64,000 nucleotides of DNA from an uncultured Chloroflexia bacterium (GTDB taxonomy: Bacteria; Chloroflexota; Limnocylindria; Limnocylindrales; CSP1-4), in NCBI GenBank assembly GCA_963748625.1, contig CAVVJT010000007.1, positions 192,001 through 256,000 of the forward strand, written 5' to 3'. The position numbers and the translations under genes were made by a program. How positions within the stretch are numbered: the first letter of the stretch is position 1; every line of letters begins with the position of its first letter. Under the pieces are notes generated by a model, which saw only the letters and a program-made list of their open reading frames with translations, did not search any database and was not told the DNA's origin. Positions 1 to 64,000 of the stretch are shown here, one piece after another.

Positions 1-189
1 TTGACGCTGCCCACCGGCATCTTGAACCGGACGGCGAGGTCCTCCACCACGAGCAGCGGTGCACCGGGGACGGCCTGCTTGGGCAGGGGCCACTGGCGCC
101 GGCCGCGCACCGGCGTCACGGGCGTCGTGCGCGTCTCAGGCGTCTGGCGGGGGCGTCTGGGGCGTCTGGGGCGCCTCCTGCGCGGTCAC
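1..189 (-). CDS. Peptide ABC transporter ATP-binding subunit (DppD/OppD-like), N-terminal part; runs off the window, probable frameshift near 136
   Basis: The minus strand near base 60-1 reads PLLVVEDLAVRFKMPVGSV, a typical DppD N-terminus. A GTG overlaps the stop of the upstream permease. Confidence 0.65.
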
Positions 190-1120
190 CGGCGCTCCCT
201 CCCCTTGGGGTTGAGCATGTCGTCGAGCGCGTTGCCCACGAGGGTGAACGCGAGCACAACGAGCACCACGCATACGGCGGGCGGCACGATGTACCACCAC
301 GCACCAAGACCTGGAGCGCCGGCCTCCTGGGCCGCGTTGAGGGTCTGTCCCCACGACGGGGCGGCCGGGTCGCCCAGGCCGATGAACGCGAGCGTCGTCT
401 CGGTGAAGACGGCGGCGGCGAACGTGAGGACGGCCTGCGCGACGATGAGGTTCACGACGTTGGGCAGGATGTGGTGGCCCATGATGTGTCCCGTCCCGGC
501 CCCAACCACGCGCGCCCGGTCCACGAACATGCGCTCCTTGACCGAGAGCACCTGGGAACGGATCACCCGGGCGGTGGCCGCCCAGCTGGTGAGGCCGATC
601 ACCACGACCACCACCACGAGCGTCGCCCGGATGCCCGCGAACTCCGCGTCCGCGCCGATCACGTCGAGCAGCACGGGGGCCAGGATCAGGGCGAGCACGA
701 CCGTGGGCAGGACCAGGAAGAAGTCCGAGATGCGCATCAGGATCGCGTCGGCTTGCCGCCCACGTACCCCGCGACGATGCCCATCGTGGCCCCCAGGAAC
801 ACGGTGATCAGCGTGGCGAGCAGGCCGATCATCAGGGAGATCCGCGCGCCGTGGACGGTGAGGTTGAGCATGTCCCGGCCCAGCTCATCGGTGCCCAGGA
901 TGTACTCCAGGGACGGCGGGGCGAGGGGTGGGCCGGTGGCGCTCACGACATTCTGGAGCTCGCCCACGAACAAAGCGGGGGCCAGCGCCACCACCGCGAA
1001 CACCGCGAGGATTCCCGCGCCCAGGGCCCCATCGCCCCGCCCGAGGAAGCTGCGCACGGCATCGAACCGGCGCCGCCGCGGCACGCTCGCCGGGCCCACC
1101 GTGGTCCCTGCGGCGGTCAT
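186..1120 (-). CDS. Peptide ABC transporter permease (DppC/OppC-like), split by a frameshift near 750
   Basis: ORF 737-1120 has LGTDELGRD...GARISLMIG. ORF 186-737 continues with the EAA-like loop FVDRARVVGAG...HHILPN and LAFIGLG..PSWG. Confidence 0.9.
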
Positions 1121-2085
1121 GCCCGCACCCGCGGATCGAGCAGGCCGTAGACGATGTCGGCCGCGAAGTTCGCCATGACCACAGAGACCGCGACCATCAG
1201 GAAGATCCCCTGCAGCAGGGGGTAGTCACGCGAGTCGAGCGCAAGCACCGTCAGCGTACCGATGCCCGGCCAGTTGAAGACGATCTCGGCGGTGATGGCG
1301 CCCGCCACCACGTAGCCCACGTTGATCGCAATCAGCGTCACCATCGGCAGGAGGGCGTTGGGGAAGGCATGTTCCTTGAGGATGCGGGCGTCAGTCAGGC
1401 CCTTGGCGCGGGCCGTGGTGACGTAGTCCTCCGTCCGGGTCTCGATGATCGCGGAGCGCATCAGGATGGAGTACCCGCCGATCAGGCCCAGGGACACCGC
1501 GGCCAGCGGCAGCGCAAGGTGCCGCAGCAGGTCCAGGACGGCGGCGAAGCCCTCCTGGGGGCCCCCGGGTGTCGTCATGCCCGACGTCGGGAACCAGCCC
1601 AGGCCGGCCGCGAAGACGATGATCAACGGCATGCCGATGACGAAGTACGGCATCGAGTAGAGGACCAGGGCCAGGCCGCCGCCCACGCGGTCGAGCTTGC
1701 TGCCGCGCTTCCAGCCGGATCTCGCCCCGAGGGCCAGGCCCACCGTGATCGCGATGATCTCCGCGAGGCCGATGAGCAGGATTGTCGGGCCGGCGGCATC
1801 AGCGATGACCTCCGTGACCGGCTGGCCCCGGTACTTGATCGAGTAGCCGAGATCACCTGATGCCGTCGAGCGCACGTAGGCGATGAGCTGGTCGGGGATG
1901 ATCGGCTTGTCCAGGCCCCAGCGGACCCGGGCTGCCGCCACCTGCTCCGCGGTGAGGTTCGGGTTCTTGATGGCGCGGTCCGGCGAGCCCGGCATCAGCC
2001 GGAACAGGACGAACATGAGCAGCACGATGGCGATGATCGTGAACACCGCCTGTGCGAACTTGCGCAGGACGTAGCGCGCGCTCAC
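1117..2085 (-). CDS. Peptide ABC transporter permease (DppB/OppB-like)
   Basis: GDLGYS, EDYVTTARAKGL, EIVFNWPGIG and RDYPLLQG motifs. Confidence 0.93.
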   Translation of the reverse strand: MSARYVLRKFAQAVFTIIAIVLLMFVLFRLMPGSPDRAIKNPNLTAEQVAAARVRWGLDKPIIPDQLIAYVRSTASGDLGYSIKYRGQPVTEVIADAAGPTILLIGLAEIIAITVGLALGARSGWKRGSKLDRVGGGLALVLYSMPYFVIGMPLIIVFAAGLGWFPTSGMTTPGGPQEGFAAVLDLLRHLALPLAAVSLGLIGGYSILMRSAIIETRTEDYVTTARAKGLTDARILKEHAFPNALLPMVTLIAINVGYVVAGAITAEIVFNWPGIGTLTVLALDSRDYPLLQGIFLMVAVSVVMANFAADIVYGLLDPRVRA

Positions 2086-2101
2086 GGTCGGCCACGATCA
2101 G

Positions 2102-2129
2102 CCCGGGGGCGCCGGCTGGCGCCCCCGGG
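2102..2129. terminator. GC-rich hairpin between the substrate-binding gene and the permease (terminator or mRNA-stabilising stem)
   Basis: CCCGGGGGCGCC-GGCT-GGCGCCCCCGGG, a 12-bp perfect stem. Confidence 0.6.
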
Positions 2130-2161
2130 TGCATGGCCGGGAGTGGAGCGGCCCGCGGGGC

Positions 2162-4084
2162 TCACTCGTCGTCGTCGGGCTCGCCCTTGCGCCGCCGGGA
2201 GTTGATCAGCCAGATGAACACGATGCCGATGATCACGGCCGCCACGATCGCGATCACCAGCAGGGTCGTGCTCGGGCTGTCGGTGTCCGCGGCGGTTCCG
2301 CCGTCACCGCTCGGCGCCGGGGTCGCCGGCGCCTCGCTGGCCGGAGCCGCCGTCGCAGGCGCCTCGGTCGCTGCGGCCGGCGTGGGGCTCGGCTGGGCGG
2401 TGGCGTCCGAGAGGAGCGTGTACTGCAGGGTGCCGTAGGTGAACAGCGGGGTGCCCTCGGCCGGCATGTTCTGCCAGCCTGCGAACCGGTCGGTCCGGTA
2501 GGCGTCCAGGTTCGCGTCGTAGTAGAGGATGTCGTACGGCGCCTCGTCGTAGATCAGGTTCTGCATCTCGGCCAGGGTGGCCGCCCGCTCCGCGCCCGCC
2601 TGGGTGAGCTGGAGCTCGTACATGGCGTCGAAGTCGGGATTGCAGTACTGGCTGTCGGACGTGTTGCCGATCTGCTCGCACTGGAAGATGTCCATGAGCG
2701 CGGAAGGGTCGGGATTGCCTGCCCAGCCCCAGAGCTCGATGTCGTAGTCGGCCTTGTAGTCGTCGCCGGCCTCCGGTGGGAGGACGCGGTTGCCGACCGT
2801 CGCGGAGTCCAGGACCTCGGTGGTGACGCCGATGCCCAGCTCGCCGTACCAGCTCTCCACGAACTGGGCGGCCTTCGTGTAGTTGGCCTCCGTGTTCGGT
2901 GTCACCAGGCGCAGGGAGATCGGCTTGCCCTCCTTGTCGAGGCGCTTGCCGTCTGCATCGAGGGTGTAGCCGGCGGCCTCGAGCTTCTGCTTGGCAAGCT
3001 CGATATCGAAGGTGCGCGGGGTGTTCGGGGTGACGTGCCAGTCTGACAGGATCGGCGGGATGATCGTGTCACCCGGGTCGCCGAACCCGCCCAGGACGCG
3101 CTCCACGAGCAGGTCCTTGTCGATCGCATAGCCGAGCGCGTCGCGGAACTTGGGGTCCAGCAGCGCCTGCGTCGACGGGCCTCCGCCCTTGATGGTCTTG
3201 CCGGTGCCGGTGCCGTAGGTGTTGAAGGCGAGCTGCGACCAGCCGTTCGCCTTGCCCACGACAGTGCCGAAGGCCGGGTCTGCCTGGAGCTGCTTGAGCT
3301 GGTCCGCGTTCACGCCGCGGGCATAGTCGAGCTCGCCCGACTTGAGGGCCTGGACCATGGTGTCCGCGTTCTGGAAGAACTGGATCACCACCTCGTCCGC
3401 GAACCCCTGGGGACCCCAGTACTCCGGGTTGCGGGTGAAGCGGGCGTACTGCCCGGTCTTCCACTCCTGGAGGATGTACGGGCCCGTGCCCACGAGCGGC
3501 GGGTCGAAGGTGTCCTCGGCGATGGCGGTGTAGTCCTTGGCGCCGTAGATGTGCGCCGGCAGGATCGGGACGTAGACCTGGAAGATCCGATCGGACTGGT
3601 CGGTCGTGTAGGCGATGAAGGTCTGGTCGTCAGGACACTCCACCTTCGTGACGCCGGCGTCCTTGACGCCCGGGTCCAGGTAGCCGGCTCCGACGTAGGA
3701 CTCAGCGGCGATGGCGTCCACCGCGAGCCCCCACGAGTAGCACACGTCCTTGGACGTGGCGGGCGTCCCGTCGGACCACTTCATGCCATCGCGGATGGTG
3801 AAGACGACCTTGTCGGCCTCGCGGGTCCAGCTCTCGGCGAAGCCGGGCGCGGGCTTGGCGTCCTTGTCGAAGTCCACCAGCAGGTTGTAGGTCAGCTGGA
3901 AGACCTCGTACCCCGAGACGAGGTAGGTGTTGAACGGGTTGGTCGCATCCAGGTCCTGGGTGGTCCCGACGCGCAGCACCACCGGATCGGCGGCGGCTGC
4001 CGGCGCTGCGACGGGCAGCAGCAGGGAGAGCGCGAGCAGCGGTGCGGCAAGGCGCCGCGCGCTGCGGTAACGCGCCGTGGTCAT
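2162..4084 (-). CDS. Peptide ABC transporter substrate-binding protein (family 5) with a Pro/Ala linker and C-terminal TM anchor
   Basis: ATG after an AGGAGGAGGAG RBS, signal peptide, KWSDGTP, VGTGPY and RDALGYAID motifs, hydrophobic C-terminal tail followed by RRRK. Confidence 0.92.
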   Translation of the reverse strand: MTTARYRSARRLAAPLLALSLLLPVAAPAAAADPVVLRVGTTQDLDATNPFNTYLVSGYEVFQLTYNLLVDFDKDAKPAPGFAESWTREADKVVFTIRDGMKWSDGTPATSKDVCYSWGLAVDAIAAESYVGAGYLDPGVKDAGVTKVECPDDQTFIAYTTDQSDRIFQVYVPILPAHIYGAKDYTAIAEDTFDPPLVGTGPYILQEWKTGQYARFTRNPEYWGPQGFADEVVIQFFQNADTMVQALKSGELDYARGVNADQLKQLQADPAFGTVVGKANGWSQLAFNTYGTGTGKTIKGGGPSTQALLDPKFRDALGYAIDKDLLVERVLGGFGDPGDTIIPPILSDWHVTPNTPRTFDIELAKQKLEAAGYTLDADGKRLDKEGKPISLRLVTPNTEANYTKAAQFVESWYGELGIGVTTEVLDSATVGNRVLPPEAGDDYKADYDIELWGWAGNPDPSALMDIFQCEQIGNTSDSQYCNPDFDAMYELQLTQAGAERAATLAEMQNLIYDEAPYDILYYDANLDAYRTDRFAGWQNMPAEGTPLFTYGTLQYTLLSDATAQPSPTPAAATEAPATAAPASEAPATPAPSGDGGTAADTDSPSTTLLVIAIVAAVIIGIVFIWLINSRRRKGEPDDDE

Positions 4085-4251
4085 GAGATCTCCTCCTCCT
4101 CGTGACCTCGTCAGCCGTACGTCCCCATTCGCGCGGCTGACCGCCCGGGATGCCCCGGGTCCGTGCGCGGAGCGTTGCACAGGCCCCGGATCCTCGCAAC
4201 TGCCGTTGCGTCCAGCGTCGCGAGCAAGCGTCGCGCCGCGCGTGTGCGACA

Positions 4252-4830
4252 TCAGTCGATTGGCATCCCGCGCTGGCCCGCGGCGTACAGTCCGATCGCC
4301 GCGATCGTGAGCACATCATGGATGGACCCCGTCGCGATCTCCGCGAGGATCTCCTCGAGGGTCGCCCACCGGACCGTGAGGTCCTCCGACGGCTCGGGGT
4401 CCGACTCGCCCGGGTGCAGGCCCGTGGCCAGGAAGAGGGCGCCCCGCTCGTCGGTGACGGAGTTCGACAGGGACAGCCGGCACAGCTGGCGCCAACCGTC
4501 CGCTGCGTAGCCGGTCTCCTCGCGCAGCTCGCGGCGCGCCCCCTCGACCGGCGGCAGCTCCGGCGAGGCGCCGCCCTCGGGGATCTCCCAGCTGTACTCG
4601 TCGAGCGGATAGCGGTGCTGGCCGACCAGCAGGATGCGGCCGTCCTCGTCCACTGCCACCACCCCCACGGCCACGTACTCGAAGTGGACGACCCCGTAGA
4701 TGCCGGGGCTGCCGTCCGGCCGGTCAACTTCGTCGTGGAGGACCTCGATCCAGGGGTTGGCATAGGCGGTCGCGCGCGTCCTGCGGCGCCACGGGCCGAT
4801 GGGGACCGGGAGGGGCGAGGGGTCCGTCAT
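4252..4830 (-). CDS. NUDIX hydrolase (ADP-ribose pyrophosphatase-like)
   Basis: Nudix box WEIPEGG...ARRELREETG and QHRYP. Confidence 0.9.
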   Translation of the reverse strand: MTDPSPLPVPIGPWRRRTRATAYANPWIEVLHDEVDRPDGSPGIYGVVHFEYVAVGVVAVDEDGRILLVGQHRYPLDEYSWEIPEGGASPELPPVEGARRELREETGYAADGWRQLCRLSLSNSVTDERGALFLATGLHPGESDPEPSEDLTVRWATLEEILAEIATGSIHDVLTIAAIGLYAAGQRGMPID

Positions 4831-4935
4831 GTCACACACGGTACGGCAATGCGTCGGTACCAGCGGCACTGGCGGATGACGAACCCGCAGCGCAACGTGG
4901 CGGGCATCCGTCAGCGGGCAAAGGGGAGTGGGACG

Positions 4936-5958
4936 ATGGCAAGAGGGGCGGAGCGCTCGTCGCGGCGCAGGTGGCTGATCGGCGGCCTCATCGGTGTGGT
5001 CGTGATCTTCGTGTTCCTGTACGGGGTGGCGTCGTTCGTGGTGTACGACGGGGTGGGCAAGGCACCCCAAGCTTGCTGGCCGAAGGACCAGGCCAACACA
5101 CCGGCGTCCTTCAAGGTTCCCGGCGATGTCGATGGGGCGATCGCGGCGGCCCACGCCATGCCCGCCTTCGAGGAGATCCAGTTCGCGTCGCGCGACCCGC
5201 AGATCCCGGACGCGAAGCTGGCGGCGTGGTGGGTCCCGGCAGCCGAAGCCGATGCCCCGGCAGTGGTGCTGGTCCACGGCGTGCAGTCGTGCCGCCGCGA
5301 GGCGTCGGTGCTGCTCGCGGCCGGCATGCTCCACAAGGCCGGGTACTCGGTGTTCCTGATGGACCTGCGGGACCACGGCGATTCCGAAGGTGACGACGCC
5401 CGGTTCGCAGGCGGCAGCGAGGAGTACCTCGACGTGCTCGGCGGCTGGGACTGGGTGCAGGCACAGGGCGTGCCGGCGGACCGGATCGGCGTGGCGGGCT
5501 TCTCGTTCGGCTCGATCTCGTCGATCGTTGCCGGCAGCCAGGAGCCGCAGGTCGCGGCGGTCTGGGCCGACTCGGCGACGACCACCATGAACGAGGGCAT
5601 CGGCAACTTCCTCGCCGACCAGGTGCATGACGGCTCCGGGCTGTCGAAGATCCTCGTCCCGGGGGCGATCATCTGGGCGAAGGTGATCGCCGGGGATGAC
5701 CTGACCCGTTTTGACCCCATCAAGGAGGTCGCCGCGTACGGCGGACGGCACATCGCGTTCGTCCACGGAGCCGCCGATTCCATCCTGCCGGCCCAGATGT
5801 CCCGGGACCTCCAGGCGGCCGCCGTGGCAGCGGGCGCGACCTCGCCCGAGGCATGGATCGTCCCGGAGGCGAAGCACACGGAGGAGATCTACGTCGCGCC
5901 TGACGTCTACGCGGATCGCCTCGTGACCTTCTTCGACGAAGCCCTCGGGCAGCCGTAG
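4936..5958 (+). CDS. Membrane-anchored alpha/beta hydrolase
   Basis: N-terminal TM helix, VHG, DLRDHGDS, nucleophile elbow GFSFG, HG..D and C-terminal His. Confidence 0.88.
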   Translation: MARGAERSSRRRWLIGGLIGVVVIFVFLYGVASFVVYDGVGKAPQACWPKDQANTPASFKVPGDVDGAIAAAHAMPAFEEIQFASRDPQIPDAKLAAWWVPAAEADAPAVVLVHGVQSCRREASVLLAAGMLHKAGYSVFLMDLRDHGDSEGDDARFAGGSEEYLDVLGGWDWVQAQGVPADRIGVAGFSFGSISSIVAGSQEPQVAAVWADSATTTMNEGIGNFLADQVHDGSGLSKILVPGAIIWAKVIAGDDLTRFDPIKEVAAYGGRHIAFVHGAADSILPAQMSRDLQAAAVAAGATSPEAWIVPEAKHTEEIYVAPDVYADRLVTFFDEALGQP

Positions 5959-6000
5959 CTCGGGCAGCCAGAGGCCGTTCGACGGGCGCCAGCGATTCCC

Positions 6001-6164
6001 ATACTCGCACCAGGTGGGACCTATTCCGGCATCAACCGCCATACGCCCACCCGGTGGGAGCTATCGGCCCGAACGGGGCCGGACAGCCCGTAGCGCCCAC
6101 CAGGTGGGAGCAAGAGCAGGTCCAGGGGTCGGGACATCGGATAGCGCCCACCTGGCGGGCATCT
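6001..6164. repeat. Four dispersed palindromic repeats with core CCCACCNGGTGGG and unique spacers
   Basis: Cores at 6006-6018, 6046-6058, 6096-6108 and 6147-6159, each preceded by ATAC- or TAGC-like bases. Confidence 0.6.
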
Positions 6165-6307
6165 GACAAGGATGGCGGATAGAGCCGCGCGCACCAGTAC
6201 ATCCCGAAGGGCGGACCCCGGGCTGGACCCCGCCTGCGCTGGGATGTCCGCGCCCCGGTGCGAGACGACCCGGGCGGGACGCCGCCTGCCGCCTAGACTG
6301 GGTCGCC

Positions 6308-8410
6308 ATGGAGGAACAGCAGCCGTACATGCGCGCCGCGAGCATGCCAACCCACGGCACCGAGGTGCGCTGGGACGTCCGCGTCCCCGTGCGCGACGGC
6401 CTGGAGCTGTCGGCCAACCTGTGGCTGCCGGTGGCCGAGGCCCAGGCGCACGCCCACGCGCTCGCCCAAGGTCACTCATCGTCCACCGACGCGCGCTACC
6501 CCGTGATCCTGGAGATGATCCCCTACGGCAAGGACAACTGGCGGCGCAACAGCGACACCGCCCGCGGCGAATGGCTGGCGGCCCGTGGCTTCGCCCTGTG
6601 CCGGCTCGACGTGCGCGGCACCGGCTCCTCGCCCGGCATCGCAGAGGACGAGTACACCGCGGCGGAGACGCTCGACGGCTACGACGCGGTCGAGTGGCTG
6701 GCGGCGCAGCCATGGTGCAACGGCAACGTGGGCATGTGGGGCATCTCGTACGGAGGCTTCACCTCGATCCAGGTCGCGAAGCTGCGGCCGCCGCACCTCC
6801 GCGCGATCCTGCCGATGTACGCCACCGACGACCGCTACCGCGATGACGTCCACATCCGCGGCGGCTGCGTCACCGCGAGCGAGAAGAGCCAGTACGCCGT
6901 CAGCCAGCTGGGCATGAACGCGATGCCGCCCTATCCCCGGTTCGGCGGCGAGGCCTGGCGGGACGAATGGCGGGCGCGGCTCGAGGCCACGCCGCCCTGG
7001 CTCATGGCCTGGATCCGCAACCAGGCCGACGGCCCCTACTGGCGCCGGGGCTCGCTCGCACCCGACTACGACGCGCTCGCGTGTGCCGTCTTCCAGGTGG
7101 CCGGCTGGTCGGATGCGTACGTGGACCCCGTCTTTCGCGTGCAGCAGCACTGTCGGAACGCCACCGTACGAACCCTCGTGGGCAACTGGGTGCACTCGTT
7201 CCCCGATGACGCCTACCCGGGCCCGAACCTGGACTGGCTCCACGAGATGGTCCGCTTCTTCGACCGGTACCTCAAGGACGTCCCGAACGGCTGGGAGGAC
7301 GAGGCCGCCCTTGTCTGGTTCGAGCGGGAGTACGCCGAACCCGCGCCATTCCCCACCACCTGGCCCGGCCGCTGGCGGGCGGCAGGTGCCTTCCCGGTCG
7401 CGGGGACGGTGCAGCGCGAGCTGCTGCTGGGAGCCGGTGTCCTGACCGACGAGCCGGAGCCGGCGACCGGCATGGCCGCGCTCCCCCATCGCGCCACCGT
7501 TGGCACGTCAGGCCCACTCTCGTGGGGCGCAGGCTGGCACCCCAACGGCCTGGCGCGCGATCTGCGCCCCGACGAGGCCCGCTCGCTTGTCTGGACGTCC
7601 GAGCCCCTTGACGTGCCCCTGTCAGTGATCGGCGTGCCCCAGGCCGTGCTCCACCTGACCGCCACGATGCCCGTCGCAACCTGTGCCGTCCGCCTGTCCG
7701 AGGTCGCACCCGACGGGACCTCATCGCTCGTCGCCCAAGGGGTGCTGAACCTCACGCACCGCCTGTCCGACACGGACCCCTCTCCGATGCCCACCCGGGG
7801 CTTCGCGACCGAGGAGGTCCGGATCCCGCTGCGGACCTCCGGCTACCGCTTCGCGCCCGGCCACCGCATCCGCCTGACCGTGGCGACCAGCCTGTGGCCG
7901 GCCCTGTGGCCATCGCCGCTGCCCGGCGAGCTGCGCGTCCACCACGGCCCGCTCGCGCCGTCGAGGCTCGTGCTCCCGGTGCTACCCGATGACGCCCCGA
8001 CCGTGACGCCACCCGCGTTCCGCACCGACCCGGTCGAGGACCAGCGCCAGGTGGGTTCGTCACGCGAGGATCCGCCCGAGTGGCGCATCGAGCGGGATGT
8101 CCTGCACGAGGCGACGACGGTCACGATCTTCGACGGCGGCGAGAGCACCCAGGAGGACGGCTCGGTGCTCTACAGCTCGGAGCGGCTGGTCCTGACCGCG
8201 TCGGACGCCGATCCGGCGCGCGCGACGCTGGCAAGCGATGTCGTCTACCGGTACGCGGTGGACGGCCACGCCATCGCCATCCGGGCCGCCGGGACGATCG
8301 AGAGCGACGTCTCGACCTTCGACGTGCGGGTCCGCCTCGACGTCACCCTCGACGGCGAGCCCTTCTTCGAGCGCGAGTGGCAGGAGCCGATCCCGCGGAA
8401 CCTGGTCTAG
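6308..8410 (+). CDS. CocE/NonD family serine hydrolase (X-Pro dipeptidyl-peptidase-like)
   Basis: PYGKD, DVRGTGSS, WCNGNVGMWGISYGG, and a C-terminal PepX-like domain (F.PGHRIRL). Confidence 0.92.
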   Translation: MEEQQPYMRAASMPTHGTEVRWDVRVPVRDGLELSANLWLPVAEAQAHAHALAQGHSSSTDARYPVILEMIPYGKDNWRRNSDTARGEWLAARGFALCRLDVRGTGSSPGIAEDEYTAAETLDGYDAVEWLAAQPWCNGNVGMWGISYGGFTSIQVAKLRPPHLRAILPMYATDDRYRDDVHIRGGCVTASEKSQYAVSQLGMNAMPPYPRFGGEAWRDEWRARLEATPPWLMAWIRNQADGPYWRRGSLAPDYDALACAVFQVAGWSDAYVDPVFRVQQHCRNATVRTLVGNWVHSFPDDAYPGPNLDWLHEMVRFFDRYLKDVPNGWEDEAALVWFEREYAEPAPFPTTWPGRWRAAGAFPVAGTVQRELLLGAGVLTDEPEPATGMAALPHRATVGTSGPLSWGAGWHPNGLARDLRPDEARSLVWTSEPLDVPLSVIGVPQAVLHLTATMPVATCAVRLSEVAPDGTSSLVAQGVLNLTHRLSDTDPSPMPTRGFATEEVRIPLRTSGYRFAPGHRIRLTVATSLWPALWPSPLPGELRVHHGPLAPSRLVLPVLPDDAPTVTPPAFRTDPVEDQRQVGSSREDPPEWRIERDVLHEATTVTIFDGGESTQEDGSVLYSSERLVLTASDADPARATLASDVVYRYAVDGHAIAIRAAGTIESDVSTFDVRVRLDVTLDGEPFFEREWQEPIPRNLV

Positions 8411-8452
8411 GTCGCGGCAGCACCGGGACGCGAGGCACCGGGACGAACGACG

Positions 8453-9367
8453 TCAGGGCGCCAGTGACGAGAGCGCCGCGGCGGCCAAGAGCCCGCTCGT
8501 GATCGCCACCCCGATGCTCCCCGTCGTCGCGAGCAGCCACCAGTCCGCGTAGCCGCGATCGCCGAGCTGGCGGTAGCGCGCCACGATCTCCGCAGCGACG
8601 ATGATCCCCGCGGCCAGGATCGACCCTGCAAGGACCGCGAGCACGATGAGCATGCGCTCGATCGCCGAGGTCGCCGCGAACACCTGCGCCGCCACGCCGG
8701 CGGGAGCCGCGGGCTCCGGACCCGACGTCGATGCCGGAGCGGGCTGGGACGGGTCGGCCGCCCTGAGCATCCGGGGCGAGGCCAACGCGAGCAGGAAGTA
8801 GTAGGCGCCGCGCGTGTTCACCAGGAACAGCGAGGCCACCACGAGCGTGGTCACGGTGACGGCATGGACCGTCTCGCGGTCGGCGTCACGCAGGAGCGCG
8901 TTCACGACGTCCACGAAACCGGGCAGCAACGTCGCAGACTGCAGGAGCACCACCCAGCCGACGATCGCGAACGTCAGGTGGAGCAGCTGGTCCGCCAGGA
9001 ACAGCATGCCCGGCCACGGGCTCCACGCGTTGCCGACCCCAGTGGACACGAGCTCGCCCGTCGCCTCGAACCGGGCCCGGGTCGCCGCCTGGGCCGCGAC
9101 ATCGGCCGCCCTGGTCGCCCTGACCTTCCAGCGGTCCACGAGCATGTGCGAGCCCGCGACGACGACCACGTAGGCGACGCCGGGCCAGCCGAAGGCGAAC
9201 ACGGCAGGCAGCAGGCACAGGGCCACATGGAAGCCGTGGGTCGCGAGCGCAAGCCATCCCGTCCGCCCGGCCTTGCCCTTGTTCAGCGCAATCCAGTCGT
9301 TCTGGAGGACGAAGTCCGCCAGCAGGTGCGCGAAGATGAGCCAGACCAGGACCAGCACCGTGTCCAT
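8453..9367 (-). CDS. DUF3307 family membrane protein
   Basis: AHLLADFVLQ, SHMLVDRWK and DQLLH motifs, multiple TM helices. Confidence 0.8.
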   Translation of the reverse strand: MDTVLVLVWLIFAHLLADFVLQNDWIALNKGKAGRTGWLALATHGFHVALCLLPAVFAFGWPGVAYVVVVAGSHMLVDRWKVRATRAADVAAQAATRARFEATGELVSTGVGNAWSPWPGMLFLADQLLHLTFAIVGWVVLLQSATLLPGFVDVVNALLRDADRETVHAVTVTTLVVASLFLVNTRGAYYFLLALASPRMLRAADPSQPAPASTSGPEPAAPAGVAAQVFAATSAIERMLIVLAVLAGSILAAGIIVAAEIVARYRQLGDRGYADWWLLATTGSIGVAITSGLLAAAALSSLAP

Positions 9368-9452
9368 GTGCGTCCGAGCCTACCTTCGTCCTGGTCCCAT
9401 CCTGGTGTCATCCCGCCGACACGTCCGACAGCGGCCCCCGCCGCGGTCGGGA

Positions 9453-10976
9453 TCAGCCGGCGGCGACCCCCGGCACGAGGTCGACCAGGGCCTCGCGCAG
9501 CAGGCGCTCGTGCTCCGGCGTGGTGTAGTCGAGCAGCGGGTGCCCCGGGAGCTGGTGCTCGTGCAGGAAACCGTGCTCACGGATGAAGACCATGGGGTAG
9601 ATGCTCCCCTGCCCGTCAGCCTCGACCGTCATCGCGATCAGGTCCTCGGCGTGGCCGTCGAGGGCGTGGACAAGCGGCACGACGCCCTGGTCGCGGACGC
9701 CCTCGTCCGGCGTGACCGTCACCACGCGTGCGAGATAGCCCTTCTGGTGCCACAGCTCCGAGCGGTTCGTCGCCTCTCCAAGCAGGAGGCCGACGAGATC
9801 CTCGGGCGCGACGGACGGGCGCTCCTCCCGGAGACCGAAGTGGGTCCCGGCAATGTGCCTGGCGAGCAGCATCGAGTTGTAGCGGTGCCCGTGGACGGCG
9901 CCCGAGTAGGACGGGATACCGTGCCGGCGCATGCCGGGCGAGGCCTGGCTGATCGTGCCCGCGAAGTAGATGCCGGGCACGGTGGCACTCTCCCACATCG
10001 TGGTGACGGCAGGAAGCTTCGCCTGGCCGAACGTCGCCACGCCGAGATCCGGCAGGTCCTGCAGCGGGCACGTGAAGCCGGTGGCCGCGATGACCTCATC
10101 CGCTTCCACCACCATCTCCTCGCCCGTGTCGCTCCGGCTGACGCGGACCGCGTAGGCATCGCCCACGTGGTCGATCGCCAGGATCGACGCGGCCAGGATC
10201 TTCACGCCCAGGCCGAGGTAGGCGTCCTCGAACGGCTGCACGTAGCGGGCGCGGACGCCCACGAGCGACTTCGTCTCGAGCGCGGTCTTCGCGGGACTGG
10301 GCGAGCAGACGGTGATGGACGACGCCCAGGCCGCCAGGCCGGACGCAAGCTCGAACCCGGAGTTCTGCTTGCCGATGATGAACAGCCGCTTGCCCGCGTA
10401 GTAGGAGGGCTCCTGCGTGTCCGCGTAGTGGCGCGCATGCTCGATGCCGGGCTTCGCGGGGCTCCACGGCTGGGCCACGCCGACGGCGAGGACCAGGATC
10501 CGGCAGCGGTACTCGCCCGCGGTCGTATCGAGCACGAACGTGGTCCCGTCGGGACCCTCCTCCTTGCGCGTGCGCTCCCAGCGGGTGGCGTAGCGGACCG
10601 TGATGCCCGCGCGCTCGGCGAACGCCTCGAGGTTCGCCTGCATCTCCGGGCGGGACGGGTAGTAGGTGGTGCCGTCCATGAACTCCGCCTGGAGCGAGCG
10701 GAGCTCGGGCTCGTCGGCGAGGAGGCTGTTCCAGTCGTAGCGCTGGTACTCGGGCGCCGTCCGGTCCACCGGTGCGTACGGCTTGGTCCACGAGAGGAGG
10801 CGCTGGAAGAAGGGCCACTTGCGGAACATGCCGCCAGCGCCATCGTCCGCGGAGAGGACCGCGTGGGGCACGCCGTACTTGCGCAGGCCGTAGGAGACCT
10901 GAAGACCACCCGGGCCGGAGCCGATGACGATGACCGGGTATTCGCCCGGCGGGAACGGCCGGGTATCCGTCTCCAC
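9453..10976 (-). CDS. FAD/NAD(P)-dependent oxidoreductase, FOXRED2-like
   Basis: GSGPGG FAD motif, second Rossmann IIGKQNSG, ATGF, and RYDWNSLL and HGHRY segments. Confidence 0.8.
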   Translation of the reverse strand: METDTRPFPPGEYPVIVIGSGPGGLQVSYGLRKYGVPHAVLSADDGAGGMFRKWPFFQRLLSWTKPYAPVDRTAPEYQRYDWNSLLADEPELRSLQAEFMDGTTYYPSRPEMQANLEAFAERAGITVRYATRWERTRKEEGPDGTTFVLDTTAGEYRCRILVLAVGVAQPWSPAKPGIEHARHYADTQEPSYYAGKRLFIIGKQNSGFELASGLAAWASSITVCSPSPAKTALETKSLVGVRARYVQPFEDAYLGLGVKILAASILAIDHVGDAYAVRVSRSDTGEEMVVEADEVIAATGFTCPLQDLPDLGVATFGQAKLPAVTTMWESATVPGIYFAGTISQASPGMRRHGIPSYSGAVHGHRYNSMLLARHIAGTHFGLREERPSVAPEDLVGLLLGEATNRSELWHQKGYLARVVTVTPDEGVRDQGVVPLVHALDGHAEDLIAMTVEADGQGSIYPMVFIREHGFLHEHQLPGHPLLDYTTPEHERLLREALVDLVPGVAAG

Positions 10977-10978
10977 GT

Positions 10979-11401
10979 TCAGCTCCGCCAGCGGTTGGCG
11001 TTCCGAAGGCGGCGCGCCTGGGCCTGGAGCATCCGGAACATGACGTGCGGGTAGGCGAGCAGGAACGGCTGGACGGAGGGACCGGGCGCAACGATGCAGG
11101 TGAGGGTCGTCTGGGCGACCACGTCGGCGGTGGGCGGCTCACCCAGCAGGATGCTGACCTCGCCGAAGAACTCGCCCCGATGCAGGACGTTCCGGCTGAC
11201 CCCGTCGATGACGACCTCCGCCGAGCCCTCGAGGATGATGTAGAAGCCCGAGCCGGTCAGGCCCTGGCGCAGGATCCGCTCACCCTGCGGGAACACCGTC
11301 TCCTCGAACAGCCCCGCGACGCCCAGCAGCTGCGGCGTCTGGAGATCTCCGAAGAGCGCGAACCCGGCGAGGATGTCGGCCAGCTCCTCTCGCGTGGCCA
11401 C
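10979..11401 (-). CDS. Stand-alone cyclic nucleotide-binding domain protein
   Basis: ILRQG..GSGFYIILEG and GEFFGEVSIL; GTG start after GGAGGAGG. Confidence 0.85.
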   Translation of the reverse strand: MATREELADILAGFALFGDLQTPQLLGVAGLFEETVFPQGERILRQGLTGSGFYIILEGSAEVVIDGVSRNVLHRGEFFGEVSILLGEPPTADVVAQTTLTCIVAPGPSVQPFLLAYPHVMFRMLQAQARRLRNANRWRS

Positions 11402-11606
11402 GGTGTCGTCCTCCTCCACTCCCCGGTCGACACGGCCACGCACCCGGGGCCGCTGCGGGATACTCGCACAGAACGAGGTCCCGGTGCTTGGCGGTTGGCC
11501 GACGCCCCGCGGCCGGCTCGGGAGCGCCCTGTCGCGGGCGTACGATGCACTCCATGCAGGCGACCAGCGAGACCCCGAGGACGGATCGCACCGTCCCCGT
11601 GGCAAC

Positions 11607-12935
11607 GTGACCGGGCGGGGCCGGCTCGGGTCCCTCGGCTACCGGGCGTACGGCCGCTTCCACCGTGATGCCCGGCTGATCCTCGTCACCAGCCTGGTCA
11701 CGGGTGCCGCGATCAGCCTCTGGTGGATCGACTTCAACCTGTACCTGGTCGCGCTCGGGTTCACGCCATCCACGATCGGGGTCGTCGCGACGATCTCGTC
11801 CATCGCCGGTGCCATCGTGGCGTTCCCGGCCAGCGCGGCCTCGGACCGGATCGGCCGGCGGGCCGTCTTCCTCGGCGGCCTCGGCGCGAGCCTCGTTGCG
11901 CTGCTCGCCCTGCTGGGCGGTGGCGAGGCGCTGCCCGTGGTGATCCTCGCGGCCGCCTGCTGGTCCGCCGGCAACCAGGCGTTCCAGGTGGTCGTGTCGC
12001 CGTACATGACCGAGCACAGCGACGCCTCGCACCGCAACGAGCTGTTCGCGATCCAGTTCGCGATCCAGAACATCACCAATATCGCTGCCGCCGTGCTGGG
12101 TGGGGTGGTGGCGACGTGGCTGGCGGCCTCGCTGGGCATGCCCGACGGTGGGCCGGGGACCTACCGGATCATCCTGGTGATCATGACCGTGCTGCTCGCG
12201 GCCGGGCTGCTGTCGGTGCTGCGGCTCGCTGATGACCGGCCGAGCAAGACGATCGCGCCGCGGCTGCGCAAGCTTGGCGAACCCGCGGCCTTCCCGGCTG
12301 ACCCGCGCCGCTCGCGCACGGTCATGGGCATCACGGTCCGCGACCGCGCGCGCTTCGCGAAGCTGCTCCTGCCGGGCCTGCTGATCTCGATCGGCGCGGG
12401 CCAGGTCATCCCGTTCCTGAACATGTTCATCCAGCGCAAGTTCGGGCTCGATCTCGCGGAGCTCAACGCGGTCTTCGCGCTCACCGCGCTGGGCACCACG
12501 GCGGCGATCCTCTACCAGCCGCGGCTCGCCCGCCGGTTCGGCCAGATCACCTCCGTGGTGATCGTCCAGGCACTGAGCATCCCGTTCCTGGTGATCCTCG
12601 GCTTCTCGCCGGTGCTGTGGACCGTGATCGCCGCGATGACCGTGCGCAACTCACTGATGAACGCCGGCAACCCGATCTTCAACGCGTTCTCGATGGAGGA
12701 GGTGGACCCGTCCGAGCGCGCCACCCTGTCGGCTGCGATGAGCGTCCTGTGGCAGGTGGGCTGGATCATCGGTGGCATCTGGTACGCCGTCCTCCAGGCG
12801 ACGGTGGGATTCAACGCCGGGTACACCGTCAACTTCGTCACGATCATCACGCTCTACACGACCGCCACGATCCTGTACTGGATCTGGTTCCGCCCCGTCG
12901 ACCGGCGCAAGCTGGCGGCACGGCGGGCAGCCTGA
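11607..12935 (+). CDS. MFS transporter
   Basis: Motif A (SDRIGRR) and about 12 hydrophobic segments. The start codon is uncertain. Confidence 0.88.
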   Translation: MTGRGRLGSLGYRAYGRFHRDARLILVTSLVTGAAISLWWIDFNLYLVALGFTPSTIGVVATISSIAGAIVAFPASAASDRIGRRAVFLGGLGASLVALLALLGGGEALPVVILAAACWSAGNQAFQVVVSPYMTEHSDASHRNELFAIQFAIQNITNIAAAVLGGVVATWLAASLGMPDGGPGTYRIILVIMTVLLAAGLLSVLRLADDRPSKTIAPRLRKLGEPAAFPADPRRSRTVMGITVRDRARFAKLLLPGLLISIGAGQVIPFLNMFIQRKFGLDLAELNAVFALTALGTTAAILYQPRLARRFGQITSVVIVQALSIPFLVILGFSPVLWTVIAAMTVRNSLMNAGNPIFNAFSMEEVDPSERATLSAAMSVLWQVGWIIGGIWYAVLQATVGFNAGYTVNFVTIITLYTTATILYWIWFRPVDRRKLAARRAA

Positions 12936-12996
12936 CAGGGCATGGACAGGCTCCGTGACCGTACCTGGGGACCCTCGTGATGTACCGTCCGCGGGG

Positions 12997-13024
12997 TTGA
13001 CTCTCTGTCAGATTGTCCTACAGT
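12997..13024 (+). promoter_or_regulatory. Promoter with embedded GntR-type operator, copy 1 (sugar ABC operon 1)
   Basis: TTGACT-CTCTGTCAGATTGTCC-TACAGT, 16-nt spacer; the motif recurs 8 times. Confidence 0.8.
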
Positions 13025-13117
13025 ACGTTGGACGATGGCGCTGGAGCTAGAACGACTCCGCGCACCCGTTGGCGGGTCCCCGCAACCCAGCGGGCGGCCC
13101 TGATGGTAGGAGGAGTC

Positions 13118-14257
13118 ATGCGCAGATTGTCCGGCCGGGGATTGGCCATCGCCGCGATCGCCGCCCTCATCGTCTCGGCATGCGGGAGTGCAGCGTCGCC
13201 TGCGCCCTCTGCTGAAGCGACGGCAGCACCCCAGGCATCCGGGAGTCCGGCCGCGATGACAGGCTGGCCGTACACAGGCAGCCTGAAGGACGGGTCCACG
13301 TTCACCCTGAATCCCCGTGTCGTGGAGAAGCTGCAGAAGGGTGAGCCGATCAACTACGTGTTCAACTACGGCTCCACGGCGATCCCGCTCTTCTCGCCGC
13401 AGTACCTCCAGGGCTACGAGAAGACGCTTCCGGAGGCCCAGAAGATCCTGCCGATGAACGGCACGGCAAGCGCGCCGTCGTCCGCGGTCCAGGACATGAA
13501 CGAGCAGATCGCGATGATCGACGCGCTCTGGAAGGCAGACCAGGTTGACTGCCTGTCGATCCAGTCGACGGGCACCGACGTCTTCACGAAGATCGTGAAC
13601 GACATCGAGGCCTCGGGCATCCCGGTGTTCACCGTCGGTGTCGAGTCCAACGGCAACGAGCTGACGAACTTCACCCAGATCTCCATGAAGGAAGGTCGCC
13701 AGGCGGCGCAGATCGTCGTGGACTGGATGAAGGAGACCGGCCAGGATCTCAAGGTGTTCGCCGTCTCCGGTGGCGATCCCACGCAGAACTGGGCGCAGGG
13801 CCGGATGCAGGGGTTCATCGACGGCATCACGGAAGCCATCCCGGATGCGACATTCCTCAATGACGCCAGCAGCGCGCTGACGACCTCCTACGACCCGGCC
13901 GCGACGTACGACGCCTACAAGGCCTTCATCCAGGGCAACCCGACCGTCCAGGTCATCGAGAACGTGGACATCGGGGCAGAGCACGCGGCCCGCGCGATCG
14001 AGGATTCGGGCAACGCCGGCAAGACCTTCGCCCTCGGCTGGAACGTCAGCATCGGCCAGCTCGATGCGATCGATGCCGGGACCCAGATCGTGGCGCTCGA
14101 CCAGCAGTGGGGCGAGCAGGCAGGCTTCGGGGCACTCGCCTGTGCCGAGTTCCTGAAGAACGGCAAGATCCTGCCCAACAGCCAGGAGCTCAAGCCGGTC
14201 ACGAAGGCGAATTCGGCCGAAGCCCGCACGGAGTTCATGAAGTTCGTCTCGGAGTAG
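13118..14257 (+). CDS. Sugar ABC transporter substrate-binding lipoprotein (RbsB-like)
   Basis: Lipobox VSAC, GIPVFTV and RMQGFIDG; ATG after AGGAGGAG. Confidence 0.88.
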   Translation: MRRLSGRGLAIAAIAALIVSACGSAASPAPSAEATAAPQASGSPAAMTGWPYTGSLKDGSTFTLNPRVVEKLQKGEPINYVFNYGSTAIPLFSPQYLQGYEKTLPEAQKILPMNGTASAPSSAVQDMNEQIAMIDALWKADQVDCLSIQSTGTDVFTKIVNDIEASGIPVFTVGVESNGNELTNFTQISMKEGRQAAQIVVDWMKETGQDLKVFAVSGGDPTQNWAQGRMQGFIDGITEAIPDATFLNDASSALTTSYDPAATYDAYKAFIQGNPTVQVIENVDIGAEHAARAIEDSGNAGKTFALGWNVSIGQLDAIDAGTQIVALDQQWGEQAGFGALACAEFLKNGKILPNSQELKPVTKANSAEARTEFMKFVSE

Positions 14258-14273
14258 ACCTCCCATCTGGTAC

Positions 14274-14315
14274 GGCGGTCCGGCGGGCGACGCACGCGTC
14301 GCGCTCCGGACCGCC
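14274..14315. terminator. Hairpin after the SBP gene
   Basis: GGCGGTCCGG...CCGGACCGCC stem with an internal GCGACGC/GCGTCGC stem. Confidence 0.5.
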
Positions 14316-14355
14316 ACGCACTCATCCCTGACCGCGCACGAGGAGCTTCCCCAGG

Positions 14356-15423
14356 ATGGCCGCAGACCCGCCCGCGCAGGTGCCCGATCCGCTCACCACA
14401 GGTGCAGCAGTCCCGTGGTCTGCCCGCGCACGGGAGGTCGGCCTGCGTGTCGGGGGCCTCGTGTTCGCGATCATCATCGTCATCGCGGTCTTCGCGATCC
14501 TGAGCAAGCCGAACACCTTCCTGACGATCACGAACGGGCTCGGGATCATGCGCTCGATGAGCACGCTCGCAATCGTCGGGCTGGGGCTCACCCTTGTCGT
14601 CGTCGTCGGTGAGATCGACCTCTCGATCGGCTACATGTACGGGCTCGCCGCCACCCTGTGCGCCGTTGCGTGGATCAACTGGGGCTGGCCCGTCTACCTG
14701 GCGATCGCATTCGCGCTTGGCTGCGCGGCCGTGGTCGGCATGATCAATGGGCTGCTCGTCACGATCGTCAAGATCCCATCCTTCATCGTCACGCTCGGCA
14801 TGGGCCAGCTCATCTTCGGAATGACGCTGCTCACGTCGAACACGGCCAACCTCAACCCCTCGTATCCGACAGGCGGCAAGCCGGTCCCCCAGGGCGAGAT
14901 CGACTGGTTCTTCGGGCTCGCGAACCAGGACCTCCCCTTCGACATCCCGATGCAGGGCCTCTGGATGATCGGCATTGCCATCGTCGTCGGCTTCGTGCTC
15001 GCCCGGTCGCTCTTCGGCTTCCGGCTGAAAGCCATAGGCGGCAACGCCCTCGCGGCCGAGCTCGCCCGGCTCCCGATCCGCAAGTACAAGTTCGTCGCAT
15101 TCATGACCTGCTCGATGCTTGCGGCCGCGGCCGCGATCCTCGACTTCTCGTTCATCGGATCGACGCAGCCGAATGCCGGGGTCTCCCTCACCTTCCCGGT
15201 CTTCGCCGCCGTGATCATCGGCGGTGCGAGCCTGTCGGGCGGGCGCGGCTCCGCTCTCGGGACGCTGAGCGGCGCACTGCTCCTCGCGGTCATCGGCAAT
15301 GGCCTCGCGCTGCTCTCGGTCGGCTCGTACCTGAGCCAGTTCGCGTACGGCGGCGTGACGATCGCCGCGGTCGTCCTCGACCGCTTCACGCAGAGCCTCC
15401 GCAAGGAGGGCCAGCGTGGCTGA
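14356..15423 (+). CDS. Sugar ABC transporter permease (RbsC-like)
   Basis: GEIDLSIG, KIPSFIVTLG, AIGGN and AAVIIGGASLSGGRG. Confidence 0.93.
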   Translation: MAADPPAQVPDPLTTGAAVPWSARAREVGLRVGGLVFAIIIVIAVFAILSKPNTFLTITNGLGIMRSMSTLAIVGLGLTLVVVVGEIDLSIGYMYGLAATLCAVAWINWGWPVYLAIAFALGCAAVVGMINGLLVTIVKIPSFIVTLGMGQLIFGMTLLTSNTANLNPSYPTGGKPVPQGEIDWFFGLANQDLPFDIPMQGLWMIGIAIVVGFVLARSLFGFRLKAIGGNALAAELARLPIRKYKFVAFMTCSMLAAAAAILDFSFIGSTQPNAGVSLTFPVFAAVIIGGASLSGGRGSALGTLSGALLLAVIGNGLALLSVGSYLSQFAYGGVTIAAVVLDRFTQSLRKEGQRG

Positions 15424-16990
15424 CGAGGTCGGGCCGCCCCGCACGGACCCGGCGACAGGCGCGTCGCCAGGTGGCCTCGTCCTCCGGGGTGTGAAGAAGT
15501 GGTACGGCGACACGCACGCGCTCGATGGTCTCGACCTCCACGCGCAGGGCGGAGAAATCCTCGGGGTGGCCGGACCGAATGGCGCCGGCAAGAGCACGAT
15601 GATCAAGGTCCTTGCCGGCGAGGTCAGAGAGGACAGCGGCACGTTCCTGCTCGACGGTGCGGAGTGGCGGCCGATGGAGCACCGCGACCGCGTCGCCGTC
15701 GTGCACCAGGAGCCGCAGCTGTTCCCGAACCTCACGGTCGCCGAGAACATGATGATCGGCCGCGAGGGAACCCGAGCGCTCGTCCGAGGCCTCGACGCCA
15801 GGGAGCGGGCGCTGATGGAGGACCTCGCGATCCTTGACTACGCGGACCGCCCGCTGGGGTCCGTGCCGCTCGCGATGCGCCAGCGCGTCGAGATCGGGCG
15901 TGCGCTCGCCCGGGATGCGCGGGTCTTCCTGTTCGACGAGCCGAACTCCGCCCTCACGCAGGAGGAGTCGAGCGACCTCTTCCGGCGCATGCACTTGCTT
16001 GCTGACGCGGGTGCCGTGGTCATCCTGGTCTCGCACCGGATCGCCGAGCTCGCCGAGCACGCGGCGCGCGTGGCCCTCATCCTCGACGGCCGGTGCACGG
16101 ACGTCCTCGAGGGCGATGCGATGTCCCAGGAAGGGATCGCGGCCGGCCTGGTGACGGGCCAGACCGCCCACGAGCCTGCCGCCGAGCTCGCCCGCCAGAT
16201 GAACGACGTCGCCGGCATGGCCCTGCGTCTCACGGGCTGGACGAGCGCCGAACGCGCCTTCACCGGGATCGACCTGGCCGTCCACGCAGGCGAGATCGTC
16301 GCCATCGTGGGCGTCGAAGGCTCGGGCGGACGCGAGCTCGTGCGCTCGATCGCCGGCTTTGAGCGCAGCACGGGCTCGATCGACGTCGCTGGTCGCGATG
16401 ACGCCGCATCGCTGGCGGCCGGGACTGGCCTCGTGTCCGCGGACCGCGCGGCGAGCCTCTTCGGGAACCTGAGCATCGCGGACAACATGGTCTCGCGGCT
16501 CGACCGCGAGATCGCGACCCGGGGCGGCGCCCTCCGCCGGGGCCGCATGGCACAGGTCGCGGGCGATCTCCGCGCGCGGTTCGGGGTGAAGGCGGGCTCG
16601 CTCGACAGGCCGATCAACTCGCTCTCGGGCGGCAACCAGCAGAAGGTCGCGATCTCGGCGGCCGTCGTGAAGGGCCCCAAGGTCCTTGTGCTCGAGGAGC
16701 CGACCCGGGGCGTGGACATCGCATCGAAACGGGAGATCTACCGGATCCTCCGCGCGCTCGCGAACGAGGACCATGCCGTGGTCATGTTCTGCACGGAGGT
16801 GCCGGAGGTCTTCGAGGCAGCCGATCTCGCCTACGTCATGTCAGACGGGCACATCTCCGCGCCCCTCGTCGTCACCGACTTCGAGGACGTCGAGGCCCTC
16901 GCGCGGGCGATCACGCGCCTGGAGCGCCACGGTCGCGTCGGGCCAGCCGCGGCGGTGCCGCCGACACCCCAGGCGGCGCCGGCCGTCTAA
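15416..16990 (+). CDS. Sugar ABC transporter ATP-binding protein (RbsA-like, two NBDs)
   Basis: Walker A GPNGAGKST, LSGGNQQKV and EEPTRGVD. Confidence 0.93.
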   Translation: MADEVGPPRTDPATGASPGGLVLRGVKKWYGDTHALDGLDLHAQGGEILGVAGPNGAGKSTMIKVLAGEVREDSGTFLLDGAEWRPMEHRDRVAVVHQEPQLFPNLTVAENMMIGREGTRALVRGLDARERALMEDLAILDYADRPLGSVPLAMRQRVEIGRALARDARVFLFDEPNSALTQEESSDLFRRMHLLADAGAVVILVSHRIAELAEHAARVALILDGRCTDVLEGDAMSQEGIAAGLVTGQTAHEPAAELARQMNDVAGMALRLTGWTSAERAFTGIDLAVHAGEIVAIVGVEGSGGRELVRSIAGFERSTGSIDVAGRDDAASLAAGTGLVSADRAASLFGNLSIADNMVSRLDREIATRGGALRRGRMAQVAGDLRARFGVKAGSLDRPINSLSGGNQQKVAISAAVVKGPKVLVLEEPTRGVDIASKREIYRILRALANEDHAVVMFCTEVPEVFEAADLAYVMSDGHISAPLVVTDFEDVEALARAITRLERHGRVGPAAAVPPTPQAAPAV

Positions 16991-17276
16991 GTGCTTGCAG
17001 CCCACGTCGAGGGCGGGACACCCAGGTCATGGAGATGGAGCCACTGGATACCCTGCCGCGCCCGGCGGCGCCCCAGATATGGGGGGATTCGAGGGGTTCC
17101 ACGATGGGCTGGATGCCCAGACTGTCGATCCGCGGGTTGATCCCCGTGGGCTGCGGCCCGTTTCGCCCCATGCTTGGGGGATGGACCTCGACGGGGCGGC
17201 GAGAACGTCCCGGCAGGCCGTCCGTCAACCCGCGACCGAACAGTGAATCGGGACTCCAGGCGGCGTCGGCCGTCTA
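16969..17276. repeat. 21-bp direct repeats flanking a 266-bp intergenic segment
   Basis: CCAGGCGGCGCCGGCCGTCTA (16969-16989) versus CCAGGCGGCGTCGGCCGTCTA (17256-17276), one mismatch. Confidence 0.6.
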
Positions 17277-17384
17277 GGCGGCACGGGGGCCCCTGTGGCG
17301 GCACGGGGCCCCTGTGGCCATTCGAGGAGCCGCCCGGCCCGTGGCGCGAGCCGACGGGCGCGGACGGCGGTCGGAGGCTGACTC

Positions 17385-18275
17385 CTAGATCCGGTAGAAC
17401 TTCTCCGCGTTCCGGAAGAGCATCTTCTCCTGCTCGTCGCGGCTGAAGCTCTCGGCCAGGATCGTGCGGTACGCGTCCGTCTGCTCCAGGTACGTGGCGT
17501 ACAGGATGTCCACGGGCCAGTTGGTGCCGATCATCACCCGGTCCGGGCCGAAGGCCTCGATGCAGTGCATCACCCACGGCCGGATGGAGTCGATCGTCCA
17601 GCGGTTGTCGGCCATCCCGAACCCGGACACCTTGCAGGCGACGTTCGGCGCCTCGGCGAGCGCCGACATCTCGCTCTTCCACTGGGCGAAGTAGTCGGCG
17701 TCGCGCTGGACCGGGAAGCCGGCATGGCCGAGGATGACCTGGATGTCCGGGAACGCAAGCGCGACATCACGCCCGCTGATGAGCTTGCCCGGCGAGGCGT
17801 TGAGCTCGTAGGAGAGGCCGTGCTGGCGGAGCGCCGCGTAGCCCTTGCGGAACGTGGGGTTCTCGGCATCATCGGGATGGGACCGGATCCGGACGCCCCG
17901 CGTCAGGCTCGAGGCCTCGAGGTGGCGGACCAGCTGGGCCTCGCCGTCCTCGGCCTCGATGTCGCAGAAGACGACCAGCGCGTTGGGGAACCCGAACTCC
18001 TTCGCCACGGCGTCCAGCCACAGCGTCTCCTCGACCGGGTCCGGTCCGGCGTAGGCGGCCTCCACGTGGACGGACTTGATGACGTTGGCGCCGTAGAACT
18101 CCTTGAAGAAGCGCCACGGGTTGCCGATGGTCGAGCGGATCATCTTGTAGTCGCCCAGGAGTCCCGTGTGGCCCGCCCACCCCGGCTCCGTGAGCCAGTC
18201 GTAGTGGAACCGATCGAGCTCCCACAGGTGGTGGTGAGTATCGACCATCGGGATGCTGCGATCGACGTCGGTCAC
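17385..18275 (-). CDS. Amidohydrolase family protein (COG3618 sugar-lactonase-like)
   Basis: DTHHHLW, LGHAG, CKVSG and FGPDRVMIGTNWP. Confidence 0.88.
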   Translation of the reverse strand: MTDVDRSIPMVDTHHHLWELDRFHYDWLTEPGWAGHTGLLGDYKMIRSTIGNPWRFFKEFYGANVIKSVHVEAAYAGPDPVEETLWLDAVAKEFGFPNALVVFCDIEAEDGEAQLVRHLEASSLTRGVRIRSHPDDAENPTFRKGYAALRQHGLSYELNASPGKLISGRDVALAFPDIQVILGHAGFPVQRDADYFAQWKSEMSALAEAPNVACKVSGFGMADNRWTIDSIRPWVMHCIEAFGPDRVMIGTNWPVDILYATYLEQTDAYRTILAESFSRDEQEKMLFRNAEKFYRI

Positions 18276-18356
18276 GTGGCTTCCTCCTTGGCTACCCTGT
18301 TCCCGCTGATGCTAGGCTGCCGCGCCGGCCCGCCGGCGCGCGTCGCTGCCGGCACG

Positions 18357-19677
18357 CTACCGCGTGGCCAGCCGCATGGCGATGTCCGCCCACTCCCACA
18401 GGCGCTGCGGCTGGCCGCGGACGGTGCTGATGCCCTTGAAGATGAGCTCCACCGCGCAGCTGTGGCTCGCACACCGGTCGAGCGTGTCCTTCAGGTCACG
18501 CTCGACCAGGCCCGGATCCCACGAGTTCCCGGCCACGTACGACGGGTTGGGCTTGCGCGAGAAGACGTAGTCCGTCCCGATCTCGGCCGCCCCACGCTCC
18601 ACGTCTGCGAGCTGGGTGATCGAGACCTTCCGCACGTTGGGGACCATGCGGACGTACTCCATCTTCGTGTCGAGCGCTTCACAGCAGCCGAAGTACACGA
18701 GCCCGAAGCGCTCGCACCAGCGCTTCGCGTAGTCAACCTCGAACTCCTTGAACATCGCCGGCGAGACCGCGGTCAGGATCTGCGCCATGGCGGATGTCCA
18801 CACATCCTTCGGACGGACATGGTCGGGATCGAAGCCCGGGGCGGGAAGATCGTCGGTGTAGGCCCCGGTCGAGCGGATCTTGGACTGGCTGTGCCCGATC
18901 AGGCCCCGTGCCTCGAGATCGTCGAGCCACTCAAGGTGCGTCTCGGTCAGCCGGGCAAGGAGCCGGTGGACGAACTCGGGCCGCGCGCCCAGGTCGTAGA
19001 GGACGTTCTCGGCACCTCGCCAGTAGACGATCTGATCCCACAGCGCCCACGCGACGTTGCCCGCGGTGTCCGGGTACATCCCGGTGACGAGGTCGCGGGT
19101 GCCCGGCTCCGCCGCCAGGCCGGGCCACTGCTGGGCCTCCGGAAGCCAGCCCTGCATCCGGATCGGCATGATGCCGTCGAAGATCTCGTGGGAGCGTGCC
19201 TCCACCATCGCGGTGGCCTCGGCATCGAAGACGACCACCGGCGTGTGGATCTTGTCGATGTCCTCGTCGGTCTGGACCTGGTCGTGGAACTCGTGCGCGA
19301 CGACGTCGTTGCCGGGATCGACAGCTGCCGTGCGTCTCGTGGATCCGGATGCCGAAGCCTTCCATGCGCATGACCTTCGGCATGACCCACACCGGATCGA
19401 CGACCATGTCCACCCGGAAGTGGTTCCACTGGTAGAGGATCCGGCGCAGCATCGTCTCGACGCCACGCCCGAACGGGTCCTCCGCCTGGAGCGTCAGCTC
19501 GTCGTCGACGTTGAGCTCGTGCCACGGGATCCCGTCGATCTGCACCATCGGCCTGACGGGGTGGAGGTCATTGACGGCCTTCCACAGCGAGATCTTCTCC
19601 TGCTGGACCGGCAGGGCCGCGATGTCGGCGACCTGACTCGCAAGCCCGCGGAGGATCATCAGGTCCTTCTGGTTCAT
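18357..19677 (-). CDS. UroD/MtaA-fold TIM-barrel protein of unknown function, frameshift near 19330
   Basis: The N-terminal frame (MNQKDL...HPVRPMV) joins a frame with WRGAENVLYDL..RPEFVH, VSPAMFKEF and YFGCCE. Confidence 0.65.
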
Positions 19678-19754
19678 CGGCCTACCGTTCCTTCTCACTG
19701 CAGGATCTCAACGGTGGATGTGGGTCCACCCACGCTGCGTCCCGGCTCTCACGA

Positions 19755-19782
19755 ACTGTAGGACAATCCAGCAACTCGTCAA
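19755..19782 (-). promoter_or_regulatory. Promoter with embedded GntR-type operator, copy 2
   Basis: Reverse complement is TTGACG-AGTTGCTGGATTGTCC-TACAGT, about 80 bp upstream of the 19677 start. Confidence 0.8.
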
Positions 19783-19853
19783 GTCCCTTCGGACGCCCCC
19801 GACCAGGGCCGGTCGGGCTGCCGGCAGCGGGTGTGGCCTGCCGCGAGCCGGTC

Positions 19854-20583
19854 CTAGCGGCGCGAGGCCGACGCGTCGAGCTGCACCGGCGGCGCGCCCT
19901 GCGCCGCGGCGATCCTCGCGACCCGCTTGTGCCCGCCCTCGGTGATGTGATCGCTGACGGCCCGAGCGATGTCGTCGGGGTCTCCGGCCCTCACGATCTC
20001 GAGCAGGCGCGCATGGCGCTCCACGACCGCGATGAAGTCCGGCCCATAGTCGCGTCCGTAGAGGTCGCTGAAGATGAGCAGGCGACGGGCGTGCGTGTGG
20101 ATCACCGCGAGATGCTCGAGGAGCAGCTCGTGGCCGCTCAGCGCCGAGAGCGACTCGTGGAACCGGATATCGGCCTCGACCATCTCGTGGACGTCGCCTG
20201 CGTGGGCCGCGTCGGACAGCGCCTGCAGCCGCTCCTCGAGCATCGCCAGCTCCTGGGTCTCGATCCGGCCCTCCTGGGCCGCCGTGCGGGCGGCGATACG
20301 ACTCGAGGAGGTCGCGCATCGTGTAGATCTCGCGCGCGCGTTCCGCCGTGACCATCGTGACCACGGGGCCACGATGGGCGGCCCGCGACACGAGGCCCAA
20401 GTTCGCCAGCACCCGCATCGCCTCGCGGACGGTGCCCCGCGACGTCCCGAGCGTGTGGGCCAGGCTCGCCTCGGACAACTGCTGGCCTGGCGCCAGGCGC
20501 CCTGCGATGACAGCGTCGCGGACATACATGACGACGGCATCCGTGAGGCTCTGGGGTCTGTCGAGCGGGGACAGTTCCTGCAT
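19854..20583 (-). CDS. GntR family transcriptional regulator (FCD domain), frameshift near 20297
   Basis: wHTH LAPGQQLSEASLA..LGTSRGTVREA; FCD motifs EIYTMRDLLE, DIRFHESL, ERHARLL and SDHI in the second frame. Confidence 0.9.
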
Positions 20584-20665
20584 GGCCGGCCTCACCTGTC
20601 GAACTGCGGGAGATGGAGTGCCGCGAGTTGGATGATATCGGGACCCGATCGAGCGACGTAGCCTC

Positions 20666-20693
20666 TTGACGGCATGTCGGATTGTCCTACAAT
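20666..20693 (+). promoter_or_regulatory. Promoter with embedded GntR-type operator, copy 3 (divergent from gntR)
   Basis: TTGACG-GCATGTCGGATTGTCC-TACAAT; contains the near-perfect palindrome TGTCGGA-TTG-TCCTACA. Confidence 0.85.
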
Positions 20694-20740
20694 GAAACCC
20701 GGTTGGCAAGACCTGCCGGCTGGCGCCCCTGCGCGTCGTC

Positions 20741-21518
20741 GTGAGCGAGAGGATCCGCGTGATGGTGAGGCTGCAGTTCTTCGGCACCGCGGGCTACCGG
20801 ATCGTGACCGACTCAGGCGCGACGGTCCTGATCGACCCCTACCTCGACCAGAACGCGGTCTGCCCGATCAAGGCCGCGGACCTCGACTCCGCCGACGTGC
20901 TCCTGATCACCCACAACGCGTATGACCACTTCGGCGATGCGCCGGCCATCATCAAGCGGCTCCGCCCGCTCGTCGTCTGCGCGAAGGACGTCGCCCACAC
21001 GCTGACCAGCGTCCACGATGTGGACCCGGAGCTGATCCGGGTCACGATCTGGGGCCTCCAGATGGAGGTTGCCGGCGTCCGGATCCTGCCGCTCCCGAGC
21101 GCGCACTGGTCCTTCGGCGTCACCCCCACCGGGGAGCTGCTCTCGGGCCCGGCGGTCGGATACCTCGTCGATGCCGGGCCGGGCGTCCGCATCTACCACC
21201 CCGGCGATTCGGCCATCACGACGGACATGCGGCTGTGGGGTGAGCTCTACCGGCCCACCGTGGGCCTGATGGTCATGGCCCTGCCTGAGCTGTCGCTCCC
21301 GCACATGGAGTGCTACCGCTCAGGGCGAGACCACGCCGTACGAGGCCCTCCTGGCCAGCCAGTGGCTGGGCCTCGAGCACGTCGTCACCAGCCACTATCA
21401 AAGCCCGGATCACCCCGATGTCCAGGCCTTCCTGCGACTCGCGGAGGCGACGGCTGAGGCCAAGGGCTATGCGCCCAGGATCAGCGTCCTGCGGGCCGGT
21501 GATGAGATCGATCTCTAG
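20741..21518 (+). CDS. Metallo-beta-lactamase-fold hydrolase (UPF0173/UlaG-like), frameshift near 21325
   Basis: LIDPY, ITHNAYDH, SAH and IYHPGDS; the shifted frame continues ETTPYEA...VTSHY to a TAG at 21516-21518. Confidence 0.8.
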
Positions 21519-21563
21519 GCACGCTGCAATCCCCATTCGCACGCAGTAGAAAGGGCGTCCTGC

Positions 21564-22640
21564 ATGTCGCGAAGAGTCACGCTGGAGGAGTCCTGCGTCG
21601 CTGTCGAGCAGTTCGAGGGCGAGACCGCCGAGCCGCTCCAGGCTCCCGACGGGATGGCGGTCGAGGAGCAGCTCGAGATCTACCGGAAGATGCGCCTCAT
21701 CCGGGAGTTCGACGGCAGCGTCAAGGGGCTCTGGAAGCAGGACTTCATCTACGGGCTCGCGCACTCCTACGTGAGCGCGGAGGCCATCGGCGTCGGCGCC
21801 TGTGCGGCTCTCAGGCCGGATGACCTGATCACGTCGACCCACCGGGGGCACGGCCACACGATCGCCAAGGGTGGCGATCCGCGGCGGATGATGGCCGAGC
21901 TCATGGGCAAGGCGGCCGGCTACTGCGGTGGCAAGGGCGGCTCGATGCACATCGCGGCCGTGGACCTGGGCATGCTGGGCGCGACCGGGATCGTCGGCAG
22001 CGCGATGCCCATCGCGGTCGGGGCCGCGCTCACGGCCAAGACGCTCCAGCGCGACAACGTGACCGTCTGCTTCCACGGCGATGGGTCCACCAACCAGGGC
22101 GTCTGGCACGAGTCCATCAACCTCGCCGCAGTGTGGAACCTGCCGGTGATCTTCGTGTGCGAGAACAACCAGTGGGCGATCAGCCTGCCCTATGACCAGG
22201 CGTCCAAGAACCCGAGGGTGTCCGATCGGGCGGCGGGCTACGGCATCCCCGGCGTGACCGTCGACGGGTTCAACCCGTTCGCGGTCTACAACGCCGTGCG
22301 GATCGCGGCCGAGCGAGCCCGGGCGGGCGAGGGACCCACCCTCATCGAGGCCCGGTTCTACCGCTACATCGGCCACTTCGTCGCCGACGACGAGCGCTAC
22401 CGCGATACCAACTGCAACGTCCTGTGGGAGCGGTTCGACCCGCTCACCCGCATGGAGCGGTACCTCGTCGACTCCGGGACGGCGACCGAGGCGTGGATCG
22501 CGGAGGCGACCGCCGAGGCCCAGGCGATCGTTGCGGACGCGATCGAGTTCGCGAAGGCGGCGCCGGCGCCGGAGCCGGACACCCTGTACACGGGGATGTA
22601 CTCGCCGGAGTTCATGGAAGCCCAGGGGATCAAGCTGTGA
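21564..22640 (+). CDS. TPP-dependent dehydrogenase E1 alpha subunit (acetoin/pyruvate dehydrogenase-like)
   Basis: STHRGHGH, GKGGSMH, TPP motif GDG...ENNQW and RYIGH. The start codon is uncertain. Confidence 0.92.
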   Translation: MSRRVTLEESCVAVEQFEGETAEPLQAPDGMAVEEQLEIYRKMRLIREFDGSVKGLWKQDFIYGLAHSYVSAEAIGVGACAALRPDDLITSTHRGHGHTIAKGGDPRRMMAELMGKAAGYCGGKGGSMHIAAVDLGMLGATGIVGSAMPIAVGAALTAKTLQRDNVTVCFHGDGSTNQGVWHESINLAAVWNLPVIFVCENNQWAISLPYDQASKNPRVSDRAAGYGIPGVTVDGFNPFAVYNAVRIAAERARAGEGPTLIEARFYRYIGHFVADDERYRDTNCNVLWERFDPLTRMERYLVDSGTATEAWIAEATAEAQAIVADAIEFAKAAPAPEPDTLYTGMYSPEFMEAQGIKL

Positions 22641-23659
22641 CGGACATCCAGACGAGCGGCGCGGCCGCCGCCCCCGCCCTGGCGAAGACGCTGACCATCA
22701 AGCAGGCGATCAACGAGACGCTGTTCGAGGAGATGCGCCGCGATCCCACGGTCGTGATCCTCGGCTGCGATGTCGGCATCCGCGGCAACCCGTTCGGCGT
22801 GACCAAGGGACTCTACGAGGAGTTTGGAGCGGGCCGCGTGCTCGACACGCCGATCTCGGAGGCGGCCATCATCGGCAGCAGCCTCGGCGCCGCCGCCACC
22901 GGGCTGCGGCCGATCGCCGAGATCCTGTTCTCCGACTGGATCACCATCGGCATGGATCAGCTGGTCAACCAGGTGGCCAAGATCCGGTACATGTTCGGGG
23001 GTGCGATCAGCGTCCCGCTCGTGATCCGGGCCCCGGTAGGCGCCGGCGGCGGCCAGGCAGCCCAGCACTCGCAGTCGTTCGAGTCGTGGTTCAGCCACGT
23101 GCCGGGTCTCCAGGTCGTGATGCCGATCACGCCGTACGACGTCAAGGGCCTCCTCAAGACCTCGCTCCGGTCGAACGACCCGGTCCTCTTCTTCGAGCAC
23201 AAGCGCGGCTACGAGATCAAGGGCGAGGTGCCGCTGGAGGACTACACGATCCCGTTCGGCCAGGCGGCCATCGCCCGCACCGGCGCCGACGTGACGGTCG
23301 TCGCCATCTCGATCATGCGTCACAAGGCCATGGCGGCCGCGGCGGAACTGGCCGAGCAGGGCATCGAGTGCGAGGTCATCGACCCGCGGACGATCTACCC
23401 GTTCGACTACGACACGGTGCTTGCCTCGCTCGAGAAGACACATCGCCTCGTGGTCGTCCACGAATCCAATCGCCGGAGCGGCATCGGCGGCGAGATCGTG
23501 TCCCAGGTGGCGGAACGGGCGTTCCGGACGCTCCATGCCCCGCCGGTCATCGTCGCCGGGCTTGATGTTCCCATGCCCTACAACCGCACCCTCGAGTCCC
23601 TGGTCATCCCCAACGAGGAGCGGATCAAGCAGGCCGTTCTCACGGTGATGGCCGGGTAG
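22637..23659 (+). CDS. TPP-dependent dehydrogenase E1 beta subunit
   Basis: DTPISE, GLRPIAEI, QHSQS, DPVLFFEHK and EVIDPRT; the GTG overlaps the alpha stop. Confidence 0.93.
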   Translation: MTDIQTSGAAAAPALAKTLTIKQAINETLFEEMRRDPTVVILGCDVGIRGNPFGVTKGLYEEFGAGRVLDTPISEAAIIGSSLGAAATGLRPIAEILFSDWITIGMDQLVNQVAKIRYMFGGAISVPLVIRAPVGAGGGQAAQHSQSFESWFSHVPGLQVVMPITPYDVKGLLKTSLRSNDPVLFFEHKRGYEIKGEVPLEDYTIPFGQAAIARTGADVTVVAISIMRHKAMAAAAELAEQGIECEVIDPRTIYPFDYDTVLASLEKTHRLVVVHESNRRSGIGGEIVSQVAERAFRTLHAPPVIVAGLDVPMPYNRTLESLVIPNEERIKQAVLTVMAG

Positions 23660-23682
23660 CCGGCAGCGGCAAGGAGGAAGCG

Positions 23683-23961
23683 GTGGCAACCCTGTTCGCG
23701 ATGCCGAAGCTCGGCATGAACATGGAGGAGGGCGTCCTCGTCGGGTGGCTCGTGGCCGAGGGGTCCGAGGTCCGGACGGGCCAGCCCATCCTCGAGATCG
23801 AGACCGACAAGACGACGGTCGAGCTCGAGGCGACGGCAGACGGCGTGCTCGCCCGGATCGTCCGGGCCGCGGGCGACACCGTCCCGATCAACGGCGTCCT
23901 CGCGGTGATCCTCGCCCCCGGCGAGGCGCTGCCTGACGACATCCCGGACTCGGCCGTATGA
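23683..23961 (+). CDS. Stand-alone lipoyl-carrier domain protein
   Basis: MPKLG..MEEG and EIETDKTT (lipoyl Lys); 92 aa. Confidence 0.88.
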   Translation: MATLFAMPKLGMNMEEGVLVGWLVAEGSEVRTGQPILEIETDKTTVELEATADGVLARIVRAAGDTVPINGVLAVILAPGEALPDDIPDSAV

Positions 23962-24006
23962 CGGTTGTGCGTCGTGTCTCACCCCAGCCAGTGAACTGAG
24001 GCGAAG

Positions 24007-26227
24007 ATGACCTTGGACTCCGCGCCGGCGGTGGAGATCGCGGAAGGCCGCCGATCCGCCCTCGACTACCCCAACATCCGCGCCTGCGAGGTGCCGTCCA
24101 GCGAGCTTGCCGCCACGCCCAAGCGCACGCTGGCCCTCGGCCTGTTCATGATCCACACGATCCGCCTGTTCGAGCGATGGCTCCTTGACCATGCCGAGCT
24201 TGTCCACGGCCCACTGCACTCGAGCATCGGGCAGGAAGCGGTCGCGGTGGGCACGGCGCTGGCGCTGGAGCCGACGGATCGGATCACCTCGACGCATCGG
24301 GCCCATCACGACGTGCTGGCGAAGCTGATCGCCCACGCCGCACCCGCGGACTTCGACCCGGCGACGGCGACCGAGGTTCCGGCTGCGGTCCATGAGGCCG
24401 TCCTGCGGACGTTCGCCGAGATCCTCGGGCTCGAGCAGGGCCTCTGCGGCGGGCGGGGCGGATCGATGCACCTCGCCGACGTGGACGGCGGCGTCATGAC
24501 AAGCGCGATCGTGGGCGGCGGGATTCCCGTCTCCGCGGGTCAGGCCCTGGCGGCGAAGCTGCGCGGAAATGGGGGCGTCGCCCTCGCCTCATTCGGCGAC
24601 GGTGCGACCTCGATCGGGGCCTTCCACGAGGCGGCCGTGCTCGCCCGGGCCTGGAAGCTGCCAATGATCTTCCTGCTCGAGAACAACCAGTACTCGGTGG
24701 CGACGACCCTGCGCGAGACCGCCGGCTTCGAGGAGCTCGCGATCCGCTCCAGCGGCTACGACATGCCGGCGCTCATCGTGGACGGCATGGATCCGATCGC
24801 GGTACTGACAGCGATGACCGCGGCGCGCGCACGGGCCGTCCGCGAGGGCCCCGTGTTCGTCGAGGCGGTGACCTACCGCTACTACCACCAGAACGGGCCG
24901 CTGCCCGGCAGTGCGTTCAAGTACCGGACGAAGGACGAGGAGCGGCACTGGGCCACGCTCGACCCTGTCCAGGTCTTTCCCGCGGAAGCTGCTCGATGCC
25001 GGTCTGCTCGGCGCGGCCGAGGCCGACCGTGTCGAGGAGCTCGCCAGGTCGCTCGTCGCCGGCTGTGCGTCCGCGGTCACCGAGGAGACCGCCGACGGCC
25101 TGCGCATCCCGCCGTCGCTCTACCCATCGACAGCCGACGCGGGCCGGGGCCTGCTGGGTCCCGGCGTCACCGACGTGCCGCCCGACCTCCTCGACACGAC
25201 CCCCGTCGCCGGGGGCGCGGAGATCACCTACGGCGCGGCGGTCTCGGGCGTGATCGCTCGCTGGCTGGAGCGGGACCCCGAGGCGTTCGTCCTCGGGGAG
25301 GAGGTCGGCCACCTGGGCGGCGGCGTCATGGGGTTCACCAAGGGCGCCCTCGCAACGGCCCCGGAGCGGGTCCTCAGCACGCCCATCTGCGAGAACGGGT
25401 TCACGGGTGCCGCCTTCGGGGCGGCCCTCTCCGGGATGCACCCGATCGTGGAGTTCATGTACCCCGACTTCACGCTCGAAGCGGCCGACCAGCTGTTCAA
25501 CCACATCCCGAAGGCCCGCTACATGTTCGGCGGGATCCACCAGATCCCGCTCGTCGTGCGGACGCAGATCAGCCGTGGACGCGGCTACGGGCCCCAGCAC
25601 GGGTGCGACCCGGCGGCGCTGTTCGCGGTCTACCCCGGGTGGAGGGTCGCATCGCCGTCGACTGCGGCCGAGTATGTCGGGCTGTTCAACGCGGCCATGC
25701 TCAGCCGCGACCCTGTCCTGGTCATCGACGACCACCGCCTGACCAAGACCACGGCGGCGCTCCCGGCCGGGGGCATGGACCACGTCATCCCGCCGGGCAC
25801 GGCCCGCCTCGTGCGCGCTGGCCGCGATGCGACCGTCGTCGCCTGGGGCTACGGGCTCCAGCGGGTCCTGGCCGTGGCAGAGCGCCTGGACGCTGAGGGG
25901 ATCTCGGTCGAGGTCATCGACCCCCGCTGGCTGGACCGGGCCAGCTTCGACCGGGCGACGGTGCTGGCATCCGTTGCACGCACCGGGGGGCTGGTGATCG
26001 TCGAGGATGCCCAGCGCAGCCTCTCGATGGGCAGCCAGATCCTGGACTACCTGCTGCCGGACCTGTTCGAGCACCTGCGGACGGCGCCCATCCGGGTGAC
26101 CGGCGAGGACGTGTATTCACCGGTCTCGAAGCCGCTCGAGACGTTCGTCCACCTGCGCGACGAGAACGTCGAGGCGGGCATCCGGACGGTGACAACGGCG
26201 GCGACCGCCGGGAGGGCACGACGATGA
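24007..26227 (+). CDS. Fused E1 alpha/beta TPP-dependent dehydrogenase, frameshift near 24982
   Basis: Alpha part: HSSIGQE, GRGGSMH, GDG...ENNQY. Beta part in the second frame: STPICE, EFMYPDF, GPQH, EVIDPRWL. Confidence 0.85.
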
Positions 26228-26469
26228 GCGATCCGACGCGGCTCCGGATGCCCAACCTCGGGGCCGAGGCGACTGGCGGCACGATCGTCGCCTGGCTCCG
26301 GGCCGTCGGCGACGAGGTCGTCGCGGGCGAGGTGGTCGCCGAGATCGAGACCGAGAAGGCGACCGTCGAGCTCGAGGCGCCGGTCGCCGGGCGCATCTCC
26401 GAGATCACGCAGCCTGTCGGAGCGGAGGTCGCGGTAGGCGAAACGCTCGCGCTCATCGAGCCAGGGTGA
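26224..26469 (+). CDS. Stand-alone lipoyl-carrier domain protein
   Basis: MPNLG and EIETEKAT; 81 aa; translationally coupled to the fused E1. Confidence 0.88.
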   Translation: MSDPTRLRMPNLGAEATGGTIVAWLRAVGDEVVAGEVVAEIETEKATVELEAPVAGRISEITQPVGAEVAVGETLALIEPG

Positions 26470-26569
26470 CCAAGGCGGTCGAGCCGCTGCCACGCATCGC
26501 ATCCATCGCCGGGCCGAGGCCCGCGCGCAACTCCAGCAGCAGCACCAGACAGAAGAGGAGTACACGACG

Positions 26570-27193
26570 ATGGCTGATCTGACGGCACTGGGCAAGGCAA
26601 TCGAGGCCGGCGACCGAGCGACCGCTGTGGCGCTCACGAACGAGGCGCTCGAGACTGGCGTGCCGGCCCAGGAGATCCTCGACGCGATGACCGACGCGAT
26701 GGCGGTGACCGGCGTTCGGTTCCAGGCCAATGAGATCTTCGTGCCCGAGATGCTGATCGCCGCGCGCGCCATGAAGGAGGCGATGGCGGTCCTCGAGCCC
26801 GTGCTGGCAGGCGCCGGCATCAAGCCCGAGGTCACGGCCGTGCTCGGCACCGTGAAGGGCGACCTCCACGACATCGGCAAGAACCTCGTGGGCATGATGT
26901 GGAAGGGCGCGAACATCGCGGTGATCGACCTGGGCACGAACGTCCCCCCGGAGCGCTTCGGCGAGGCCGCCAAGGAGCACGGCGCCAAGCTGGTCGGGAT
27001 CTCCGCCCTGCTGACCACGACGATGGTCGGCATGAAGGACGCGGTGGACGCCATCCGGGCCCAGCAGCCCGACGCGAAGATCATCGTCGGCGGCGCGCCC
27101 GTCACCCCGGAGTTCGCCATGGAGATCGGGGCGGACGGATACGCGCCCGATGCCGGGGCTGCCGTGGATGTCGCGCACCAGGTACTGGCGTAG
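26570..27193 (+). CDS. Corrinoid (cobalamin-binding) methyl-carrier protein, MtaC/MttC-like
   Basis: Cap domain (EIFVPEML), then GTVKGDLHDIGKNLV (DxHxxG), SALLTTT and IIVGGAP. Confidence 0.95.
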   Translation: MADLTALGKAIEAGDRATAVALTNEALETGVPAQEILDAMTDAMAVTGVRFQANEIFVPEMLIAARAMKEAMAVLEPVLAGAGIKPEVTAVLGTVKGDLHDIGKNLVGMMWKGANIAVIDLGTNVPPERFGEAAKEHGAKLVGISALLTTTMVGMKDAVDAIRAQQPDAKIIVGGAPVTPEFAMEIGADGYAPDAGAAVDVAHQVLA

Positions 27194-27255
27194 TCGAAGC
27201 AGCCCGACCCAGCTGGCGCCCGAGGGTCACGCACCCTCGGGCTGGAAGGACGTCC

Positions 27256-28389
27256 ATGAATTCCAAGCAACGCGTCATCGCCGCGCTCGAGCACCGCGAG
27301 CCGGACCGGGTTCCGGTCGGCGAGATGGCCATCGACTTCGAGCTCACCCAGTTCGCGCTCGGTCGGCCGACCCTGTACCGCTCCAAGTGGAACGAGTACA
27401 TGGCCCTGTGGAACGGCCGACGCGACGAGATCGTTGCGAGCTACGGTCGCGACATCGTCGATCTCGTGCGCCATTACGACCTGGACTACCTCTCGATCCC
27501 CCTTGCGCCCGCGAGGCAGGCCACCTATGAGCCGCCGGAGTTCACCGGCGAGTACCAGTGGAAGGACAAGAACGGCCGCACCTGGCAGTACTCGCCGGAG
27601 TCCGAGGGTCACGCCATGTGCATCGATCCGATCGACCTCACGGTCGACGACATCGTGATGCCTCCGGACCCTGCACCGGTCGACTGGTCGCGGCTGGAGC
27701 ACTTCGAGTACATCGTCAAGGAGCTCGGGCAGACGCACTTCATCATGGGCCGGGTGCCCGCGGGCCTGTTCCCGTGGCAGGAGACGCTCGGCAGCATCGA
27801 CGGCTTCCTGATCAAGATGTACGACGATCCCGAGTTCGTCGATCGGGCGGTCGAGGCCCAGACGCGCGAGGCGATCGCGTACGCGAAGGCGATGATCGAG
27901 ATCGGCTGCGACGCCGTCTCGCCCGACGGTGACGTGTGCGACAACCGCGGACCCACGATGGGTCCCGATCTCTTCCGCCGGTTCTGCCTTCCCTCGGTCG
28001 GGCGCCTGGCGGATGCCATCCACGCCGCGGGCGGCTGGGATGTCATGCACAGCGACGGGTACCTCTGGCCGATCCTCGACGACCTCGTGACGGCCGGCAT
28101 CGATGGCTGGCAGGGCATCCAGCCGCGCATCGGCATGGACATGAAGCTCCTCAAGGAGCAGTTCGGCGACCGGTTGTGCCTGTTCGGCGGCGTCGACATC
28201 GACACACTCGTGCTCGGCAGCCCGGATGACGTCGCGGAGCAGGTCGACTACGCGATCACCCACGCGGCCGCGGGCGGCGGGCTCGTCATCGGATCAGGCA
28301 ACACCATCATGCCCGGCGTCCGACCCGAGAACTTCCAGGCCATGCTGGACCGGACGCGCCGGAGCGGCGCCTACCCGGCTCACGGCTGA
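27256..28389 (+). CDS. Uroporphyrinogen decarboxylase-fold protein (putative corrinoid methyltransferase)
   Basis: MNSKQRV..ALEHREPDRVP, MHSDG, LKEQFGDRLCLFGGVD and GGGLVIGSGN. Confidence 0.85.
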   Translation: MNSKQRVIAALEHREPDRVPVGEMAIDFELTQFALGRPTLYRSKWNEYMALWNGRRDEIVASYGRDIVDLVRHYDLDYLSIPLAPARQATYEPPEFTGEYQWKDKNGRTWQYSPESEGHAMCIDPIDLTVDDIVMPPDPAPVDWSRLEHFEYIVKELGQTHFIMGRVPAGLFPWQETLGSIDGFLIKMYDDPEFVDRAVEAQTREAIAYAKAMIEIGCDAVSPDGDVCDNRGPTMGPDLFRRFCLPSVGRLADAIHAAGGWDVMHSDGYLWPILDDLVTAGIDGWQGIQPRIGMDMKLLKEQFGDRLCLFGGVDIDTLVLGSPDDVAEQVDYAITHAAAGGGLVIGSGNTIMPGVRPENFQAMLDRTRRSGAYPAHG

Positions 28390-28436
28390 CCGACCGCCAC
28401 CCACCTCCGACGGGACCTGTAGAGGGAGCGAGACTG

Positions 28437-29672
28437 ATGAACGAACGCGAGAGGATGCTCGCCTGTCTGCGCGGCGAGCCGACGGACCAGCTGCCCTGGG
28501 CGCCTCGCATGGACCTGTGGTCCATCGCCCAGCAGGCTCGCGGGACCATGCCCGAGCGATTCAAGGGCCTGAACACGGCGCAGGTCGCGGACGAGCTCGG
28601 TGTGGGGTGCCACGCCGTCCGGGCGGACTGGACGATCGTCCCGCAGTTGGAGCGCGACCCCCGCGACTTCATGTGGCGCGCGTTCGGGTTCGAGACGTGC
28701 TGGGACTTCCCGTTCAAGCTGGAGATCAACGACCTCAAGGTCGACTTCAAGTACGAGGCCGGCGACGGATCCGGCAAGTACTGGACGACGATCCACACCG
28801 CCGCCGGGCCGCTCGAGACGTACATGGAGTACGAGAACTCCATGGCCAAGAACGGGATCACGGCGCCGGAGGTGAAGCTGTACCCGCTTCCCGACCCGAC
28901 GAACTGGGAGAAGGTCGCGCAGGTGTACGACGCCTTCGAGGTCGTGCCCACCCCGGACGCGTACCGCGCCTTCAAGGCCAGGATCGGTGACCGCGGCCTC
29001 GCGCTCGCGCAGGGCCCCAACTCCGCCTCGCCGATGCACTCGATCCTGCACATGCTCACGCCGATGGAGACGTTCTTCTACGCCTACATGGACGTGCCGG
29101 ACGAGCTCCACAAGCTCGCCGAGCGGATCACGCCCTTCTTCGAGCGGATCCTGGACGTCATGTGCGAGTGCGACGCGGAGGTCGTCTGGTGGGGTGCCAA
29201 CTACGACCAGGCCACCACGTGGCCGCACTTCTTCGCCACTGAGATCGTCGACTACGTCCGCATGGTCGGCGACCGCCTCCGCGCCTCCGGCAAGTACATG
29301 GCCAGCCACTGCGACGGCGAGAACGACAAGCTCCTGGAGTACATGCCGACCGCCCGGTTCGACATCGCCGAATCGGTGCCCACCGTGCCGATGGTGAAGC
29401 GCTCGCTCAAGGAGCTCCGCGAAGGGTTCGGCGAGCCCACCACCATCTGGGGCGGCCTGCCGGCGACCGCCTTCATGCCCGGCCCGATGTCCGACGAGTC
29501 GTTCGAGGCCCACCTCGACACCGTGTTCGGAGAGCTGGGATCCGGCAAGCGGACCATCCTGGGCGTCTCGGACAACGTGCCCGTGGACTGCACCATCGAG
29601 CGGCTGGACCGGGTGACCGAGCGGGTCAAGGCGTTCGGCCCCGTGAACCCGGCTCCGGCCGGGCAGCTCTAG
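28437..29672 (+). CDS. Uroporphyrinogen decarboxylase-fold protein (putative corrinoid methyltransferase)
   Basis: MNERERMLA.LRGEPTD, SHCDGE, IWGGLP and LGVSDNVP. Confidence 0.8.
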   Translation: MNERERMLACLRGEPTDQLPWAPRMDLWSIAQQARGTMPERFKGLNTAQVADELGVGCHAVRADWTIVPQLERDPRDFMWRAFGFETCWDFPFKLEINDLKVDFKYEAGDGSGKYWTTIHTAAGPLETYMEYENSMAKNGITAPEVKLYPLPDPTNWEKVAQVYDAFEVVPTPDAYRAFKARIGDRGLALAQGPNSASPMHSILHMLTPMETFFYAYMDVPDELHKLAERITPFFERILDVMCECDAEVVWWGANYDQATTWPHFFATEIVDYVRMVGDRLRASGKYMASHCDGENDKLLEYMPTARFDIAESVPTVPMVKRSLKELREGFGEPTTIWGGLPATAFMPGPMSDESFEAHLDTVFGELGSGKRTILGVSDNVPVDCTIERLDRVTERVKAFGPVNPAPAGQL

Positions 29673-29737
29673 GACGAGACTCGCACGGGTGGCTTTGGCG
29701 GACTCCGCCCGAGCCACCCGCGACCCCGAGAGGAGCA

Positions 29738-30139
29738 ATGACCATGGAGACAGCACAGCGGTCCGCCGTTCCGGTTGTCAGGCTGCCGGGCCGTGACATC
29801 CAGCGGATCATCGGCAAGGACGCCTTCCTTGCCAGCGGCCGCATGACCGTGGGGACCGCGCACTACTCGGACGGCGCGGGCCCGATGGAACCCCACCAGC
29901 ACGCCGAGGAGTGCATCGTGGTCCTGGAGGCGCGGGGGGCGCGGGTCCGGTATGGGCCCACTCCCGACGACCTGCCCACGGTGATCAACCTCGAGGCCGG
30001 CCTGGTGCTCCACATCCCGGAGCTCGAGTGGCACGTCTTCGAGTGGGATGCGGGTGGCCATGCCGACTGCCTCGTCATCTACGGCCAGGTCGACAACATC
30101 CGGCCGGAGGACATCCAGCAGGCGCAGGCTGCCGGCTGA
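29738..30139 (+). CDS. Cupin domain protein
   Basis: PHQHAEE...EWH metal-binding pattern. Confidence 0.75.
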   Translation: MTMETAQRSAVPVVRLPGRDIQRIIGKDAFLASGRMTVGTAHYSDGAGPMEPHQHAEECIVVLEARGARVRYGPTPDDLPTVINLEAGLVLHIPELEWHVFEWDAGGHADCLVIYGQVDNIRPEDIQQAQAAG

Positions 30140-30189
30140 CGGGAAGCCGCGAGCCCCGGCAGGGCACCACGAGGAAGAAGGCATTCAAC

Positions 30190-31110
30190 ATGGCATCCGA
30201 GCAGCTGCCCACGGTCGGGTTCATCGGTCTCGGGATCATGGGCAAGCCGATGGTCCGCAACCTGTTGCGGGCGGGCTACGCCGTCACCGTTCACGATGTC
30301 GTCGCCGCGCCCGTTGACGAGCTTGTCGCCGATGGAGCCAGCAGCGCGGGAACGGCGCGCGAGGTGGCTGCGTCAACCGACCTGCTGATCACCATGCTGC
30401 CCGATTCGCCGGACGTCGAGGCCGTCTACCTCGGTGTCGACGGTGCGCTCGCGGCGGCCCGGCCCGGCTGGCTGGCCATCGACATGAGCTCCATCTCACC
30501 GCGGGTCGCCCGAGAGATGGCGGATCGCGCCGCTGCAGCTGGCGCCGAGATGCTTGACGCACCGGTCAGCGGCGGCGACAAGGGCGCGATCGCGGGCACC
30601 CTCTCGATCATGGTCGGCGGCTCGGACGCCGCCTTCGAGCGAGCCCAACCGGTCCTCGGGGCCATGGGCAAGACGATCGTCCATGTCGGGCCGTCGGGTG
30701 CCGGCCAGGTGGCCAAGGTGTGCAACCAGGTCGTCGTCGCGGTCGTCATCGAGGCGGTCTCGGAGGCGCTGGTCCTCGGCGCGAAGGCGGGGGTCGATCC
30801 AAACCGGATCGCGGACGTGCTCCAGGGCGGACTCGCGGCCACCAAGGTCCTCGAGATGCGGCGGTCCAACATCATGGATGGCAACTTCGCCCCGGGATTC
30901 CGTGTTCGCCTCCACCTCAAGGACCTCAAGAACGCGCTCGACCTGGCCCGGGAGGCGGGCGTCGTCCTGCCGGCCGCGGCGGGGGTTGAGCAGCTCATGC
31001 AGCGGATGCCGATCGCCGGCCGCGGCGACTACGACCACTCAGGCCTCATCACGGTCCTCGAGGACCTGGCCGGAGTCCGCGTCTGCGACGTCGCTGCCTC
31101 GCCTGAATGA
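30190..31110 (+). CDS. garR: 2-hydroxy-3-oxopropionate reductase-like beta-hydroxyacid dehydrogenase
   Basis: GFIGLGIMG, MLPDSPDV, DAPVSGG, catalytic KVCNQ and F.PGFRVRLHLKDL. Confidence 0.8.
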   Translation: MASEQLPTVGFIGLGIMGKPMVRNLLRAGYAVTVHDVVAAPVDELVADGASSAGTAREVAASTDLLITMLPDSPDVEAVYLGVDGALAAARPGWLAIDMSSISPRVAREMADRAAAAGAEMLDAPVSGGDKGAIAGTLSIMVGGSDAAFERAQPVLGAMGKTIVHVGPSGAGQVAKVCNQVVVAVVIEAVSEALVLGAKAGVDPNRIADVLQGGLAATKVLEMRRSNIMDGNFAPGFRVRLHLKDLKNALDLAREAGVVLPAAAGVEQLMQRMPIAGRGDYDHSGLITVLEDLAGVRVCDVAASPE

Positions 31111-31150
31111 CCGGGTGGACCAGAGAGCCAGGACACCCAGAGGGACCCAC

Positions 31151-32191
31151 ATGACCGACTACTTCAGCCGCCTCGTCTCGGAAACCCCATCCAGGGTCTG
31201 GGTCAACAACCCGACCGAAGAGGAGATGGGACTCGCGCTTGCCGCCGGAGCCGTCGGTGCGACGACGAACCCGGCGTATGGCGGAGGTCTCCTCCGGCGC
31301 TCGCCGGGCGAGGTCATCCCCGTCGTGGACGCATGCCTGTCCGCCTCCGATGACGACCGGGTGGTCGCCGATCTCGTCCAGCAGCGCCTCGTCGCCCGGA
31401 TCACCGCCCGCTTCCGGCCGCTCTTCGAGTCATCGGGCGGCACGGCCGGCTTCGTCTCGATCCAGGGGTCGCCGGAGACCGACGTGGACGGGGAGATCAT
31501 CTGGGAGGAGGCCGAGGCCGGCCACGCGATCGCTCCGAACGCGACGCCCAAGATCCCCGCCACCCTGCCCGGGTTCGTCGCCATGGAGCGGGTTGTCGAG
31601 CACGGCTGGCCGATCATCGTCACCGAGGTGTTCTCGCTCGACCAGGTTGAGGCCGCGTGCGAGCTCTATCTCCGCGTGACGGCCCGGACGGGCGTGCGCA
31701 GCCCGTTCTTCATGAGCCCCATCACCGGCATCCTGGGCGACCACCTCAAGAAGCTGGCGAAGGCCCAAGGCCTTGACGTGCCGGTCCGGGCCATGGATCT
31801 CGCCGGCATCGGCCTGTCGCGGCGCTGCGCCGCCCTGGTCGCCGAGCGCAACTACCCGGTGACGCTCCTGTTCGGTGGTGCCCGCATTCCGGAGGATCTC
31901 ACCGGGCTCATCGGCGCCGCGCACCATGCCACCATCAACTGGTCGACGTTCGCCGAGATCCGGGCGGCGAATCCGCCGATCGAGCGCACGATCACCGAGC
32001 CGTTCGACCCAGAGCTCGAGCGGCTGCTGCTCGACACCTTCCCCGATGTCTGGAAGGCCTGGGAGCTCGGCAGGCTCGCGCCCGAGGAGTTCGAGGCGTT
32101 CGGGCCGGTCCAGCACTTCCGGGACAACTTCCTCGCCGGCTGGAACGGCGTGCTCGCGATGATTGCCGAGCGCCGGGTGGCGGCCGGCTAG
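31151..32191 (+). CDS. Transaldolase family protein with a non-canonical active site
   Basis: TTNP and Schiff-base KIPAT present; WVNN, VSIQG and IVTEVFS replace the usual motifs. Confidence 0.82.
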   Translation: MTDYFSRLVSETPSRVWVNNPTEEEMGLALAAGAVGATTNPAYGGGLLRRSPGEVIPVVDACLSASDDDRVVADLVQQRLVARITARFRPLFESSGGTAGFVSIQGSPETDVDGEIIWEEAEAGHAIAPNATPKIPATLPGFVAMERVVEHGWPIIVTEVFSLDQVEAACELYLRVTARTGVRSPFFMSPITGILGDHLKKLAKAQGLDVPVRAMDLAGIGLSRRCAALVAERNYPVTLLFGGARIPEDLTGLIGAAHHATINWSTFAEIRAANPPIERTITEPFDPELERLLLDTFPDVWKAWELGRLAPEEFEAFGPVQHFRDNFLAGWNGVLAMIAERRVAAG

Positions 32192-32200
32192 ACAGGATCG

Positions 32201-32231
32201 CGTAACCCCCGGGTCATGCCCGGGGGTTACG
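32201..32231. terminator. Hairpin between convergent genes
   Basis: CGTAACCCCCGGG-TCATG-CCCGGGGGTTACG, a 13-bp perfect stem. Confidence 0.7.
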
Positions 32232-33081
32232 GAGCCGCGACGAGCCGCTGGCGCTGGCGCCCCAGGCCGGTGACCCCGAGCTCGACCACATCGCCCGGCC
32301 GCAGGAACGGCTTGTCCGGGTGGCCCATCGCCACGCCGGGGGGCGTGCCCGTGTCGATGATGTCGCCTGGCTCGAGCACGATGTACTGGCTCAGATGGCG
32401 GATGATCTGGGCGACCCCGAAGACCAGCGTCCCGGTGTTGCCGGTCTGACGCCGCACCCCGTTGACGTCGGTCCACAGGTCGAGGTTGGCGGGGTCGGAC
32501 ACCTCGTCCGGCGTCACGAGCCACGGACCGGCCGGGTTGAAGGTCTCGCACGACTTGCCCTTGGTCCACTGGGTGCCACGCTCGAGCTGGAACTCCCGCT
32601 CGGAGACGTCGTTGCAGACCATGTACCCGGCAACGGCCGCCTGCGCCTCCTCGTCCGTGTCGAGATAGCGGCAGGTCTGGCCGATCACGACGCCAAGCTC
32701 CACCTCCCAGTCGGTCTTCAGCGATCCGCGCGGAATCCGGACATCGTCATACGGTCCCGAGATCGCGTTGGACGACTTGATGAAGAAGATCGGCTCGGGC
32801 GGGAGGGCCAGGCCAGCCTCCGCCGCATGGTCGGCGTAGTTGAGGCCGATGCAGAAGATGTTGCCCGGGCGCGCGACGGGAGCTCCGAGTCGGATCCCCT
32901 CGAGGTCGACCACCGGACCGGCGCCCGCGGCGACGATCGGCCGCAGCGCATCGATCCCACCGCCGGCGAAGAAGGCCCGGTCGAAGTCCCTGACGTGATC
33001 GCCCACGTCGAGTGCGTGCTGGTCGTCGACGAGCACCCCGGGGCGTTCCGCACCTGCGGGCCCGAAGCGGACGAGCCTCAT
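32227..33081 (-). CDS. Fumarylacetoacetate hydrolase family protein
   Basis: CIGLNYADH, DWEVELG, NDVSER, KGKS and TGTPPGV. Confidence 0.92.
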   Translation of the reverse strand: MRLVRFGPAGAERPGVLVDDQHALDVGDHVRDFDRAFFAGGGIDALRPIVAAGAGPVVDLEGIRLGAPVARPGNIFCIGLNYADHAAEAGLALPPEPIFFIKSSNAISGPYDDVRIPRGSLKTDWEVELGVVIGQTCRYLDTDEEAQAAVAGYMVCNDVSEREFQLERGTQWTKGKSCETFNPAGPWLVTPDEVSDPANLDLWTDVNGVRRQTGNTGTLVFGVAQIIRHLSQYIVLEPGDIIDTGTPPGVAMGHPDKPFLRPGDVVELGVTGLGRQRQRLVAAP

Positions 33082-33123
33082 GAGTGGCCTCCTCGTGTCA
33101 CGGCTGACATGGTCGAGCCACGG

Positions 33124-33645
33124 TCACCCGTGGTCGGGGCGCGTCGCGGCGTCCCCCTGGATGGGCCCGGTCGCCGGCTTGGCGCCGCGCCGGTAGACAA
33201 GAACGCTGCGCTCGTACTCGATGACGGTCTCGTTGCGCTGGTTGTAGCCTCGGGTGCGCACCCGGACGAGACCCTGTGTCGGCCGGCTCTTCGACGGCCG
33301 GGTCTCGAGGACTTCCGATTCGGCGTAGATCGTGTCGCCTGCGAAGACCGGGTTGGGCAGCCGGACGGCATCCCAGCCCAGGTTGGCAACGGCGTTCTGG
33401 CTCACGTCGGCCACGGAGAGCCCGGTCACGATCGCCAGGGTCAGCGTGCTCACCACGAGCGGGCGTCCGAACTCGGTCCGTGCCGCATAGTCCGCGTTGT
33501 AGTGGACCGGGTGGGGGTTGTTGGTCAGCAGCGTGAACCAGGTGTTGTCCGTCTCCGTGATGGTCCTGCCGTACGGGTGACGGTAGAGATCCCCCACCAC
33601 GAAGTCCTCGAAGTAGCGGCCATCCCAGCCGGGCACCACGGGCAT
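33124..33645 (-). CDS. MaoC family (hot-dog) acyl-CoA hydratase/dehydratase
   Basis: GRYFEDF.VG, RTITETDN..F...T.N.HPVH and PVFAGDT. Confidence 0.9.
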   Translation of the reverse strand: MPVVPGWDGRYFEDFVVGDLYRHPYGRTITETDNTWFTLLTNNPHPVHYNADYAARTEFGRPLVVSTLTLAIVTGLSVADVSQNAVANLGWDAVRLPNPVFAGDTIYAESEVLETRPSKSRPTQGLVRVRTRGYNQRNETVIEYERSVLVYRRGAKPATGPIQGDAATRPDHG

Positions 33646-33661
33646 TGCGTGCCTCCTCTCC

Positions 33662-34930
33662 TCAGCCGGCGGCCGACCGCGCGTCATCGAGCTCGTCCGC
33701 GCTGATCACACCGAGCGCCGCCGCACGTGACGGGTCGAACCGGCCGGCCGCGACGGCCCTCCGCAGCAGCGCCCGGGCGTGGCGGTCCGTCGCGCGGTCC
33801 GCCATCGTGCCGCCGATCATGGTGGCGCCCTTCCCTTCCTCCTCGACGGCGGCCCGGTACACCCCGAGCGCCGCGACGGCCTCCTCCAGGGCAGGAGCGC
33901 CGGTCGGGCCATCGAACGCCAGCAGGGTGGCGAACAGCTGCGCCGGATGCCCGACCCACTTGCCGGTCATGCCCAGGTCGCGCGCGCGGAGGGCGTCACG
34001 GTGGCAGAGCGCCATGCGCTCGAGGAACCGCTCCCGGTTGGCCTCCGCATCCAGGGACGGGTCCGCGACGGGATAGGCAAGCGTCATGCCATCCAGCGAT
34101 GGGACGCCCACCGCGCCCGCGACGTTGACGATCTCCGCACGCACCCAGTCGGCGATCGGGTGATCGATGGCAATCTCGGGCAGCCCGAGGTCCGCCGAGT
34201 AGTCCGCCAGCCCATAGACCAGTGAGGCGAGCCGCGGGGCGGCTCGGCGGGCGATCTCCGGGAGCTGCGCCGCACACCAGCCCGACTCCACGAGGAACCC
34301 GACCCGGATCCGACGTACCGGCAGCGACAGCGCATCCTCGACCTCGTCGAGGATGGCGTAGAGGACGTCGACCTCCTCCGGGTGGTCCACCTTGGGGAAG
34401 ATGATCCCGTCGACGGGATAGGTCGCCGGGTCGCCGGTCGAGGCGGCGAGAAGGACGGCGACCAGGTCGGCGCCCGCGCCGGCGAGACCGAAGCCTGGTG
34501 GTCGGTAGAAGCGGAGCGTGGTTCCCCACGCGGCGGTCCTGAGCGTGAGGCCGGCCACCCGCCGGGCTTCAGCCCGCGTGTCCTCGCGCTGGGCGGTCGC
34601 GTCCTCCCCGTCGAGCATCACCAGGGGTGCCCGGCGCGGCGCCGCGAGCAGCGCGGCGACCCGGTCCGTCGGCACGTCCAGGCGGTCAGCCAGCTCCGCG
34701 GGCTCGATCCGCCAGCGCTCCATGAGCCGCGCGGTGGCAGCCGTTCCACCCTCGACGGCCTTCCGGGCCATGGACTCGTTGTCGGCCGGTGTCGTGAAGT
34801 GCGCCTGCTGGCGCCAGTAGCGCAGCGGCAGGTCCGTGACCCGGTCCGCGACGGATGCCCTGAGAGCGGCGATCCGCGCCTCGGCGGATGTCGCGAGCGC
34901 CGTCTCCATGTCCCGGTCCGCAGGGCTCAC
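33662..34930 (-). CDS. CitE/malyl-CoA lyase-like (HpcH/HpaI aldolase-citrate lyase family) protein
   Basis: LDGEDA, FPKV, LVES, GLADYSADLG, GMTGKWVGHPAQ and MADRA. Confidence 0.82.
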   Translation of the reverse strand: MSPADRDMETALATSAEARIAALRASVADRVTDLPLRYWRQQAHFTTPADNESMARKAVEGGTAATARLMERWRIEPAELADRLDVPTDRVAALLAAPRRAPLVMLDGEDATAQREDTRAEARRVAGLTLRTAAWGTTLRFYRPPGFGLAGAGADLVAVLLAASTGDPATYPVDGIIFPKVDHPEEVDVLYAILDEVEDALSLPVRRIRVGFLVESGWCAAQLPEIARRAAPRLASLVYGLADYSADLGLPEIAIDHPIADWVRAEIVNVAGAVGVPSLDGMTLAYPVADPSLDAEANRERFLERMALCHRDALRARDLGMTGKWVGHPAQLFATLLAFDGPTGAPALEEAVAALGVYRAAVEEEGKGATMIGGTMADRATDRHARALLRRAVAAGRFDPSRAAALGVISADELDDARSAAG

Positions 34931-36399
34931 TCTGCAGCGTCCTCGAACAGGCCGCGCACGAGCTCGATCGCGGTGTCCCGGATGATCCCGGCGACCGCCG
35001 GATCGAACGGCGCCGGATGGCCGTACCCGCGATGGGAGACTGCGGGCTCATACCCCCCGAACGGGTATTCCTCGGGCGTCGCCACGTACCCGAGAACGCC
35101 CTGGCAGTAGCCGGCAAAGATGGTGGTCGCGGCGGGCGACGCGGCCCGGACGGCAGCCCCGATCTCGCTGAAGATCTCGCCGGGTGCGCCGACAATGGCG
35201 CAGTCACCCACGCGCGCCGCCCAGATCTCGCCGTCGAGCGCCTCGTCCAGCGTACCCGCCCGTGCCCCGGCGAGCGTCTGCTGGAGCCAGGCGATGTGAT
35301 ACGCGATCGGGTTGGTGACCTCCCGACCGGCGCCTTCCGCCCTCCTGCCGGCCAGGCCTGCCTGCCGTTCTGCCAGCTCGGCCGCGAGCGCCTCGGCCGA
35401 GGGAGTCGCCAGGAGCGGAAGCCGGACGATGCGCCTTACGCTGGCCAGCGGCTGGGACATCTGGTCCTCGGCCACCCGGCGCCGGTACAGGCTGATGGGC
35501 GTGACCGACCCGTAGGCGATGTGGTCGATCGTGGAACGCCAGGGCTCGACGTCGGCGACGGCATGGGCGGCTTCAAGGGCCAGCCGATGGCCCATCGGCT
35601 CGTCGTCCGCCGCGTCCTCGCCGAACGCCTCGAGCGGCAGCACGTTCCCCGCCGCACCCTGTAGGAACAGGGTCGTTCCTCCGCCCAGGGGCCCATCCAG
35701 CCGCTCCCGCAGGGGACCGACGAAGTCGGATCCCACCAGGGGAACCTCTGGTCCGACGGTGACCGGGTGGCACCCGAAGCCAACCAGCGTGGCGATCGGC
35801 CGAGACCGTCGGCGCTCAGGCCTCGCGTCGATGCGCACGGTGGGCACCTCGTCGTCGAGGAATCCGTCCGGGTTCCAGCCCAGGATCGTGCGCCCATCCG
35901 GCGTCCGCTCGCGGCGGTTGACGGCGATGCCGGGGGCCCGTCCGGTGGCACCCGCGACGCGCGCCTCGACCAGTCGGTCGGCCGCCTGGACGGCTGCGGA
36001 GGCATACAGGGCGGGTACCTGGTCCCACCACCCACGCTCGACGTCGGTCCACCCGTCGAACTCCCCGCCCATCTTGATCGTGGCACCGGGCCAGGGCGCG
36101 GCGTGGGAGTGACTCGAGTTGAGGAGCACCTGCTCGGGCGTGCAGCCCACGGCCCGGGCCACCACGCCCCGGATCCGGTCCGCCATGGGCGTCGTGAGGC
36201 CCGTCACGTCGCCCGTGATGATGACCAGCGTCGTCGGGCCGGACTGCAGGACCACGGCCCGCGCCTGCAGTGGGGAGTGGACCCGGCGAGGCGCCGTCGC
36301 CCGCCGGACATAGCCGAGCACGTCGACCGGCAGGGGCGGGGTGATGTCGACGACCGCCGCGCCCGCGAGCATCGTGCCCCCGGGGGTGCCAGGGCTCAT
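34927..36399 (-). CDS. Neutral/alkaline ceramidase-like metallo-amidase
   Basis: VDITPP, SHSHAAP, CHP, QGAAGN, GEIF and GYV....YPFGGYE. Confidence 0.78.
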   Translation of the reverse strand: MSPGTPGGTMLAGAAVVDITPPLPVDVLGYVRRATAPRRVHSPLQARAVVLQSGPTTLVIITGDVTGLTTPMADRIRGVVARAVGCTPEQVLLNSSHSHAAPWPGATIKMGGEFDGWTDVERGWWDQVPALYASAAVQAADRLVEARVAGATGRAPGIAVNRRERTPDGRTILGWNPDGFLDDEVPTVRIDARPERRRSRPIATLVGFGCHPVTVGPEVPLVGSDFVGPLRERLDGPLGGGTTLFLQGAAGNVLPLEAFGEDAADDEPMGHRLALEAAHAVADVEPWRSTIDHIAYGSVTPISLYRRRVAEDQMSQPLASVRRIVRLPLLATPSAEALAAELAERQAGLAGRRAEGAGREVTNPIAYHIAWLQQTLAGARAGTLDEALDGEIWAARVGDCAIVGAPGEIFSEIGAAVRAASPAATTIFAGYCQGVLGYVATPEEYPFGGYEPAVSHRGYGHPAPFDPAVAGIIRDTAIELVRGLFEDAAE

Positions 36400-37127
36400 G
36401 CCAGCGGCGACCCTTCCGGCGGACCTGCCTCGAACAGTGAGGCCGGCTGCTCCAGGGAGGCCTTGAGGTCCGCGAGAAACCGGGCCGCTGCTGCGCCATC
36501 CACCGCCCGGTGATCCGCCGACAGCGTCGCGGTCATCACCCGTCGCACCGTGACGACGCCGTCGCGGACAACGGCTCGCTCGGCGGCGCGTGCCGTGGCC
36601 AGGATCGCCACCTGGGGCGGAACGACGATCGCGGTGAAGCTGTCGATCGGGAACATGCCGAGGTTGGACAGGGTGAACGTCGCGTCGGTCAGCTCGACCG
36701 CGCGCAGGCGCTTCGCGCGCGAGCGCGTCACAAGATCCCGCAGCGCGACAGCAGCCGCGTCGAGGTCGAGTCCGCCGCAGTCGAGCAGGGCGGGCGCGAT
36801 CAGGCCGTCAGGCAGGTCCACCGCGATCCCCACGTTGACCGCGTCGACGAGCTCGAGCACCTCGCCGTTCCAGACCGCATTGAAGGCCGGGTGGGCGCGG
36901 AGCGCGGCGGCGAGTGCGACCACGAGCGCTGCTGTGACGCTCACCCGGTCCTCGCGCTCGCGACCCTCGTTGTGCGCCGCGAGGGACGCGAGGAGCGCAT
37001 CCATCTCGATGTCGGCGGACTCGTAGAAGTGGGGCGCCTGCTGCTTGGACGCGGTCATGCGCTGCGCGATCGCCTTGCGCATGGAGGTGAAGACCACCGG
37101 GTGGCGGCCCGGTCCGGGTTCGCTCAT
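36396..37127 (-). CDS. 2-oxoacid dehydrogenase E2 acyltransferase, catalytic domain only
   Basis: MRKAIAQRM..SK..APHF, TFTLSNLG and catalytic DHRAVDG; no lipoyl or E3-binding domain. Confidence 0.88.
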   Translation of the reverse strand: MSEPGPGRHPVVFTSMRKAIAQRMTASKQQAPHFYESADIEMDALLASLAAHNEGREREDRVSVTAALVVALAAALRAHPAFNAVWNGEVLELVDAVNVGIAVDLPDGLIAPALLDCGGLDLDAAAVALRDLVTRSRAKRLRAVELTDATFTLSNLGMFPIDSFTAIVVPPQVAILATARAAERAVVRDGVVTVRRVMTATLSADHRAVDGAAAARFLADLKASLEQPASLFEAGPPEGSPLA

Positions 37128-37133
37128 CGTGCG

Positions 37134-37379
37134 CTACGCCCCGTCATCGAGGTACCCGATGATCTCGCCGACCGGCACGTCGGAGCCCGCATCGTGGACG
37201 ATCTCCACGAGGGTCCCGGCGTCGATGGCTTCCATGTCCACGGTCGCCTTGTCGGTCTCGACCTCGGCCAGGACATCGCCGCGGCGGACCGCGTCGCCAA
37301 CCTGCTTGGACCAGGAGGCGATGCGGCCGGACTCCATGTCGTAGCCGAGGTTCGCCATTGCAATCGGGATCCGTGCCAT
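37134..37379 (-). CDS. Stand-alone lipoyl-carrier domain protein
   Basis: MANLGYDMESG and EVETDKAT; start after GGGAGG. Confidence 0.88.
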   Translation of the reverse strand: MARIPIAMANLGYDMESGRIASWSKQVGDAVRRGDVLAEVETDKATVDMEAIDAGTLVEIVHDAGSDVPVGEIIGYLDDGA

Positions 37380-37442
37380 CGGGCCTCCCACTCGGTGTGC
37401 CGCTGAACCCGGTTCCCGGAGCCGCCGTGGGACCGGGCGGGC

Positions 37443-37456
37443 TGCAAAGGTTTCCA
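37443..37456. promoter_or_regulatory. LacI-type operator, copy 1
   Basis: TGCAAAGGTTTCCA, just downstream of a minus-strand -10 (TATCAT, 37460-37465). Confidence 0.6.
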
Positions 37457-37506
37457 GCCATGATAGCGGACAGGGCGCCGCTGGGCGACGCTCGTCGCGC
37501 ACCGAA

Positions 37507-37534
37507 TTGCCGGATTGCCCGATTGCCCTACAAC
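37507..37534 (+). promoter_or_regulatory. Degenerate GntR-type promoter/operator, copy 4
   Basis: TTGCCG-GATTGCCCGATTGCCC-TACAAC, same 16-nt spacing. Confidence 0.55.
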
Positions 37535-37610
37535 ATGCTAGGTTCTGCCCAGCGAGGGCGCGGCCAGGCGAGAGCACCCCACCGTCCTGCGGCGACGCCA
37601 GGGAGGACAG

Positions 37611-38633
37611 ATGCCGACATCCGCGGAGCGGGTGGCCACCGCGCTCCGGGGCGAGCAGCCCGATCGTGTGCCCTACTGCGAGGTGTACCTCAGCCGCGCG
37701 TTCGCCGCGCCGCTGATGGGCTGGTCGCCGACCGCCGCCCACACCAACTTCGAGGAGAACGAGTTCTCGCTCGATGAGGCGAAGGCCGTCGCGGAACGGC
37801 TCGGCATGGACAACATCACGTATGTCCTGCGGGCTCCCGTCTACGCGGACAAGGAGTACGGGCAGGAAGGCACGCTGTTCTACGGCAGGGGCCAGATCGC
37901 CACGCAGGCGGACCTGGCGATGGTCCGCCTGCCGGACCCCACCGACCCTGCCCTGTACACCGAGGCTGCGGCGTTCGCAGCCGGCAAAGGCCCCTTCTCC
38001 GCCTGGTTCATCACGCGGATGGGGATCTCGCCCGCCATGCTGAGCATGGGGATCGAGTCGTTCTGCCTCGCCCTGTACGACGATCTGCCGCTGATCGAGC
38101 GGCTCCTGGACCTGTACGTGGACTGGGCGGAGGCGGTCGCCGAGCGCATCTGCGGGCTTGGCTTCGACGTGTTCGTCACCACCGACGACATCGCCCACGG
38201 GACCGGCCCGTTCTTCTCGCCGCGCGTCTTCCGCGAGCTTGTCCGCCCGCGCCTGGAGCGCCTCGCCCGCAAGATCACGATCCCCTGGCTGTTCCACAGC
38301 GACGGCGACGTGACCTCGTTCCTCGACGACCTGGTCGAGGTCGGCATCACGGCGATCCAGCCGGTCGAGCCACGGGCGATGGACATCCGCGCCGTGAAGC
38401 GAAGGTACGGAGACCGGCTGTGCCTGTGCGGCAACGTGGACATGGACCTCCTCGCCCGGGGAACCACAGGTGACGTCGACCGGACGGTGCGCGAGCTGAT
38501 CCGGGACATCGCTCCCGGTGGCGGGTACATCGTGACGAGCGGCAACAGCCTGGCCCACTACTGCCGCCCCGAGAACGCACAGGCCATGGCGGCGGCCGTC
38601 AGGCGCTATGGGACCTACCCGATCGCCGGCTGA
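37611..38633 (+). CDS. Uroporphyrinogen decarboxylase-fold protein (putative corrinoid methyltransferase)
   Basis: TSAERV..ALRGEQPDRVP, DDIA, FHSDG, YGDRLCLCGNVD and PGGGYIVTSGNS. Confidence 0.87.
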   Translation: MPTSAERVATALRGEQPDRVPYCEVYLSRAFAAPLMGWSPTAAHTNFEENEFSLDEAKAVAERLGMDNITYVLRAPVYADKEYGQEGTLFYGRGQIATQADLAMVRLPDPTDPALYTEAAAFAAGKGPFSAWFITRMGISPAMLSMGIESFCLALYDDLPLIERLLDLYVDWAEAVAERICGLGFDVFVTTDDIAHGTGPFFSPRVFRELVRPRLERLARKITIPWLFHSDGDVTSFLDDLVEVGITAIQPVEPRAMDIRAVKRRYGDRLCLCGNVDMDLLARGTTGDVDRTVRELIRDIAPGGGYIVTSGNSLAHYCRPENAQAMAAAVRRYGTYPIAG

Positions 38634-38678
38634 CCGAGGGTCCGTGGATCGAGCGACACGCGCCACCCAGCATGCGAG

Positions 38679-39155
38679 GTGAACGACATGGCATCCATCA
38701 CCGGATTCTTCCACGGCGGCGTCACGGTCCACGACATGGACATCGCGCTCCGGTTCTACGTCGAGGGCCTCGGCCTCGAGGTCCACCTGGACCGCGTCAT
38801 CGAGGGTCCGTACCTCAAGGGGCCGGGCGGAGTGCTGGGCCTCGACTTCGACACGATCCGGATCGCATATCTGCGAATCCCCGACTCGGATGGGTTCCTG
38901 GAGCTGCTGGAATACCGCGGAATCGAACGGCTGTCCGCCGCAGCACGCCCATGCGACTACGGCAGCGGCCACGTCTGCTTCTATGTCGACGATGTCGATG
39001 GGATCCACGATCGACTCGTGGCGATGGGCTACCACGCCCGATCGGCCACGCCGCGCTCGATCACCTCCGGACCCAACGAGGGCGCACGATCGGTCTACAT
39101 GCAGGATCCGGACGGATACCCGGTCGAGCTGTTCCAGAAGAAGCCGGCTCCCTGA
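38679..39155 (+). CDS. VOC (glyoxalase-like) family protein
   Basis: HGGVTV.D, ELLEY, HVCFYVDD and DPDGYPVEL. Confidence 0.88.
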   Translation: MNDMASITGFFHGGVTVHDMDIALRFYVEGLGLEVHLDRVIEGPYLKGPGGVLGLDFDTIRIAYLRIPDSDGFLELLEYRGIERLSAAARPCDYGSGHVCFYVDDVDGIHDRLVAMGYHARSATPRSITSGPNEGARSVYMQDPDGYPVELFQKKPAP

Positions 39156-39181
39156 CGGCCGGGCGGCAGAGGAGGCACGTG

Positions 39182-39928
39182 ATGGGCGAGGCGAGCGGCC
39201 GGCTGGCCGTGGTGACGGGAGCAGGCAGCGGCATCGGGGCGGCGGTTGCGCGGCGACTCCTGGCCGAAGGTGCACGGGTCGTCGCGGTCGACATCAAGGA
39301 GGCCGGACTCGTTGCGCTCGCGCAGGCGGGCGCGACCCCATTGGTCGCCGACCTGGCGGACCCCGACGACCGGGCCCGGGTCATCTCCGCAGGCCAGGGC
39401 GCCCACTACCTCGTGAACTCGGCCGGGCTCCTGTTCGTGCGCTCGATCTGGGAGGTGGACACCCAGGAGTGGGCGCGGATCTGGGCGGTCAACATCGACT
39501 CCATGTTCTTCCTCTGCCAGGGGATCGGGCCGACCATGCCGGAGGGCGGTGCGATCGTGAACCTGTCCTCAAGCTCCGCCAAGCTCGCGAGCACCACCGA
39601 GGTGGCGCCCTACACGATGACCAAGGCGGCCGCCCTCGGGGTGACGCGATCGTTCGCCTACGCCCTGGCGCCGCGACGCGTCCGGGTCAACGCGATCTGC
39701 CCGGGGATCGTGGACACGCCGATGCAGGACGTCGTGCTCGAGCAGGTCGCCGCCCTCCGCGAGATCAGCGTCGGGCAGCTGTCGGAGGCGCGGATGCGCA
39801 CCGTCCCGCTTGGCCGGGCGTCATCGGCCGACGAGTGCGCAGGCGTCATCTGGTTCCTCCTGTCCGATGCGGCGGCCTACATGACCGGCCAGGCCGTGAA
39901 CTTCACCGGGGGCCTCGTGATGTGGTGA
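39182..39928 (+). CDS. SDR family oxidoreductase
   Basis: TGAGSGIG, NSAG, YTMTK and VNAICPG. Confidence 0.92.
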   Translation: MGEASGRLAVVTGAGSGIGAAVARRLLAEGARVVAVDIKEAGLVALAQAGATPLVADLADPDDRARVISAGQGAHYLVNSAGLLFVRSIWEVDTQEWARIWAVNIDSMFFLCQGIGPTMPEGGAIVNLSSSSAKLASTTEVAPYTMTKAAALGVTRSFAYALAPRRVRVNAICPGIVDTPMQDVVLEQVAALREISVGQLSEARMRTVPLGRASSADECAGVIWFLLSDAAAYMTGQAVNFTGGLVMW

Positions 39929-39978
39929 ATCGCCTTGACACCGGAGCCCGGCCCATGAGAGTGTTTCGCCCGCGTGAC

Positions 39979-39992
39979 TGCTAACGTTTCCA
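39979..39992. promoter_or_regulatory. LacI-type operator, copy 2
   Basis: TGCTAACGTTTCCA. Confidence 0.65.
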
Positions 39993-40054
39993 GCCGAGGT
40001 AGCGGGCGCGCTGCGATCACATTCAAACGACACCTGGGGCCGTCAGGATCGCTC

Positions 40055-40082
40055 TTGACGAATTGCTGGATTGTCCTACAGT
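40055..40082 (+). promoter_or_regulatory. Promoter with embedded GntR-type operator, copy 5 (sugar ABC operon 2)
   Basis: TTGACG-AATTGCTGGATTGTCC-TACAGT. Confidence 0.82.
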
Positions 40083-40143
40083 GTGTCAGGTCACAGTGGC
40101 CCATGGCGATTGTGAGCGCGAGTTGCGCAGAGGAGGAGACGGC

Positions 40144-41319
40144 GTGATCACTGGTGTTCTTCGTATGCGAGGAGTCCGAGCGCTCGGAGTCCTGAGCATC
40201 GTTGCCGTAGTGGCGGCTGCCTGCGGAAGCAGCAGCGCGACCCCGGCCCCCGCGACCCCGGCCCCCGCCACCGCGGCTCCGGCGACCGCGGCTCCCGCGA
40301 CCGAGGCTCCGGCGACCGAGGCTCCGGCGACCGAGGCTCCTGCGACCGAGGCTCCTGCGGCCGGCGACTGGCCCGTCAATCCGTACGTCGACACCGGCGC
40401 GGTCGCGGGCAGCGGAGCCGGCACGAAGATCGGCTACATCTCGCTGGGCGAGCAGGTGCCCTTCGCGGTGCTCGTCTCGAACGGCATCAAGGAGCAGGCG
40501 GAGATCGCCGGCGCGGAGCTCGTCTTCTGCGATTCCAAGCTCGACACCCCGACGGCGCTCGCATGCGCACAGCAGTTCGCGGTCCAGGGCGTCCAGGGCG
40601 TCCTGAACTTCAACGTGGACCAGAAGGCTTCGCCCCAGATCTGCGACGCCTACAACAACGTCCCGACCATCGCGATCGACATCACCCAGCCGCCCTGCGA
40701 GGTCGCCTTCATGGGCGCGAACAACCATGAGGCCGGGCGCATCGCCGGCGCAGCCGTCGGGAAGTACGCCAAGGAGCAGTGGGACTGCGACTACACGGCC
40801 TACATCTCGCTGGAGTCCACCGGCGCCAAGGCCGCGAGCGACGCCCGGATGGGCGGCTACCGCGACGGTTTCAAGGAATACTGCCCGATCATCAACGAGA
40901 AGATCCAGCCCGACGTCGACCGCACGGACAAGGCGATCGGCACCATGGCTGACGTGTTCACGGCAACACCCGGCAACCGCCTGATCGTGGTCGGCATCAA
41001 CGAGGACGGCGTCATTGGCGCCCTCGCTGCGGCCAAGACCCTCGGCCGGGAGAAGGACGTCTTCGTCGGCGGCCAGGGCGCTGATGAGTTCGCGTGGAAG
41101 GACATCGCCTGCAATCCGCAGTACATCGCCTCGACGCTGTACTTCCCGGAGAACTACGGCAAGACGCTCATCCCCGCGATGCTCGACATCCTTGGCGGCA
41201 AGGCAGTCACGCCTGATGGCGCTGGCGGCACCGTTCCCCAGAACCTGTTCACCACGCACTCCGTCGTGAACAGTGAGAACATCCGAGACTTCTATCCCCA
41301 GATCGAGGCCTGCAGCTGA
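40144..41319 (+). CDS. Sugar ABC transporter substrate-binding lipoprotein
   Basis: Lipobox AAAC, PAT(E/A/P)A linker, KIGYIS and RMGGY; GTG after AGGAGGAG. Confidence 0.88.
   Translation: MITGVLRMRGVRALGVLSIVAVVAAACGSSSATPAPATPAPATAAPATAAPATEAPATEAPATEAPATEAPAAGDWPVNPYVDTGAVAGSGAGTKIGYISLGEQVPFAVLVSNGIKEQAEIAGAELVFCDSKLDTPTALACAQQFAVQGVQGVLNFNVDQKASPQICDAYNNVPTIAIDITQPPCEVAFMGANNHEAGRIAGAAVGKYAKEQWDCDYTAYISLESTGAKAASDARMGGYRDGFKEYCPIINEKIQPDVDRTDKAIGTMADVFTATPGNRLIVVGINEDGVIGALAAAKTLGREKDVFVGGQGADEFAWKDIACNPQYIASTLYFPENYGKTLIPAMLDILGGKAVTPDGAGGTVPQNLFTTHSVVNSENIRDFYPQIEACS
40237..40356 (+). repeat. Eight 15-bp tandem repeats encoding the ATxAP linker
   Basis: Consensus GCGACCGAGGCTCCN, 8 units. 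Confidence 0.85.
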
Positions 41320-41366
41320 CGCATCCAGGCCAGAGTTCGAGCGGATAGGCAACGCAAGGCGACGCT

Positions 41367-42857
41367 ATGACGTTCGAACTGCGCGCCCGTCAGATCCGGA
41401 AGTCCTTCGGTGGCGTCGAGGTTCTCCACGGTGTGGACCTCGACGCAACCGGCGGCTCCGTTCTCGCCCTGCTGGGTGAGAACGGAGCCGGCAAGTCGAC
41501 GCTCGTCAAGATCATCGCCGGCGACTACCAAGCCGATTCCGGCGAGATCCAGATCGAGGGCGCGAGCTACGGCGTGCTCACCCCACGCGAAGCCCGCGCC
41601 CTCGGCGTTGCCATCATCTTCCAGGAGTTCCAGGATGCGTCGACGCTGACGATCGCTGAGAACATCTCCCTGGGTCGAATCCCCAACAGCCGCGGTGTCG
41701 TGTCGTGGCGAGCAATGCGCGATCGCGCCCGGACCATCCTCGACCAGCTCGGCGTGGAGCTCGACGTGGATCGCCTGGTGGGCACCCTGCGCGTCGGCGA
41801 GCGCCAGATGGTCGAGATCGCCAGGTCCCTGTCGGGGTCGGCGCGACTGCTCATCCTCGACGAGCCGACTGCTGCGCTCTCCCACCACGAGGCTCAGACG
41901 CTGTTCGGCTTCATCCGGCGCTTGCGCGACCAGGGTGTCGCCATCATCTACATCACCCACCGCCTGGATGAGGTGACCGAGATCGCCGACCGGGTGCAGG
42001 TCCTGCGCGATGGCGCGACCTCACTGCTCGCGGACGTGAAGGACACCGACCGGTCGCGGATGATCGAAGCCATGATCGGACGACGCATGGCAGAGGTGGG
42101 GCGTCCGGAGGCGCCCACCCATACCATCGGCGAGGAAGCGGTGCTGCGCTGGACCGGCGCCGGTCTGGGCGACACGTTCGACGGTGTCGACGTCTCGGTC
42201 AAGCCAGGCGAGGTCGTGGCCCTCTTCGGAAAGCTGGGCTCGGGAGCCGCGGAGGTCGGTGAGTCGGCCTTCGGAATGCGGCACCTGGATCGGGGCACAC
42301 TCGAGGTCCAGGGCACGATAGCGACGTTCGATCGGCCATATGGCGCCATCGGAGCGGGCATCGGCTTCCTGCCGGCCGACCGCAAGGAGGGTGGCGCATT
42401 CGCCGTCCGGCCCGTGGCGGAGAACGTGGCGGTCGCAAGCTGGCCCGTTCTTTCCCGGTTCGGGATCATCCGTGACAGCACCGAAGCCGCTGCGTTCCGA
42501 CGGTGGCGCGATCGCCTGTCGATCCGCTCCCGCAATGACCCCAAGCAGGCCATGGGAACGCTGTCGGGCGGCAACCAGCAGAAGGTGCTGCTGGCGCGGT
42601 GGCTGGAGCGCAACTCGCGGGCGCTGGTGCTCATCGAACCCACCCGCGGCGTCGACGTCGGGGCCCGGGAAGACATCTATCGCGCGCTCCGCGATCTCGC
42701 CGCCCATGGGATGGCGATCCTCGCCGTGACATCCGACTATGAGGAAGCCGTGCAGCTGGCCGATCGTGCCTACGTCATGAGCAAGGGACGCGTGGCAATC
42801 GAGCTGACCGGACCCGAGATCAGCACGACTCGGCTGCTCGCGGCCGCAGGAGGGTAG
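41367..42857 (+). CDS. Sugar ABC transporter ATP-binding protein
   Basis: GENGAGKST, LDEPTA, LSGGNQQKV and EPTRGVD. Confidence 0.94.
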   Translation: MTFELRARQIRKSFGGVEVLHGVDLDATGGSVLALLGENGAGKSTLVKIIAGDYQADSGEIQIEGASYGVLTPREARALGVAIIFQEFQDASTLTIAENISLGRIPNSRGVVSWRAMRDRARTILDQLGVELDVDRLVGTLRVGERQMVEIARSLSGSARLLILDEPTAALSHHEAQTLFGFIRRLRDQGVAIIYITHRLDEVTEIADRVQVLRDGATSLLADVKDTDRSRMIEAMIGRRMAEVGRPEAPTHTIGEEAVLRWTGAGLGDTFDGVDVSVKPGEVVALFGKLGSGAAEVGESAFGMRHLDRGTLEVQGTIATFDRPYGAIGAGIGFLPADRKEGGAFAVRPVAENVAVASWPVLSRFGIIRDSTEAAAFRRWRDRLSIRSRNDPKQAMGTLSGGNQQKVLLARWLERNSRALVLIEPTRGVDVGAREDIYRALRDLAAHGMAILAVTSDYEEAVQLADRAYVMSKGRVAIELTGPEISTTRLLAAAGG

Positions 42858-42859
42858 GC

Positions 42860-43933
42860 ATGGCAGACGACAAGCCGTCCGGCGGGACGACACGAGCGGC
42901 CGCGGATCCGCTGGAGACTGGATCGGGCACCAACGAGGCCCTGGTCGCGGCGACCAAGAAGACGGCCGGCGCGCGTTCACGCGTGTCCTTGCCCGAGACC
43001 GCCGTGCTGTTCGCCGTGCTTGCCGTGCTCGTGATCTTCTTCTCGATCACGTCACAGTACTTCCTGAACACAGCGAACCTGATCAACATCCTCCAGAACG
43101 TGGCGCGCATCGGCATCGTGGCCTGCCCGGCGACCTTGCTGATGATCGGCGGCCAGTTCGACCTCTCGGTCGGCTCCGCTTCGGCCTTCGTGGCCATGGT
43201 GGCCGCCATCGCTGCCGCGACGTCAGGATCACCGATCACGCCGGGTCTGCCGCTGTGGGCGGCGCTTCTCGCAGGACTGATTGCCGCGTTCCTCGTCGGC
43301 ATCCTGAACGCGGTGGCCGTCACCTTCTTCCGCATCAACGCCCTTATCACCACGCTGGCCACCCTGGCCATTCTGCGCGGGCTGACCAAGGTTGCGAGTG
43401 ACGGACAGACGGTCCGCCTCGACGAGTTCACCTGGCTCGGCACAAGCCGCGTCCTGGGGCTGCCGATCCCGGTCTACATCTTCGCCGCCGTTGTCGTGGT
43501 GTTCTTCTTCCTCCTTCGGTACACGACGTACGGACGCTCGATGTATGCCATCGGCGCCAGTCCCACTGCGGCTCGACTGGCCGGCATCCGGACGGACCGG
43601 GCCATCTTCATCGCGTTCATCCTGTCGGCGGCCATGGCCGGACTCTCCGGGTTGATCCTCGTGTCCCAGGTCGGGAGCGCCTCGCCCAACGCCGGCCTCG
43701 GCCTCGAGCTCTCCGTTGTCACGGCGGTCGTCCTGGGTGGCGCCAGCCTGGCCGGTGGCCGTGGATCGATCGTGGGCACGACGCTGGCCGTGCTCATCAT
43801 CGGCGTGCTTGGCAACGGCCTCATCCAGTTGGCAGTCCCTTCCTACTGGATCGATGTCGCGGGCGGTGTCCTGCTCCTCGTGGCAGTGGGCTTCGACCAG
43901 GTGCGGGTGCGGTTCTCGCGAGCGACCAACTAG
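42860..43933 (+). CDS. Sugar ABC transporter permease
   Basis: GQFDLSVG, YAIGAS..AARLAGI and VVLGGASLAGGRG. Confidence 0.93.
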   Translation: MADDKPSGGTTRAAADPLETGSGTNEALVAATKKTAGARSRVSLPETAVLFAVLAVLVIFFSITSQYFLNTANLINILQNVARIGIVACPATLLMIGGQFDLSVGSASAFVAMVAAIAAATSGSPITPGLPLWAALLAGLIAAFLVGILNAVAVTFFRINALITTLATLAILRGLTKVASDGQTVRLDEFTWLGTSRVLGLPIPVYIFAAVVVVFFFLLRYTTYGRSMYAIGASPTAARLAGIRTDRAIFIAFILSAAMAGLSGLILVSQVGSASPNAGLGLELSVVTAVVLGGASLAGGRGSIVGTTLAVLIIGVLGNGLIQLAVPSYWIDVAGGVLLLVAVGFDQVRVRFSRATN

Positions 43934-43976
43934 GATCGGTCCCGGGCATCGCACGCCCGGGGTGCTGGGTGATGCA

Positions 43977-45083
43977 GTGACCGACGACGGCATCAGGCCG
44001 GCCCTGCCGGGCCGCGGCACAGACGGTCGGCTCCGGCTCGGCGTGATCGGCGCCGGCGCCTGGGCCGTCGCGGCGCACATCCCGGGGTTCCTCCACCGGC
44101 CCGAGGTGGAACCGTGGATCGTCAACCGTCGCGACCCGGCGATCCTGGAGGTCATCCGCGACCGCTTCGGTTTCGCGCACGCGGTGACGGACTGGCGGGA
44201 GGTCATCGCCGCCCGCCCGGACATCGTCGCATTGACCGGGCCGCTCGCGTTACGCGCCCAGCAGGCCCGGGCCGCGATCGAGGCGGGCATCCACGTGCTT
44301 GCGGAGAAGCCGTTCACCCTCGACCCCGACGACGCCTGGGCGATCGACGGGCTGGCGCGCGAGCGGGGCGTTCACGTCGTCTTGTGCTACGCGTGGAACG
44401 AGATGGGGATCAGCGAACATGCGCGACGCCTCGTGCACGGGCCGGACGGGATCGGCAAGGTCGAGCACGTCTCGGTGGAGATGGCGACGATCGTCCGCGA
44501 CCTCCTCACCGCTGGAACCACCTACATCGGGGATCCCGACGTCCCGCTCCCGCGGGCTGAGACGTGGTCTGAGCCGGCCGTCTCCGGTGGCGGCTACGGC
44601 CAGGGCCAGCTGACGCATGCGCTCGGGCTGGTCATGCGGCTCCTGCCCGACGCGCGAGCGCGACGGATCGCGGCACTGACCGCGGGGGCCGGCGCAAAGG
44701 TCGACCTGCACGATGCGATCGTGATCGAGTTCGAGGACGGCTCGATTGGATCCGTCGGGGGCGCGTCACTCCCGCTCGGGACGTTCGGCAACCAGCACCA
44801 GCTGACGATTCGCGTCACGGGTGAGCGCGGACAGGTCGTGCTCGACATGGCCGCGCCCCGGGTCGCCCGCTCGATGGGCAACGACGACACCTCCGTGGAG
44901 CTTGCCGAGGATGACGTCCTCTGGTCCTTCGACCGCGTCACCGACCGGATCGTCGACCTTGTCCTCGGGCGCACGGACATCAACCCGTCGCCCGCGTCGC
45001 TTGGCGCCCGCGTCGTGGAGATCCTCGACGGGATGTACCGGAGTGCGGCGTCGGGTCGCTTCGAGCTGATCGACCGCGCCTGA
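43977..45083 (+). CDS. Gfo/Idh/MocA family oxidoreductase
   Basis: LGVIGAG, HVLAEKP and SGGGYGQGQLTH. Confidence 0.9.
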   Translation: MTDDGIRPALPGRGTDGRLRLGVIGAGAWAVAAHIPGFLHRPEVEPWIVNRRDPAILEVIRDRFGFAHAVTDWREVIAARPDIVALTGPLALRAQQARAAIEAGIHVLAEKPFTLDPDDAWAIDGLARERGVHVVLCYAWNEMGISEHARRLVHGPDGIGKVEHVSVEMATIVRDLLTAGTTYIGDPDVPLPRAETWSEPAVSGGGYGQGQLTHALGLVMRLLPDARARRIAALTAGAGAKVDLHDAIVIEFEDGSIGSVGGASLPLGTFGNQHQLTIRVTGERGQVVLDMAAPRVARSMGNDDTSVELAEDDVLWSFDRVTDRIVDLVLGRTDINPSPASLGARVVEILDGMYRSAASGRFELIDRA

Positions 45084-45135
45084 TCCCCTGCCGGGCCGGC
45101 CCCACCCGGCTGTCCCTACCGGGCCGTCCCCGGTA

Positions 45136-46314
45136 TCAGCCCGGCGTGATGCCGCGCGGTGGCTCCGTCGCAAGCGGCTCGATCGGCACGCGCTCGCCGG
45201 CCCGGAGTACGGCGACCGGGACCAGGCACCGGTCGGCCTCCCGCGCGATCCCGTGCGAGTCGACCAGGCGCGTCCGACCCTCCTGCAGCAGGAGGACCGT
45301 CACGTCCGCCTCCGCGCCCACCGCGAGGCGCCCCAGCCCGGCGCCGGCGGTTCCGAGCGCCGCCGCCGGCGCGACGGTGGCCATCTCGATCACCTCGGCC
45401 AGCGGGATCCCGAGGAGCAGGAGCTTCGAGAGCGTCGTCGCGAGATCATGGACGGGGCCCGCCACGTTGAAGCGGTGGAGGTCCGAGCTGATCGTGTCAG
45501 GCTGGAAACCGTCGGCGAGGGCCGCCTCGGCGACCTTCCAGGTGAAGCTTCCGGCACCGTGTCCCACGTCGAACATGACGCCACGTGCTCTTGCCTCGAG
45601 CGCGCCGGGCACGGCCCGACCGTCGTCCGTCACGAGGGCTCCCGGCTGCCAGCCGGTGTACGCGTGCGTGATGATGTCGCCCGGTCGAAGCCGCGCGAGC
45701 ACCTCCTCGATGTCGAATGCCGTCCCGCCGATGTGCGCCATCACCGGCAGACCGGTGGCCCGTCCCGCCTCGAGGGCACGCTCGAGGCCCGCGAGCCCGT
45801 TGGGGCCGGCGAGCATCTGGGAGAGCCGGACCTTGAATCCGACGATGACGTCAGGGTTCGCCAGGGCGACCGCTGCCGCGCGCTCCGGATCCGCGAACCG
45901 CAGGTCGTGCAACTCGCCGAAGAACGGGTCGATCTGGCCGGTGAGGGAGATATTGAGATACGCGAGCACCCGGCCCCGGGACGGCTCGACCACCCACCGG
46001 CGAAACCCCGGAAACGTGTTCGCCCCGGAGGATCCCGCATCCACAACCGTCGTCACGCCGCGCCCGAGGCAGGTGGGGTCGGCCTCGACGGAAAGGTCGG
46101 CGACGCCCGGGTACACGTGGGCGTGGAGATCCACGAGCCCGGGCACGACGAGCGTGCCCGTGACGTCGAGGACGTCGGCGGCATCCAGGCCCGAGAGGTG
46201 CGGCTCAATCGCTGCGATGCGACCGCTCGCGATCCCGACATCACACCGGTCGTGCAGCCCGCTCGCCGGATCGATGACGGTGCCGCCGGAGAGGACCAGA
46301 TCGTAGGTTGTCAT
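45136..46314 (-). CDS. Amidohydrolase/deacetylase (dihydroorotase-like, COG3964)
   Basis: PGLVDLHAH, GVTTVVDAGS, FKVR, DVGHGAGSF and TISSDLH. Confidence 0.88.
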   Translation of the reverse strand: MTTYDLVLSGGTVIDPASGLHDRCDVGIASGRIAAIEPHLSGLDAADVLDVTGTLVVPGLVDLHAHVYPGVADLSVEADPTCLGRGVTTVVDAGSSGANTFPGFRRWVVEPSRGRVLAYLNISLTGQIDPFFGELHDLRFADPERAAAVALANPDVIVGFKVRLSQMLAGPNGLAGLERALEAGRATGLPVMAHIGGTAFDIEEVLARLRPGDIITHAYTGWQPGALVTDDGRAVPGALEARARGVMFDVGHGAGSFTWKVAEAALADGFQPDTISSDLHRFNVAGPVHDLATTLSKLLLLGIPLAEVIEMATVAPAAALGTAGAGLGRLAVGAEADVTVLLLQEGRTRLVDSHGIAREADRCLVPVAVLRAGERVPIEPLATEPPRGITPG

Positions 46315-48203
46315 GCGGGCTGCACCTCGAGGAGGCACTCGGCCAGCTCGCCCCGTGGCTGGCCGTCGAGTGTGATGTCGACGGTGATCACGGTACGGCC
46401 GGTGGCAGCATCGCCGGGCACGCGGATGTCGAACTCGATCCGGACCTCGGCACCGGGCGGCACGGTCGCCGTGGCCACGGCCGGCGTCGCCGACCAGCCC
46501 GGTGGCAGGCGAAGGCGGGCGCTCGCTGGCCGCCCGACCGCGGCGTGGTTGCGGATGATCACGCGCGTCCGCACCACGTCCCCGGGCGAGACGGTCGCCC
46601 GGTAGGGGTCGAAGCGCGCCACGTATGGATCGAGCGCCTCGTTCTCGAGCCCGGGAACGGACGTGAGCCGGGAGAAGACGAGCTCGAGCTCCCGCGCCCA
46701 GGCGACGAAGTCATCGAGATCAGCACGGGTCACCTCCATGGCTCCGGTGTGCCCCGAGAGGAGGACCTGGGGTTCGTGCTCGATGAGCCGCTCGACACCA
46801 ACCCTGATCGAGTCGAGGCGAAGGACGTTCCGGTAGATCGGCGCGGCAGCCCGAAGGGGGCTCAGTGAGCCGGCCAGGAGGTTGTCACCCGTGTAGGCGA
46901 CGCGCACGCCGTCGATCGTCCCGGCCAGGCCAAGGGCGAACTCGGTGTGGCCCGGCATGTGGAAGACCTCGAGCTGCGCGTGCGCATGGTCCACGGTGTC
47001 CCCGTCCGCGAGGACCCGGTCGACGCGGATCGGCTCCGCCAGCAGACAGGGCAGGTCGTACCGCCAGGGCTCGGCGACGATGCCGGCGAACGTGGAGTGG
47101 ACCCACGCCTCGGTGCCGTGCGCCCGCTGGAGCCACGGGACACCGGCGAGATGATCATCGTGGTAGTGGCTCGGCACCGTCGCGATGGCGCGCTTCAGCC
47201 CCGCCCCGGCACGGAGGTCATCGAGCGTGTGGGCAACGAACCGCTGGTCTGCATAGAAGTGGTCCCAAGACGGGAAGCCATAGTCGAGGATGATCGCATC
47301 GCCCGCGTCGTCGATGAGGGCATAGGTGTTCGCCACGCTGTGGCTGTTCACCCAGACATGGGGAAGGACCCGGGTGAGCGGCTGGTCGACGCTGGACGGC
47401 CACGTCAGCCACACGCGGTTGCGGCGGACCTCGGCAAGCAGCGCCGCGAGCTGGCGGAGGTTCGCTGCGAGCGCCTCGAGTGCCGCCAGCCCGTCGGTGA
47501 TCGGGCGACCGTGCGACGGCAGCAGCGTGCGTGGTCCGCGGCGCCCGAGCGCCAGGGTCGAGTGGAGCGCCGCACCGACCGCGTCCGGCATCCCGTACTG
47601 CCACTGGAGGTCATGGATCGTGTGAACGGTGCCCACGCCGGCGATGAGGTCGCCGGTGAACGCGACCGCGGCTCCGTCGATGGTCGCAACGAGGCTGATC
47701 GAGCCCTTGGTGTGGCCGGGTGTCGGGAGCACCTCGAATGTGCCGCCGGCCCACGAGACCAGCTCGTGATCACGGAGGCCCCGGGCGACCGGGACGGGGG
47801 TGGCACGCGTGAAGCCGGTGCTCGACGCGTCATAGCTGTCGTAGGTCCGCCGCAGCTGCCAGAAGGCATCCGTCGCGTCGAACAGGCCCCGCTCCCGCTC
47901 CGGCACCCAGATGGGGATGCCGAGCGCTGCCGCCCGGCCGTCGCCGCCGCACTGGTCGCGGTGATGATGCGTGTGCGCGATCGCGACGATCTCGCGGACC
48001 CCGGTCTCCTCGAGGACGTCGAGGATCCCGCCGGACCCGAAGTCGACGAGGAGTCCCCGCTCCCCGGCGGCCCACAGGTACACATCACAGGTGTCGCGAT
48101 ACCACCACAGGCTCGGCGAGAGTCGGACGAGCCTGCCGACCGGCTCCCCACCCGACGGCGGACTCCCCGGTCCGCTGCCGTCGCGGGAGGGCGAGTGGCT
48201 CAC
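46311..48203 (-). CDS. Tandem metallo-beta-lactamase-fold hydrolase with a C-terminal Ig-like domain
   Basis: THHHRDQ...PGHT...GD, then SHYHDDH...PGHT...GD, and a beta-rich tail (LPPGW). Confidence 0.8.
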   Translation of the reverse strand: MSHSPSRDGSGPGSPPSGGEPVGRLVRLSPSLWWYRDTCDVYLWAAGERGLLVDFGSGGILDVLEETGVREIVAIAHTHHHRDQCGGDGRAAALGIPIWVPERERGLFDATDAFWQLRRTYDSYDASSTGFTRATPVPVARGLRDHELVSWAGGTFEVLPTPGHTKGSISLVATIDGAAVAFTGDLIAGVGTVHTIHDLQWQYGMPDAVGAALHSTLALGRRGPRTLLPSHGRPITDGLAALEALAANLRQLAALLAEVRRNRVWLTWPSSVDQPLTRVLPHVWVNSHSVANTYALIDDAGDAIILDYGFPSWDHFYADQRFVAHTLDDLRAGAGLKRAIATVPSHYHDDHLAGVPWLQRAHGTEAWVHSTFAGIVAEPWRYDLPCLLAEPIRVDRVLADGDTVDHAHAQLEVFHMPGHTEFALGLAGTIDGVRVAYTGDNLLAGSLSPLRAAAPIYRNVLRLDSIRVGVERLIEHEPQVLLSGHTGAMEVTRADLDDFVAWARELELVFSRLTSVPGLENEALDPYVARFDPYRATVSPGDVVRTRVIIRNHAAVGRPASARLRLPPGWSATPAVATATVPPGAEVRIEFDIRVPGDAATGRTVITVDITLDGQPRGELAECLLEVQPA

Positions 48204-48304
48204 GGTGCGCGCGTCCTCACGCCGGGCTGTGGAGGAGCCCGGTGCGGCCGCCGGGTGACCCGGTCCAGCCGGTCCCGATGTCCGCCGTCATCACGAGGAC
48301 TACC

Positions 48305-49015
48305 TCAGTCGATCAGGAAGCCGCCATTGATGTCGGTGACCTCGCCGGTGATATACCCGGCGTGCTCCGAGCACAGGAACGCGACGAGCGCGGCGACCTC
48401 GTCGGTGGTCCCGAAGCGGCCGACGGGGATCCGCGTCACGAGATCGCGGGTCGCGGCGATCATCTCGGTGTCGATGAGTGCGGGCGCGAGGGCATTCGAG
48501 GTGATCCCGAACTTCGCGTACTCGTTGGCGATGGACTTCATCATCGTCATGAGGGCGCCCTTCGACGCCGCGTAGGCGGCGATCGATCGCGCGCCACCGG
48601 CCTTGCCGGCAGACGACCCGATCCCCAGCAGCCGTCCGTACCCCTGCTCGCGCATGCCCGGGAGTGCCCGCCGCGCGGCCAGGAACGCCCCCGTGAGGTT
48701 GATCGCCAGCGTCCTGTTCCAGAGCTCGAGCGTGGTCTCCTCGAACGGGACGATCGGGTAGATGCCCGCGTTGAGTACCAGCACCGAGACGGTGCCCAGC
48801 GTCTCCTCCACCTGCGTGAAGGCGGCGTCAATGGCGGTTTCGCTGCTCACGTCGCACGCGATCCCGAGGATCCCCGGGTGGTCGGGAGCCGCGAGGTCCA
48901 GGGCCGCCACGCGGGCACCGTTGGCGGCAAGCGTCTCCACGATCGCCTTGCCGATCCCACGCTGCGCGCCCGTCACCACCGCCACCCGACCGTCCAGGCC
49001 GTCGACCCTGATCAT
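48305..49015 (-). CDS. SDR family oxidoreductase (FabG-like)
   Basis: TGAQRGIG, NAG and YAASK. Confidence 0.92.
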   Translation of the reverse strand: MIRVDGLDGRVAVVTGAQRGIGKAIVETLAANGARVAALDLAAPDHPGILGIACDVSSETAIDAAFTQVEETLGTVSVLVLNAGIYPIVPFEETTLELWNRTLAINLTGAFLAARRALPGMREQGYGRLLGIGSSAGKAGGARSIAAYAASKGALMTMMKSIANEYAKFGITSNALAPALIDTEMIAATRDLVTRIPVGRFGTTDEVAALVAFLCSEHAGYITGEVTDINGGFLID

Positions 49016-49048
49016 CGCCGTCTCCCTGGCAAGCCCGGAGCACCGGGC

Positions 49049-49062
49049 TGGTTACGTTTCCA
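49049..49062. promoter_or_regulatory. LacI-type operator, copy 3
   Basis: TGGTTACGTTTCCA, downstream of a minus-strand extended -10 (TGGTAGCGT). Confidence 0.7.
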
Positions 49063-49143
49063 GTGCCACGCTACCACACGGCCTCGCCGGGGGCCACTCG
49101 GACTCGTGGGAACCCATGGAGGTCGGAGCCGCCAGCCTGGGGG

Positions 49144-49171
49144 TTGACGCACTGCCAGATTGTCCTACAGT
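49144..49171 (+). promoter_or_regulatory. Promoter with embedded GntR-type operator, copy 6
   Basis: TTGACG-CACTGCCAGATTGTCC-TACAGT. Confidence 0.82.
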
Positions 49172-49257
49172 CAGCGGAGTAGCGTTGGCGCGGCCCGCCA
49201 CAGGCCATCGGCGCCTTCGCGGAGTCATCCGCCCTCGGGACAATCTGCGAGTCCACC

Positions 49258-50088
49258 ATGCTCATCATTGACGCTCACGTCCACGTCTACTCGCCTGACG
49301 AGGCGCGCTACCCACCCAAGCCGGATGCCCGGCGGCCGCCCATGGGAGCTGGTTCGGTCGAGCAGCTCGATCGCCTGTGCCTCGAGAACGGCGTCTCCCG
49401 CGTCGCGCACATCAATGCCCTGAGCTTCTACGGCTACGACAACCGGTTCCTTCTCGACCTCACGGCGCTGCGCGACGGGCGCATGGCGGCCATCTGCACG
49501 CTGGATGGTGAGGATCCCGACAGCCCGGCTCAACTTGCGTTGCTTGCCCGCGCCGGCGGCGTCCGGGGCATCCGGATGGTGCCCCCCGCCCCCGGGGGAC
49601 TCCAGCGGCCTGGCGTCCGTGCCCTGTGGCGGGCGGCTGCGGACCTCGGGCTCGTGGTGAACGTCGTCGTGGGCCGGGAGCAGGCCGGGGCCCTCGCTGC
49701 CCTGCTCGTCGAATTCCCCGACACGCCCACCGTCATCGAGCACGCGCTCATGATCCAGGCCACCACGGATCGAGCGGCTACCCTGCGGGATCTGCAGCAG
49801 CTGTCCCGCTTCCCGAACGCGGTTGCGGAGCTGGTGGACCTGCCGCTGCTGAGCACTGGCCCGTTCCCGTTCGATGACGCGTTCCCGACCTGCCTCGCGA
49901 TCATCGAGTCGTTCGGACCCGAGCGCTGCGTGTGGGGAAGCAGCTACCCCGCAGAGCTCTGGATGCCGAACACGACGTACCGGGAGAGCCTGGACGCGAT
50001 ACGCGTGGAGCTCCCGATCGACGACGGAGCGCGCGCCGCGATCCTCGGGATGACAGCCGATCGCCTCTGGTTCAGCCCGTCCCACTGA
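49258..50088 (+). CDS. Amidohydrolase family protein (lactonase-like)
   Basis: IDAHVH, GVRGIR, IEH and FGPERCVWGSSYP. Confidence 0.85.
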   Translation: MLIIDAHVHVYSPDEARYPPKPDARRPPMGAGSVEQLDRLCLENGVSRVAHINALSFYGYDNRFLLDLTALRDGRMAAICTLDGEDPDSPAQLALLARAGGVRGIRMVPPAPGGLQRPGVRALWRAAADLGLVVNVVVGREQAGALAALLVEFPDTPTVIEHALMIQATTDRAATLRDLQQLSRFPNAVAELVDLPLLSTGPFPFDDAFPTCLAIIESFGPERCVWGSSYPAELWMPNTTYRESLDAIRVELPIDDGARAAILGMTADRLWFSPSH

Positions 50089-50211
50089 CGGGCGCTGTCC
50101 CGGGCGCTGTCCCGAGCGCCGTCACCGGCCCGGTTGGACGCGTCGCGCCGGCCCACCTTCGGGTCGCGTGGATCGCCGTCGCCGCGACGATCTCGGCGCC
50201 CAGGCGTTCGA

Positions 50212-50312
50212 GGCCGCACCTCGGGCGCGGGGCCGCACCTCGGGCGCGGGGCCGCACCTCGGGCGCGGGGCCGCACCTCACCCACGGGGCCGCACCTCAC
50301 CCACGGGGCCGC
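50212..50312. repeat. 19-bp tandem repeat (5+ units, two variants) between convergent genes
   Basis: GGCCGCACCTCGGGCGCGG x3, then GGCCGCACCTCACCCACGG x2. Confidence 0.9.
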
Positions 50313-50321
50313 CCGTGTCGA

Positions 50322-51083
50322 TCACCACATCACCATGCCGCCGTCAGCGTTGATCACCTGCCCCGTGACGTAGGCGGCCTCGTCGGAGAGCAGCCAGGCG
50401 ACGATCGCCGCCATCTCGGCCGGCAGGCTGGACCGGCCCATCGGCACCGTCCGGAGCCGGGCCTCCGCAAGCTCGTCACGACTGATCCCGCGCGACGCCG
50501 CCACCTCGTTGAGCACGCGCTCCTGCATGGGGGTGTCGGTGATGCCGGGGCTCAGCGCGTTGACCCGGATCCCCCGCGGCGCGTAGGCCATCGCGAAGGA
50601 GCGGGTCACCTGCGATACCGCCGCCTTGCTGATCGCGTAGGCCGCCGCCTCCGTCGTCGCCACGAGCTTGGCAGAGGGTGACGAGAAGTTCACGATCGAC
50701 CCGCCATCGCGCATCCGCTCGCCCAGCTCCTGGCACAGGAAGAAGGCGGACTCCACGTTGACGGCGAACACGCGCCGGAGGTCGTCGGTGTCCACCTCGC
50801 TGATCGGGCGCAGGACGATCGTCCCTGCGGCGTTGACCAGCCAGTCGAGGGGGGCGTCGACCGCCACCAGCATCTCGTCCGTCGCCGCCACGACCGACGC
50901 GCGGCCCGCCGGGGTGGACAGGTCGGCAGCGACCGTCCGCGCACCTTGTTCCGCCAGCCCGGCGAGGCCCTCAGGCCGCACATCGGTCGCCAGGACGGAA
51001 TGCCCTCGTGCGAGGAGCAGCGCCGCCGTCGCCTGCCCGATCCCGCTGGCGGCTCCGGTGACAACGGCGTGCCTGATGTCCAT
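50322..51083 (-). CDS. SDR family oxidoreductase (paralog of 39182-39928)
   Basis: TGAASGIG, NAAG, YAISK, and the shared SS.SAKL..TTE segment. Confidence 0.92.
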   Translation of the reverse strand: MDIRHAVVTGAASGIGQATAALLLARGHSVLATDVRPEGLAGLAEQGARTVAADLSTPAGRASVVAATDEMLVAVDAPLDWLVNAAGTIVLRPISEVDTDDLRRVFAVNVESAFFLCQELGERMRDGGSIVNFSSPSAKLVATTEAAAYAISKAAVSQVTRSFAMAYAPRGIRVNALSPGITDTPMQERVLNEVAASRGISRDELAEARLRTVPMGRSSLPAEMAAIVAWLLSDEAAYVTGQVINADGGMVMW

Positions 51084-51135
51084 GCGGCCACTCCCCTTCC
51101 GGGCGACCCCGACCTCGTCGCCCGGCGTACCGGGC

Positions 51136-51149
51136 TGGTTACGTTTCCA
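51136..51149. promoter_or_regulatory. LacI-type operator, copy 4
   Basis: TGGTTACGTTTCCA within a ~40-bp block nearly identical to 49042-49083. Confidence 0.7.
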
Positions 51150-51175
51150 GAGCCACGCTACCATACGGCTACGCT

Positions 51176-51217
51176 GCGCACGCCGCGCACGGCGCGCACG
51201 GCGCGCACGGCGCGCAC
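51176..51217. repeat. 9-bp tandem repeat GCGCACGGC
   Basis: About 4.7 units in the divergent intergenic region. Confidence 0.8.
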
Positions 51218-51239
51218 TCGCGGCACCAGGGGAGGGCGG

Positions 51240-52163
51240 ATGAGAGTCGGCATCGACAGCTACTCCTACCATCGGCGGTACGGAGAGACACGCGTGGGCG
51301 AACTGCCGCACCCCGATCGCTGGCCGCTCGAGCCATCCGCCGCCATCGCGCACGCACGAGCCCTGGGCGTGGACGACCTCTTCCTTGAGACGTGCTACCT
51401 GCCGGGTCCGGGTGAAGCTGCCGCCAGCCTCGGTGCGACGGCACCGCTGCGCGTCGGCTTCTCCTGGGGCCATCCCTGGCCGGACGGGCAGTTCCATGGC
51501 CTGGAGGGTGGGCGCCAGCCCGGCGCCGAGGTGGACCTCGCACGGTGGATCGACGCAGCATCGAGCCTTGGCCATCCGATCCTGCGTATCACGGCGGGCA
51601 GCCCGGCCAGCCGTGGTGACGAGCCTGCCGACGTTCTCGTGCGCCGCCTCGTCGACCCCGTTCGTCGGGCGGTGGACCTGGCCACCTCGGCCGGGGTCCG
51701 CCTCGCGCTCGAGAACCACGGCGACCTGCGGGCTGCGGACATCCTCGACCTGATCGAGCGCGTTGGAAGCCCGGGGCTCGGCGTCTGCCTCGACAACGTG
51801 AACCTCATCCGCGTCGGGGACGACATGCTCGCCGGCACGAGGGCCCTGGCTCCCCACACGCTCCTGGTGCAGCTCAAGGACCACCTGCCGGGCGACCCGA
51901 CTGTCGTCGGAGGCCCGGTCTGCACCGCCCTCGGCGAGGGCGTGGCACCACTCGATGCGATCCTCGAGGTGCTCGACGACGCAGGATTCGGGGGAGCCGT
52001 GTGCGTGGAGCTTGCCTCGCTGGGAGGCGGGGACGTGGATGAGATGGCGTTGATCGAGCAGAGCGTCACCTGGCTGCGGGAGCACGTGCCGCAGGCGGTC
52101 GGAAGCACGCGTCGAACAGCCCGCATGGGGGTTGACGAGTTGCCAGATTGTCCTACAGTCTGA
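51240..52163 (+). CDS. Xylose isomerase-like TIM barrel (sugar phosphate isomerase/epimerase family)
   Basis: LALENHGD, GVCLDNVN, QLKD, LGEG and CVE. Confidence 0.85.
   Translation: MRVGIDSYSYHRRYGETRVGELPHPDRWPLEPSAAIAHARALGVDDLFLETCYLPGPGEAAASLGATAPLRVGFSWGHPWPDGQFHGLEGGRQPGAEVDLARWIDAASSLGHPILRITAGSPASRGDEPADVLVRRLVDPVRRAVDLATSAGVRLALENHGDLRAADILDLIERVGSPGLGVCLDNVNLIRVGDDMLAGTRALAPHTLLVQLKDHLPGDPTVVGGPVCTALGEGVAPLDAILEVLDDAGFGGAVCVELASLGGGDVDEMALIEQSVTWLREHVPQAVGSTRRTARMGVDELPDCPTV
52132..52159 (+). promoter_or_regulatory. Promoter with embedded GntR-type operator, copy 7
   Basis: TTGACG-AGTTGCCAGATTGTCC-TACAGT. Confidence 0.82.
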
Positions 52164-52255
52164 GGGACGGAATGGGTGTGTCGGCATCGCCCGATGGGCC
52201 CCGTCATCGGTAGTGGTCCGCCCGACAGGGCGGTCGTGAAAGGGGTCGAGCGCAC

Positions 52256-53323
52256 ATGGCAAAACTCAGGCTGGGTGTGATCGGGGCCGGCTCGTGGACC
52301 GTCAGCTCCCACCTCCCCTTCCTCGCCGCGCATCGCGACGAGGTCGAGTTCACGATCATCAACCGGCGCAACCCGGAGCTCCTCAAGAAGATCCAGGGCA
52401 AGTTCGACTTCAAGGAGGCGACGACCGACTGGCACGAGGTGATCGAGTCCAAGCCGGACATCGTCGTGGTCGGCAGCCCGCCCGGATACCACCACGACCA
52501 GGCCAAGGCGGCGCTCGAGGCCGGCGCGCACGTCATGTGCGAGAAGCCGTTCACCATCGCCCCAGGGGATGCCTGGGATCTCGCCCAGACGGCGGAGCGG
52601 ACCGGGAAGGCCCTGATCCTCGCCTATGGGTGGAACTACCGGCCCATGGTCATCCAGGCCCACCGGATGATGCACGAGGACGGGGGCGTCGGCGAGATCG
52701 AGCACGTCGCCCTTCACATGGACTCCGTGACCCGCGAGCTCCTGTCCGAGACGGGTGCCTACCCGGCGGCCGACCCGGAGCTGGTCCCGCAAGCCGACAC
52801 GTGGTCCCGGCCGGAGACGTCGGGGGGCGGATACGGTCAGGCGCAGCTCACCCACCTGCTGGGCGTCTCGCTGTGGATCACCGACCTCCGCGGGCAGGAC
52901 GTGTTCGCTCTCATGTCGGCTCCGCTGGGCGCCGCCGTGGAACTCCATGATGCCGTCGCGATGCGCTACACGAACGGCGCGATCGGCACCATGAGCGGCG
53001 CGTCCAGCCACCTCGGCGGCGCGAACAACCGGCATGCGGTCGAGGTTCGGGTCGTAGGGTCGAAGGGCATGTTCCACCTCGATCTCCGCGAGAACCTGCT
53101 GTGGCGCTACCGGAACCCGCAGGACGACGTCCGTGTGCCGCTCGAGGCGGACGCCGGGCTGTACAACTGCCAGGGCCCGATCGATGCGCTTATCGAGGCC
53201 GGCATGGGCCGGCCGTTCGCGAACAACTCGCCCGCCGAGCTGGGAGCGAGGACGGTCGAGATCCTCGACGCGGCCTACCGGAGCGCCGCGTCGGGCGTCC
53301 TGGAGCACGTGAAGCAGGGCTGA
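52256..53323 (+). CDS. Gfo/Idh/MocA family oxidoreductase (paralog of 43977-45083)
   Basis: LGVIGAG, HVMCEKP and SGGGYGQAQLTH. Confidence 0.92.
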   Translation: MAKLRLGVIGAGSWTVSSHLPFLAAHRDEVEFTIINRRNPELLKKIQGKFDFKEATTDWHEVIESKPDIVVVGSPPGYHHDQAKAALEAGAHVMCEKPFTIAPGDAWDLAQTAERTGKALILAYGWNYRPMVIQAHRMMHEDGGVGEIEHVALHMDSVTRELLSETGAYPAADPELVPQADTWSRPETSGGGYGQAQLTHLLGVSLWITDLRGQDVFALMSAPLGAAVELHDAVAMRYTNGAIGTMSGASSHLGGANNRHAVEVRVVGSKGMFHLDLRENLLWRYRNPQDDVRVPLEADAGLYNCQGPIDALIEAGMGRPFANNSPAELGARTVEILDAAYRSAASGVLEHVKQG

Positions 53324-53451
53324 GCAACGGCCGGTCCCGCTCGCATCGCCGAGCGGGACCGGCGCTCCCCGGCCGATCGGAGGTAACCGGGGTGCATCCC
53401 CGCGATGTGGTTCGCGCTGCCCAGGGCCGCGACCACGGGAGGCTCTTGCAG

Positions 53452-55428
53452 GTGACCGAGAACCCCGCATCCGCGAACCCACGGATCCTGACCGGTCGCC
53501 CGGCGCCCGCTCGCGAGCCGCTGGTCCTCCGGGCCGGGCCCGTGACGGCGCTCCTGGATGGCGCCGACCTGCGCCACGTCCGTGTCGGCGACACCGAGAT
53601 TGTCCAGCGCGTGTACATGGCGCTTCGCGACGCCCAGTGGAACACGATCCCCGCGGCGTGCTCGAACTGGCAGCTCGACGTGGGTCCAGACCGGTTCCAC
53701 GTTGCGTTCGATGCCCGCCATACGCACGAGTCCATCGACTTCACCTGGCGCGGCGTGATCGACGGGGCACCCGACGGAACGATCAACTATGTGCTCGACG
53801 GGACGTGTCACGGCCTCTTCCGCTACTGCAAGATCGGCTTCAACGTCCACCACCCCCTCGACGGAGCGATCGGGCGGCGCTACCGGGCCACGACCGTGCA
53901 CGGTGATGTCCGCGGCGTCCTGCCGGAAGCGATCGACCCCCAGCGCATCGTCGATGGGAAGCTGTCAGGCATGTTCGAGCCCTACCAGGCGATTGCGATC
54001 GAGGTCGCCGACGGGCTGGAGGCGGTCGTGGCGCTGGAGGGCGACCTTCTCGAGCTGCAGGACCACCGCAACTGGGCCGATGGCAACTTCAAGTCGTATG
54101 CGACGCCGCTGGCCCTGGGGTTTCCCTTCGAGTCCGCGGACGGCCAGCGGATCCGGCAGGTGCTGACCATCGGGTTCCATGGCTCCATCCCATCCCCGAT
54201 GCCGCACGAGCCCACGACCATCCAGATCGGCGACGCGTGCGGCCCGATGCCGGCCGTGGGTTTCGGGCAGCCGAGCCATCGCGAGCCACTCAGCCCCCGC
54301 GAGGCGAGTCGGCTGGCGGCGCTACGCCCCGCGCACCTGCGCGTGGACCTCGTCGCCAACGACCCCGAGGGGTCCACCGTCCTCGAGCGCGCCGCCTCGG
54401 ATGCGCGTGCCGTCGGGGCGACGCTGGAGGTCGCCGTGCACGCGAACGACGCCAGCGGCCCCGCGCTCGCCACCCTCGCCGAGCGCCTCCGTGCGGTCGA
54501 TGTCCGCGTCTCACGGGTCCTCGTGTACTTCCTTGCCGAGGGCTACAGTGCAACCGCCGGCCTGACGCCGGCGGCGGTCGTCCGGCTGGTCCGGGAGCAC
54601 CTCGAGCCGGTCACGGGCCAGGTGCCGTTCGCCGGGGGGAGCAACCAGACCTTCAGCGACATCAACCGCGAGCGGCCGTCCGACCCCGCGCTCACCGGCC
54701 TGTGCTTCCCGGTCTGTCCCACGGTCCACGCAGACGACGACGCGTCGATCGTGGAGAACCTGGTCGGGATGTCCGAGGTCGTGCGGATGGCCAGGTCGTT
54801 CGCGGACGGCCGACCGATCTCGGTGAGCCCGGTGACGATCGCCACGCGATTCGGGCCGTATCCCGGTGGTCCGTCCACGCCGGATGCCCTTCCGGCCGCG
54901 GTCGATGTCCGCCAGGCCTCCCTGCTCGGTGCCGCATGGACAGCCGCGTGCATCCGGCACCTGGCCATCTCCGGCACCGCGAGCGTGACGTTCTTCGAGA
55001 CGAGCGGCTGGCGCGGCGTCCTCGAGCGCGACAACGGATCGCCCGATGCGCGGTTCCCGTCGCGGCCGGGCGACGTGTTCCCCATGTACCACGTCTTCCG
55101 GGACATCGCCGAGCTGCGCGACGGCGCCGTGCTCGCAACAAGGTCGAACAGGCCGCTGGTTGCGGAGGGCCTGGCGATTGGCGATGGATCCGGCGTCCAT
55201 GTCCTGATCGCCAACCTGACGCCCGCGCCGCAGCGGATCGTCGTCACCGGCTTGGGGAACGGACCAGTGTGGTGCCGCATCCTGGATGCTGCGACGGCGG
55301 ACGCGGCAATGGCGGACCCCGACGCGTTCCGGCTGAACCGGCAGGCGGCAGGCACGAGCACAGGCCTGCTGACGCTGGACTTGGAGGCCTATGCCGTTGC
55401 GAGGCTCGACGCCGCGACATCCACGTAG
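53452..55428 (+). CDS. D-apionate lactonase (ApnL)-like protein
   Basis: Recalled family pattern: LRAGP...LRH....E......RD..W.T, IGFNVHHP, EL.DHRNWADGNFKSYATPL and VHA.DD.SI.E. Not verified by a search. Confidence 0.6.
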   Translation: MTENPASANPRILTGRPAPAREPLVLRAGPVTALLDGADLRHVRVGDTEIVQRVYMALRDAQWNTIPAACSNWQLDVGPDRFHVAFDARHTHESIDFTWRGVIDGAPDGTINYVLDGTCHGLFRYCKIGFNVHHPLDGAIGRRYRATTVHGDVRGVLPEAIDPQRIVDGKLSGMFEPYQAIAIEVADGLEAVVALEGDLLELQDHRNWADGNFKSYATPLALGFPFESADGQRIRQVLTIGFHGSIPSPMPHEPTTIQIGDACGPMPAVGFGQPSHREPLSPREASRLAALRPAHLRVDLVANDPEGSTVLERAASDARAVGATLEVAVHANDASGPALATLAERLRAVDVRVSRVLVYFLAEGYSATAGLTPAAVVRLVREHLEPVTGQVPFAGGSNQTFSDINRERPSDPALTGLCFPVCPTVHADDDASIVENLVGMSEVVRMARSFADGRPISVSPVTIATRFGPYPGGPSTPDALPAAVDVRQASLLGAAWTAACIRHLAISGTASVTFFETSGWRGVLERDNGSPDARFPSRPGDVFPMYHVFRDIAELRDGAVLATRSNRPLVAEGLAIGDGSGVHVLIANLTPAPQRIVVTGLGNGPVWCRILDAATADAAMADPDAFRLNRQAAGTSTGLLTLDLEAYAVARLDAATST

Positions 55429-55444
55429 GTCCAGGGGCCGCCAG

Positions 55445-56560
55445 TCAGGCCTGGCCGCCCTCCGGCAGCGTTCCGGGCTGGATCACGGGCAGCGCCGGCT
55501 TGGTCCGCCCGATCCGCTCGTACTCGCGCTCGGGGATCGCCTCCAGGGTTTTCCAGACCGTCCACTTGCAGGAGGGAGGTGACGTGGGCTGGCCTGGTCC
55601 CTGCCAGAGCGGCGGGTCCACGGTGCGCACGGGGTGACCCCATCGCTCCGCGGGCAGGATCGACAGCGTGTAGCTGCAGTGGGCGCAGTAGTAGCAGACC
55701 CCCTTCTCGCCCCACGACCAGTCGTGGGCCTCCTGCGTGACCCCAAACTCGTAGGGGGCCAGCACGCGCGACCCCGTCCCCTCGATCGGGTCCCCACGCA
55801 TGCTCCGACCGCCTGACCCGCACGGGTCGAAGCTCAGCTCCCAGCGATCCTCGAACTCCGTGAGGTTGGTGTCCCCACGGCGCTCCGTACCCACGAGGTG
55901 CGCGCGCATCGACTCGAGCGAGATGTAGAGGTTCCGCGCGAGCGTGTCGGCGTACGGACGGGTGCGTACGTCGAACACCATGTAACGCTCCTGGATGAAC
56001 GGCTCCAGGACAGAGCGGTAGCACGGATCGAGGGCATCCTCACCAAAGCGCCGGGCGACCCAGGCCAGCACACCGGCCATGAGATCCGCGTTGCGGTCGT
56101 GGAGCCGGCGCCAGTCGCCGAGCAGGTTCTCGACCTCCTCGTCCGCGTCCGCAACGGTCATGTCATAGCTCCGGATCCCATTGCCCAGCCTGCCGGCGCG
56201 CTCGCCAAGGTCGGCCCACCTGGCGCGGGTGTCGAGCGGCGTGCCATCGGGGTATGCCAGCAGCCTGGCGAGAGACTCGAGCTCGTCCGTGATCTCGGCC
56301 TCCGTCACGCCCTGGGCCCGGAGCCAGTCCAGGAAGCCGTCGGTCCAGACCCGGTAGATCAGGTAGATGATCTTGGCCTCCTCCATGAAGGAGTCCACCA
56401 GTTGGGCTGCCACCTCACGCCGCCCGGCGTTAGGGCCGAACGTGTCGCCTGCCTCCGCCAGCACCTCGTGGATCTTGGTGACGGTCGAGATCGCCTGGTC
56501 TGACCAGTCGCCCGTCCGGATGCGCTTGCCGATCTCGTCGGACCAGGTGAGGTGGGACAC
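55445..56560 (-). CDS. Hypothetical protein with a Cys/His motif (paralog A)
   Basis: 371 aa, GGAGG RBS, motifs HDR, E.MR.H, DPCGSGGR, CYYCAHC and CKW. Confidence 0.8.
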   Translation of the reverse strand: MSHLTWSDEIGKRIRTGDWSDQAISTVTKIHEVLAEAGDTFGPNAGRREVAAQLVDSFMEEAKIIYLIYRVWTDGFLDWLRAQGVTEAEITDELESLARLLAYPDGTPLDTRARWADLGERAGRLGNGIRSYDMTVADADEEVENLLGDWRRLHDRNADLMAGVLAWVARRFGEDALDPCYRSVLEPFIQERYMVFDVRTRPYADTLARNLYISLESMRAHLVGTERRGDTNLTEFEDRWELSFDPCGSGGRSMRGDPIEGTGSRVLAPYEFGVTQEAHDWSWGEKGVCYYCAHCSYTLSILPAERWGHPVRTVDPPLWQGPGQPTSPPSCKWTVWKTLEAIPEREYERIGRTKPALPVIQPGTLPEGGQA

Positions 56561-56619
56561 CGTGCGAAGCCTCCGTCGTAGCTGGGTCCGCGACTCCGTC
56601 GCTGCGGCGGATCACGGGG

Positions 56620-56633
56620 TGGTAACGATTGCA
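56620..56633. promoter_or_regulatory. LacI-type operator, copy 5
   Basis: TGGTAACGATTGCA, downstream of a minus-strand TGGTATGCT -10. Confidence 0.68.
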
Positions 56634-56746
56634 GCGCCGCTGGCGAGCATACCACTCGCCGGCTCGGTCGCGGGCCCTGTGGACCCGTGAACGCGGCGCC
56701 GGGGAGGAGGTCCGGCGCCGCGTCCAACAGGCTTGGCAAACGGAGG

Positions 56747-57862
56747 TCAGCCCGCGCCAGGCAACCCGGCGTTCAGGACCGGCAGCTCGCGCGCACCCAT
56801 GGCCCGCGAGCCGAAGGCCGTCGGCTTGGTGCGCCCGACGCGCTCGTAGTACTCCTCGGGGACCGCGGTCGGGTCCTTGAACATCTGCCACTGGCACTTC
56901 TGCCGGACGGCGGGGTCGGGGTCCGTGTCCGGATACGTGGGCGGATCGATCACGCGCACGGGATACCCGAAGCGGTCGATCGGCATCTCCTCCATGAGGA
57001 CGATGCAGTGCGCGCAGTAGAGGCAGACCCCGGGCGTGTAGTGGTTCCAGGTGTGCCGCTCCTGGGTGACCGCCCAGTTGTAGGGCGCCTCCATGCGCGC
57101 AGGCGTCCGCTCGATCCAGTCGCCGCGAAGTGTCCGGCCGCCCGAACCGCAGGCGTCGAAGCGCAGGATGTAGCGGTCCTCGAGCTCGATCAGCTCGAAG
57201 TCGCCCGTCCGCTCAGGGCCGACGAGGTGCCCGCGCATCGCCTCACAGGCGACGAGCATCAGCGTCTCGAGCGCCTCATCCCAGGGATGCTTGTCGATGT
57301 CGAACTTCTCGTAGCGCCACACGAACAGCGGCATCAGCACGCGGTCGTACATGTCGCGCACGGCCGGCTCACCCAGCTCCTCGAGCACCAGCGACATGAG
57401 CGCGTAGGTGTGATCGACATCCCGATCGTGGCACTGGCGCCACGTCTCCTTGGAGACGTCCAGGAGCCGCTTGGCCTCATCGGGCTGCTCGCGGTAGGTG
57501 GCGGCCGTCGTCTGCTGCATCTCGCTTAGGAACCGGTCCCAGTGGCGCCGCGGCTGCCACGGCGAACCGTCCGGCAGCTGTGCGACGCGGACCGCCTGCG
57601 CGTGGCGGTCGGCGATCGTGGCGGCATCCACTCCCCTGTCGGCGAGGTAGCCGCTCAGGTCGCTGATCCACTGGCGGTACAGGGTGAAGCAGACGTTGGC
57701 CTCATCGATGAAGTACGCCTCGAGCTCGGCCGCGTTGTCCCAGCGGCTCTCCTCGAGCGCCTCGCAGATCTTCCGGTAGGTCGAGATCTTCTGGTCTTCC
57801 CAGGTACCCAGCCGTACCCGGCGTCCCAGGAGCTCGGTGAAGGCGATCTTCGTCTCGGCCAC
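56747..57862 (-). CDS. Hypothetical protein with a Cys/His motif (paralog B)
   Basis: 371 aa, motifs HDR, E.MR.H, DACGSGGR, CLYCAHC and CQW; colinear with paralog A. Confidence 0.8.
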   Translation of the reverse strand: MAETKIAFTELLGRRVRLGTWEDQKISTYRKICEALEESRWDNAAELEAYFIDEANVCFTLYRQWISDLSGYLADRGVDAATIADRHAQAVRVAQLPDGSPWQPRRHWDRFLSEMQQTTAATYREQPDEAKRLLDVSKETWRQCHDRDVDHTYALMSLVLEELGEPAVRDMYDRVLMPLFVWRYEKFDIDKHPWDEALETLMLVACEAMRGHLVGPERTGDFELIELEDRYILRFDACGSGGRTLRGDWIERTPARMEAPYNWAVTQERHTWNHYTPGVCLYCAHCIVLMEEMPIDRFGYPVRVIDPPTYPDTDPDPAVRQKCQWQMFKDPTAVPEEYYERVGRTKPTAFGSRAMGARELPVLNAGLPGAG

Positions 57863-57899
57863 GGGTCAGCCCCCTGGAGGTAGACTTCGGCGACGTTTC

Positions 57900-57913
57900 T
57901 GGTAGCGATTGCA
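57900..57913. promoter_or_regulatory. LacI-type operator, copy 6
   Basis: TGGTAGCGATTGCA, downstream of a minus-strand TGGTACGCT -10. Confidence 0.68.
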
Positions 57914-57971
57914 GCGCCGTCGCGGAAGCGTACCATGCCGTTCGACAACCGTCACCAGGAGGATGTGCGAC

Positions 57972-58817
57972 GTGGCGCCGGCAGCCGTCCTCGCGATGCT
58001 CGCCGCGGTCGCCAACGCCCTGGTGGCCATCATCAGCAAGGGCCTGGCGACGCGCCTGCCGGCACGCCAGCTGATCGGCGCCCTCTACGCCTGCAATGCG
58101 CTTATCCTGCTGCCGCTCGCACCGTTCGTGGAGTGGCGCTGGAGCCCGACGATCGTGGCGCTGCACATCGTCTCCGTGGTGCTGATGGCCGTCACCGCCA
58201 TCTCGGTGTGGGACATGTTCGATGCCGGCACGGCCTCCGCCACCACGACGGCGACCGCGCTCAGCCCGATCCCCGCGGCGATCGGTGCGGCGGTGCTCGT
58301 ACCTGCGTCGATCCGGCCGATCCAGGTCCTGGCCGCGGTGCTTGTCACGCTGGCGGTGCTCATGGCCCTGCGGGACCAGTTCGGGCCGCTGGGCCGGCGA
58401 GGGACGCTGCTGCGTGTGCTGGGGGCTGCAACAGGGGCGGGGCTCCTGACGGTGGTGACGCGCCTGCTTGGCGACCAGGGCGTCGGCGTCGTGGAGACCT
58501 ACGTCGTGCGGACGACGCTCGCGGCCGCGGTGTTCATCATGCTGTTCCCGCCCAGGGACATCCCGGTCCGGGCCACACCGCGGTTGTTCGGCCGGGCCGT
58601 CGTGGTCACCACCTACTTCGTCCTGGCGATCCTGGCCGCCCAACAGGGCAGCCCGGTGGTGGTCCAGACCTGCCTCGCCGCGACGCCGTTGATGGTCCTC
58701 GCCTGGGAGTCATGGCGAGCCCGCCGGCGGCCGCCTGCCGGGATCCTGGCGGCGGCGGCGCTGGTTGCCGTGGGCGTGGCGGTCAGCCTCTGGCTCTCGA
58801 GGCCGCGGCGCTGGTGA
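57972..58817 (+). CDS. EamA/DMT-like membrane transporter
   Basis: About 10 hydrophobic segments in two repeats; GTG after AGGAGG. Confidence 0.7.
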   Translation: MAPAAVLAMLAAVANALVAIISKGLATRLPARQLIGALYACNALILLPLAPFVEWRWSPTIVALHIVSVVLMAVTAISVWDMFDAGTASATTTATALSPIPAAIGAAVLVPASIRPIQVLAAVLVTLAVLMALRDQFGPLGRRGTLLRVLGAATGAGLLTVVTRLLGDQGVGVVETYVVRTTLAAAVFIMLFPPRDIPVRATPRLFGRAVVVTTYFVLAILAAQQGSPVVVQTCLAATPLMVLAWESWRARRRPPAGILAAAALVAVGVAVSLWLSRPRRW

Positions 58818-58840
58818 GGCCCGGCGCCGGGGGTCGCGCC

Positions 58841-60220
58841 TCAGCTCGCGAGCTCTCCGAGGACCTGGACGATCGACCGGCGCAGCCGGGCGACCATCTC
58901 GTCGATCTCAGGCTCGGTGACCGTGTACGGCGGCGCCACCGCGATCCAGCTCGGTGCGTAACGGATGAGCATCTGCTGCCGATGGACGCAGTCCTTGCCC
59001 ACCCGCACCCCGAAACCGACCTCCGCCGGGAACGGCTCCATGGTGCTCGCGTCGCGCACGAACTCCACCCCGATCATCAGCCCCCGGCCGCGGATGTCGC
59101 CGATCACGCCCAGGTCGCGCAGGCTCTCGAGCCGCTGCACGAGGTAGCTCCCCCTCGCCGCGCACTGCGCCACGAGGTCCCGCTCCTGGATCTCCTGCAG
59201 CACGGCGATGGCCGCCGCGCACGCGACAGGATTGCCACCATACGTGTGGCCGTCGGCGAACGCCCGCCCGGGGTCCTCCGAGATGAACGCATCCGCCACC
59301 TCGTCGCGGAACGCGACGGCCGACATGGGGATGAACCCTGCCGACAGTCCCTTCCCGGCGCACAGGACGTCGGGGACGAAGCCAAAGGTCTCGCAGCCCC
59401 ACATGTTGCCCGTCCGGCCGAAGCCCGTGGCGACCTCGTCGAGGATGATCATGACGCCGTACCGATCGCAGATCTCGCGGATGATCGGCCAGTACTCCTG
59501 GGGCGGAACCACGTTGCCGGTGGAGAGCTGGATCGGCTCAGCCATGAACGCAGCAACGGTATCGGGACCCTCGTACTGGATGACGGACTCCAGGAACCTG
59601 GCGCAGGCGACACCGCAGTCCGGATAGGTGAGCCCGTACGGGCAGTGCAGGCAGTTCGGTGGCGCGACGTGGCGGAACCCGCCCACCAGGGGCTCGAAGG
59701 GCATCTTCCGGTTGGACATGCCCGTCGCGGCGAGCGCGCCCAGCGTGACCCCGTGGAAGTTGAGGTACCTGGAGATGACGGTCTTCTTGTGCGGGTGACC
59801 GGTCTGGTGGAAGTACTGGCGGACGAGCTTGATGGCCGTTTCCGTTGCCTCCGAGCCGCCGCTGAGGAGCTTGATCGTCGTCAGCCCCTCCGGCATCACC
59901 CTGCCGAGCATCTCGACGTACTCCACCGCCCGCGCGTTGGTGGACAGGATGGGCGAGCAGAACTCAAGCCGCTCGAGCTGGCGTGTGATCGCCTCCGCGA
60001 CCCGCCGGTTGCCGTGGCCCAGGGCGACCACCCAGACGCCGGAGATCCCGTCCAGGTAGCGCTCCCCGCGCACGTCCCAGACCCAGATGCCGTCGCCGCG
60101 CTCGAACACCAGCGGCTGCTGCATGAACTCGTGCATCTGGATGAAGTCCAGCACCATGTGCCGGAGACGCTCGCCCGACAGGTAGTCGTCGGGCGTCCAG
60201 TTGTCCTCGGGCGGGATCAT
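58841..60220 (-). CDS. Class III PLP-dependent aminotransferase
   Basis: SGGSEA, FHG.T, AEPI, DEVATGFGRTG and PD....GKG. Confidence 0.93.
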   Translation of the reverse strand: MIPPEDNWTPDDYLSGERLRHMVLDFIQMHEFMQQPLVFERGDGIWVWDVRGERYLDGISGVWVVALGHGNRRVAEAITRQLERLEFCSPILSTNARAVEYVEMLGRVMPEGLTTIKLLSGGSEATETAIKLVRQYFHQTGHPHKKTVISRYLNFHGVTLGALAATGMSNRKMPFEPLVGGFRHVAPPNCLHCPYGLTYPDCGVACARFLESVIQYEGPDTVAAFMAEPIQLSTGNVVPPQEYWPIIREICDRYGVMIILDEVATGFGRTGNMWGCETFGFVPDVLCAGKGLSAGFIPMSAVAFRDEVADAFISEDPGRAFADGHTYGGNPVACAAAIAVLQEIQERDLVAQCAARGSYLVQRLESLRDLGVIGDIRGRGLMIGVEFVRDASTMEPFPAEVGFGVRVGKDCVHRQQMLIRYAPSWIAVAPPYTVTEPEIDEMVARLRRSIVQVLGELAS

Positions 60221-60324
60221 GGCTCCCTCCAAGAGTGCGGTGGCAGCGACCTGGCCTGCCCGCACCAGCGCCTGCGCCCCCGGCAGGACGTGCCCGCTCG
60301 ATCCTAACGCAGCGCGCGGCCGAT

Positions 60325-60341
60325 TGCTGGATTGTCCTACA
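60325..60341. promoter_or_regulatory. GntR-type operator, copy 8 (without the TTGAC -35)
   Basis: TGCTGGATTGTCCTACA in the divergent aminotransferase/mutarotase region. Confidence 0.72.
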
Positions 60342-60390
60342 CACCGCCACGGCAACCAGCCCGCTGGCAGCCTCGTGTTGCCCGTCGCTC

Positions 60391-60404
60391 TGGCATCGAT
60401 TGCA
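60391..60404. promoter_or_regulatory. LacI-type operator, copy 7
   Basis: TGGCATCGATTGCA, upstream of a TGCTAGGAT extended -10. Confidence 0.55.
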
Positions 60405-60465
60405 GCGACGCTGCTAGGATGTCCCTGCCAAACCCCCGTCGTCTCGCGTCCCGCTGGAGGCCCCG

Positions 60466-61113
60466 ATGGAACGGATCCTGATGTACATCCGCATCTTCCC
60501 GGGCACGGAGGCGGAGTACGACAAGCGGCATGCGGAGATCTGGCCGGAGCTCGTCGCCGAGATCCAGGAGTCCGGTATCCGGAACTTCACCGGATTCCGG
60601 CGGGGCACCGACGTCTGGTACTACGGCGAGTGCCATCCCGACGTCGCCACCGCCTTCGGCGTCCACGGTCCGAAGCCGGCCAACACGCGCTGGAACCACT
60701 TCTTCCGCGACGTGATCGCTGAGATCGCCGACGGGGATGGCAACCTGCTCCGCTACGACCAGGTCTTCCATACGGACGGCCCGCCCCTCGACGGACCCAT
60801 GACCCGCGGCTGCTTCAGCCTGGTGATCGACCCCGAGCGTGCCGGTGACTACGACCGGCTCCACGCGGAGGCGTGGCCCGAGATGCTGGAGGCGATCGCC
60901 GACGCGGGGTTCCGCAACTATGGCGGGTTCCGGCGCGGCGCCCATGTCGTCTACTACGGCGAGTACTACCCGGACATGGCGACCGTGTTCGCCAGGATCG
61001 GGCAGACGGACGTCAACCGCCGCTGGGGCGAGGCGTTCGCCGGGATCATCACCACGATCACGGACAGCGCCGGTGCGCTGCTCACGGCGGACGAGGTCTA
61101 CCACAACGACTGA
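60466..61113 (+). CDS. rhaM: Tandem two-domain L-rhamnose mutarotase-like protein
   Basis: EYDKRHAEIWPE...GIRN...RW and DYDRLHAEAWPE...GFRNY...RW. Confidence 0.8.
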   Translation: MERILMYIRIFPGTEAEYDKRHAEIWPELVAEIQESGIRNFTGFRRGTDVWYYGECHPDVATAFGVHGPKPANTRWNHFFRDVIAEIADGDGNLLRYDQVFHTDGPPLDGPMTRGCFSLVIDPERAGDYDRLHAEAWPEMLEAIADAGFRNYGGFRRGAHVVYYGEYYPDMATVFARIGQTDVNRRWGEAFAGIITTITDSAGALLTADEVYHND

Positions 61114-61114
61114 C

Positions 61115-62537
61115 GTGCGCGACGACCGGCCGCGGCTCGCCGTCGTCCACCCGTACTGGACACTCTGGGAGCACACCGCCGGGCCCTCGTTCCGAGCGGA
61201 CCGGCTCGCCCTCGCGCGACGCGTGGCCGCCTCCCTCGACGATGCCTTCGAGATCGTCGGCGTGGGCGACTTCGCGTCGGCCGCCGAGGCCACCGCACTG
61301 GCCCCGGCCTTCGCCGCGGGCGGTGCCGACGTGGTCCTGGTCCTCCAGACGATGGCGGCGCCGCCCGCCTACGCGCTCGCCCTCCTCGACGCCCTGCCGG
61401 GCGTGCCCGTCGTGATCTGGGCCCTGCACGAGACGGGCCTCGTCGACGGGGGGTTCGACCACGGCGGGATCACCACGCAAGGGGCGACGGTCGGCGCGCC
61501 GATGCTGTCCAACATCCTCGGCCGCCGGGGGCGGCCGTTCGAGATGGTGCTCGGGCGCCTCGGCGAGGCCGCGACGGTGGGACGGGTCCGGGACGCGCTG
61601 CGCCTCGCGGCGGTGGCTCGCCGGATCTCGTGCGCCCGGCTGGGACGGGTCGGCGTGCCGGTCGACGGCTACCTGCACGTCGACGTCGACGACGAGGAGC
61701 TGCGAGCGGGCACCGGGATCGAGGTCGTTCGCATCGATCCCGCGGAGCTGGTGGAGCGGTACCTCGCCGTCGACGACGCGCGGGTCCGTGCGCTGGACGC
61801 CGAGGTCCGGGCTGGCTGGGTTCTCGAGGACGACGTCGATGCCGGGGAGAGCCTGGTCCGCTCGCTGCGGGCCGCCGTGATGCTCGAGGATCTCGTCGCG
61901 GACCACCGGCTCGACGCAGGTGCGTTCAACTGCCACGTGCCCCAGTTCCGGTTCGGCGAGCCCATCGGCATCGCGCCGTGCTGGGCCCTGGGCCGGTCCA
62001 CGTCGGCCGGCGTGCCCTGGACGTGCACCGGCGACATCCTCACCGCGGTCGCGATGCTCACGACCAAGCGCCTCGGCGGCGCCGCCGTGTACCACGAGAT
62101 CGAGGCCATCGACTACGCGACCGGGGAGGTGGTGATCGCCAACAGCGGCGAGCACGACCTCGCCTGGCTGGCGCCCGGGCGAGCGGCCGCGCATGCGGCG
62201 CAACGGGTGGTTCTGCGGCAAGGACCCGCACTGCGGCGTGTGCGCCGTGTTCGAGCCGCCGGCCGGTCCGGCGACCCTGGTCGGGTTCACGCCGCACCCT
62301 GATGCGCGCGGCGGTTTCCGGCTGGTGGCCGCCCGCGGCACGCTCACCGAGCGAGGCTTCCCCGAGACCGGGACCGTCAACGGGGCGTTCCGCTTCCTCG
62401 ACGGTCCGGTCGAGGAGGCGTGGGCCCGCTGGGCGAGCGCCGGCGTCAACCATCACAGCTCCGCCACGCCCGGGGACCTTGCCACGGACGTGACGGCCAT
62501 CGCACGGCACCTCGGGATCGAGGCGGTGGTCATCTGA
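61115..62537 (+). CDS. L-fucose/L-arabinose isomerase-like protein, frameshift near 62180
   Basis: PVVIWA, DAGAFNCH, CTGD and NSGE; the second frame ends W...GVNHH. Confidence 0.72.
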
Positions 62538-62538
62538 C

Positions 62539-62570
62539 GGCACTGCTGGGGCGGCCCGCCCAGCAGTGCC
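62539..62570. terminator. Hairpin between convergent genes
   Basis: GGCACTGCTGGG-N8-CCCAGCAGTGCC. Confidence 0.65.
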
Positions 62571-62582
62571 AGTGCGCTGAGG

Positions 62583-63029
62583 TCAGCCGCGGACGCGCCG
62601 CCACGAGAGGATCTGCGTCCCCACGCGCCCACGTACCGCGAACGGGTCTGCGCTCAGCGTCAGCTCGTTGCCGTCCTCGCTCAGTGTCACGTGCCGGCGT
62701 TGCGAGGTCCCGACCCAGTTCGGGTAGAGGCTCATCGTGACGTCGTGGACGACGTCGGTCCCCTCGATCCGGAACGTGCCCGAGTAGGCGATGAACGTGG
62801 CGTGGCCTCAAGGCGTTGCTCGACCAGGCCCGCCCTGCATGTCGGTGCTGTCGATCGGCGGACGAGCCGCCTGGCCGATCGTGGTGATCATCGTCCCGTC
62901 GGACGTGTAGACGACCACGCCTTCGGGGTGCTCGCCCATCGGCAGCTGCACGCCGTCCTCCCCGGGGGACGTCCACGTCACGAGCCGCCACGTGCCGGTG
63001 AGGTCGGACGCGGCCAGCGCCCGGCTCAC
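62583..63029 (-). CDS. Lipocalin-like domain protein, frameshift near 62815
   Basis: LTGTWRLV...P.G...YT.DG.M, then in a shifted frame FIAYSGTF...H.V..SLYPNWVG..QRR. Confidence 0.75.
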
Positions 63030-64000
63030 GCCGGCACCGGGGCATCTTCGCGAAGCAGGCCCTCGTGCTTGAGCTCCGCCCAGAGGTCGGCCGGGATCGG
63101 GTGGGTGAACGTCGCGATGTTCCGCTCCAGCTGCGCCGGGCTTGACGCCCCCGGGATCACCGACGCGACGGCCGGATGACCGAGCGGGAACTGGAGCGCG
63201 GCAGCCGCGAGCGGAACGTCGTGGCGCCGGCACACGGCCTCGATCGCCCCCACCTTGGCCTGCACGTCGGCGGGCGCCGCCGCGTAGTTGTATTTGGCAC
63301 CGGGCCCGGGCCCCGTGGCGAGGATCCCGGACTGGAACGGCGACCCGATGATGAACGCGCAGCCGCGGGCGACGGCCGCCGGGAACTCGTCGTCAAGAAC
63401 CTCCTGATGCAGGAGGGTGTACGGCATGGCAACCAGGAAATAGTCGACATCGACAAGGTCCAGGAACCGCGGGATGTGGTCCCGAACGTTGATGCCGGCG
63501 CCAACGCCCCGGATCAGGCCGGACGCCTTCAGCTCCTCGATCGCGCGCCAGCCCGAGGCCGCCAGCTGGCCGAAGTACCAGTCGCGCTTCAGCCCCACCC
63601 CGTGGTACCAGTTGTCGAGATCGTGGATGGTCGCAAGGTCGTAGCGCCGGATCCCCAGCCGGTGCTGGCTCTGCTCGTAGGAGCGCATGATCCCGTCGTA
63701 CGAGTAGTCGAAGACGACATCCATCTCGAGGCCGCCGGCCCAGGGAGCGCGATCGAAGGTGCTGCCCCTGGGGGCGCGCAGGAAGCGCCCGATCTTCGTC
63801 GAAAGCACGAACTCGTCCCTCGGCCGGCCGCGCAGCCCGGACCCGGTCCGCAGCTCCGACAGTCCCCGGCCATACCAGGGTGCGGTGTCGAAGTAGCGGA
63901 TGCCGTGCTCCCACGCCGCGCAGACCGTCCCCACGGCCTCGGCCTCGCCGACGACGTGTGTCAGCTCGCCGATCGAGGCGCCCCCGAAGCCGAGCTGGGT
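63026..64000 (-). CDS. Aldo/keto reductase (D-threo-aldose/L-fucose dehydrogenase-like); 5' end outside the window
   Basis: LGFGGA, YFDTAPWYG.GLSE, STKIGR, FDYSYDG and AALQFPL. Confidence 0.88.
   Translation of the reverse strand, partial: TQLGFGGASIGELTHVVGEAEAVGTVCAAWEHGIRYFDTAPWYGRGLSELRTGSGLRGRPRDEFVLSTKIGRFLRAPRGSTFDRAPWAGGLEMDVVFDYSYDGIMRSYEQSQHRLGIRRYDLATIHDLDNWYHGVGLKRDWYFGQLAASGWRAIEELKASGLIRGVGAGINVRDHIPRFLDLVDVDYFLVAMPYTLLHQEVLDDEFPAAVARGCAFIIGSPFQSGILATGPGPGAKYNYAAAPADVQAKVGAIEAVCRRHDVPLAAAALQFPLGHPAVASVIPGASSPAQLERNIATFTHPIPADLWAELKHEGLLREDAPVPA

Follow-up and report, generated by a model that had tools for sequence, protein, structure and literature searches.

A corrinoid and UroD-fold protein set in an unusual TPP/lipoyl operon probably demethylates an imported sugar-like compound

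What might a corrinoid (B12) methyl-transfer set do in an operon that also encodes thiamine-diphosphate/lipoyl dehydrogenases? The question is raised by a 64,000-nucleotide stretch of DNA from an uncultured Chloroflexia bacterium (hereafter the window), in which 12 genes follow a palindromic operator on the + strand (20741-32191). Pfam and NCBIfam confirmed the same-strand order proposed in a preliminary description of this DNA, from a metallo-beta-lactamase-fold (MBL) hydrolase to a transaldolase-like gene. The MBL hydrolase (20741-21457; Pfam), which is also the leading gene in 8 related loci, is followed by E1 alpha (21564-22640) and E1 beta (22637-23659; both Pfam, NCBIfam and PDB), a stand-alone lipoyl carrier protein of 92 aa (23683-23961; Biotin_lipoyl, 8.7e-19), a fused E1 alpha-beta chain (E1ab, 24007-26227; Pfam) with a one-base frame change at about 24979-24982, and a second stand-alone lipoyl carrier of 81 aa (26224-26469; Biotin_lipoyl, 2.3e-19). 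Then come the corrinoid carrier protein (Corr, 26570-27193; B12-binding_2 and B12-binding), the MtaA-like UroD-fold protein UroD_A (27256-28389; URO-D, 8.7e-25), the divergent UroD-fold protein UroD_B (28437-29672; URO-D, 8.5e-10), a small cupin-like protein (29738-30139), a GarR/HIBADH-family reductase (30190-31110; TIGR01505, 364.8 bits against a cut-off of 340.75) and a divergent transaldolase/FSA-family protein (31151-32191; TAL_FSA, 6.6e-13). The earlier assignment of a cupin is weak: the language-model look-alikes are cupins, but the Cupin_2 score falls under the cut-off (E 0.0053, 16.9 bits). Orthologues of this protein (82-88% identical) follow UroD_B in two related loci, L131 and L132.

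A promoter-like TTGACG-16-TACAAT element (20666-20693, + strand) precedes this run and is overlapped by a perfect palindromic copy of the operator, ATTGTCCTACAAT (20681-20693). It is the only promoter-like site on the + strand between 20500 and 32400, and terminator-like sites in that interval are not in excess of expectation. A scan of the complete 4.63 Mb genome with at most one mismatch gave 6 operator sites, none of them outside the window; in the form ATTGTCCTACA(A/G)T the operator has 6 near-exact copies in the genome, every one within the island. Allowing three mismatches gave 9 matches, spread over 8 places, where 1.59 were expected, and none of 100 shuffles reached 9. Single-mismatch copies precede transporter 1 (13012-13024, +) and lie 76 bases ahead of the start of the UroDlikeD gene (19755-19767, -), and a variant with two mismatches (37522-37534, +) lies where the Lip3 and UroD_C operons diverge, so that the operators claimed for the UroD-fold genes at 18357 and 37611 are both present, the latter in this less exact form. 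Further copies are found ahead of transporter 2 (40070-40082, +), with a second Amidohydro_2 gene (49159-49171, +) and with a GFO/IDH/MocA dehydrogenase gene (52147-52159, +). A GntR/FCD-family regulator is encoded at 19854-20583 (-; GntR, 5.6e-14; FCD, 3.7e-17 in the other frame), its HTH and FCD domains being split over two frames that change near 20296, as judged by tblastn with the orthologue from locus L107.

The rest of the island consists largely of genes of a sugar-catabolic type. CUT2-type sugar ABC transporter 1 (13118-16990, +; Peripla_BP_4, BPD_transp_2 and a double ATPase by Pfam) has a counterpart set, 53-58% identical, upstream of the B12 genes in L132, and CUT2 ABC transporter 2 occupies 40070-43933 including its operator (+; Pfam). 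Because the sugar-binding proteins bear only a distant likeness, to ribose-type proteins, the substrate is not deducible from them. An Amidohydro_2 hydrolase (17385-18275, -; Pfam, 2.5e-35) weakly resembles L-fucono-1,5-lactonase (NCBIfam, 83 bits against a cut-off of 400), and the second Amidohydro_2 gene lies at 49159-50088 including its operator (+). On the - strand, a FAH-family hydrolase (32227-33081) nearest to 2,4-didehydro-3-deoxy-L-rhamnonate hydrolase (352 bits against a cut-off of 500) is accompanied by a RipB/Ich-like MaoC hydratase (33124-33687), an HpcH/CitE-like acyl-CoA lyase with DUF6986 (33662-34930; both Pfam/NCBIfam) and a gene with weak neutral-ceramidase N-terminal likeness (34927-36399; 32.9 bits). 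A VOC-like ORF downstream of UroD_C (38679-39155, +), which is a lead only, is followed by an SDR of the UroD_C operon (39182-39928, +). The stretch 52147-55428 (+) holds the GFO/IDH/MocA dehydrogenase (52256-53323) as well as a protein distantly related to D-apionate lactonase (198 bits against a cut-off of 750); a rhamnose mutarotase domain is also encoded in the island, and the B12 operon of L132 encloses an SMP-30 lactonase. The two CUT2 transporters, the sugar and sugar-acid enzymes and the shared operator support a monosaccharide/sugar-acid catabolic regulon, in line with the sugar-catabolic island of the preliminary description. Its host is an aerobic soil Chloroflexota bacterium, with COX1 of a haem-copper oxidase.

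According to Pfam, NCBIfam and PDB matches, E1 alpha and E1 beta form a thiamine-diphosphate enzyme of the PDH/acetoin/BCKDH type, although all E1 scores lie under the NCBIfam equivalog cut-offs. A third stand-alone lipoyl carrier (Lip3, 81 aa; 37134-37379, -; Biotin_lipoyl, 4.1e-18) and an E2 acyltransferase of 243 aa (36396-37127, -) are encoded on the strand opposite to the operon, a pair that had previously been missed. The E2 comprises a catalytic domain only (2-oxoacid_dh, 8.2e-70, residues 12-232), with neither a lipoyl nor an E3-binding domain. All three lipoyl proteins retain the ET(D/E)K lysine motif (ETDK in the first and third, ETEK in the second), and no E3 gene was found among the ORFs scanned (8.4-64 kb of the window). 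The split layout of E1ab, lipoyl protein and core-only E2 recurs in loci L104 and L108.

Corr contains both B12 domains, and its DxHxxG motif reads DLHDIG (residues 98-103). Of solved structures, the MtaA/MtbA-type PDB 4ay7 matches UroD_A best in sequence (5.8e-13), and in the alignment the HxC of MtaA is replaced by HSD and the later C by N, leaving the zinc cysteines absent. The MtaA-like UroD_C (37611-38633, +; URO-D, 4.1e-25), correctly recognised earlier as UroD-fold, also carries HSD and lacks the MtaA zinc ligands, and the cysteine in the HCDG of UroD_B is replaced by alanine in 2 of 5 relatives. A UroD fold had likewise been claimed for the gene at 18357, which in fact extends over 18357-19679 (-), with a frame change near 19330. 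This divergent protein, UroDlikeD, has an invariant GCC motif and no Pfam match (1 of 8 family members gives URO-D at E 0.018), but its family model resembles UroD/MtaA/MetE folds, which would fit the claim. A paralogue at C10:1.366 Mb directly follows a corrinoid paralogue and has that gene on one side and, close by, a pterin-binding gene on the other.

Are these proteins partners of Corr at all? Among 150 UroD_B relatives listed, 11 are at least 480 aa long, and in 7 of these the C-terminal part is 44-49% identical to the present corrinoid protein. A model of the Corr-UroD_B complex scored 0.75, a mark that 58 of 80 solved complexes attain but 2 of 110 mismatched pairs; the best of three controls scored 0.01. 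At least 50% of the contacts agree between runs, partner pLDDT is at least 89, and the modelled interface takes in the DxHxxG loop, making UroD_B a predicted partner of Corr. That the UroD-fold proteins are instead decarboxylases or other non-B12 enzymes, with Corr a bystander or sensor, would be in keeping with UroD itself being a decarboxylase and with the distant UroD_A relatives (31-36% identity), of which 12 of 18 anchored loci, several of them short, have no corrinoid gene close by. We consider it extremely unlikely in view of the natural fusions and of the complex model, which passes its controls; moreover, orthologues of at least 70% identity always adjoin the corrinoid gene, and a UroD_A-like gene is present in 34 of 80 corrinoid-anchored loci. 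The conserved gene set, the fusions and the model together support a real methyl-transfer module, as first proposed.

Such a module calls attention to activator and acceptor partners. With 11 same-genome paralogues as queries, tblastn (E 1e-3) found no RACE, pterin-binding or MttB gene in the window, in agreement with the earlier reading. The whole genome, which had been suggested as the place to look, encodes 8 corrinoid proteins, 3 RACE proteins, 6 Pterin_bind matches and 11 MTTB matches, and 5 of the 6 Pterin_bind genes adjoin corrinoid paralogues outside the island. The methyl donor taken up by the island might be a non-sugar compound (one with a methylthio group, an aromatic or acid carrying a methoxy group, or a methylated small alcohol), or one UroD-fold protein might methylate a thiol on the acceptor side, as in MtaA/MtsA and mlp-type systems. 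PMC10418091 gives methoxy-aromatics, methylthiols and CoM as substrates of UroD-fold enzymes of known function, and three to four UroD-fold proteins per carrier with no folate methyltransferase in the cluster recall the type 1 mlp clusters described there. This alternative is nonetheless unlikely, as UroD_A and UroD_C lack the MtaA zinc-thiolate ligands, both transporters belong to the CUT2 class for monosaccharides, the neighbouring enzymes are all of sugar and sugar-acid types, and pterin-binding partners are abundant elsewhere in the genome.

The preliminary description had read the B12 and TPP/lipoyl genes as one pathway, which is not supported in that form: in neighbourhood searches for corrinoid, UroD-fold, E1 and lipoyl genes, the combination was not a conserved unit. 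The whole cluster is colinear in a second species (L131), the sole relative with the complete arrangement. Two other genomes keep Corr, UroD_A, UroD_B and UroD_C as a set; L131 and L132 have Corr, UroD_A and UroD_B side by side with the cupin, reductase and transaldolase genes (70-89% identity), and in L132 they are accompanied by UroD_C (70% identity) and a transporter but no adjoining E1. Conversely, 7 of 24 E1-anchored loci carry an MBL-E1-Lip-E1ab-Lip block with no Corr or UroD match within 10 kb, and a UroD_A orthologue was absent from all 5 of the searched genomes of such loci (best 29-33% identity). E1 or lipoyl genes are close by in only 3 of 80 corrinoid-anchored loci, and in one of them, L004, the partner belongs to the MttB family rather than to the UroD proteins. 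UroD_B is rare, being found in 1 of 36 genus genomes and in 5 of 301 family genomes, this one included. The link from B12 to TPP enzymes is therefore conserved only in part, and the modules are separate in most relatives.

This separation, the patchy family distribution and the L132 unit, in which the B12, cupin, reductase and transaldolase genes form their own operon behind a transporter, could be read as two unrelated pathways joined by recent insertion, an E1/lipoyl operon for an unmethylated sugar or keto acid and a B12 set, brought in along with the cupin, reductase and transaldolase genes, for another substrate, co-transcribed without mechanistic meaning. We regard such an accident as rather unlikely, given that both modules share the operator type even when apart: it precedes the MBL gene in L103, L105, L106, L107, L109, L112, L118 and L131, and the transporter in L132. 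In this genome it is also confined to the island; in 6 of 7 loci the E1-only block comes with a transaldolase homologue (45-61%), indicating that the modules share parts; and the full arrangement is retained in L131.

Three genes (those of the GntR regulator, UroDlikeD and the fused E1) contain single frame changes, all within 7 kb, relative to intact orthologues (738 aa for the fused E1, L104:9029-11245). If these were true pseudogenes, the locus would be decaying and the pathway dead in this organism, which we judge very unlikely, since the changes look like assembly errors. Read support covers one of the three shifts: in an independent contig built from short reads (235 letters, depth 5.1, with 4 further letters that differ), precisely one base is missing at 24982, which restores the fused E1 frame. 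Codon-position GC remains gene-like on either side of every shift, and the E1ab open frames in L105 and L107, related MAG loci named in the same series, are shorter than the 738 aa of L104 and suggest frame breaks of the kind that homopolymer errors would give.

The B12 set probably removes methyl groups from a sugar-like compound taken up by the cell. What the analysis shows directly is the gene content, the common operator, the patterns of conservation, the fusions and the fold; which way the methyl group flows, from what substrate and by which reactions is what we infer, and so are the methylated sugar and the cleavage of its keto product by TPP enzymes put forward earlier. Corr and up to four UroD-fold proteins (UroD_A, UroD_B, UroD_C and UroDlikeD) would move a methyl group from the substrate, at best guess a sugar, sugar acid or cyclitol carrying an O-methyl ether, onto the Co(I) of the carrier. 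The methyl group might then pass to tetrahydrofolate through one of the five pterin-binding methyltransferases encoded beside corrinoid paralogues, one of the three RACE activators encoded elsewhere re-reducing the carrier. The two E1 enzymes, three lipoyl carriers of 81-92 residues, core-only E2 and MBL hydrolase would act as a dispersed 2-oxoacid/acyloin dehydrogenase, converting a keto intermediate by oxidative cleavage to an acyl-CoA for the MaoC hydratase and CitE-like lyase. The remaining carbon skeleton may be handled by the cupin, the GarR-type reductase, the transaldolase-like enzyme, the lactonase-type hydrolases and the FAH hydrolase. For the joint scheme, a repressor-controlled catabolic regulon for imported monosaccharide-like compound(s), assembled from two modules each of which also occurs on its own, we see about an even chance. 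Counted against it are the mostly separate modules, the rarity of UroD_B, the missing MtaA zinc ligands, distant UroD_A loci without a nearby corrinoid gene, the lack of a local activator or acceptor, the distant binding proteins and the three frame-shifted genes; in addition, we know of no characterised precedent for aliphatic methyl ether cleavage by Co(I) except methanol activation.

Among known systems, the non-phosphorylative L-rhamnose/L-fucose and oxidative D-apiose pathways share with the island a FAH hydrolase, Amidohydro_2 and ApnL-like lactonases, a mutarotase domain, SDR and GFO dehydrogenases and CUT2 transporters. Each of these matches nevertheless stays under its equivalog cut-off, the ORFs scanned include neither an enolase-type dehydratase nor a RuBisCO-like protein, and to our knowledge none of these pathways has B12 or lipoyl enzymes. 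Acetoin, pyruvate and branched-chain 2-oxoacid dehydrogenases likewise have heterotetramer-type E1 alpha and beta chains, a lipoyl lysine motif and an E2 catalytic domain. In the island, by contrast, each of the three lipoyl domains is a small protein of its own, the E2 lacks lipoyl and E3-binding domains, one E1 is a single alpha-beta chain, and the operon is headed by an MBL hydrolase.

The three-component corrinoid O-demethylases of anaerobes consist of a UroD-family methyltransferase I (OdmB, VdmB or MtvB, for example), a corrinoid protein, a pterin-binding methyltransferase II and an activating enzyme; as described, they resemble the island in the DxHxxG corrinoid carrier beside UroD-fold proteins and the host genome in encoding pterin-binding and RACE partners. 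They differ in that methyltransferase II and activator lie outside the island cluster, the present host has a haem-copper oxidase and the context is sugar rather than aromatic. The MtaA/MtbA methylcobamide:CoM methyltransferases share their fold with UroD_A, and NCBIfam MtaA/CmuA is the best family of UroD_A and among the best three of UroD_C; however, the scores (76 and 59 bits) are far under the cut-off of 235, and HSD and N replace HxC and the later C. The names OdmB and VdmB appear in PMC10418091 (Kountz and Balskus), as do the type 1 mlp clusters, which likewise combine one corrinoid protein with several different UroD-fold proteins and lack a clustered folate methyltransferase. According to that paper, a RACE gene belongs to these clusters, all reports of them come from obligate anaerobes, and they are linked to methyl-sulfur/selenium metabolism, whereas the island, with neither a RACE gene nor the zinc-thiol motif, belongs to an aerobic host and a sugar setting.

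We called genes in the 4.63-Mb genome (10-contig assembly) by codon-position GC, in view of its high G+C content of about 70%, and named them with Pfam and NCBIfam. The closest loci for the window genes come from Chloroflexia, Chloroflexota or Limnocylindrales MAGs, and a haem-copper oxidase gene in the genome indicates that the organism is able to respire oxygen. A search of sequencing runs listed none of RNA, and every run listed had a small share (0.20 or less). The gene order of the same-strand run, read earlier from the sequence, was borne out with corrections: it starts with a metallo-beta-lactamase-fold (MBL) hydrolase gene (20741-21457) and continues through E1 alpha, E1 beta, a lipoyl protein, a fused E1 (24007-26227), a second lipoyl protein, a corrinoid protein (26570-27193), two UroD-fold proteins (UroD_A, 27256-28389; UroD_B, 28437-29672), a cupin and a GarR-type reductase to a transaldolase-like gene, all on the plus strand. 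TTGACG-16-TACAAT (20666-20693) is the only promoter-like site on the plus strand between 20500 and 32400, and terminator-like sites in this interval (2 versus 2.0 expected) show no excess, so that one transcript spanning the MBL gene to the transaldolase-like gene is plausible.

The -10 element of this site lies within the palindrome ATTGTCCTACAAT, an operator motif that has nine matches at eight places in the window when up to three mismatches are allowed (1.59 expected). With at most one mismatch, six sites occur in the whole genome, every one of them inside the window. Copies precede transporter 1 (13012), the UroDlikeD gene that begins at 18357 (19755, minus strand), the MBL operon (20681), the UroD_C gene at 37611-38633 on the plus strand (37522, two mismatches), transporter 2 (40070), the second Amidohydro_2 gene (49159) and the pair formed by a GFO dehydrogenase and an apionate-lactonase-like gene (52147), while a last copy with two mismatches (60331) possibly serves a mutarotase-domain gene. 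The operator copies that the preliminary description had placed at the two outlying UroD-fold genes are present. A divergent GntR/FCD gene is likely to encode the repressor of this regulon.

Absent from that description is a minus-strand operon divergent from UroD_C, which encodes a third lipoyl protein (81 residues, 37134-37379), an E2 of 243 aa with the catalytic domain only, a ceramidase-like protein, a CitE/HpcH-like lyase with DUF6986, a RipB/Ich-like MaoC hydratase and an FAH hydrolase nearest to 2,4-didehydro-3-deoxy-L-rhamnonate hydrolase. Also on the plus strand, the short ORF at 38679-39155, flanked by UroD_C and an SDR gene, is VOC/glyoxalase-like by language-model features only (0.95). 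Compared with intact orthologues, three genes within 7 kb carry single frame changes, namely, the regulator (near 20296), UroDlikeD (near 19330), whose true extent across the change is 18357-19679, and the fused E1 (near 24979). For the latter, the reading frame is restored in an independent short-read contig (235 letters, of which 4 others differ, depth 5.1) by the absence of exactly one base at 24982, and an intact 738-residue orthologue exists in the related locus L104. Given this contig and this orthologue, the three frame shifts are probably homopolymer errors of the assembly, one of the three having been checked against reads; ORF-based annotation of this genome will break genes at such indels.

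The corrinoid protein joins a helical cap (B12-binding_2, PF02607, 5e-19) to a Rossmann B12-binding domain (PF02310, 5.5e-27), and its DxHxxG base-off/His-on motif, DLHDIG at residues 98-103, is invariant in 17/17 aligned relatives. It falls below every named equivalog cut-off of NCBIfam (best, MtgC_2, 161.3 bits versus 370) and reaches 144.6 bits against TIGR02370, the MtaC/MtbC/MtgC-type model with a cut-off of 215.3. Judged by domains and motif, it is a corrinoid carrier, though none of the named ones (MtgC, MtbC, MtaC). PF01208 (URO-D, a (beta/alpha)8 fold) is matched by UroD_A, UroD_B and UroD_C, in agreement with the earlier reading of the 37611 gene. UroD_A (76.2 bits) and UroD_C (58.9 bits) resemble MtaA without reaching the TIGR01463 (MtaA/CmuA) cut-off of 235.4, and UroD_B, a divergent URO-D member (8.5e-10) with an invariant H-x-D-G-E-N, has no NCBIfam match. 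The same fold had been proposed for the 18357 gene, whose product matches nothing in Pfam or NCBIfam and whose family gives one marginal URO-D match among eight members; the proposal gains support of moderate strength from an AlphaFold model of the family (pLDDT 74, pTM 0.78), for which the best matches are UroD, MtaA and MetE (TM 0.39-0.48 on the query), the top 20 from Foldseek being UroD or MtaA.

Several lines of evidence tie the carrier to these proteins. Its orthologue and those of UroD_A and UroD_B (70-86% identity) stand side by side in the related loci L131 and L132, the latter adding a UroD_C orthologue (70%), and a UroD_B homologue (53%) lies near a corrinoid gene in locus L002 and genome G006. 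A search of 1.84 billion representatives returned 95 UroD_B relatives at E 1e-30 or better. Among 150 listed relatives, 11 have at least 480 residues, and seven of these are natural fusions whose C-terminal part is 44-49% identical to the carrier. Furthermore, a complex model of the carrier with UroD_B scored 0.75 compared to 0.01 for the best control. Solved complexes attained this mark in 58 of 80 cases and mismatched pairs in 2 of 110; contact agreement between runs was at least 50%, partner pLDDT was at least 89, and the modelled contacts take in the DxHxxG loop. Solved complexes of this general kind exist, and part of the score may thus reflect likeness to them. From the model, with the seven fusions also counting, UroD_B and the carrier are predicted to pair physically, as in three-component methyltransferase systems.

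No RACE, pterin-binding or MttB gene was found within the window, in agreement with the preliminary description, which saw neither an activator nor a pterin-binding methyltransferase here and proposed looking for them in the rest of the genome. That search found three RACE genes over the Pfam cut-off and six Pterin_bind matches, five of which adjoin corrinoid paralogues, alongside 8 corrinoid proteins, 11 MTTB matches and 11 URO-D matches. One paralogous cluster of the genome consists of a corrinoid protein, a UroDlikeD paralogue, one ORF and a pterin-binding gene, and in a second one a UroD gene, a CUT2 transporter and a pterin-binding gene are interspersed with two corrinoid genes. Of the own-genome corrinoid clusters L127:6557-10709 and L130:4705-12379, which unlike the window include a pterin-binding gene, one has the CUT2 sugar-type ABC transporter placed between two corrinoid genes and a UroD gene; the island operator is absent from both. 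Across 80 related corrinoid loci, RACE lies within 10 kb in 38 and a pterin-binding gene in 22. With partners encoded elsewhere and this pattern at related loci, supply of the RACE activator and the acceptor enzyme in trans is plausible. Among the MTTB matches, one of the 11, on contig C10 (G000:C10:990047-991399), carries a single in-frame TAG, which would fit a trimethylamine methyltransferase of the pyrrolysine type, a pseudogene or an error of the assembly.

Conservation of the B12 genes with the E1/lipoyl genes was assessed through neighbourhood searches anchored on the carrier (best 80 of 445 relatives, several of these loci being only 2-6 kb long), the fused E1 (24 loci) and UroD_A (18 loci). 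Around the carrier, E1 alpha, E1 beta and a lipoyl protein were nearby in 3/80 loci (L004, L009 and L018), a UroD_A-like gene in 34, UroDlikeD in eight and UroD_B in one. L018 has a contiguous set made up of a UroD gene, the carrier, an SDR and E1 genes accompanied by a full E2. The enzyme partnering the corrinoid protein in L004 belongs to the MttB family, and the E1 genes there adjoin one for a class IV aminotransferase. L004 (1479-10621) and L009, from Chloroflexia/Actinomycetota MAGs, represent a different corrinoid cluster with genes for UroD, P450, class IV aminotransferase, GntR/FCD, E1 alpha, E1 beta, a lipoyl match, an MttB-family methyltransferase and a corrinoid protein, a content that suggests demethylation of an N-methylated amino acid followed by transamination and oxidative decarboxylation.

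Anchoring on the fused E1 recovered the block of MBL, E1 alpha, E1 beta, lipoyl, fused E1 and lipoyl genes in 7 of the 24 loci at 47-83% identity (L103, L105, L106, L107, L109, L112 and L118, though in L103 and in L112 one gene of the block escaped detection); six of the seven have a transaldolase homologue on the opposite strand, and L104 and L108 hold the fused E1, a lipoyl protein and a core-only E2. Corrinoid or UroD matches were found near the fused E1 in none of the 24 loci. The five whole genomes searched (G061-G065, corresponding to L105, L106, L107, L109 and L112; Chloroflexota, 2.2-4.2 Mb) have no UroD_A orthologue (best 29-33% identity) and contain 8-17 UroD_A-like matches each, a large UroD-fold expansion. 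With UroD_A as the anchor, the whole cluster was found colinear in L131 at 61-92% identity, minus-strand operon included. L132 runs Amidohydro_2, transporter 1, carrier, UroD_C, UroD_A, SMP-30 lactonase, UroD_B, cupin, reductase and two transaldolase genes, with no E1 genes, and the fused E1, lipoyl and E2 genes of the same MAG are on another contig (L108). Searches with UroD_B detected it in one genome among 36 of the genus and, own genome counted, in five among 301 of the family. Synteny of the B12 and E1/lipoyl genes holds in L131 but breaks down in the seven loci with the E1 block and no B12 genes and in L132 with B12 genes and no E1. The operator type is common to E1-only, B12-only and whole-cluster arrangements of relatives. 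Our reading of these gene arrangements is that two modules of one regulon type are joined in this lineage and can occur apart elsewhere, with the B12 genes as the accessory part of the regulon.

Both E1 sets contain E1_dh, Transket_pyr and Transketolase_C, as in thiamine-diphosphate E1 alpha and beta. Their best models are PDH E1 types, mostly below cut-offs (E1 alpha, 330.9 versus 393.85), and for E1 beta the sole cut-off passed is that of a broad subfamily model, NF006667 (349.5 versus 321). The lipoyl domains are three separate ORFs, with the lipoyl-lysine motifs ETDK, ETEK and ETDK. The idea that these proteins act as methyl acceptors or Co reductants was rejected, since the lipoyl/E1 block occurs in many genomes without any B12 genes.

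In the proposed route, CUT2 transporters would import a monosaccharide-like compound, UroD-fold enzymes would move its methyl group to Co(I) of the carrier, and a pterin-binding paralogue, such as that at C10:1364707-1365330, would pass it from the carrier to tetrahydrofolate. Dehydrogenases, lactonases, the cupin, the reductase and the transaldolase-like enzyme would process the skeleton, and the E1 enzymes would charge free lipoyl proteins with an acyl group. The core-only E2 would transfer this group to CoA; a MaoC hydratase and a CitE-like lyase would then split the acyl-CoA, and the FAH enzyme would cleave a 2,4-diketo-3-deoxy acid. As for the substrate, likenesses to rhamnonate diketo hydrolase, fucono-lactonase, apionate lactonase and rhamnose mutarotase all remain below equivalog cut-offs, hints that point to deoxy or branched sugars and name no single one. 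The binding proteins gave only distant ribose-type matches in PDB sequence searches and so allow no substrate call. An inositol pathway, suggested by a GFO dehydrogenase, a xylose-isomerase-like barrel and the cupin, is not supported by the family scores, which are 56.6 and 24.9 bits versus 355 for IolG, with no IolE or IolB match. A sulfoquinovose transaldolase pathway, for which an isomerase, a transaldolase and a YihU-type reductase could be cited, was rejected with the reductase at 190 bits versus 348 for sulfolactaldehyde reductase; the same protein, of GarR type, passes the tartronate semialdehyde reductase cut-off.

Two further features of the island were noted. A long plus-strand ORF without a Pfam match (53101-55428), located after a GFO/IDH/MocA dehydrogenase and an operator copy, can be aligned along almost the full length of the D-apionate lactonase (ApnL) model (198 bits versus a cut-off of 750) and may encode a lactonase acting on some branched or unusual sugar. 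Adjacent to each other on the minus strand, 55445-56560 and 56747-57862 encode 371-residue paralogues (37% identical, gene-like codon bias) for which Pfam and NCBIfam returned no match.

The preliminary description had proposed B12-dependent demethylation of an imported methylated or branched sugar or polyol, with the keto product cleaved by TPP enzymes. This interpretation is supported in part: the tie between carrier and UroD-fold proteins (synteny, fusions, complex model) speaks for a methyl-transfer module, and the separation of the B12 and E1/lipoyl genes in most relatives speaks against a conserved unit of the two. We consider it unlikely that an aerobic soil bacterium here uses an O2-independent B12 O-demethylase, with several specialised UroD-fold enzymes on one carrier and methylated or branched sugars or cyclitols as substrates, to feed an undescribed route in which acetoin-dehydrogenase-like E1 enzymes split keto-sugar C-C bonds onto free-floating lipoyl carriers, unloaded by the core-only E2 or by the MBL hydrolase as a thioesterase. 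There is a real chance that the island, built from known kinds of proteins, carries out new chemistry. Full-text literature searches, with supplements and subscription journals outside their coverage, found neither a corrinoid/UroD system for sugars nor such a lipoyl/E1 layout described, and the one carbohydrate demethylase that surfaced is reportedly a cytochrome P450 (PMC6292453). Demethylation of sugar-like compounds by UroD-fold proteins via a corrinoid carrier, if real, would amount to new enzymology for aliphatic methyl ethers. It would also account for the large UroD-fold gene expansions in soil Chloroflexota, where five relatives have 8-17 matches per genome, and in sugar loci belonging to other phyla. 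For testing, the island provides a single carrier with four candidate methyltransferases, together with two binding proteins (13118-14257 and 40165-41319) and a defined operator.

Compared with known systems, both modules depart from their models. The E2 of 2-oxoacid and acetoin dehydrogenases comprises lipoyl, peripheral-subunit-binding and core domains, whereas here only the core is present (residues 12-232 of 243) and no E3_binding domain was found; a full E2 is present in L018. This dispersed dehydrogenase (free lipoyl carriers, core-only E2, fused E1, MBL) is kept in at least nine related loci and represents an unstudied way to build a 2-oxoacid/acyloin dehydrogenase. The zinc site by which MtaA activates its thiol acceptor, His-x-Cys with a distal Cys, is replaced by HSD and N in UroD_A (alignment to 4ay7) and its His-x-Cys by HSD in UroD_C (by eye); UroD_B has HCD, yet the Cys is Ala in 2/5 relatives. 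Corrinoid methyltransferase genes are reported to be common in Chloroflexota MAGs, Limnocylindria included, but those described in PMC11264602 are of methylamine types, and mtv, mto, mts and cmu types are not annotated in that study. The layout is shared by the type 1 mlp clusters, which, according to PMC10418091, include RACE and belong to obligate anaerobes only, whereas the window is without RACE; with no folate enzyme in the cluster, they likewise combine several UroD-fold proteins with one carrier.

Follow-up and report, generated by a model that had tools for sequence, protein, structure and literature searches.

A probable natural split of a pyruvate-dehydrogenase-type E2 into free lipoyl carriers and a bare acyltransferase

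The region described here probably encodes a natural, split form of a pyruvate dehydrogenase (PDH)-type E2, in which free lipoyl carrier proteins are paired with a bare acyltransferase that has no peripheral-subunit-binding domain (PSBD), as judged from sequence. A canonical E2 is a single chain of lipoyl domain, PSBD and catalytic domain, and in textbook substrate channelling the lipoyl domains are covalently tethered to an E2 scaffold that docks E1 and E3. Here, a conserved natural lineage appears to have had the arm cut off its E2 and the docking domain dropped. Searches of openly available papers turned up no natural E2 divided into lipoyl and catalytic proteins and lacking a PSBD, and nothing on pyruvate dehydrogenase in Limnocylindr- taxa.

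Components of the split E2

Genes were called by GC3 across the window (the whole 64,000-nt stretch analysed, C7:192001-256000), and domains were assigned from Pfam and NCBIfam profile scans. On the minus strand, E2cat (36396..37127) encodes a catalytic-domain-only dihydrolipoamide acyltransferase of 243 aa, with PF00198 as its sole domain (8.2e-70, residues 12-232). The DHRxxDG motif occurs as DHRAVDG at residues 205-211, with D205, H206, R207, D210 and G211 invariant across 27 aligned orthologues. The closest solved structures are PDH E2p inner cores (1e-37; e.g. human 3b8k and 7uom), and the alignment reaches the C-terminus of 60-mer-forming PDH cores, with E2cat having 12 extra C-terminal residues. 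The E2cat chain has no lipoyl domain, being separated by a stop from lip3, and a profile search for the PSBD (PF02817) found no match anywhere in the window. The organism's own genome (G000, 98% complete) holds three PF00198 matches, and its two PSBD matches both lie inside the two canonical E2 genes. The best 120 database matches to E2cat are all 221-261 aa in length and carry PF00198 alone. A complex prediction with three E2cat copies and lip3, run on separate alignments, scored 0.00 and weighs neither way.

Three stand-alone lipoyl carrier proteins were found: lip1 (23683..23961, plus strand, 92 aa; PF00364, 8.7e-19), lip2 (26224..26469, plus strand, 81 aa; 2.3e-19) and lip3 (37131..37379, minus strand, 81 aa and a TAG stop; 4.1e-18). 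Two other open frames considered for lip3, 37124-37447 and 37144-37461, were rejected as wrong frames. All three carriers contain the lipoyl-lysine turn (E/D)-T-(D/E)-K-(A/T/S), the predicted lipoylation site, as ETDK in lip1 and lip3 and ETEK in lip2, and this lysine (K44, in ETDK) does not vary across an alignment of 30 lipoyl sequences. A short Pro/acidic tail on lip1 is also kept in a related genome, G051, where the lip1 orthologue lies within a 97-aa open frame. Among database proteins of 44-142 aa, 456 match lip3, and the best 120 of these are 80-101 aa. The GCV_H profile (PF01597) matched only lip2, with 27 bits over positions 24-75 of 122, and gave no match in lip1 or lip3, so that a full-length GCV_H fold was not found. 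Against the acetoin dehydrogenase E2 model AcoC (NF011457), the three carriers scored 63-91 bits, below the 307-bit cut-off, and covered only positions 4-81 of 372. The domain scan thus agrees with a sequence-only reading of this DNA, which had listed two E1s, three free lipoyl proteins and a catalytic-only E2 that keeps DHRxxDG without a lipoyl arm or PSBD. Public records label such genes merely 'lipoyl domain-containing protein' and '2-oxo acid dehydrogenase subunit E2', and the naming of split lipoyl/E2 genes there is an annotation problem.

Conservation of the split and the proposed cycle

A stop lies between lip and E2cat in 9/9 related loci, in differing frames. Among 80 public loci, 23 (52-67% identical) are split: their lip ORF stands alone 15-167 nt upstream, leaving no space for a PSBD. 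A further 52 (39-50% identical) encode the usual fused lip-PSBD-cat chain, and the remaining five are ambiguous. The catalytic domains of the split E2s (33/33 rows) group in a single clade with an SH-aLRT of 99, which sits within the fused E2s of Chloroflexota. On this comparison the split is natural and not an assembly error, since the stop is kept across the nine related and 23 public loci in varying frames. Neither outcome that would have refuted the sequence-only reading was seen: related loci have no full-length E2, and the lipoyl ORFs stay separate from adjacent genes.

In an order-level survey, the split E2 occurred in 38/42 genomes of a sister family, compared with 14/108 in the window's own family. 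The small genomes of the sister family (1.0-1.4 Mb) have the split E2 as their only PF00198 match (5/5), together with AceE (5/5) and Lpd (5/5, four above cut-off), and PF00676 is found in none (0/5). The PSBD profile, which is short at 36 positions, matched none of these five genomes, which are 84-93% complete; it was positive in 10/14 reference genomes used as a control. The split pair can, by this pattern, apparently serve as a working E2, given that it is the sole PF00198 match in five of five genomes, alongside AceE and Lpd. In some genomes, then, no canonical E2 was found as a fallback. We tentatively suggest, with somewhat less than even confidence, that the sole PDH of the small-genome family might be built from AceE and Lpd together with a bare E2 core and an unattached lipoyl protein of 80 aa, with no PSBD in the genome, a PDH without a tethered arm and possibly without an assembled complex, and that the window organism might use plug-in modules, in which several E1s with their own carriers share one acyltransferase and one E3.

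In the cycle that we propose, with enzyme roles that we infer from families, a lipoate ligase or LipB, with LipA, would lipoylate the conserved lysine on each carrier. An E1 would decarboxylate a 2-oxo acid and reductively acylate the free carrier; the acyl-dihydrolipoyl carrier would then travel to E2cat, where the acyl group would pass to CoA, and the single Lpd encoded elsewhere in the genome would re-oxidise the carrier. The carrier would in this way behave as the glycine cleavage H protein does, and not as a tethered arm. If the carriers are indeed free, the textbook swinging arm becomes a free-floating carrier, and the contribution to flux of tethering and assembly, as opposed to simple recognition of lipoyl domains by E1, E2 and E3, becomes directly testable.

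The components may instead be made from separate genes and still assemble classically, with lipoyl proteins, E1 and E3 docking on an E2cat core without a PSBD and the carrier not freely diffusing, an arrangement that we consider unlikely but that deserves real weight. The constant adjacency of lip and E2cat, often overlapping or abutting, suggests 1:1 co-synthesis, and the retained tail of lip1 and the alignment of E2cat to the very end of the 60-mer-forming cores also fit docking. However, no docking element was detected, the PSBD being absent from the matches in the window and in the five small genomes, and the carriers, at merely 80-92 aa, are essentially bare lipoyl domains.

A split E2 with free carriers shares with canonical E2p a homologous catalytic domain, DHRxxDG, the lipoyl-lysine motif and E1 partners of the same families, but its lipoyl domain is encoded by a gene of its own and it has neither PSBD nor inter-domain linkers. 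The glycine cleavage H protein is a free lipoyl carrier that shuttles among the P, T and L proteins. Like it, the small free lipoyl proteins described here would pass from one separate enzyme to another, with a shared Lpd re-oxidising them; unlike it, they are lipoyl domains of the E2 type, 81-92 aa long, partnered by ThDP E1s and by an acyltransferase of CAT fold in place of P and T proteins. Corynebacterial OdhA contains an E2o catalytic domain that has no lipoyl domain of its own, is fused to E1o and borrows the lipoyl domain of a full-length E2p with a PSBD. Both systems would have a catalytic acyltransferase domain using lipoyl domains supplied in trans, but here no full-length lipoyl donor appears to be needed, none having been found in the small genomes. 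The NF008854 model, whose positions 1-85 are matched by lip1-3, describes an E1 beta of 464 aa that begins with a lipoyl domain, and shows that such a domain can be placed outside the E2 chain; there it is still fused to a subunit, whereas here it is free and the E2 is without one. Systems of the NF008854 type also contain an ordinary E2 that carries a PSBD and a lipoyl domain. As a further GcvH-like case, PMC3543383 proposes LarG as a redox carrier. For engineering acyl-CoA formation, the split E2 would offer a minimal modular set of an E1, an 80-aa carrier and a 240-aa transferase.

The E1 operon and its partners

The E1 operon (module B) lies on the plus strand in the order MBL-E1a1-E1b1-lip1-E1ab2-lip2. 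Its first gene encodes a metallo-beta-lactamase-fold protein (MBL, 20741..21457; PF12706, 8.3e-15), followed by E1 alpha-1 (21564..22640; PF00676, 2.3e-87) and E1 beta-1 (22637..23659; PF02779, 3.4e-41; PF02780, 4.3e-38), subunits of a ThDP-dependent 2-oxoacid dehydrogenase E1. The best NCBIfam match of E1 alpha-1 is TIGR03182 (PDH E1 alpha) at 331 bits, under the 394-bit cut-off, while E1 beta-1 scores 350 bits against NF006667, above the 321-bit cut-off; a survey of 151 genomes of the order gave one close orthologue of E1 beta-1, in G051 (84%). The second E1, E1-2 (24007..26227), carries PF00676 in its first part and PF02779 and PF02780 in its second, so that all three heterotetrameric-type ThDP E1 domains are present in both E1s. 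Its alpha part scores 185 bits against the PDH E1 alpha equivalogs (TIGR03182 / TIGR03181), below cut-off, and its stop is joined to the start of lip2 by an ATGA overlap.

Each E1 had been read as followed by its own lipoyl protein; lip1 and lip2 bear this out, except that E1-2 is a broken fused gene and not two clean genes. The alpha frame remains open until 25896, and the coding signal shifts by +1 at about 24975-24984, at the run tctttcccgcgg. In G051 (742 aa) and a second relative, G004 (791 aa), alpha and beta form one open frame. By its sequence, E1-2 is a single alpha-beta fusion gene that a +1 shift interrupts. A contig of a relative about 90% identical (X3) spans 23105-25296, and no indel near 24975 appears among the 12 rows listed of 80. 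Public sequencing runs each shared at most 0.12 of the sampled words, and the four that were compared with the window consist of contigs from relatives.

The G051 operon runs E1a1-E1b1-lip1-E1ab2-lip2-E2cat', with the same MBL gene ahead of E1 alpha-1. The E2cat paralogue comes right after lip2 in both G051 and G004; at this place the window has a corrinoid (B12-binding) protein gene (26570..27193, plus strand; PF02310, 5.5e-27; PF02607, 5e-19), and no E2cat paralogue of module B was found among the three PF00198 matches of the organism's own 98% complete genome. With the paralogue missing and E1-2 frame-shifted, module B may be decaying in this genome. In its full form, this would make E1-1, lip1, E1-2 and lip2 a remnant that has lost its own E2cat paralogue, carries a real frameshift and is not the partner of the lip3-linked E2, which we regard as fairly improbable. 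The X3 contigs likewise pass from lip2 into the corrinoid gene, as expected of such a remnant. Against this, the remaining module B ORFs are unbroken and show a strong coding signal (GC3 0.86-0.95), E2cat lies only 10 kb off and could act in trans, and frame breaks also occur in the canonical E2, E1beta and AceE genes on another contig of the same assembly (C4), so the shift in E1-2 may be an assembly indel at a TTT/CCC run.

For the preferred reading of free carriers serving a split E2, the G051 operon, which combines two E1s and their two carriers with a single acyltransferase, lends support to the earlier proposal that two E1s could share one acyltransferase. In the window itself, the E2 belongs with lip3 to a different module and the genome has no lip2-linked E2 paralogue, so shuttling from both E1s to E2cat is a step that we infer. 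We found nothing in support of a further suggestion, acyl transfer to a hydrolase. The absence of an E3, also remarked on before, holds for the window, where TIGR01350 gave no match, but is not peculiar: one genuine lpd lies elsewhere in the genome (C4:409905-411317), and E3 is common to all complexes of a cell according to a review (PMC6270654), which together make the missing E3 ordinary. The genome also contains two LipA and two LplA/LipB-type matches, plus AceE.

Neighbourhood of lip3 and E2cat

The corrinoid gene raises a different role for the lipoyl proteins, as dithiol redox or one-carbon carriers, for instance linked to corrinoids and methyltransferases, with E2cat performing some other acyl transfer. 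Corrinoid genes flank E1ab2-lip2 in the organism's own genome and in G004, where the gene is upstream of E1ab2; by their translations, the G004 operon continues with a putative pterin-binding methyltransferase and MTHFR-like and FolD-like proteins, and URO-D-family methyltransferases adjoin in the window. We nevertheless hold this role to be very unlikely: each carrier lies directly behind an E1 or ahead of an E2 catalytic domain, E2cat retains all catalytic residues, and small genomes that also hold AceE and Lpd have this pair as their only E2. We give hardly any credence to a split produced by sequencing errors, or undone by stop read-through or frameshifting into a fused lip-E2cat: although lip3 and E2cat share a frame with just TAG and two codons between them, and the assembly has frame breaks elsewhere, the stop recurs at the nine related and 23 split loci in many independent assemblies, lip and E2cat are in the same, +1 or -1 frame across loci so that no single recoding rule fits, and a read-through product would still be without linker and PSBD, roughly 100-150 residues, as the gap spans 15-167 nt where fused genes have 235-559 nt. 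A glycolyl-ACP or tetronate-type secondary-metabolite use was also considered and dropped, since the window contains no ACP, PKS or NRPS and the small genomes have no E2 but this pair.

The neighbourhood of the split E2 (module A, minus strand) has the order lip-E2cat-ceramidase-like-lyase-MaoC, which is conserved in relatives and public loci. The ceramidase-like protein (34927..36399, 490 aa) has a weak PF04734 match (32.9 bits) and reaches only E 0.021 against PDB 2zws; its gene adjoins E2cat in several Chloroflexota loci and lies nearby in two Actinomycetota-type loci. An HpcH/CitE-type acyl-CoA lyase with DUF6986 (33662..34930; PF22484, 3.5e-18; PF03328, 1.7e-13) gives weak matches to malyl-CoA and citramalyl-CoA lyase models, far under cut-offs, and scores 62 bits against the 375-bit cut-off of the itaconate-degradation RipC/Ccl model NF038242, a likeness at the family level. 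The last gene encodes a MaoC-type, mesaconyl-CoA-hydratase-like enoyl-CoA hydratase (33124..33687; PF19315, 2.5e-24; PF01575, 2e-20), and MaoC copies in the same module of relatives are 76-83% identical.

In its gene families, module A resembles C5-dicarboxylate (itaconate-type) breakdown, which yields pyruvate. The itaconate cluster families given in PMC12290011 are a CoA transferase, a MaoC-type hydratase, a citramalyl-CoA lyase and MmgE/PrpD; known clusters are not described as including a split PDH of their own or any ceramidase-like gene. Module A shares with them the HpcH/CitE-type lyase and MaoC, and no CoA-transferase was found in the annotated part of the window. A related locus, L049, from a metagenome-assembled genome (MAG) labelled Actinomycetes, has the gene order lyase, family III CoA-transferase, MaoC, lip, E2cat, E1a, E1b, MmgE/PrpD, thus adding the CoA-transferase and MmgE/PrpD to the likeness with the gene families of the cluster in PMC12290011. 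Some loci of the split clade carry MAG labels outside both Chloroflexota and Actinomycetota, and these out-of-phylum labels could be binning errors.

Lipoyl proteins, E1s and E2cat of the window

As the window has a G+C content of about 70%, genes were called by third-position GC, and the resulting ORFs were scanned against Pfam and NCBIfam. A row of plus-strand genes opens with an MBL-fold gene (20741-21457) and continues with E1alpha-1 (21564-22640; PF00676 at 2.3e-87) and, directly after it, E1beta-1 (22637-23659). These are followed by the 92-aa lipoyl protein lip1 (23683-23961), a second E1 (24007-26227) and the 81-aa lipoyl protein lip2 (26224-26469). Downstream of lip2, on the same strand, lie in order a corrinoid protein, two URO-D-family proteins, a cupin, an HIBADH-type reductase and a transaldolase-like protein. 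On the minus strand, a third lipoyl protein, lip3 (37379-37131; 81 aa), precedes E2cat (37127-36396), a 243-aa protein that matches PF00198 only (8.2e-70) and carries the motif DHRAVDG; downstream of it are, in order, a ceramidase-like protein, an HpcH/CitE-type lyase with DUF6986, a MaoC hydratase and an FAH-family protein. All three lipoyl proteins match PF00364, with E between 1e-18 and 1e-19, and each has ETDK or ETEK; in alignments of the relatives of E2cat and of the lipoyl proteins, the catalytic and lipoyl residues are invariant. By sequence, E2cat belongs to the E2 catalytic family, and each carrier is a lipoyl domain of the E2 type. Profile scans found neither a peripheral-subunit-binding domain (PSBD) nor a lipoamide dehydrogenase within the 64-kb window. 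Gene calls and domain scans thus bear out the sequence-only reading, which had listed two E1s, three free lipoyl proteins, a catalytic-only E2 and no E3.

Both E1s are present, but the second is one fused alpha-beta gene with a broken frame. Its alpha frame is stop-free up to 25896, and the coding signal moves by +1 at about 24975-24984, within tctttcccgcgg. The orthologue in the related genome G051 runs through ...LDPVRVFPKRLIDAG... without a break in frame (742 aa), and that of a second relative, G004, is a single 791-aa frame; we therefore take E1-2 to be a fused alpha-beta E1, broken in the window by one extra base. Elsewhere in the window, three overlapping plus-strand ORFs in different frames, all with coding-type GC3 (60466-62537), may be another gene broken by a frame shift.

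The C-terminal tail of lip1, 12-14 residues rich in Pro, Asp and Glu, is kept in G051 (window 23920-23958; locus L134, 5500-5538) and is absent from lip2 and lip3; this tail may serve in docking or may be what is left of a linker. The region lies between two sets of sugar-type ABC transporter genes (13013-16990 and 40063-43933), and its surroundings also include a GntR regulator transcribed divergently from the E1 operon, as well as Amidohydro_2 proteins and a glyoxalase-fold protein (17385-18275; 19708-20787; 38679-39155). From its gene content, the framed region looks like a catabolic island.

Origin of the split E2

Frame breaks occur elsewhere in the assembly, so an artefact had to be excluded as the cause of the split into a separate lipoyl gene and a bare catalytic gene. 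On contig C4 of the window's own genome, G000, a canonical E2 is broken inside its own PSBD (402971-404504), and E1beta (407798-408815) and AceE (546080-548726) are each divided over two frames, reflecting either many single-base indels in the assembly or the decay of the canonical complexes. In 9/9 loci from related genomes, the lipoyl gene is closed by a stop codon immediately ahead of the E2 gene, with the relative frame of the two genes varying by genome (same, +1 or -1).

Scanning species-representative genomes for relatives of E2cat yielded 80 loci. In each of the 23 closest to E2cat (52-67% identity), the lipoyl domain is encoded by an ORF of its own, with 15-167 nt from the lipoyl match to the catalytic match, which leaves no room for a linker plus PSBD. 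Normal fused genes account for 52 loci (39-50% identity), with 235-559 nt between the two matches. The remaining five are neither clearly split nor fused: L061 probably represents a canonical gene with a broken frame, L074 and L082 are located at the ends of contigs, and in L083 and L102 the lipoyl match is about 1.3 kb upstream of the catalytic match. In a tree of 93 catalytic domains, from which L041 was omitted for its short match, 33/33 split genes fell into one clade (SH-aLRT 99), nested within fused Chloroflexota E2 genes. Together, the conserved stops, the independent public loci and the single clade rule out a sequencing artefact as the origin of the split.

The best 120 of 2836 matches to E2cat in public protein collections, searched over lengths of 133-426 aa, are 221-261 aa long and match PF00198 only. 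Relatives of lip3 number 456 among proteins of 44-142 aa, the best 120 of which measure 80-101 aa. The source names of these matches and loci indicate Candidatus Limnocylindrales (Chloroflexota). Also among the MAGs of the split clade are some with the labels Solirubrobacterales, Gaiellaceae and Acidimicrobiia, and a small number with Acidobacteriota or Pseudomonadota labels. A split gene that falls outside this clade, L135, forms a long branch by itself. Its locus (G162:C15, 3038-6022) has the order E1a, E1b, lipoyl ORF and a catalytic ORF only 35% identical to E2cat, with about 60 nt separating the lipoyl from the catalytic match. This second split, which is very divergent, may represent an independent PSBD loss.

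The split pair as a possible working E2

The strongest argument that the split pair can be a working E2 comes from the gene content of a sister family with genomes of 1.0-1.4 Mb. In each of five such genomes (84-93% complete), the split gene, an open frame of 230-243 aa, is the sole PF00198 match. At this completeness, profile searches detected neither a PF00676-type E1 nor a PSBD in any of the five. An AceE-type E1 is present in all five (four over cut-off, the fifth cut across two contigs), as is Lpd (four over cut-off). In an order-level draw of 151 genomes, counting split E2 at E of at most 1e-55, it occurred in 38/42 genomes of the small-genome family and in only 14/108 of the window's own family, spread over 9/26 genera. 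The split E2 looks like core equipment in the former and accessory in the latter.

We propose that each E1 would reductively acylate a free lipoyl protein, that E2cat would move the acyl group to CoA, and that a single Lpd would re-oxidise the carrier. G000 encodes one genuine lpd (C4:409905-411317), and profile searches gave two LipA matches and two LplA/LipB-type matches; AceE and two canonical E2 genes carrying PSBD are also present. By this inventory, G000 has the components needed for the proposed cycle. One E3 common to all complexes of a cell is described in a review (PMC6270654). The earlier likening of the carriers to the glycine cleavage H protein is kept as a working analogy, but the profile scan did not place lip1-3 in the H protein family; the carriers might diffuse freely or dock by some other interface.

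The split system lacks two defining features of an E2 subunit, the covalently attached lipoyl domain and the PSBD. Relocated lipoyl domains have a precedent in the E1beta model NF008854, whose positions 1-85 are matched by the carriers. Lipoyl domains also occur on E3, and OdhA borrows those of E2p. In each of these cases, either the lipoyl domain is still part of a subunit or the system retains a full-length E2. Within the mainly open-access literature covered, we found no description of a free carrier and PSBD-less core as sole E2. For students of 2-oxoacid dehydrogenase complexes, the interest lies mostly in the small-genome relatives, not in the gene count of this window.

Two paralogous modules and their neighbours

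The window holds two paralogous systems, modules A and B. The order of module A, lip3-E2cat-ceramidase-like-lyase-MaoC, is repeated at several loci of Chloroflexota. The arrangement lip-E2cat-E1a-E1b is found in eight loci, of which six are labelled Actinomycetota and two otherwise, with MaoC upstream in five. One locus, L049, from a MAG labelled Actinomycetes, reads LacI, HpcH lyase, family III CoA-transferase, MaoC, lip, E2cat, E1a, E1b and MmgE/PrpD. These gene families are those of an itaconate/methylsuccinate cluster that is described as yielding pyruvate plus acetyl-CoA (PMC12290011); a dedicated PDH-type enzyme beside such a cluster would make metabolic sense. The module A lyase itself scores far below the equivalog cut-offs. 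The ceramidase-like protein (34927-36399, minus strand; 490 aa) resembles neutral ceramidases only weakly (Pfam 32.9 bits; PDB 2zws at E 0.021). In several loci from Chloroflexota its gene adjoins lip-E2cat directly, and in two others, with the labels Burkholderiales and Actinomycetes, it is found about 3 kb away on the opposite strand. Conceivably, the protein is an amidase whose substrate is an N-acyl compound or even lipoyl-lysine.

Module B has the order MBL-E1a1-E1b1-lip1-E1ab2-lip2. In G051, this order is kept at 63-85% identity and closed by a second catalytic-only E2, E2cat' (241 aa; 56% identity with E2cat). In G004 (L021, 1-8045), the order is corrinoid protein, E1ab2, lip2, E2cat' and three further genes, whose translations alone suggest a pterin-binding methyltransferase, an MTHFR-like and a FolD-like protein. 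In the window, the corrinoid gene occupies the E2cat' position after lip2, a junction also found on contigs of a relative about 90% identical, and a genome-wide profile search of G000 gave no fourth PF00198 match. The suggestion that two E1s and their carriers feed one acyltransferase is thus literally encoded as a gene set in G051, but module B of G000 has no E2cat' of its own, so that sharing there needs the module A E2cat to act in trans. Module B of G000 may accordingly be either served in this way or being lost. A different layout is seen in L036 and L044 (MAGs labelled Lysobacterales and Acidimicrobiia), where a single lip-E2cat pair is preceded by a tandem of two complete E1 alpha/beta pairs, which would be another way for two E1s to use a common carrier and core.

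In the window, the E1 and lip genes lie amid the corrinoid gene and three genes for URO-D-family methyltransferase-like proteins (26570-29672 and 37611-38633), and G000 has 8 further corrinoid-protein paralogues, 34-64% identical. In both the G000 window and G004, the lipoyl system is thus found beside putative methyl-transfer genes.
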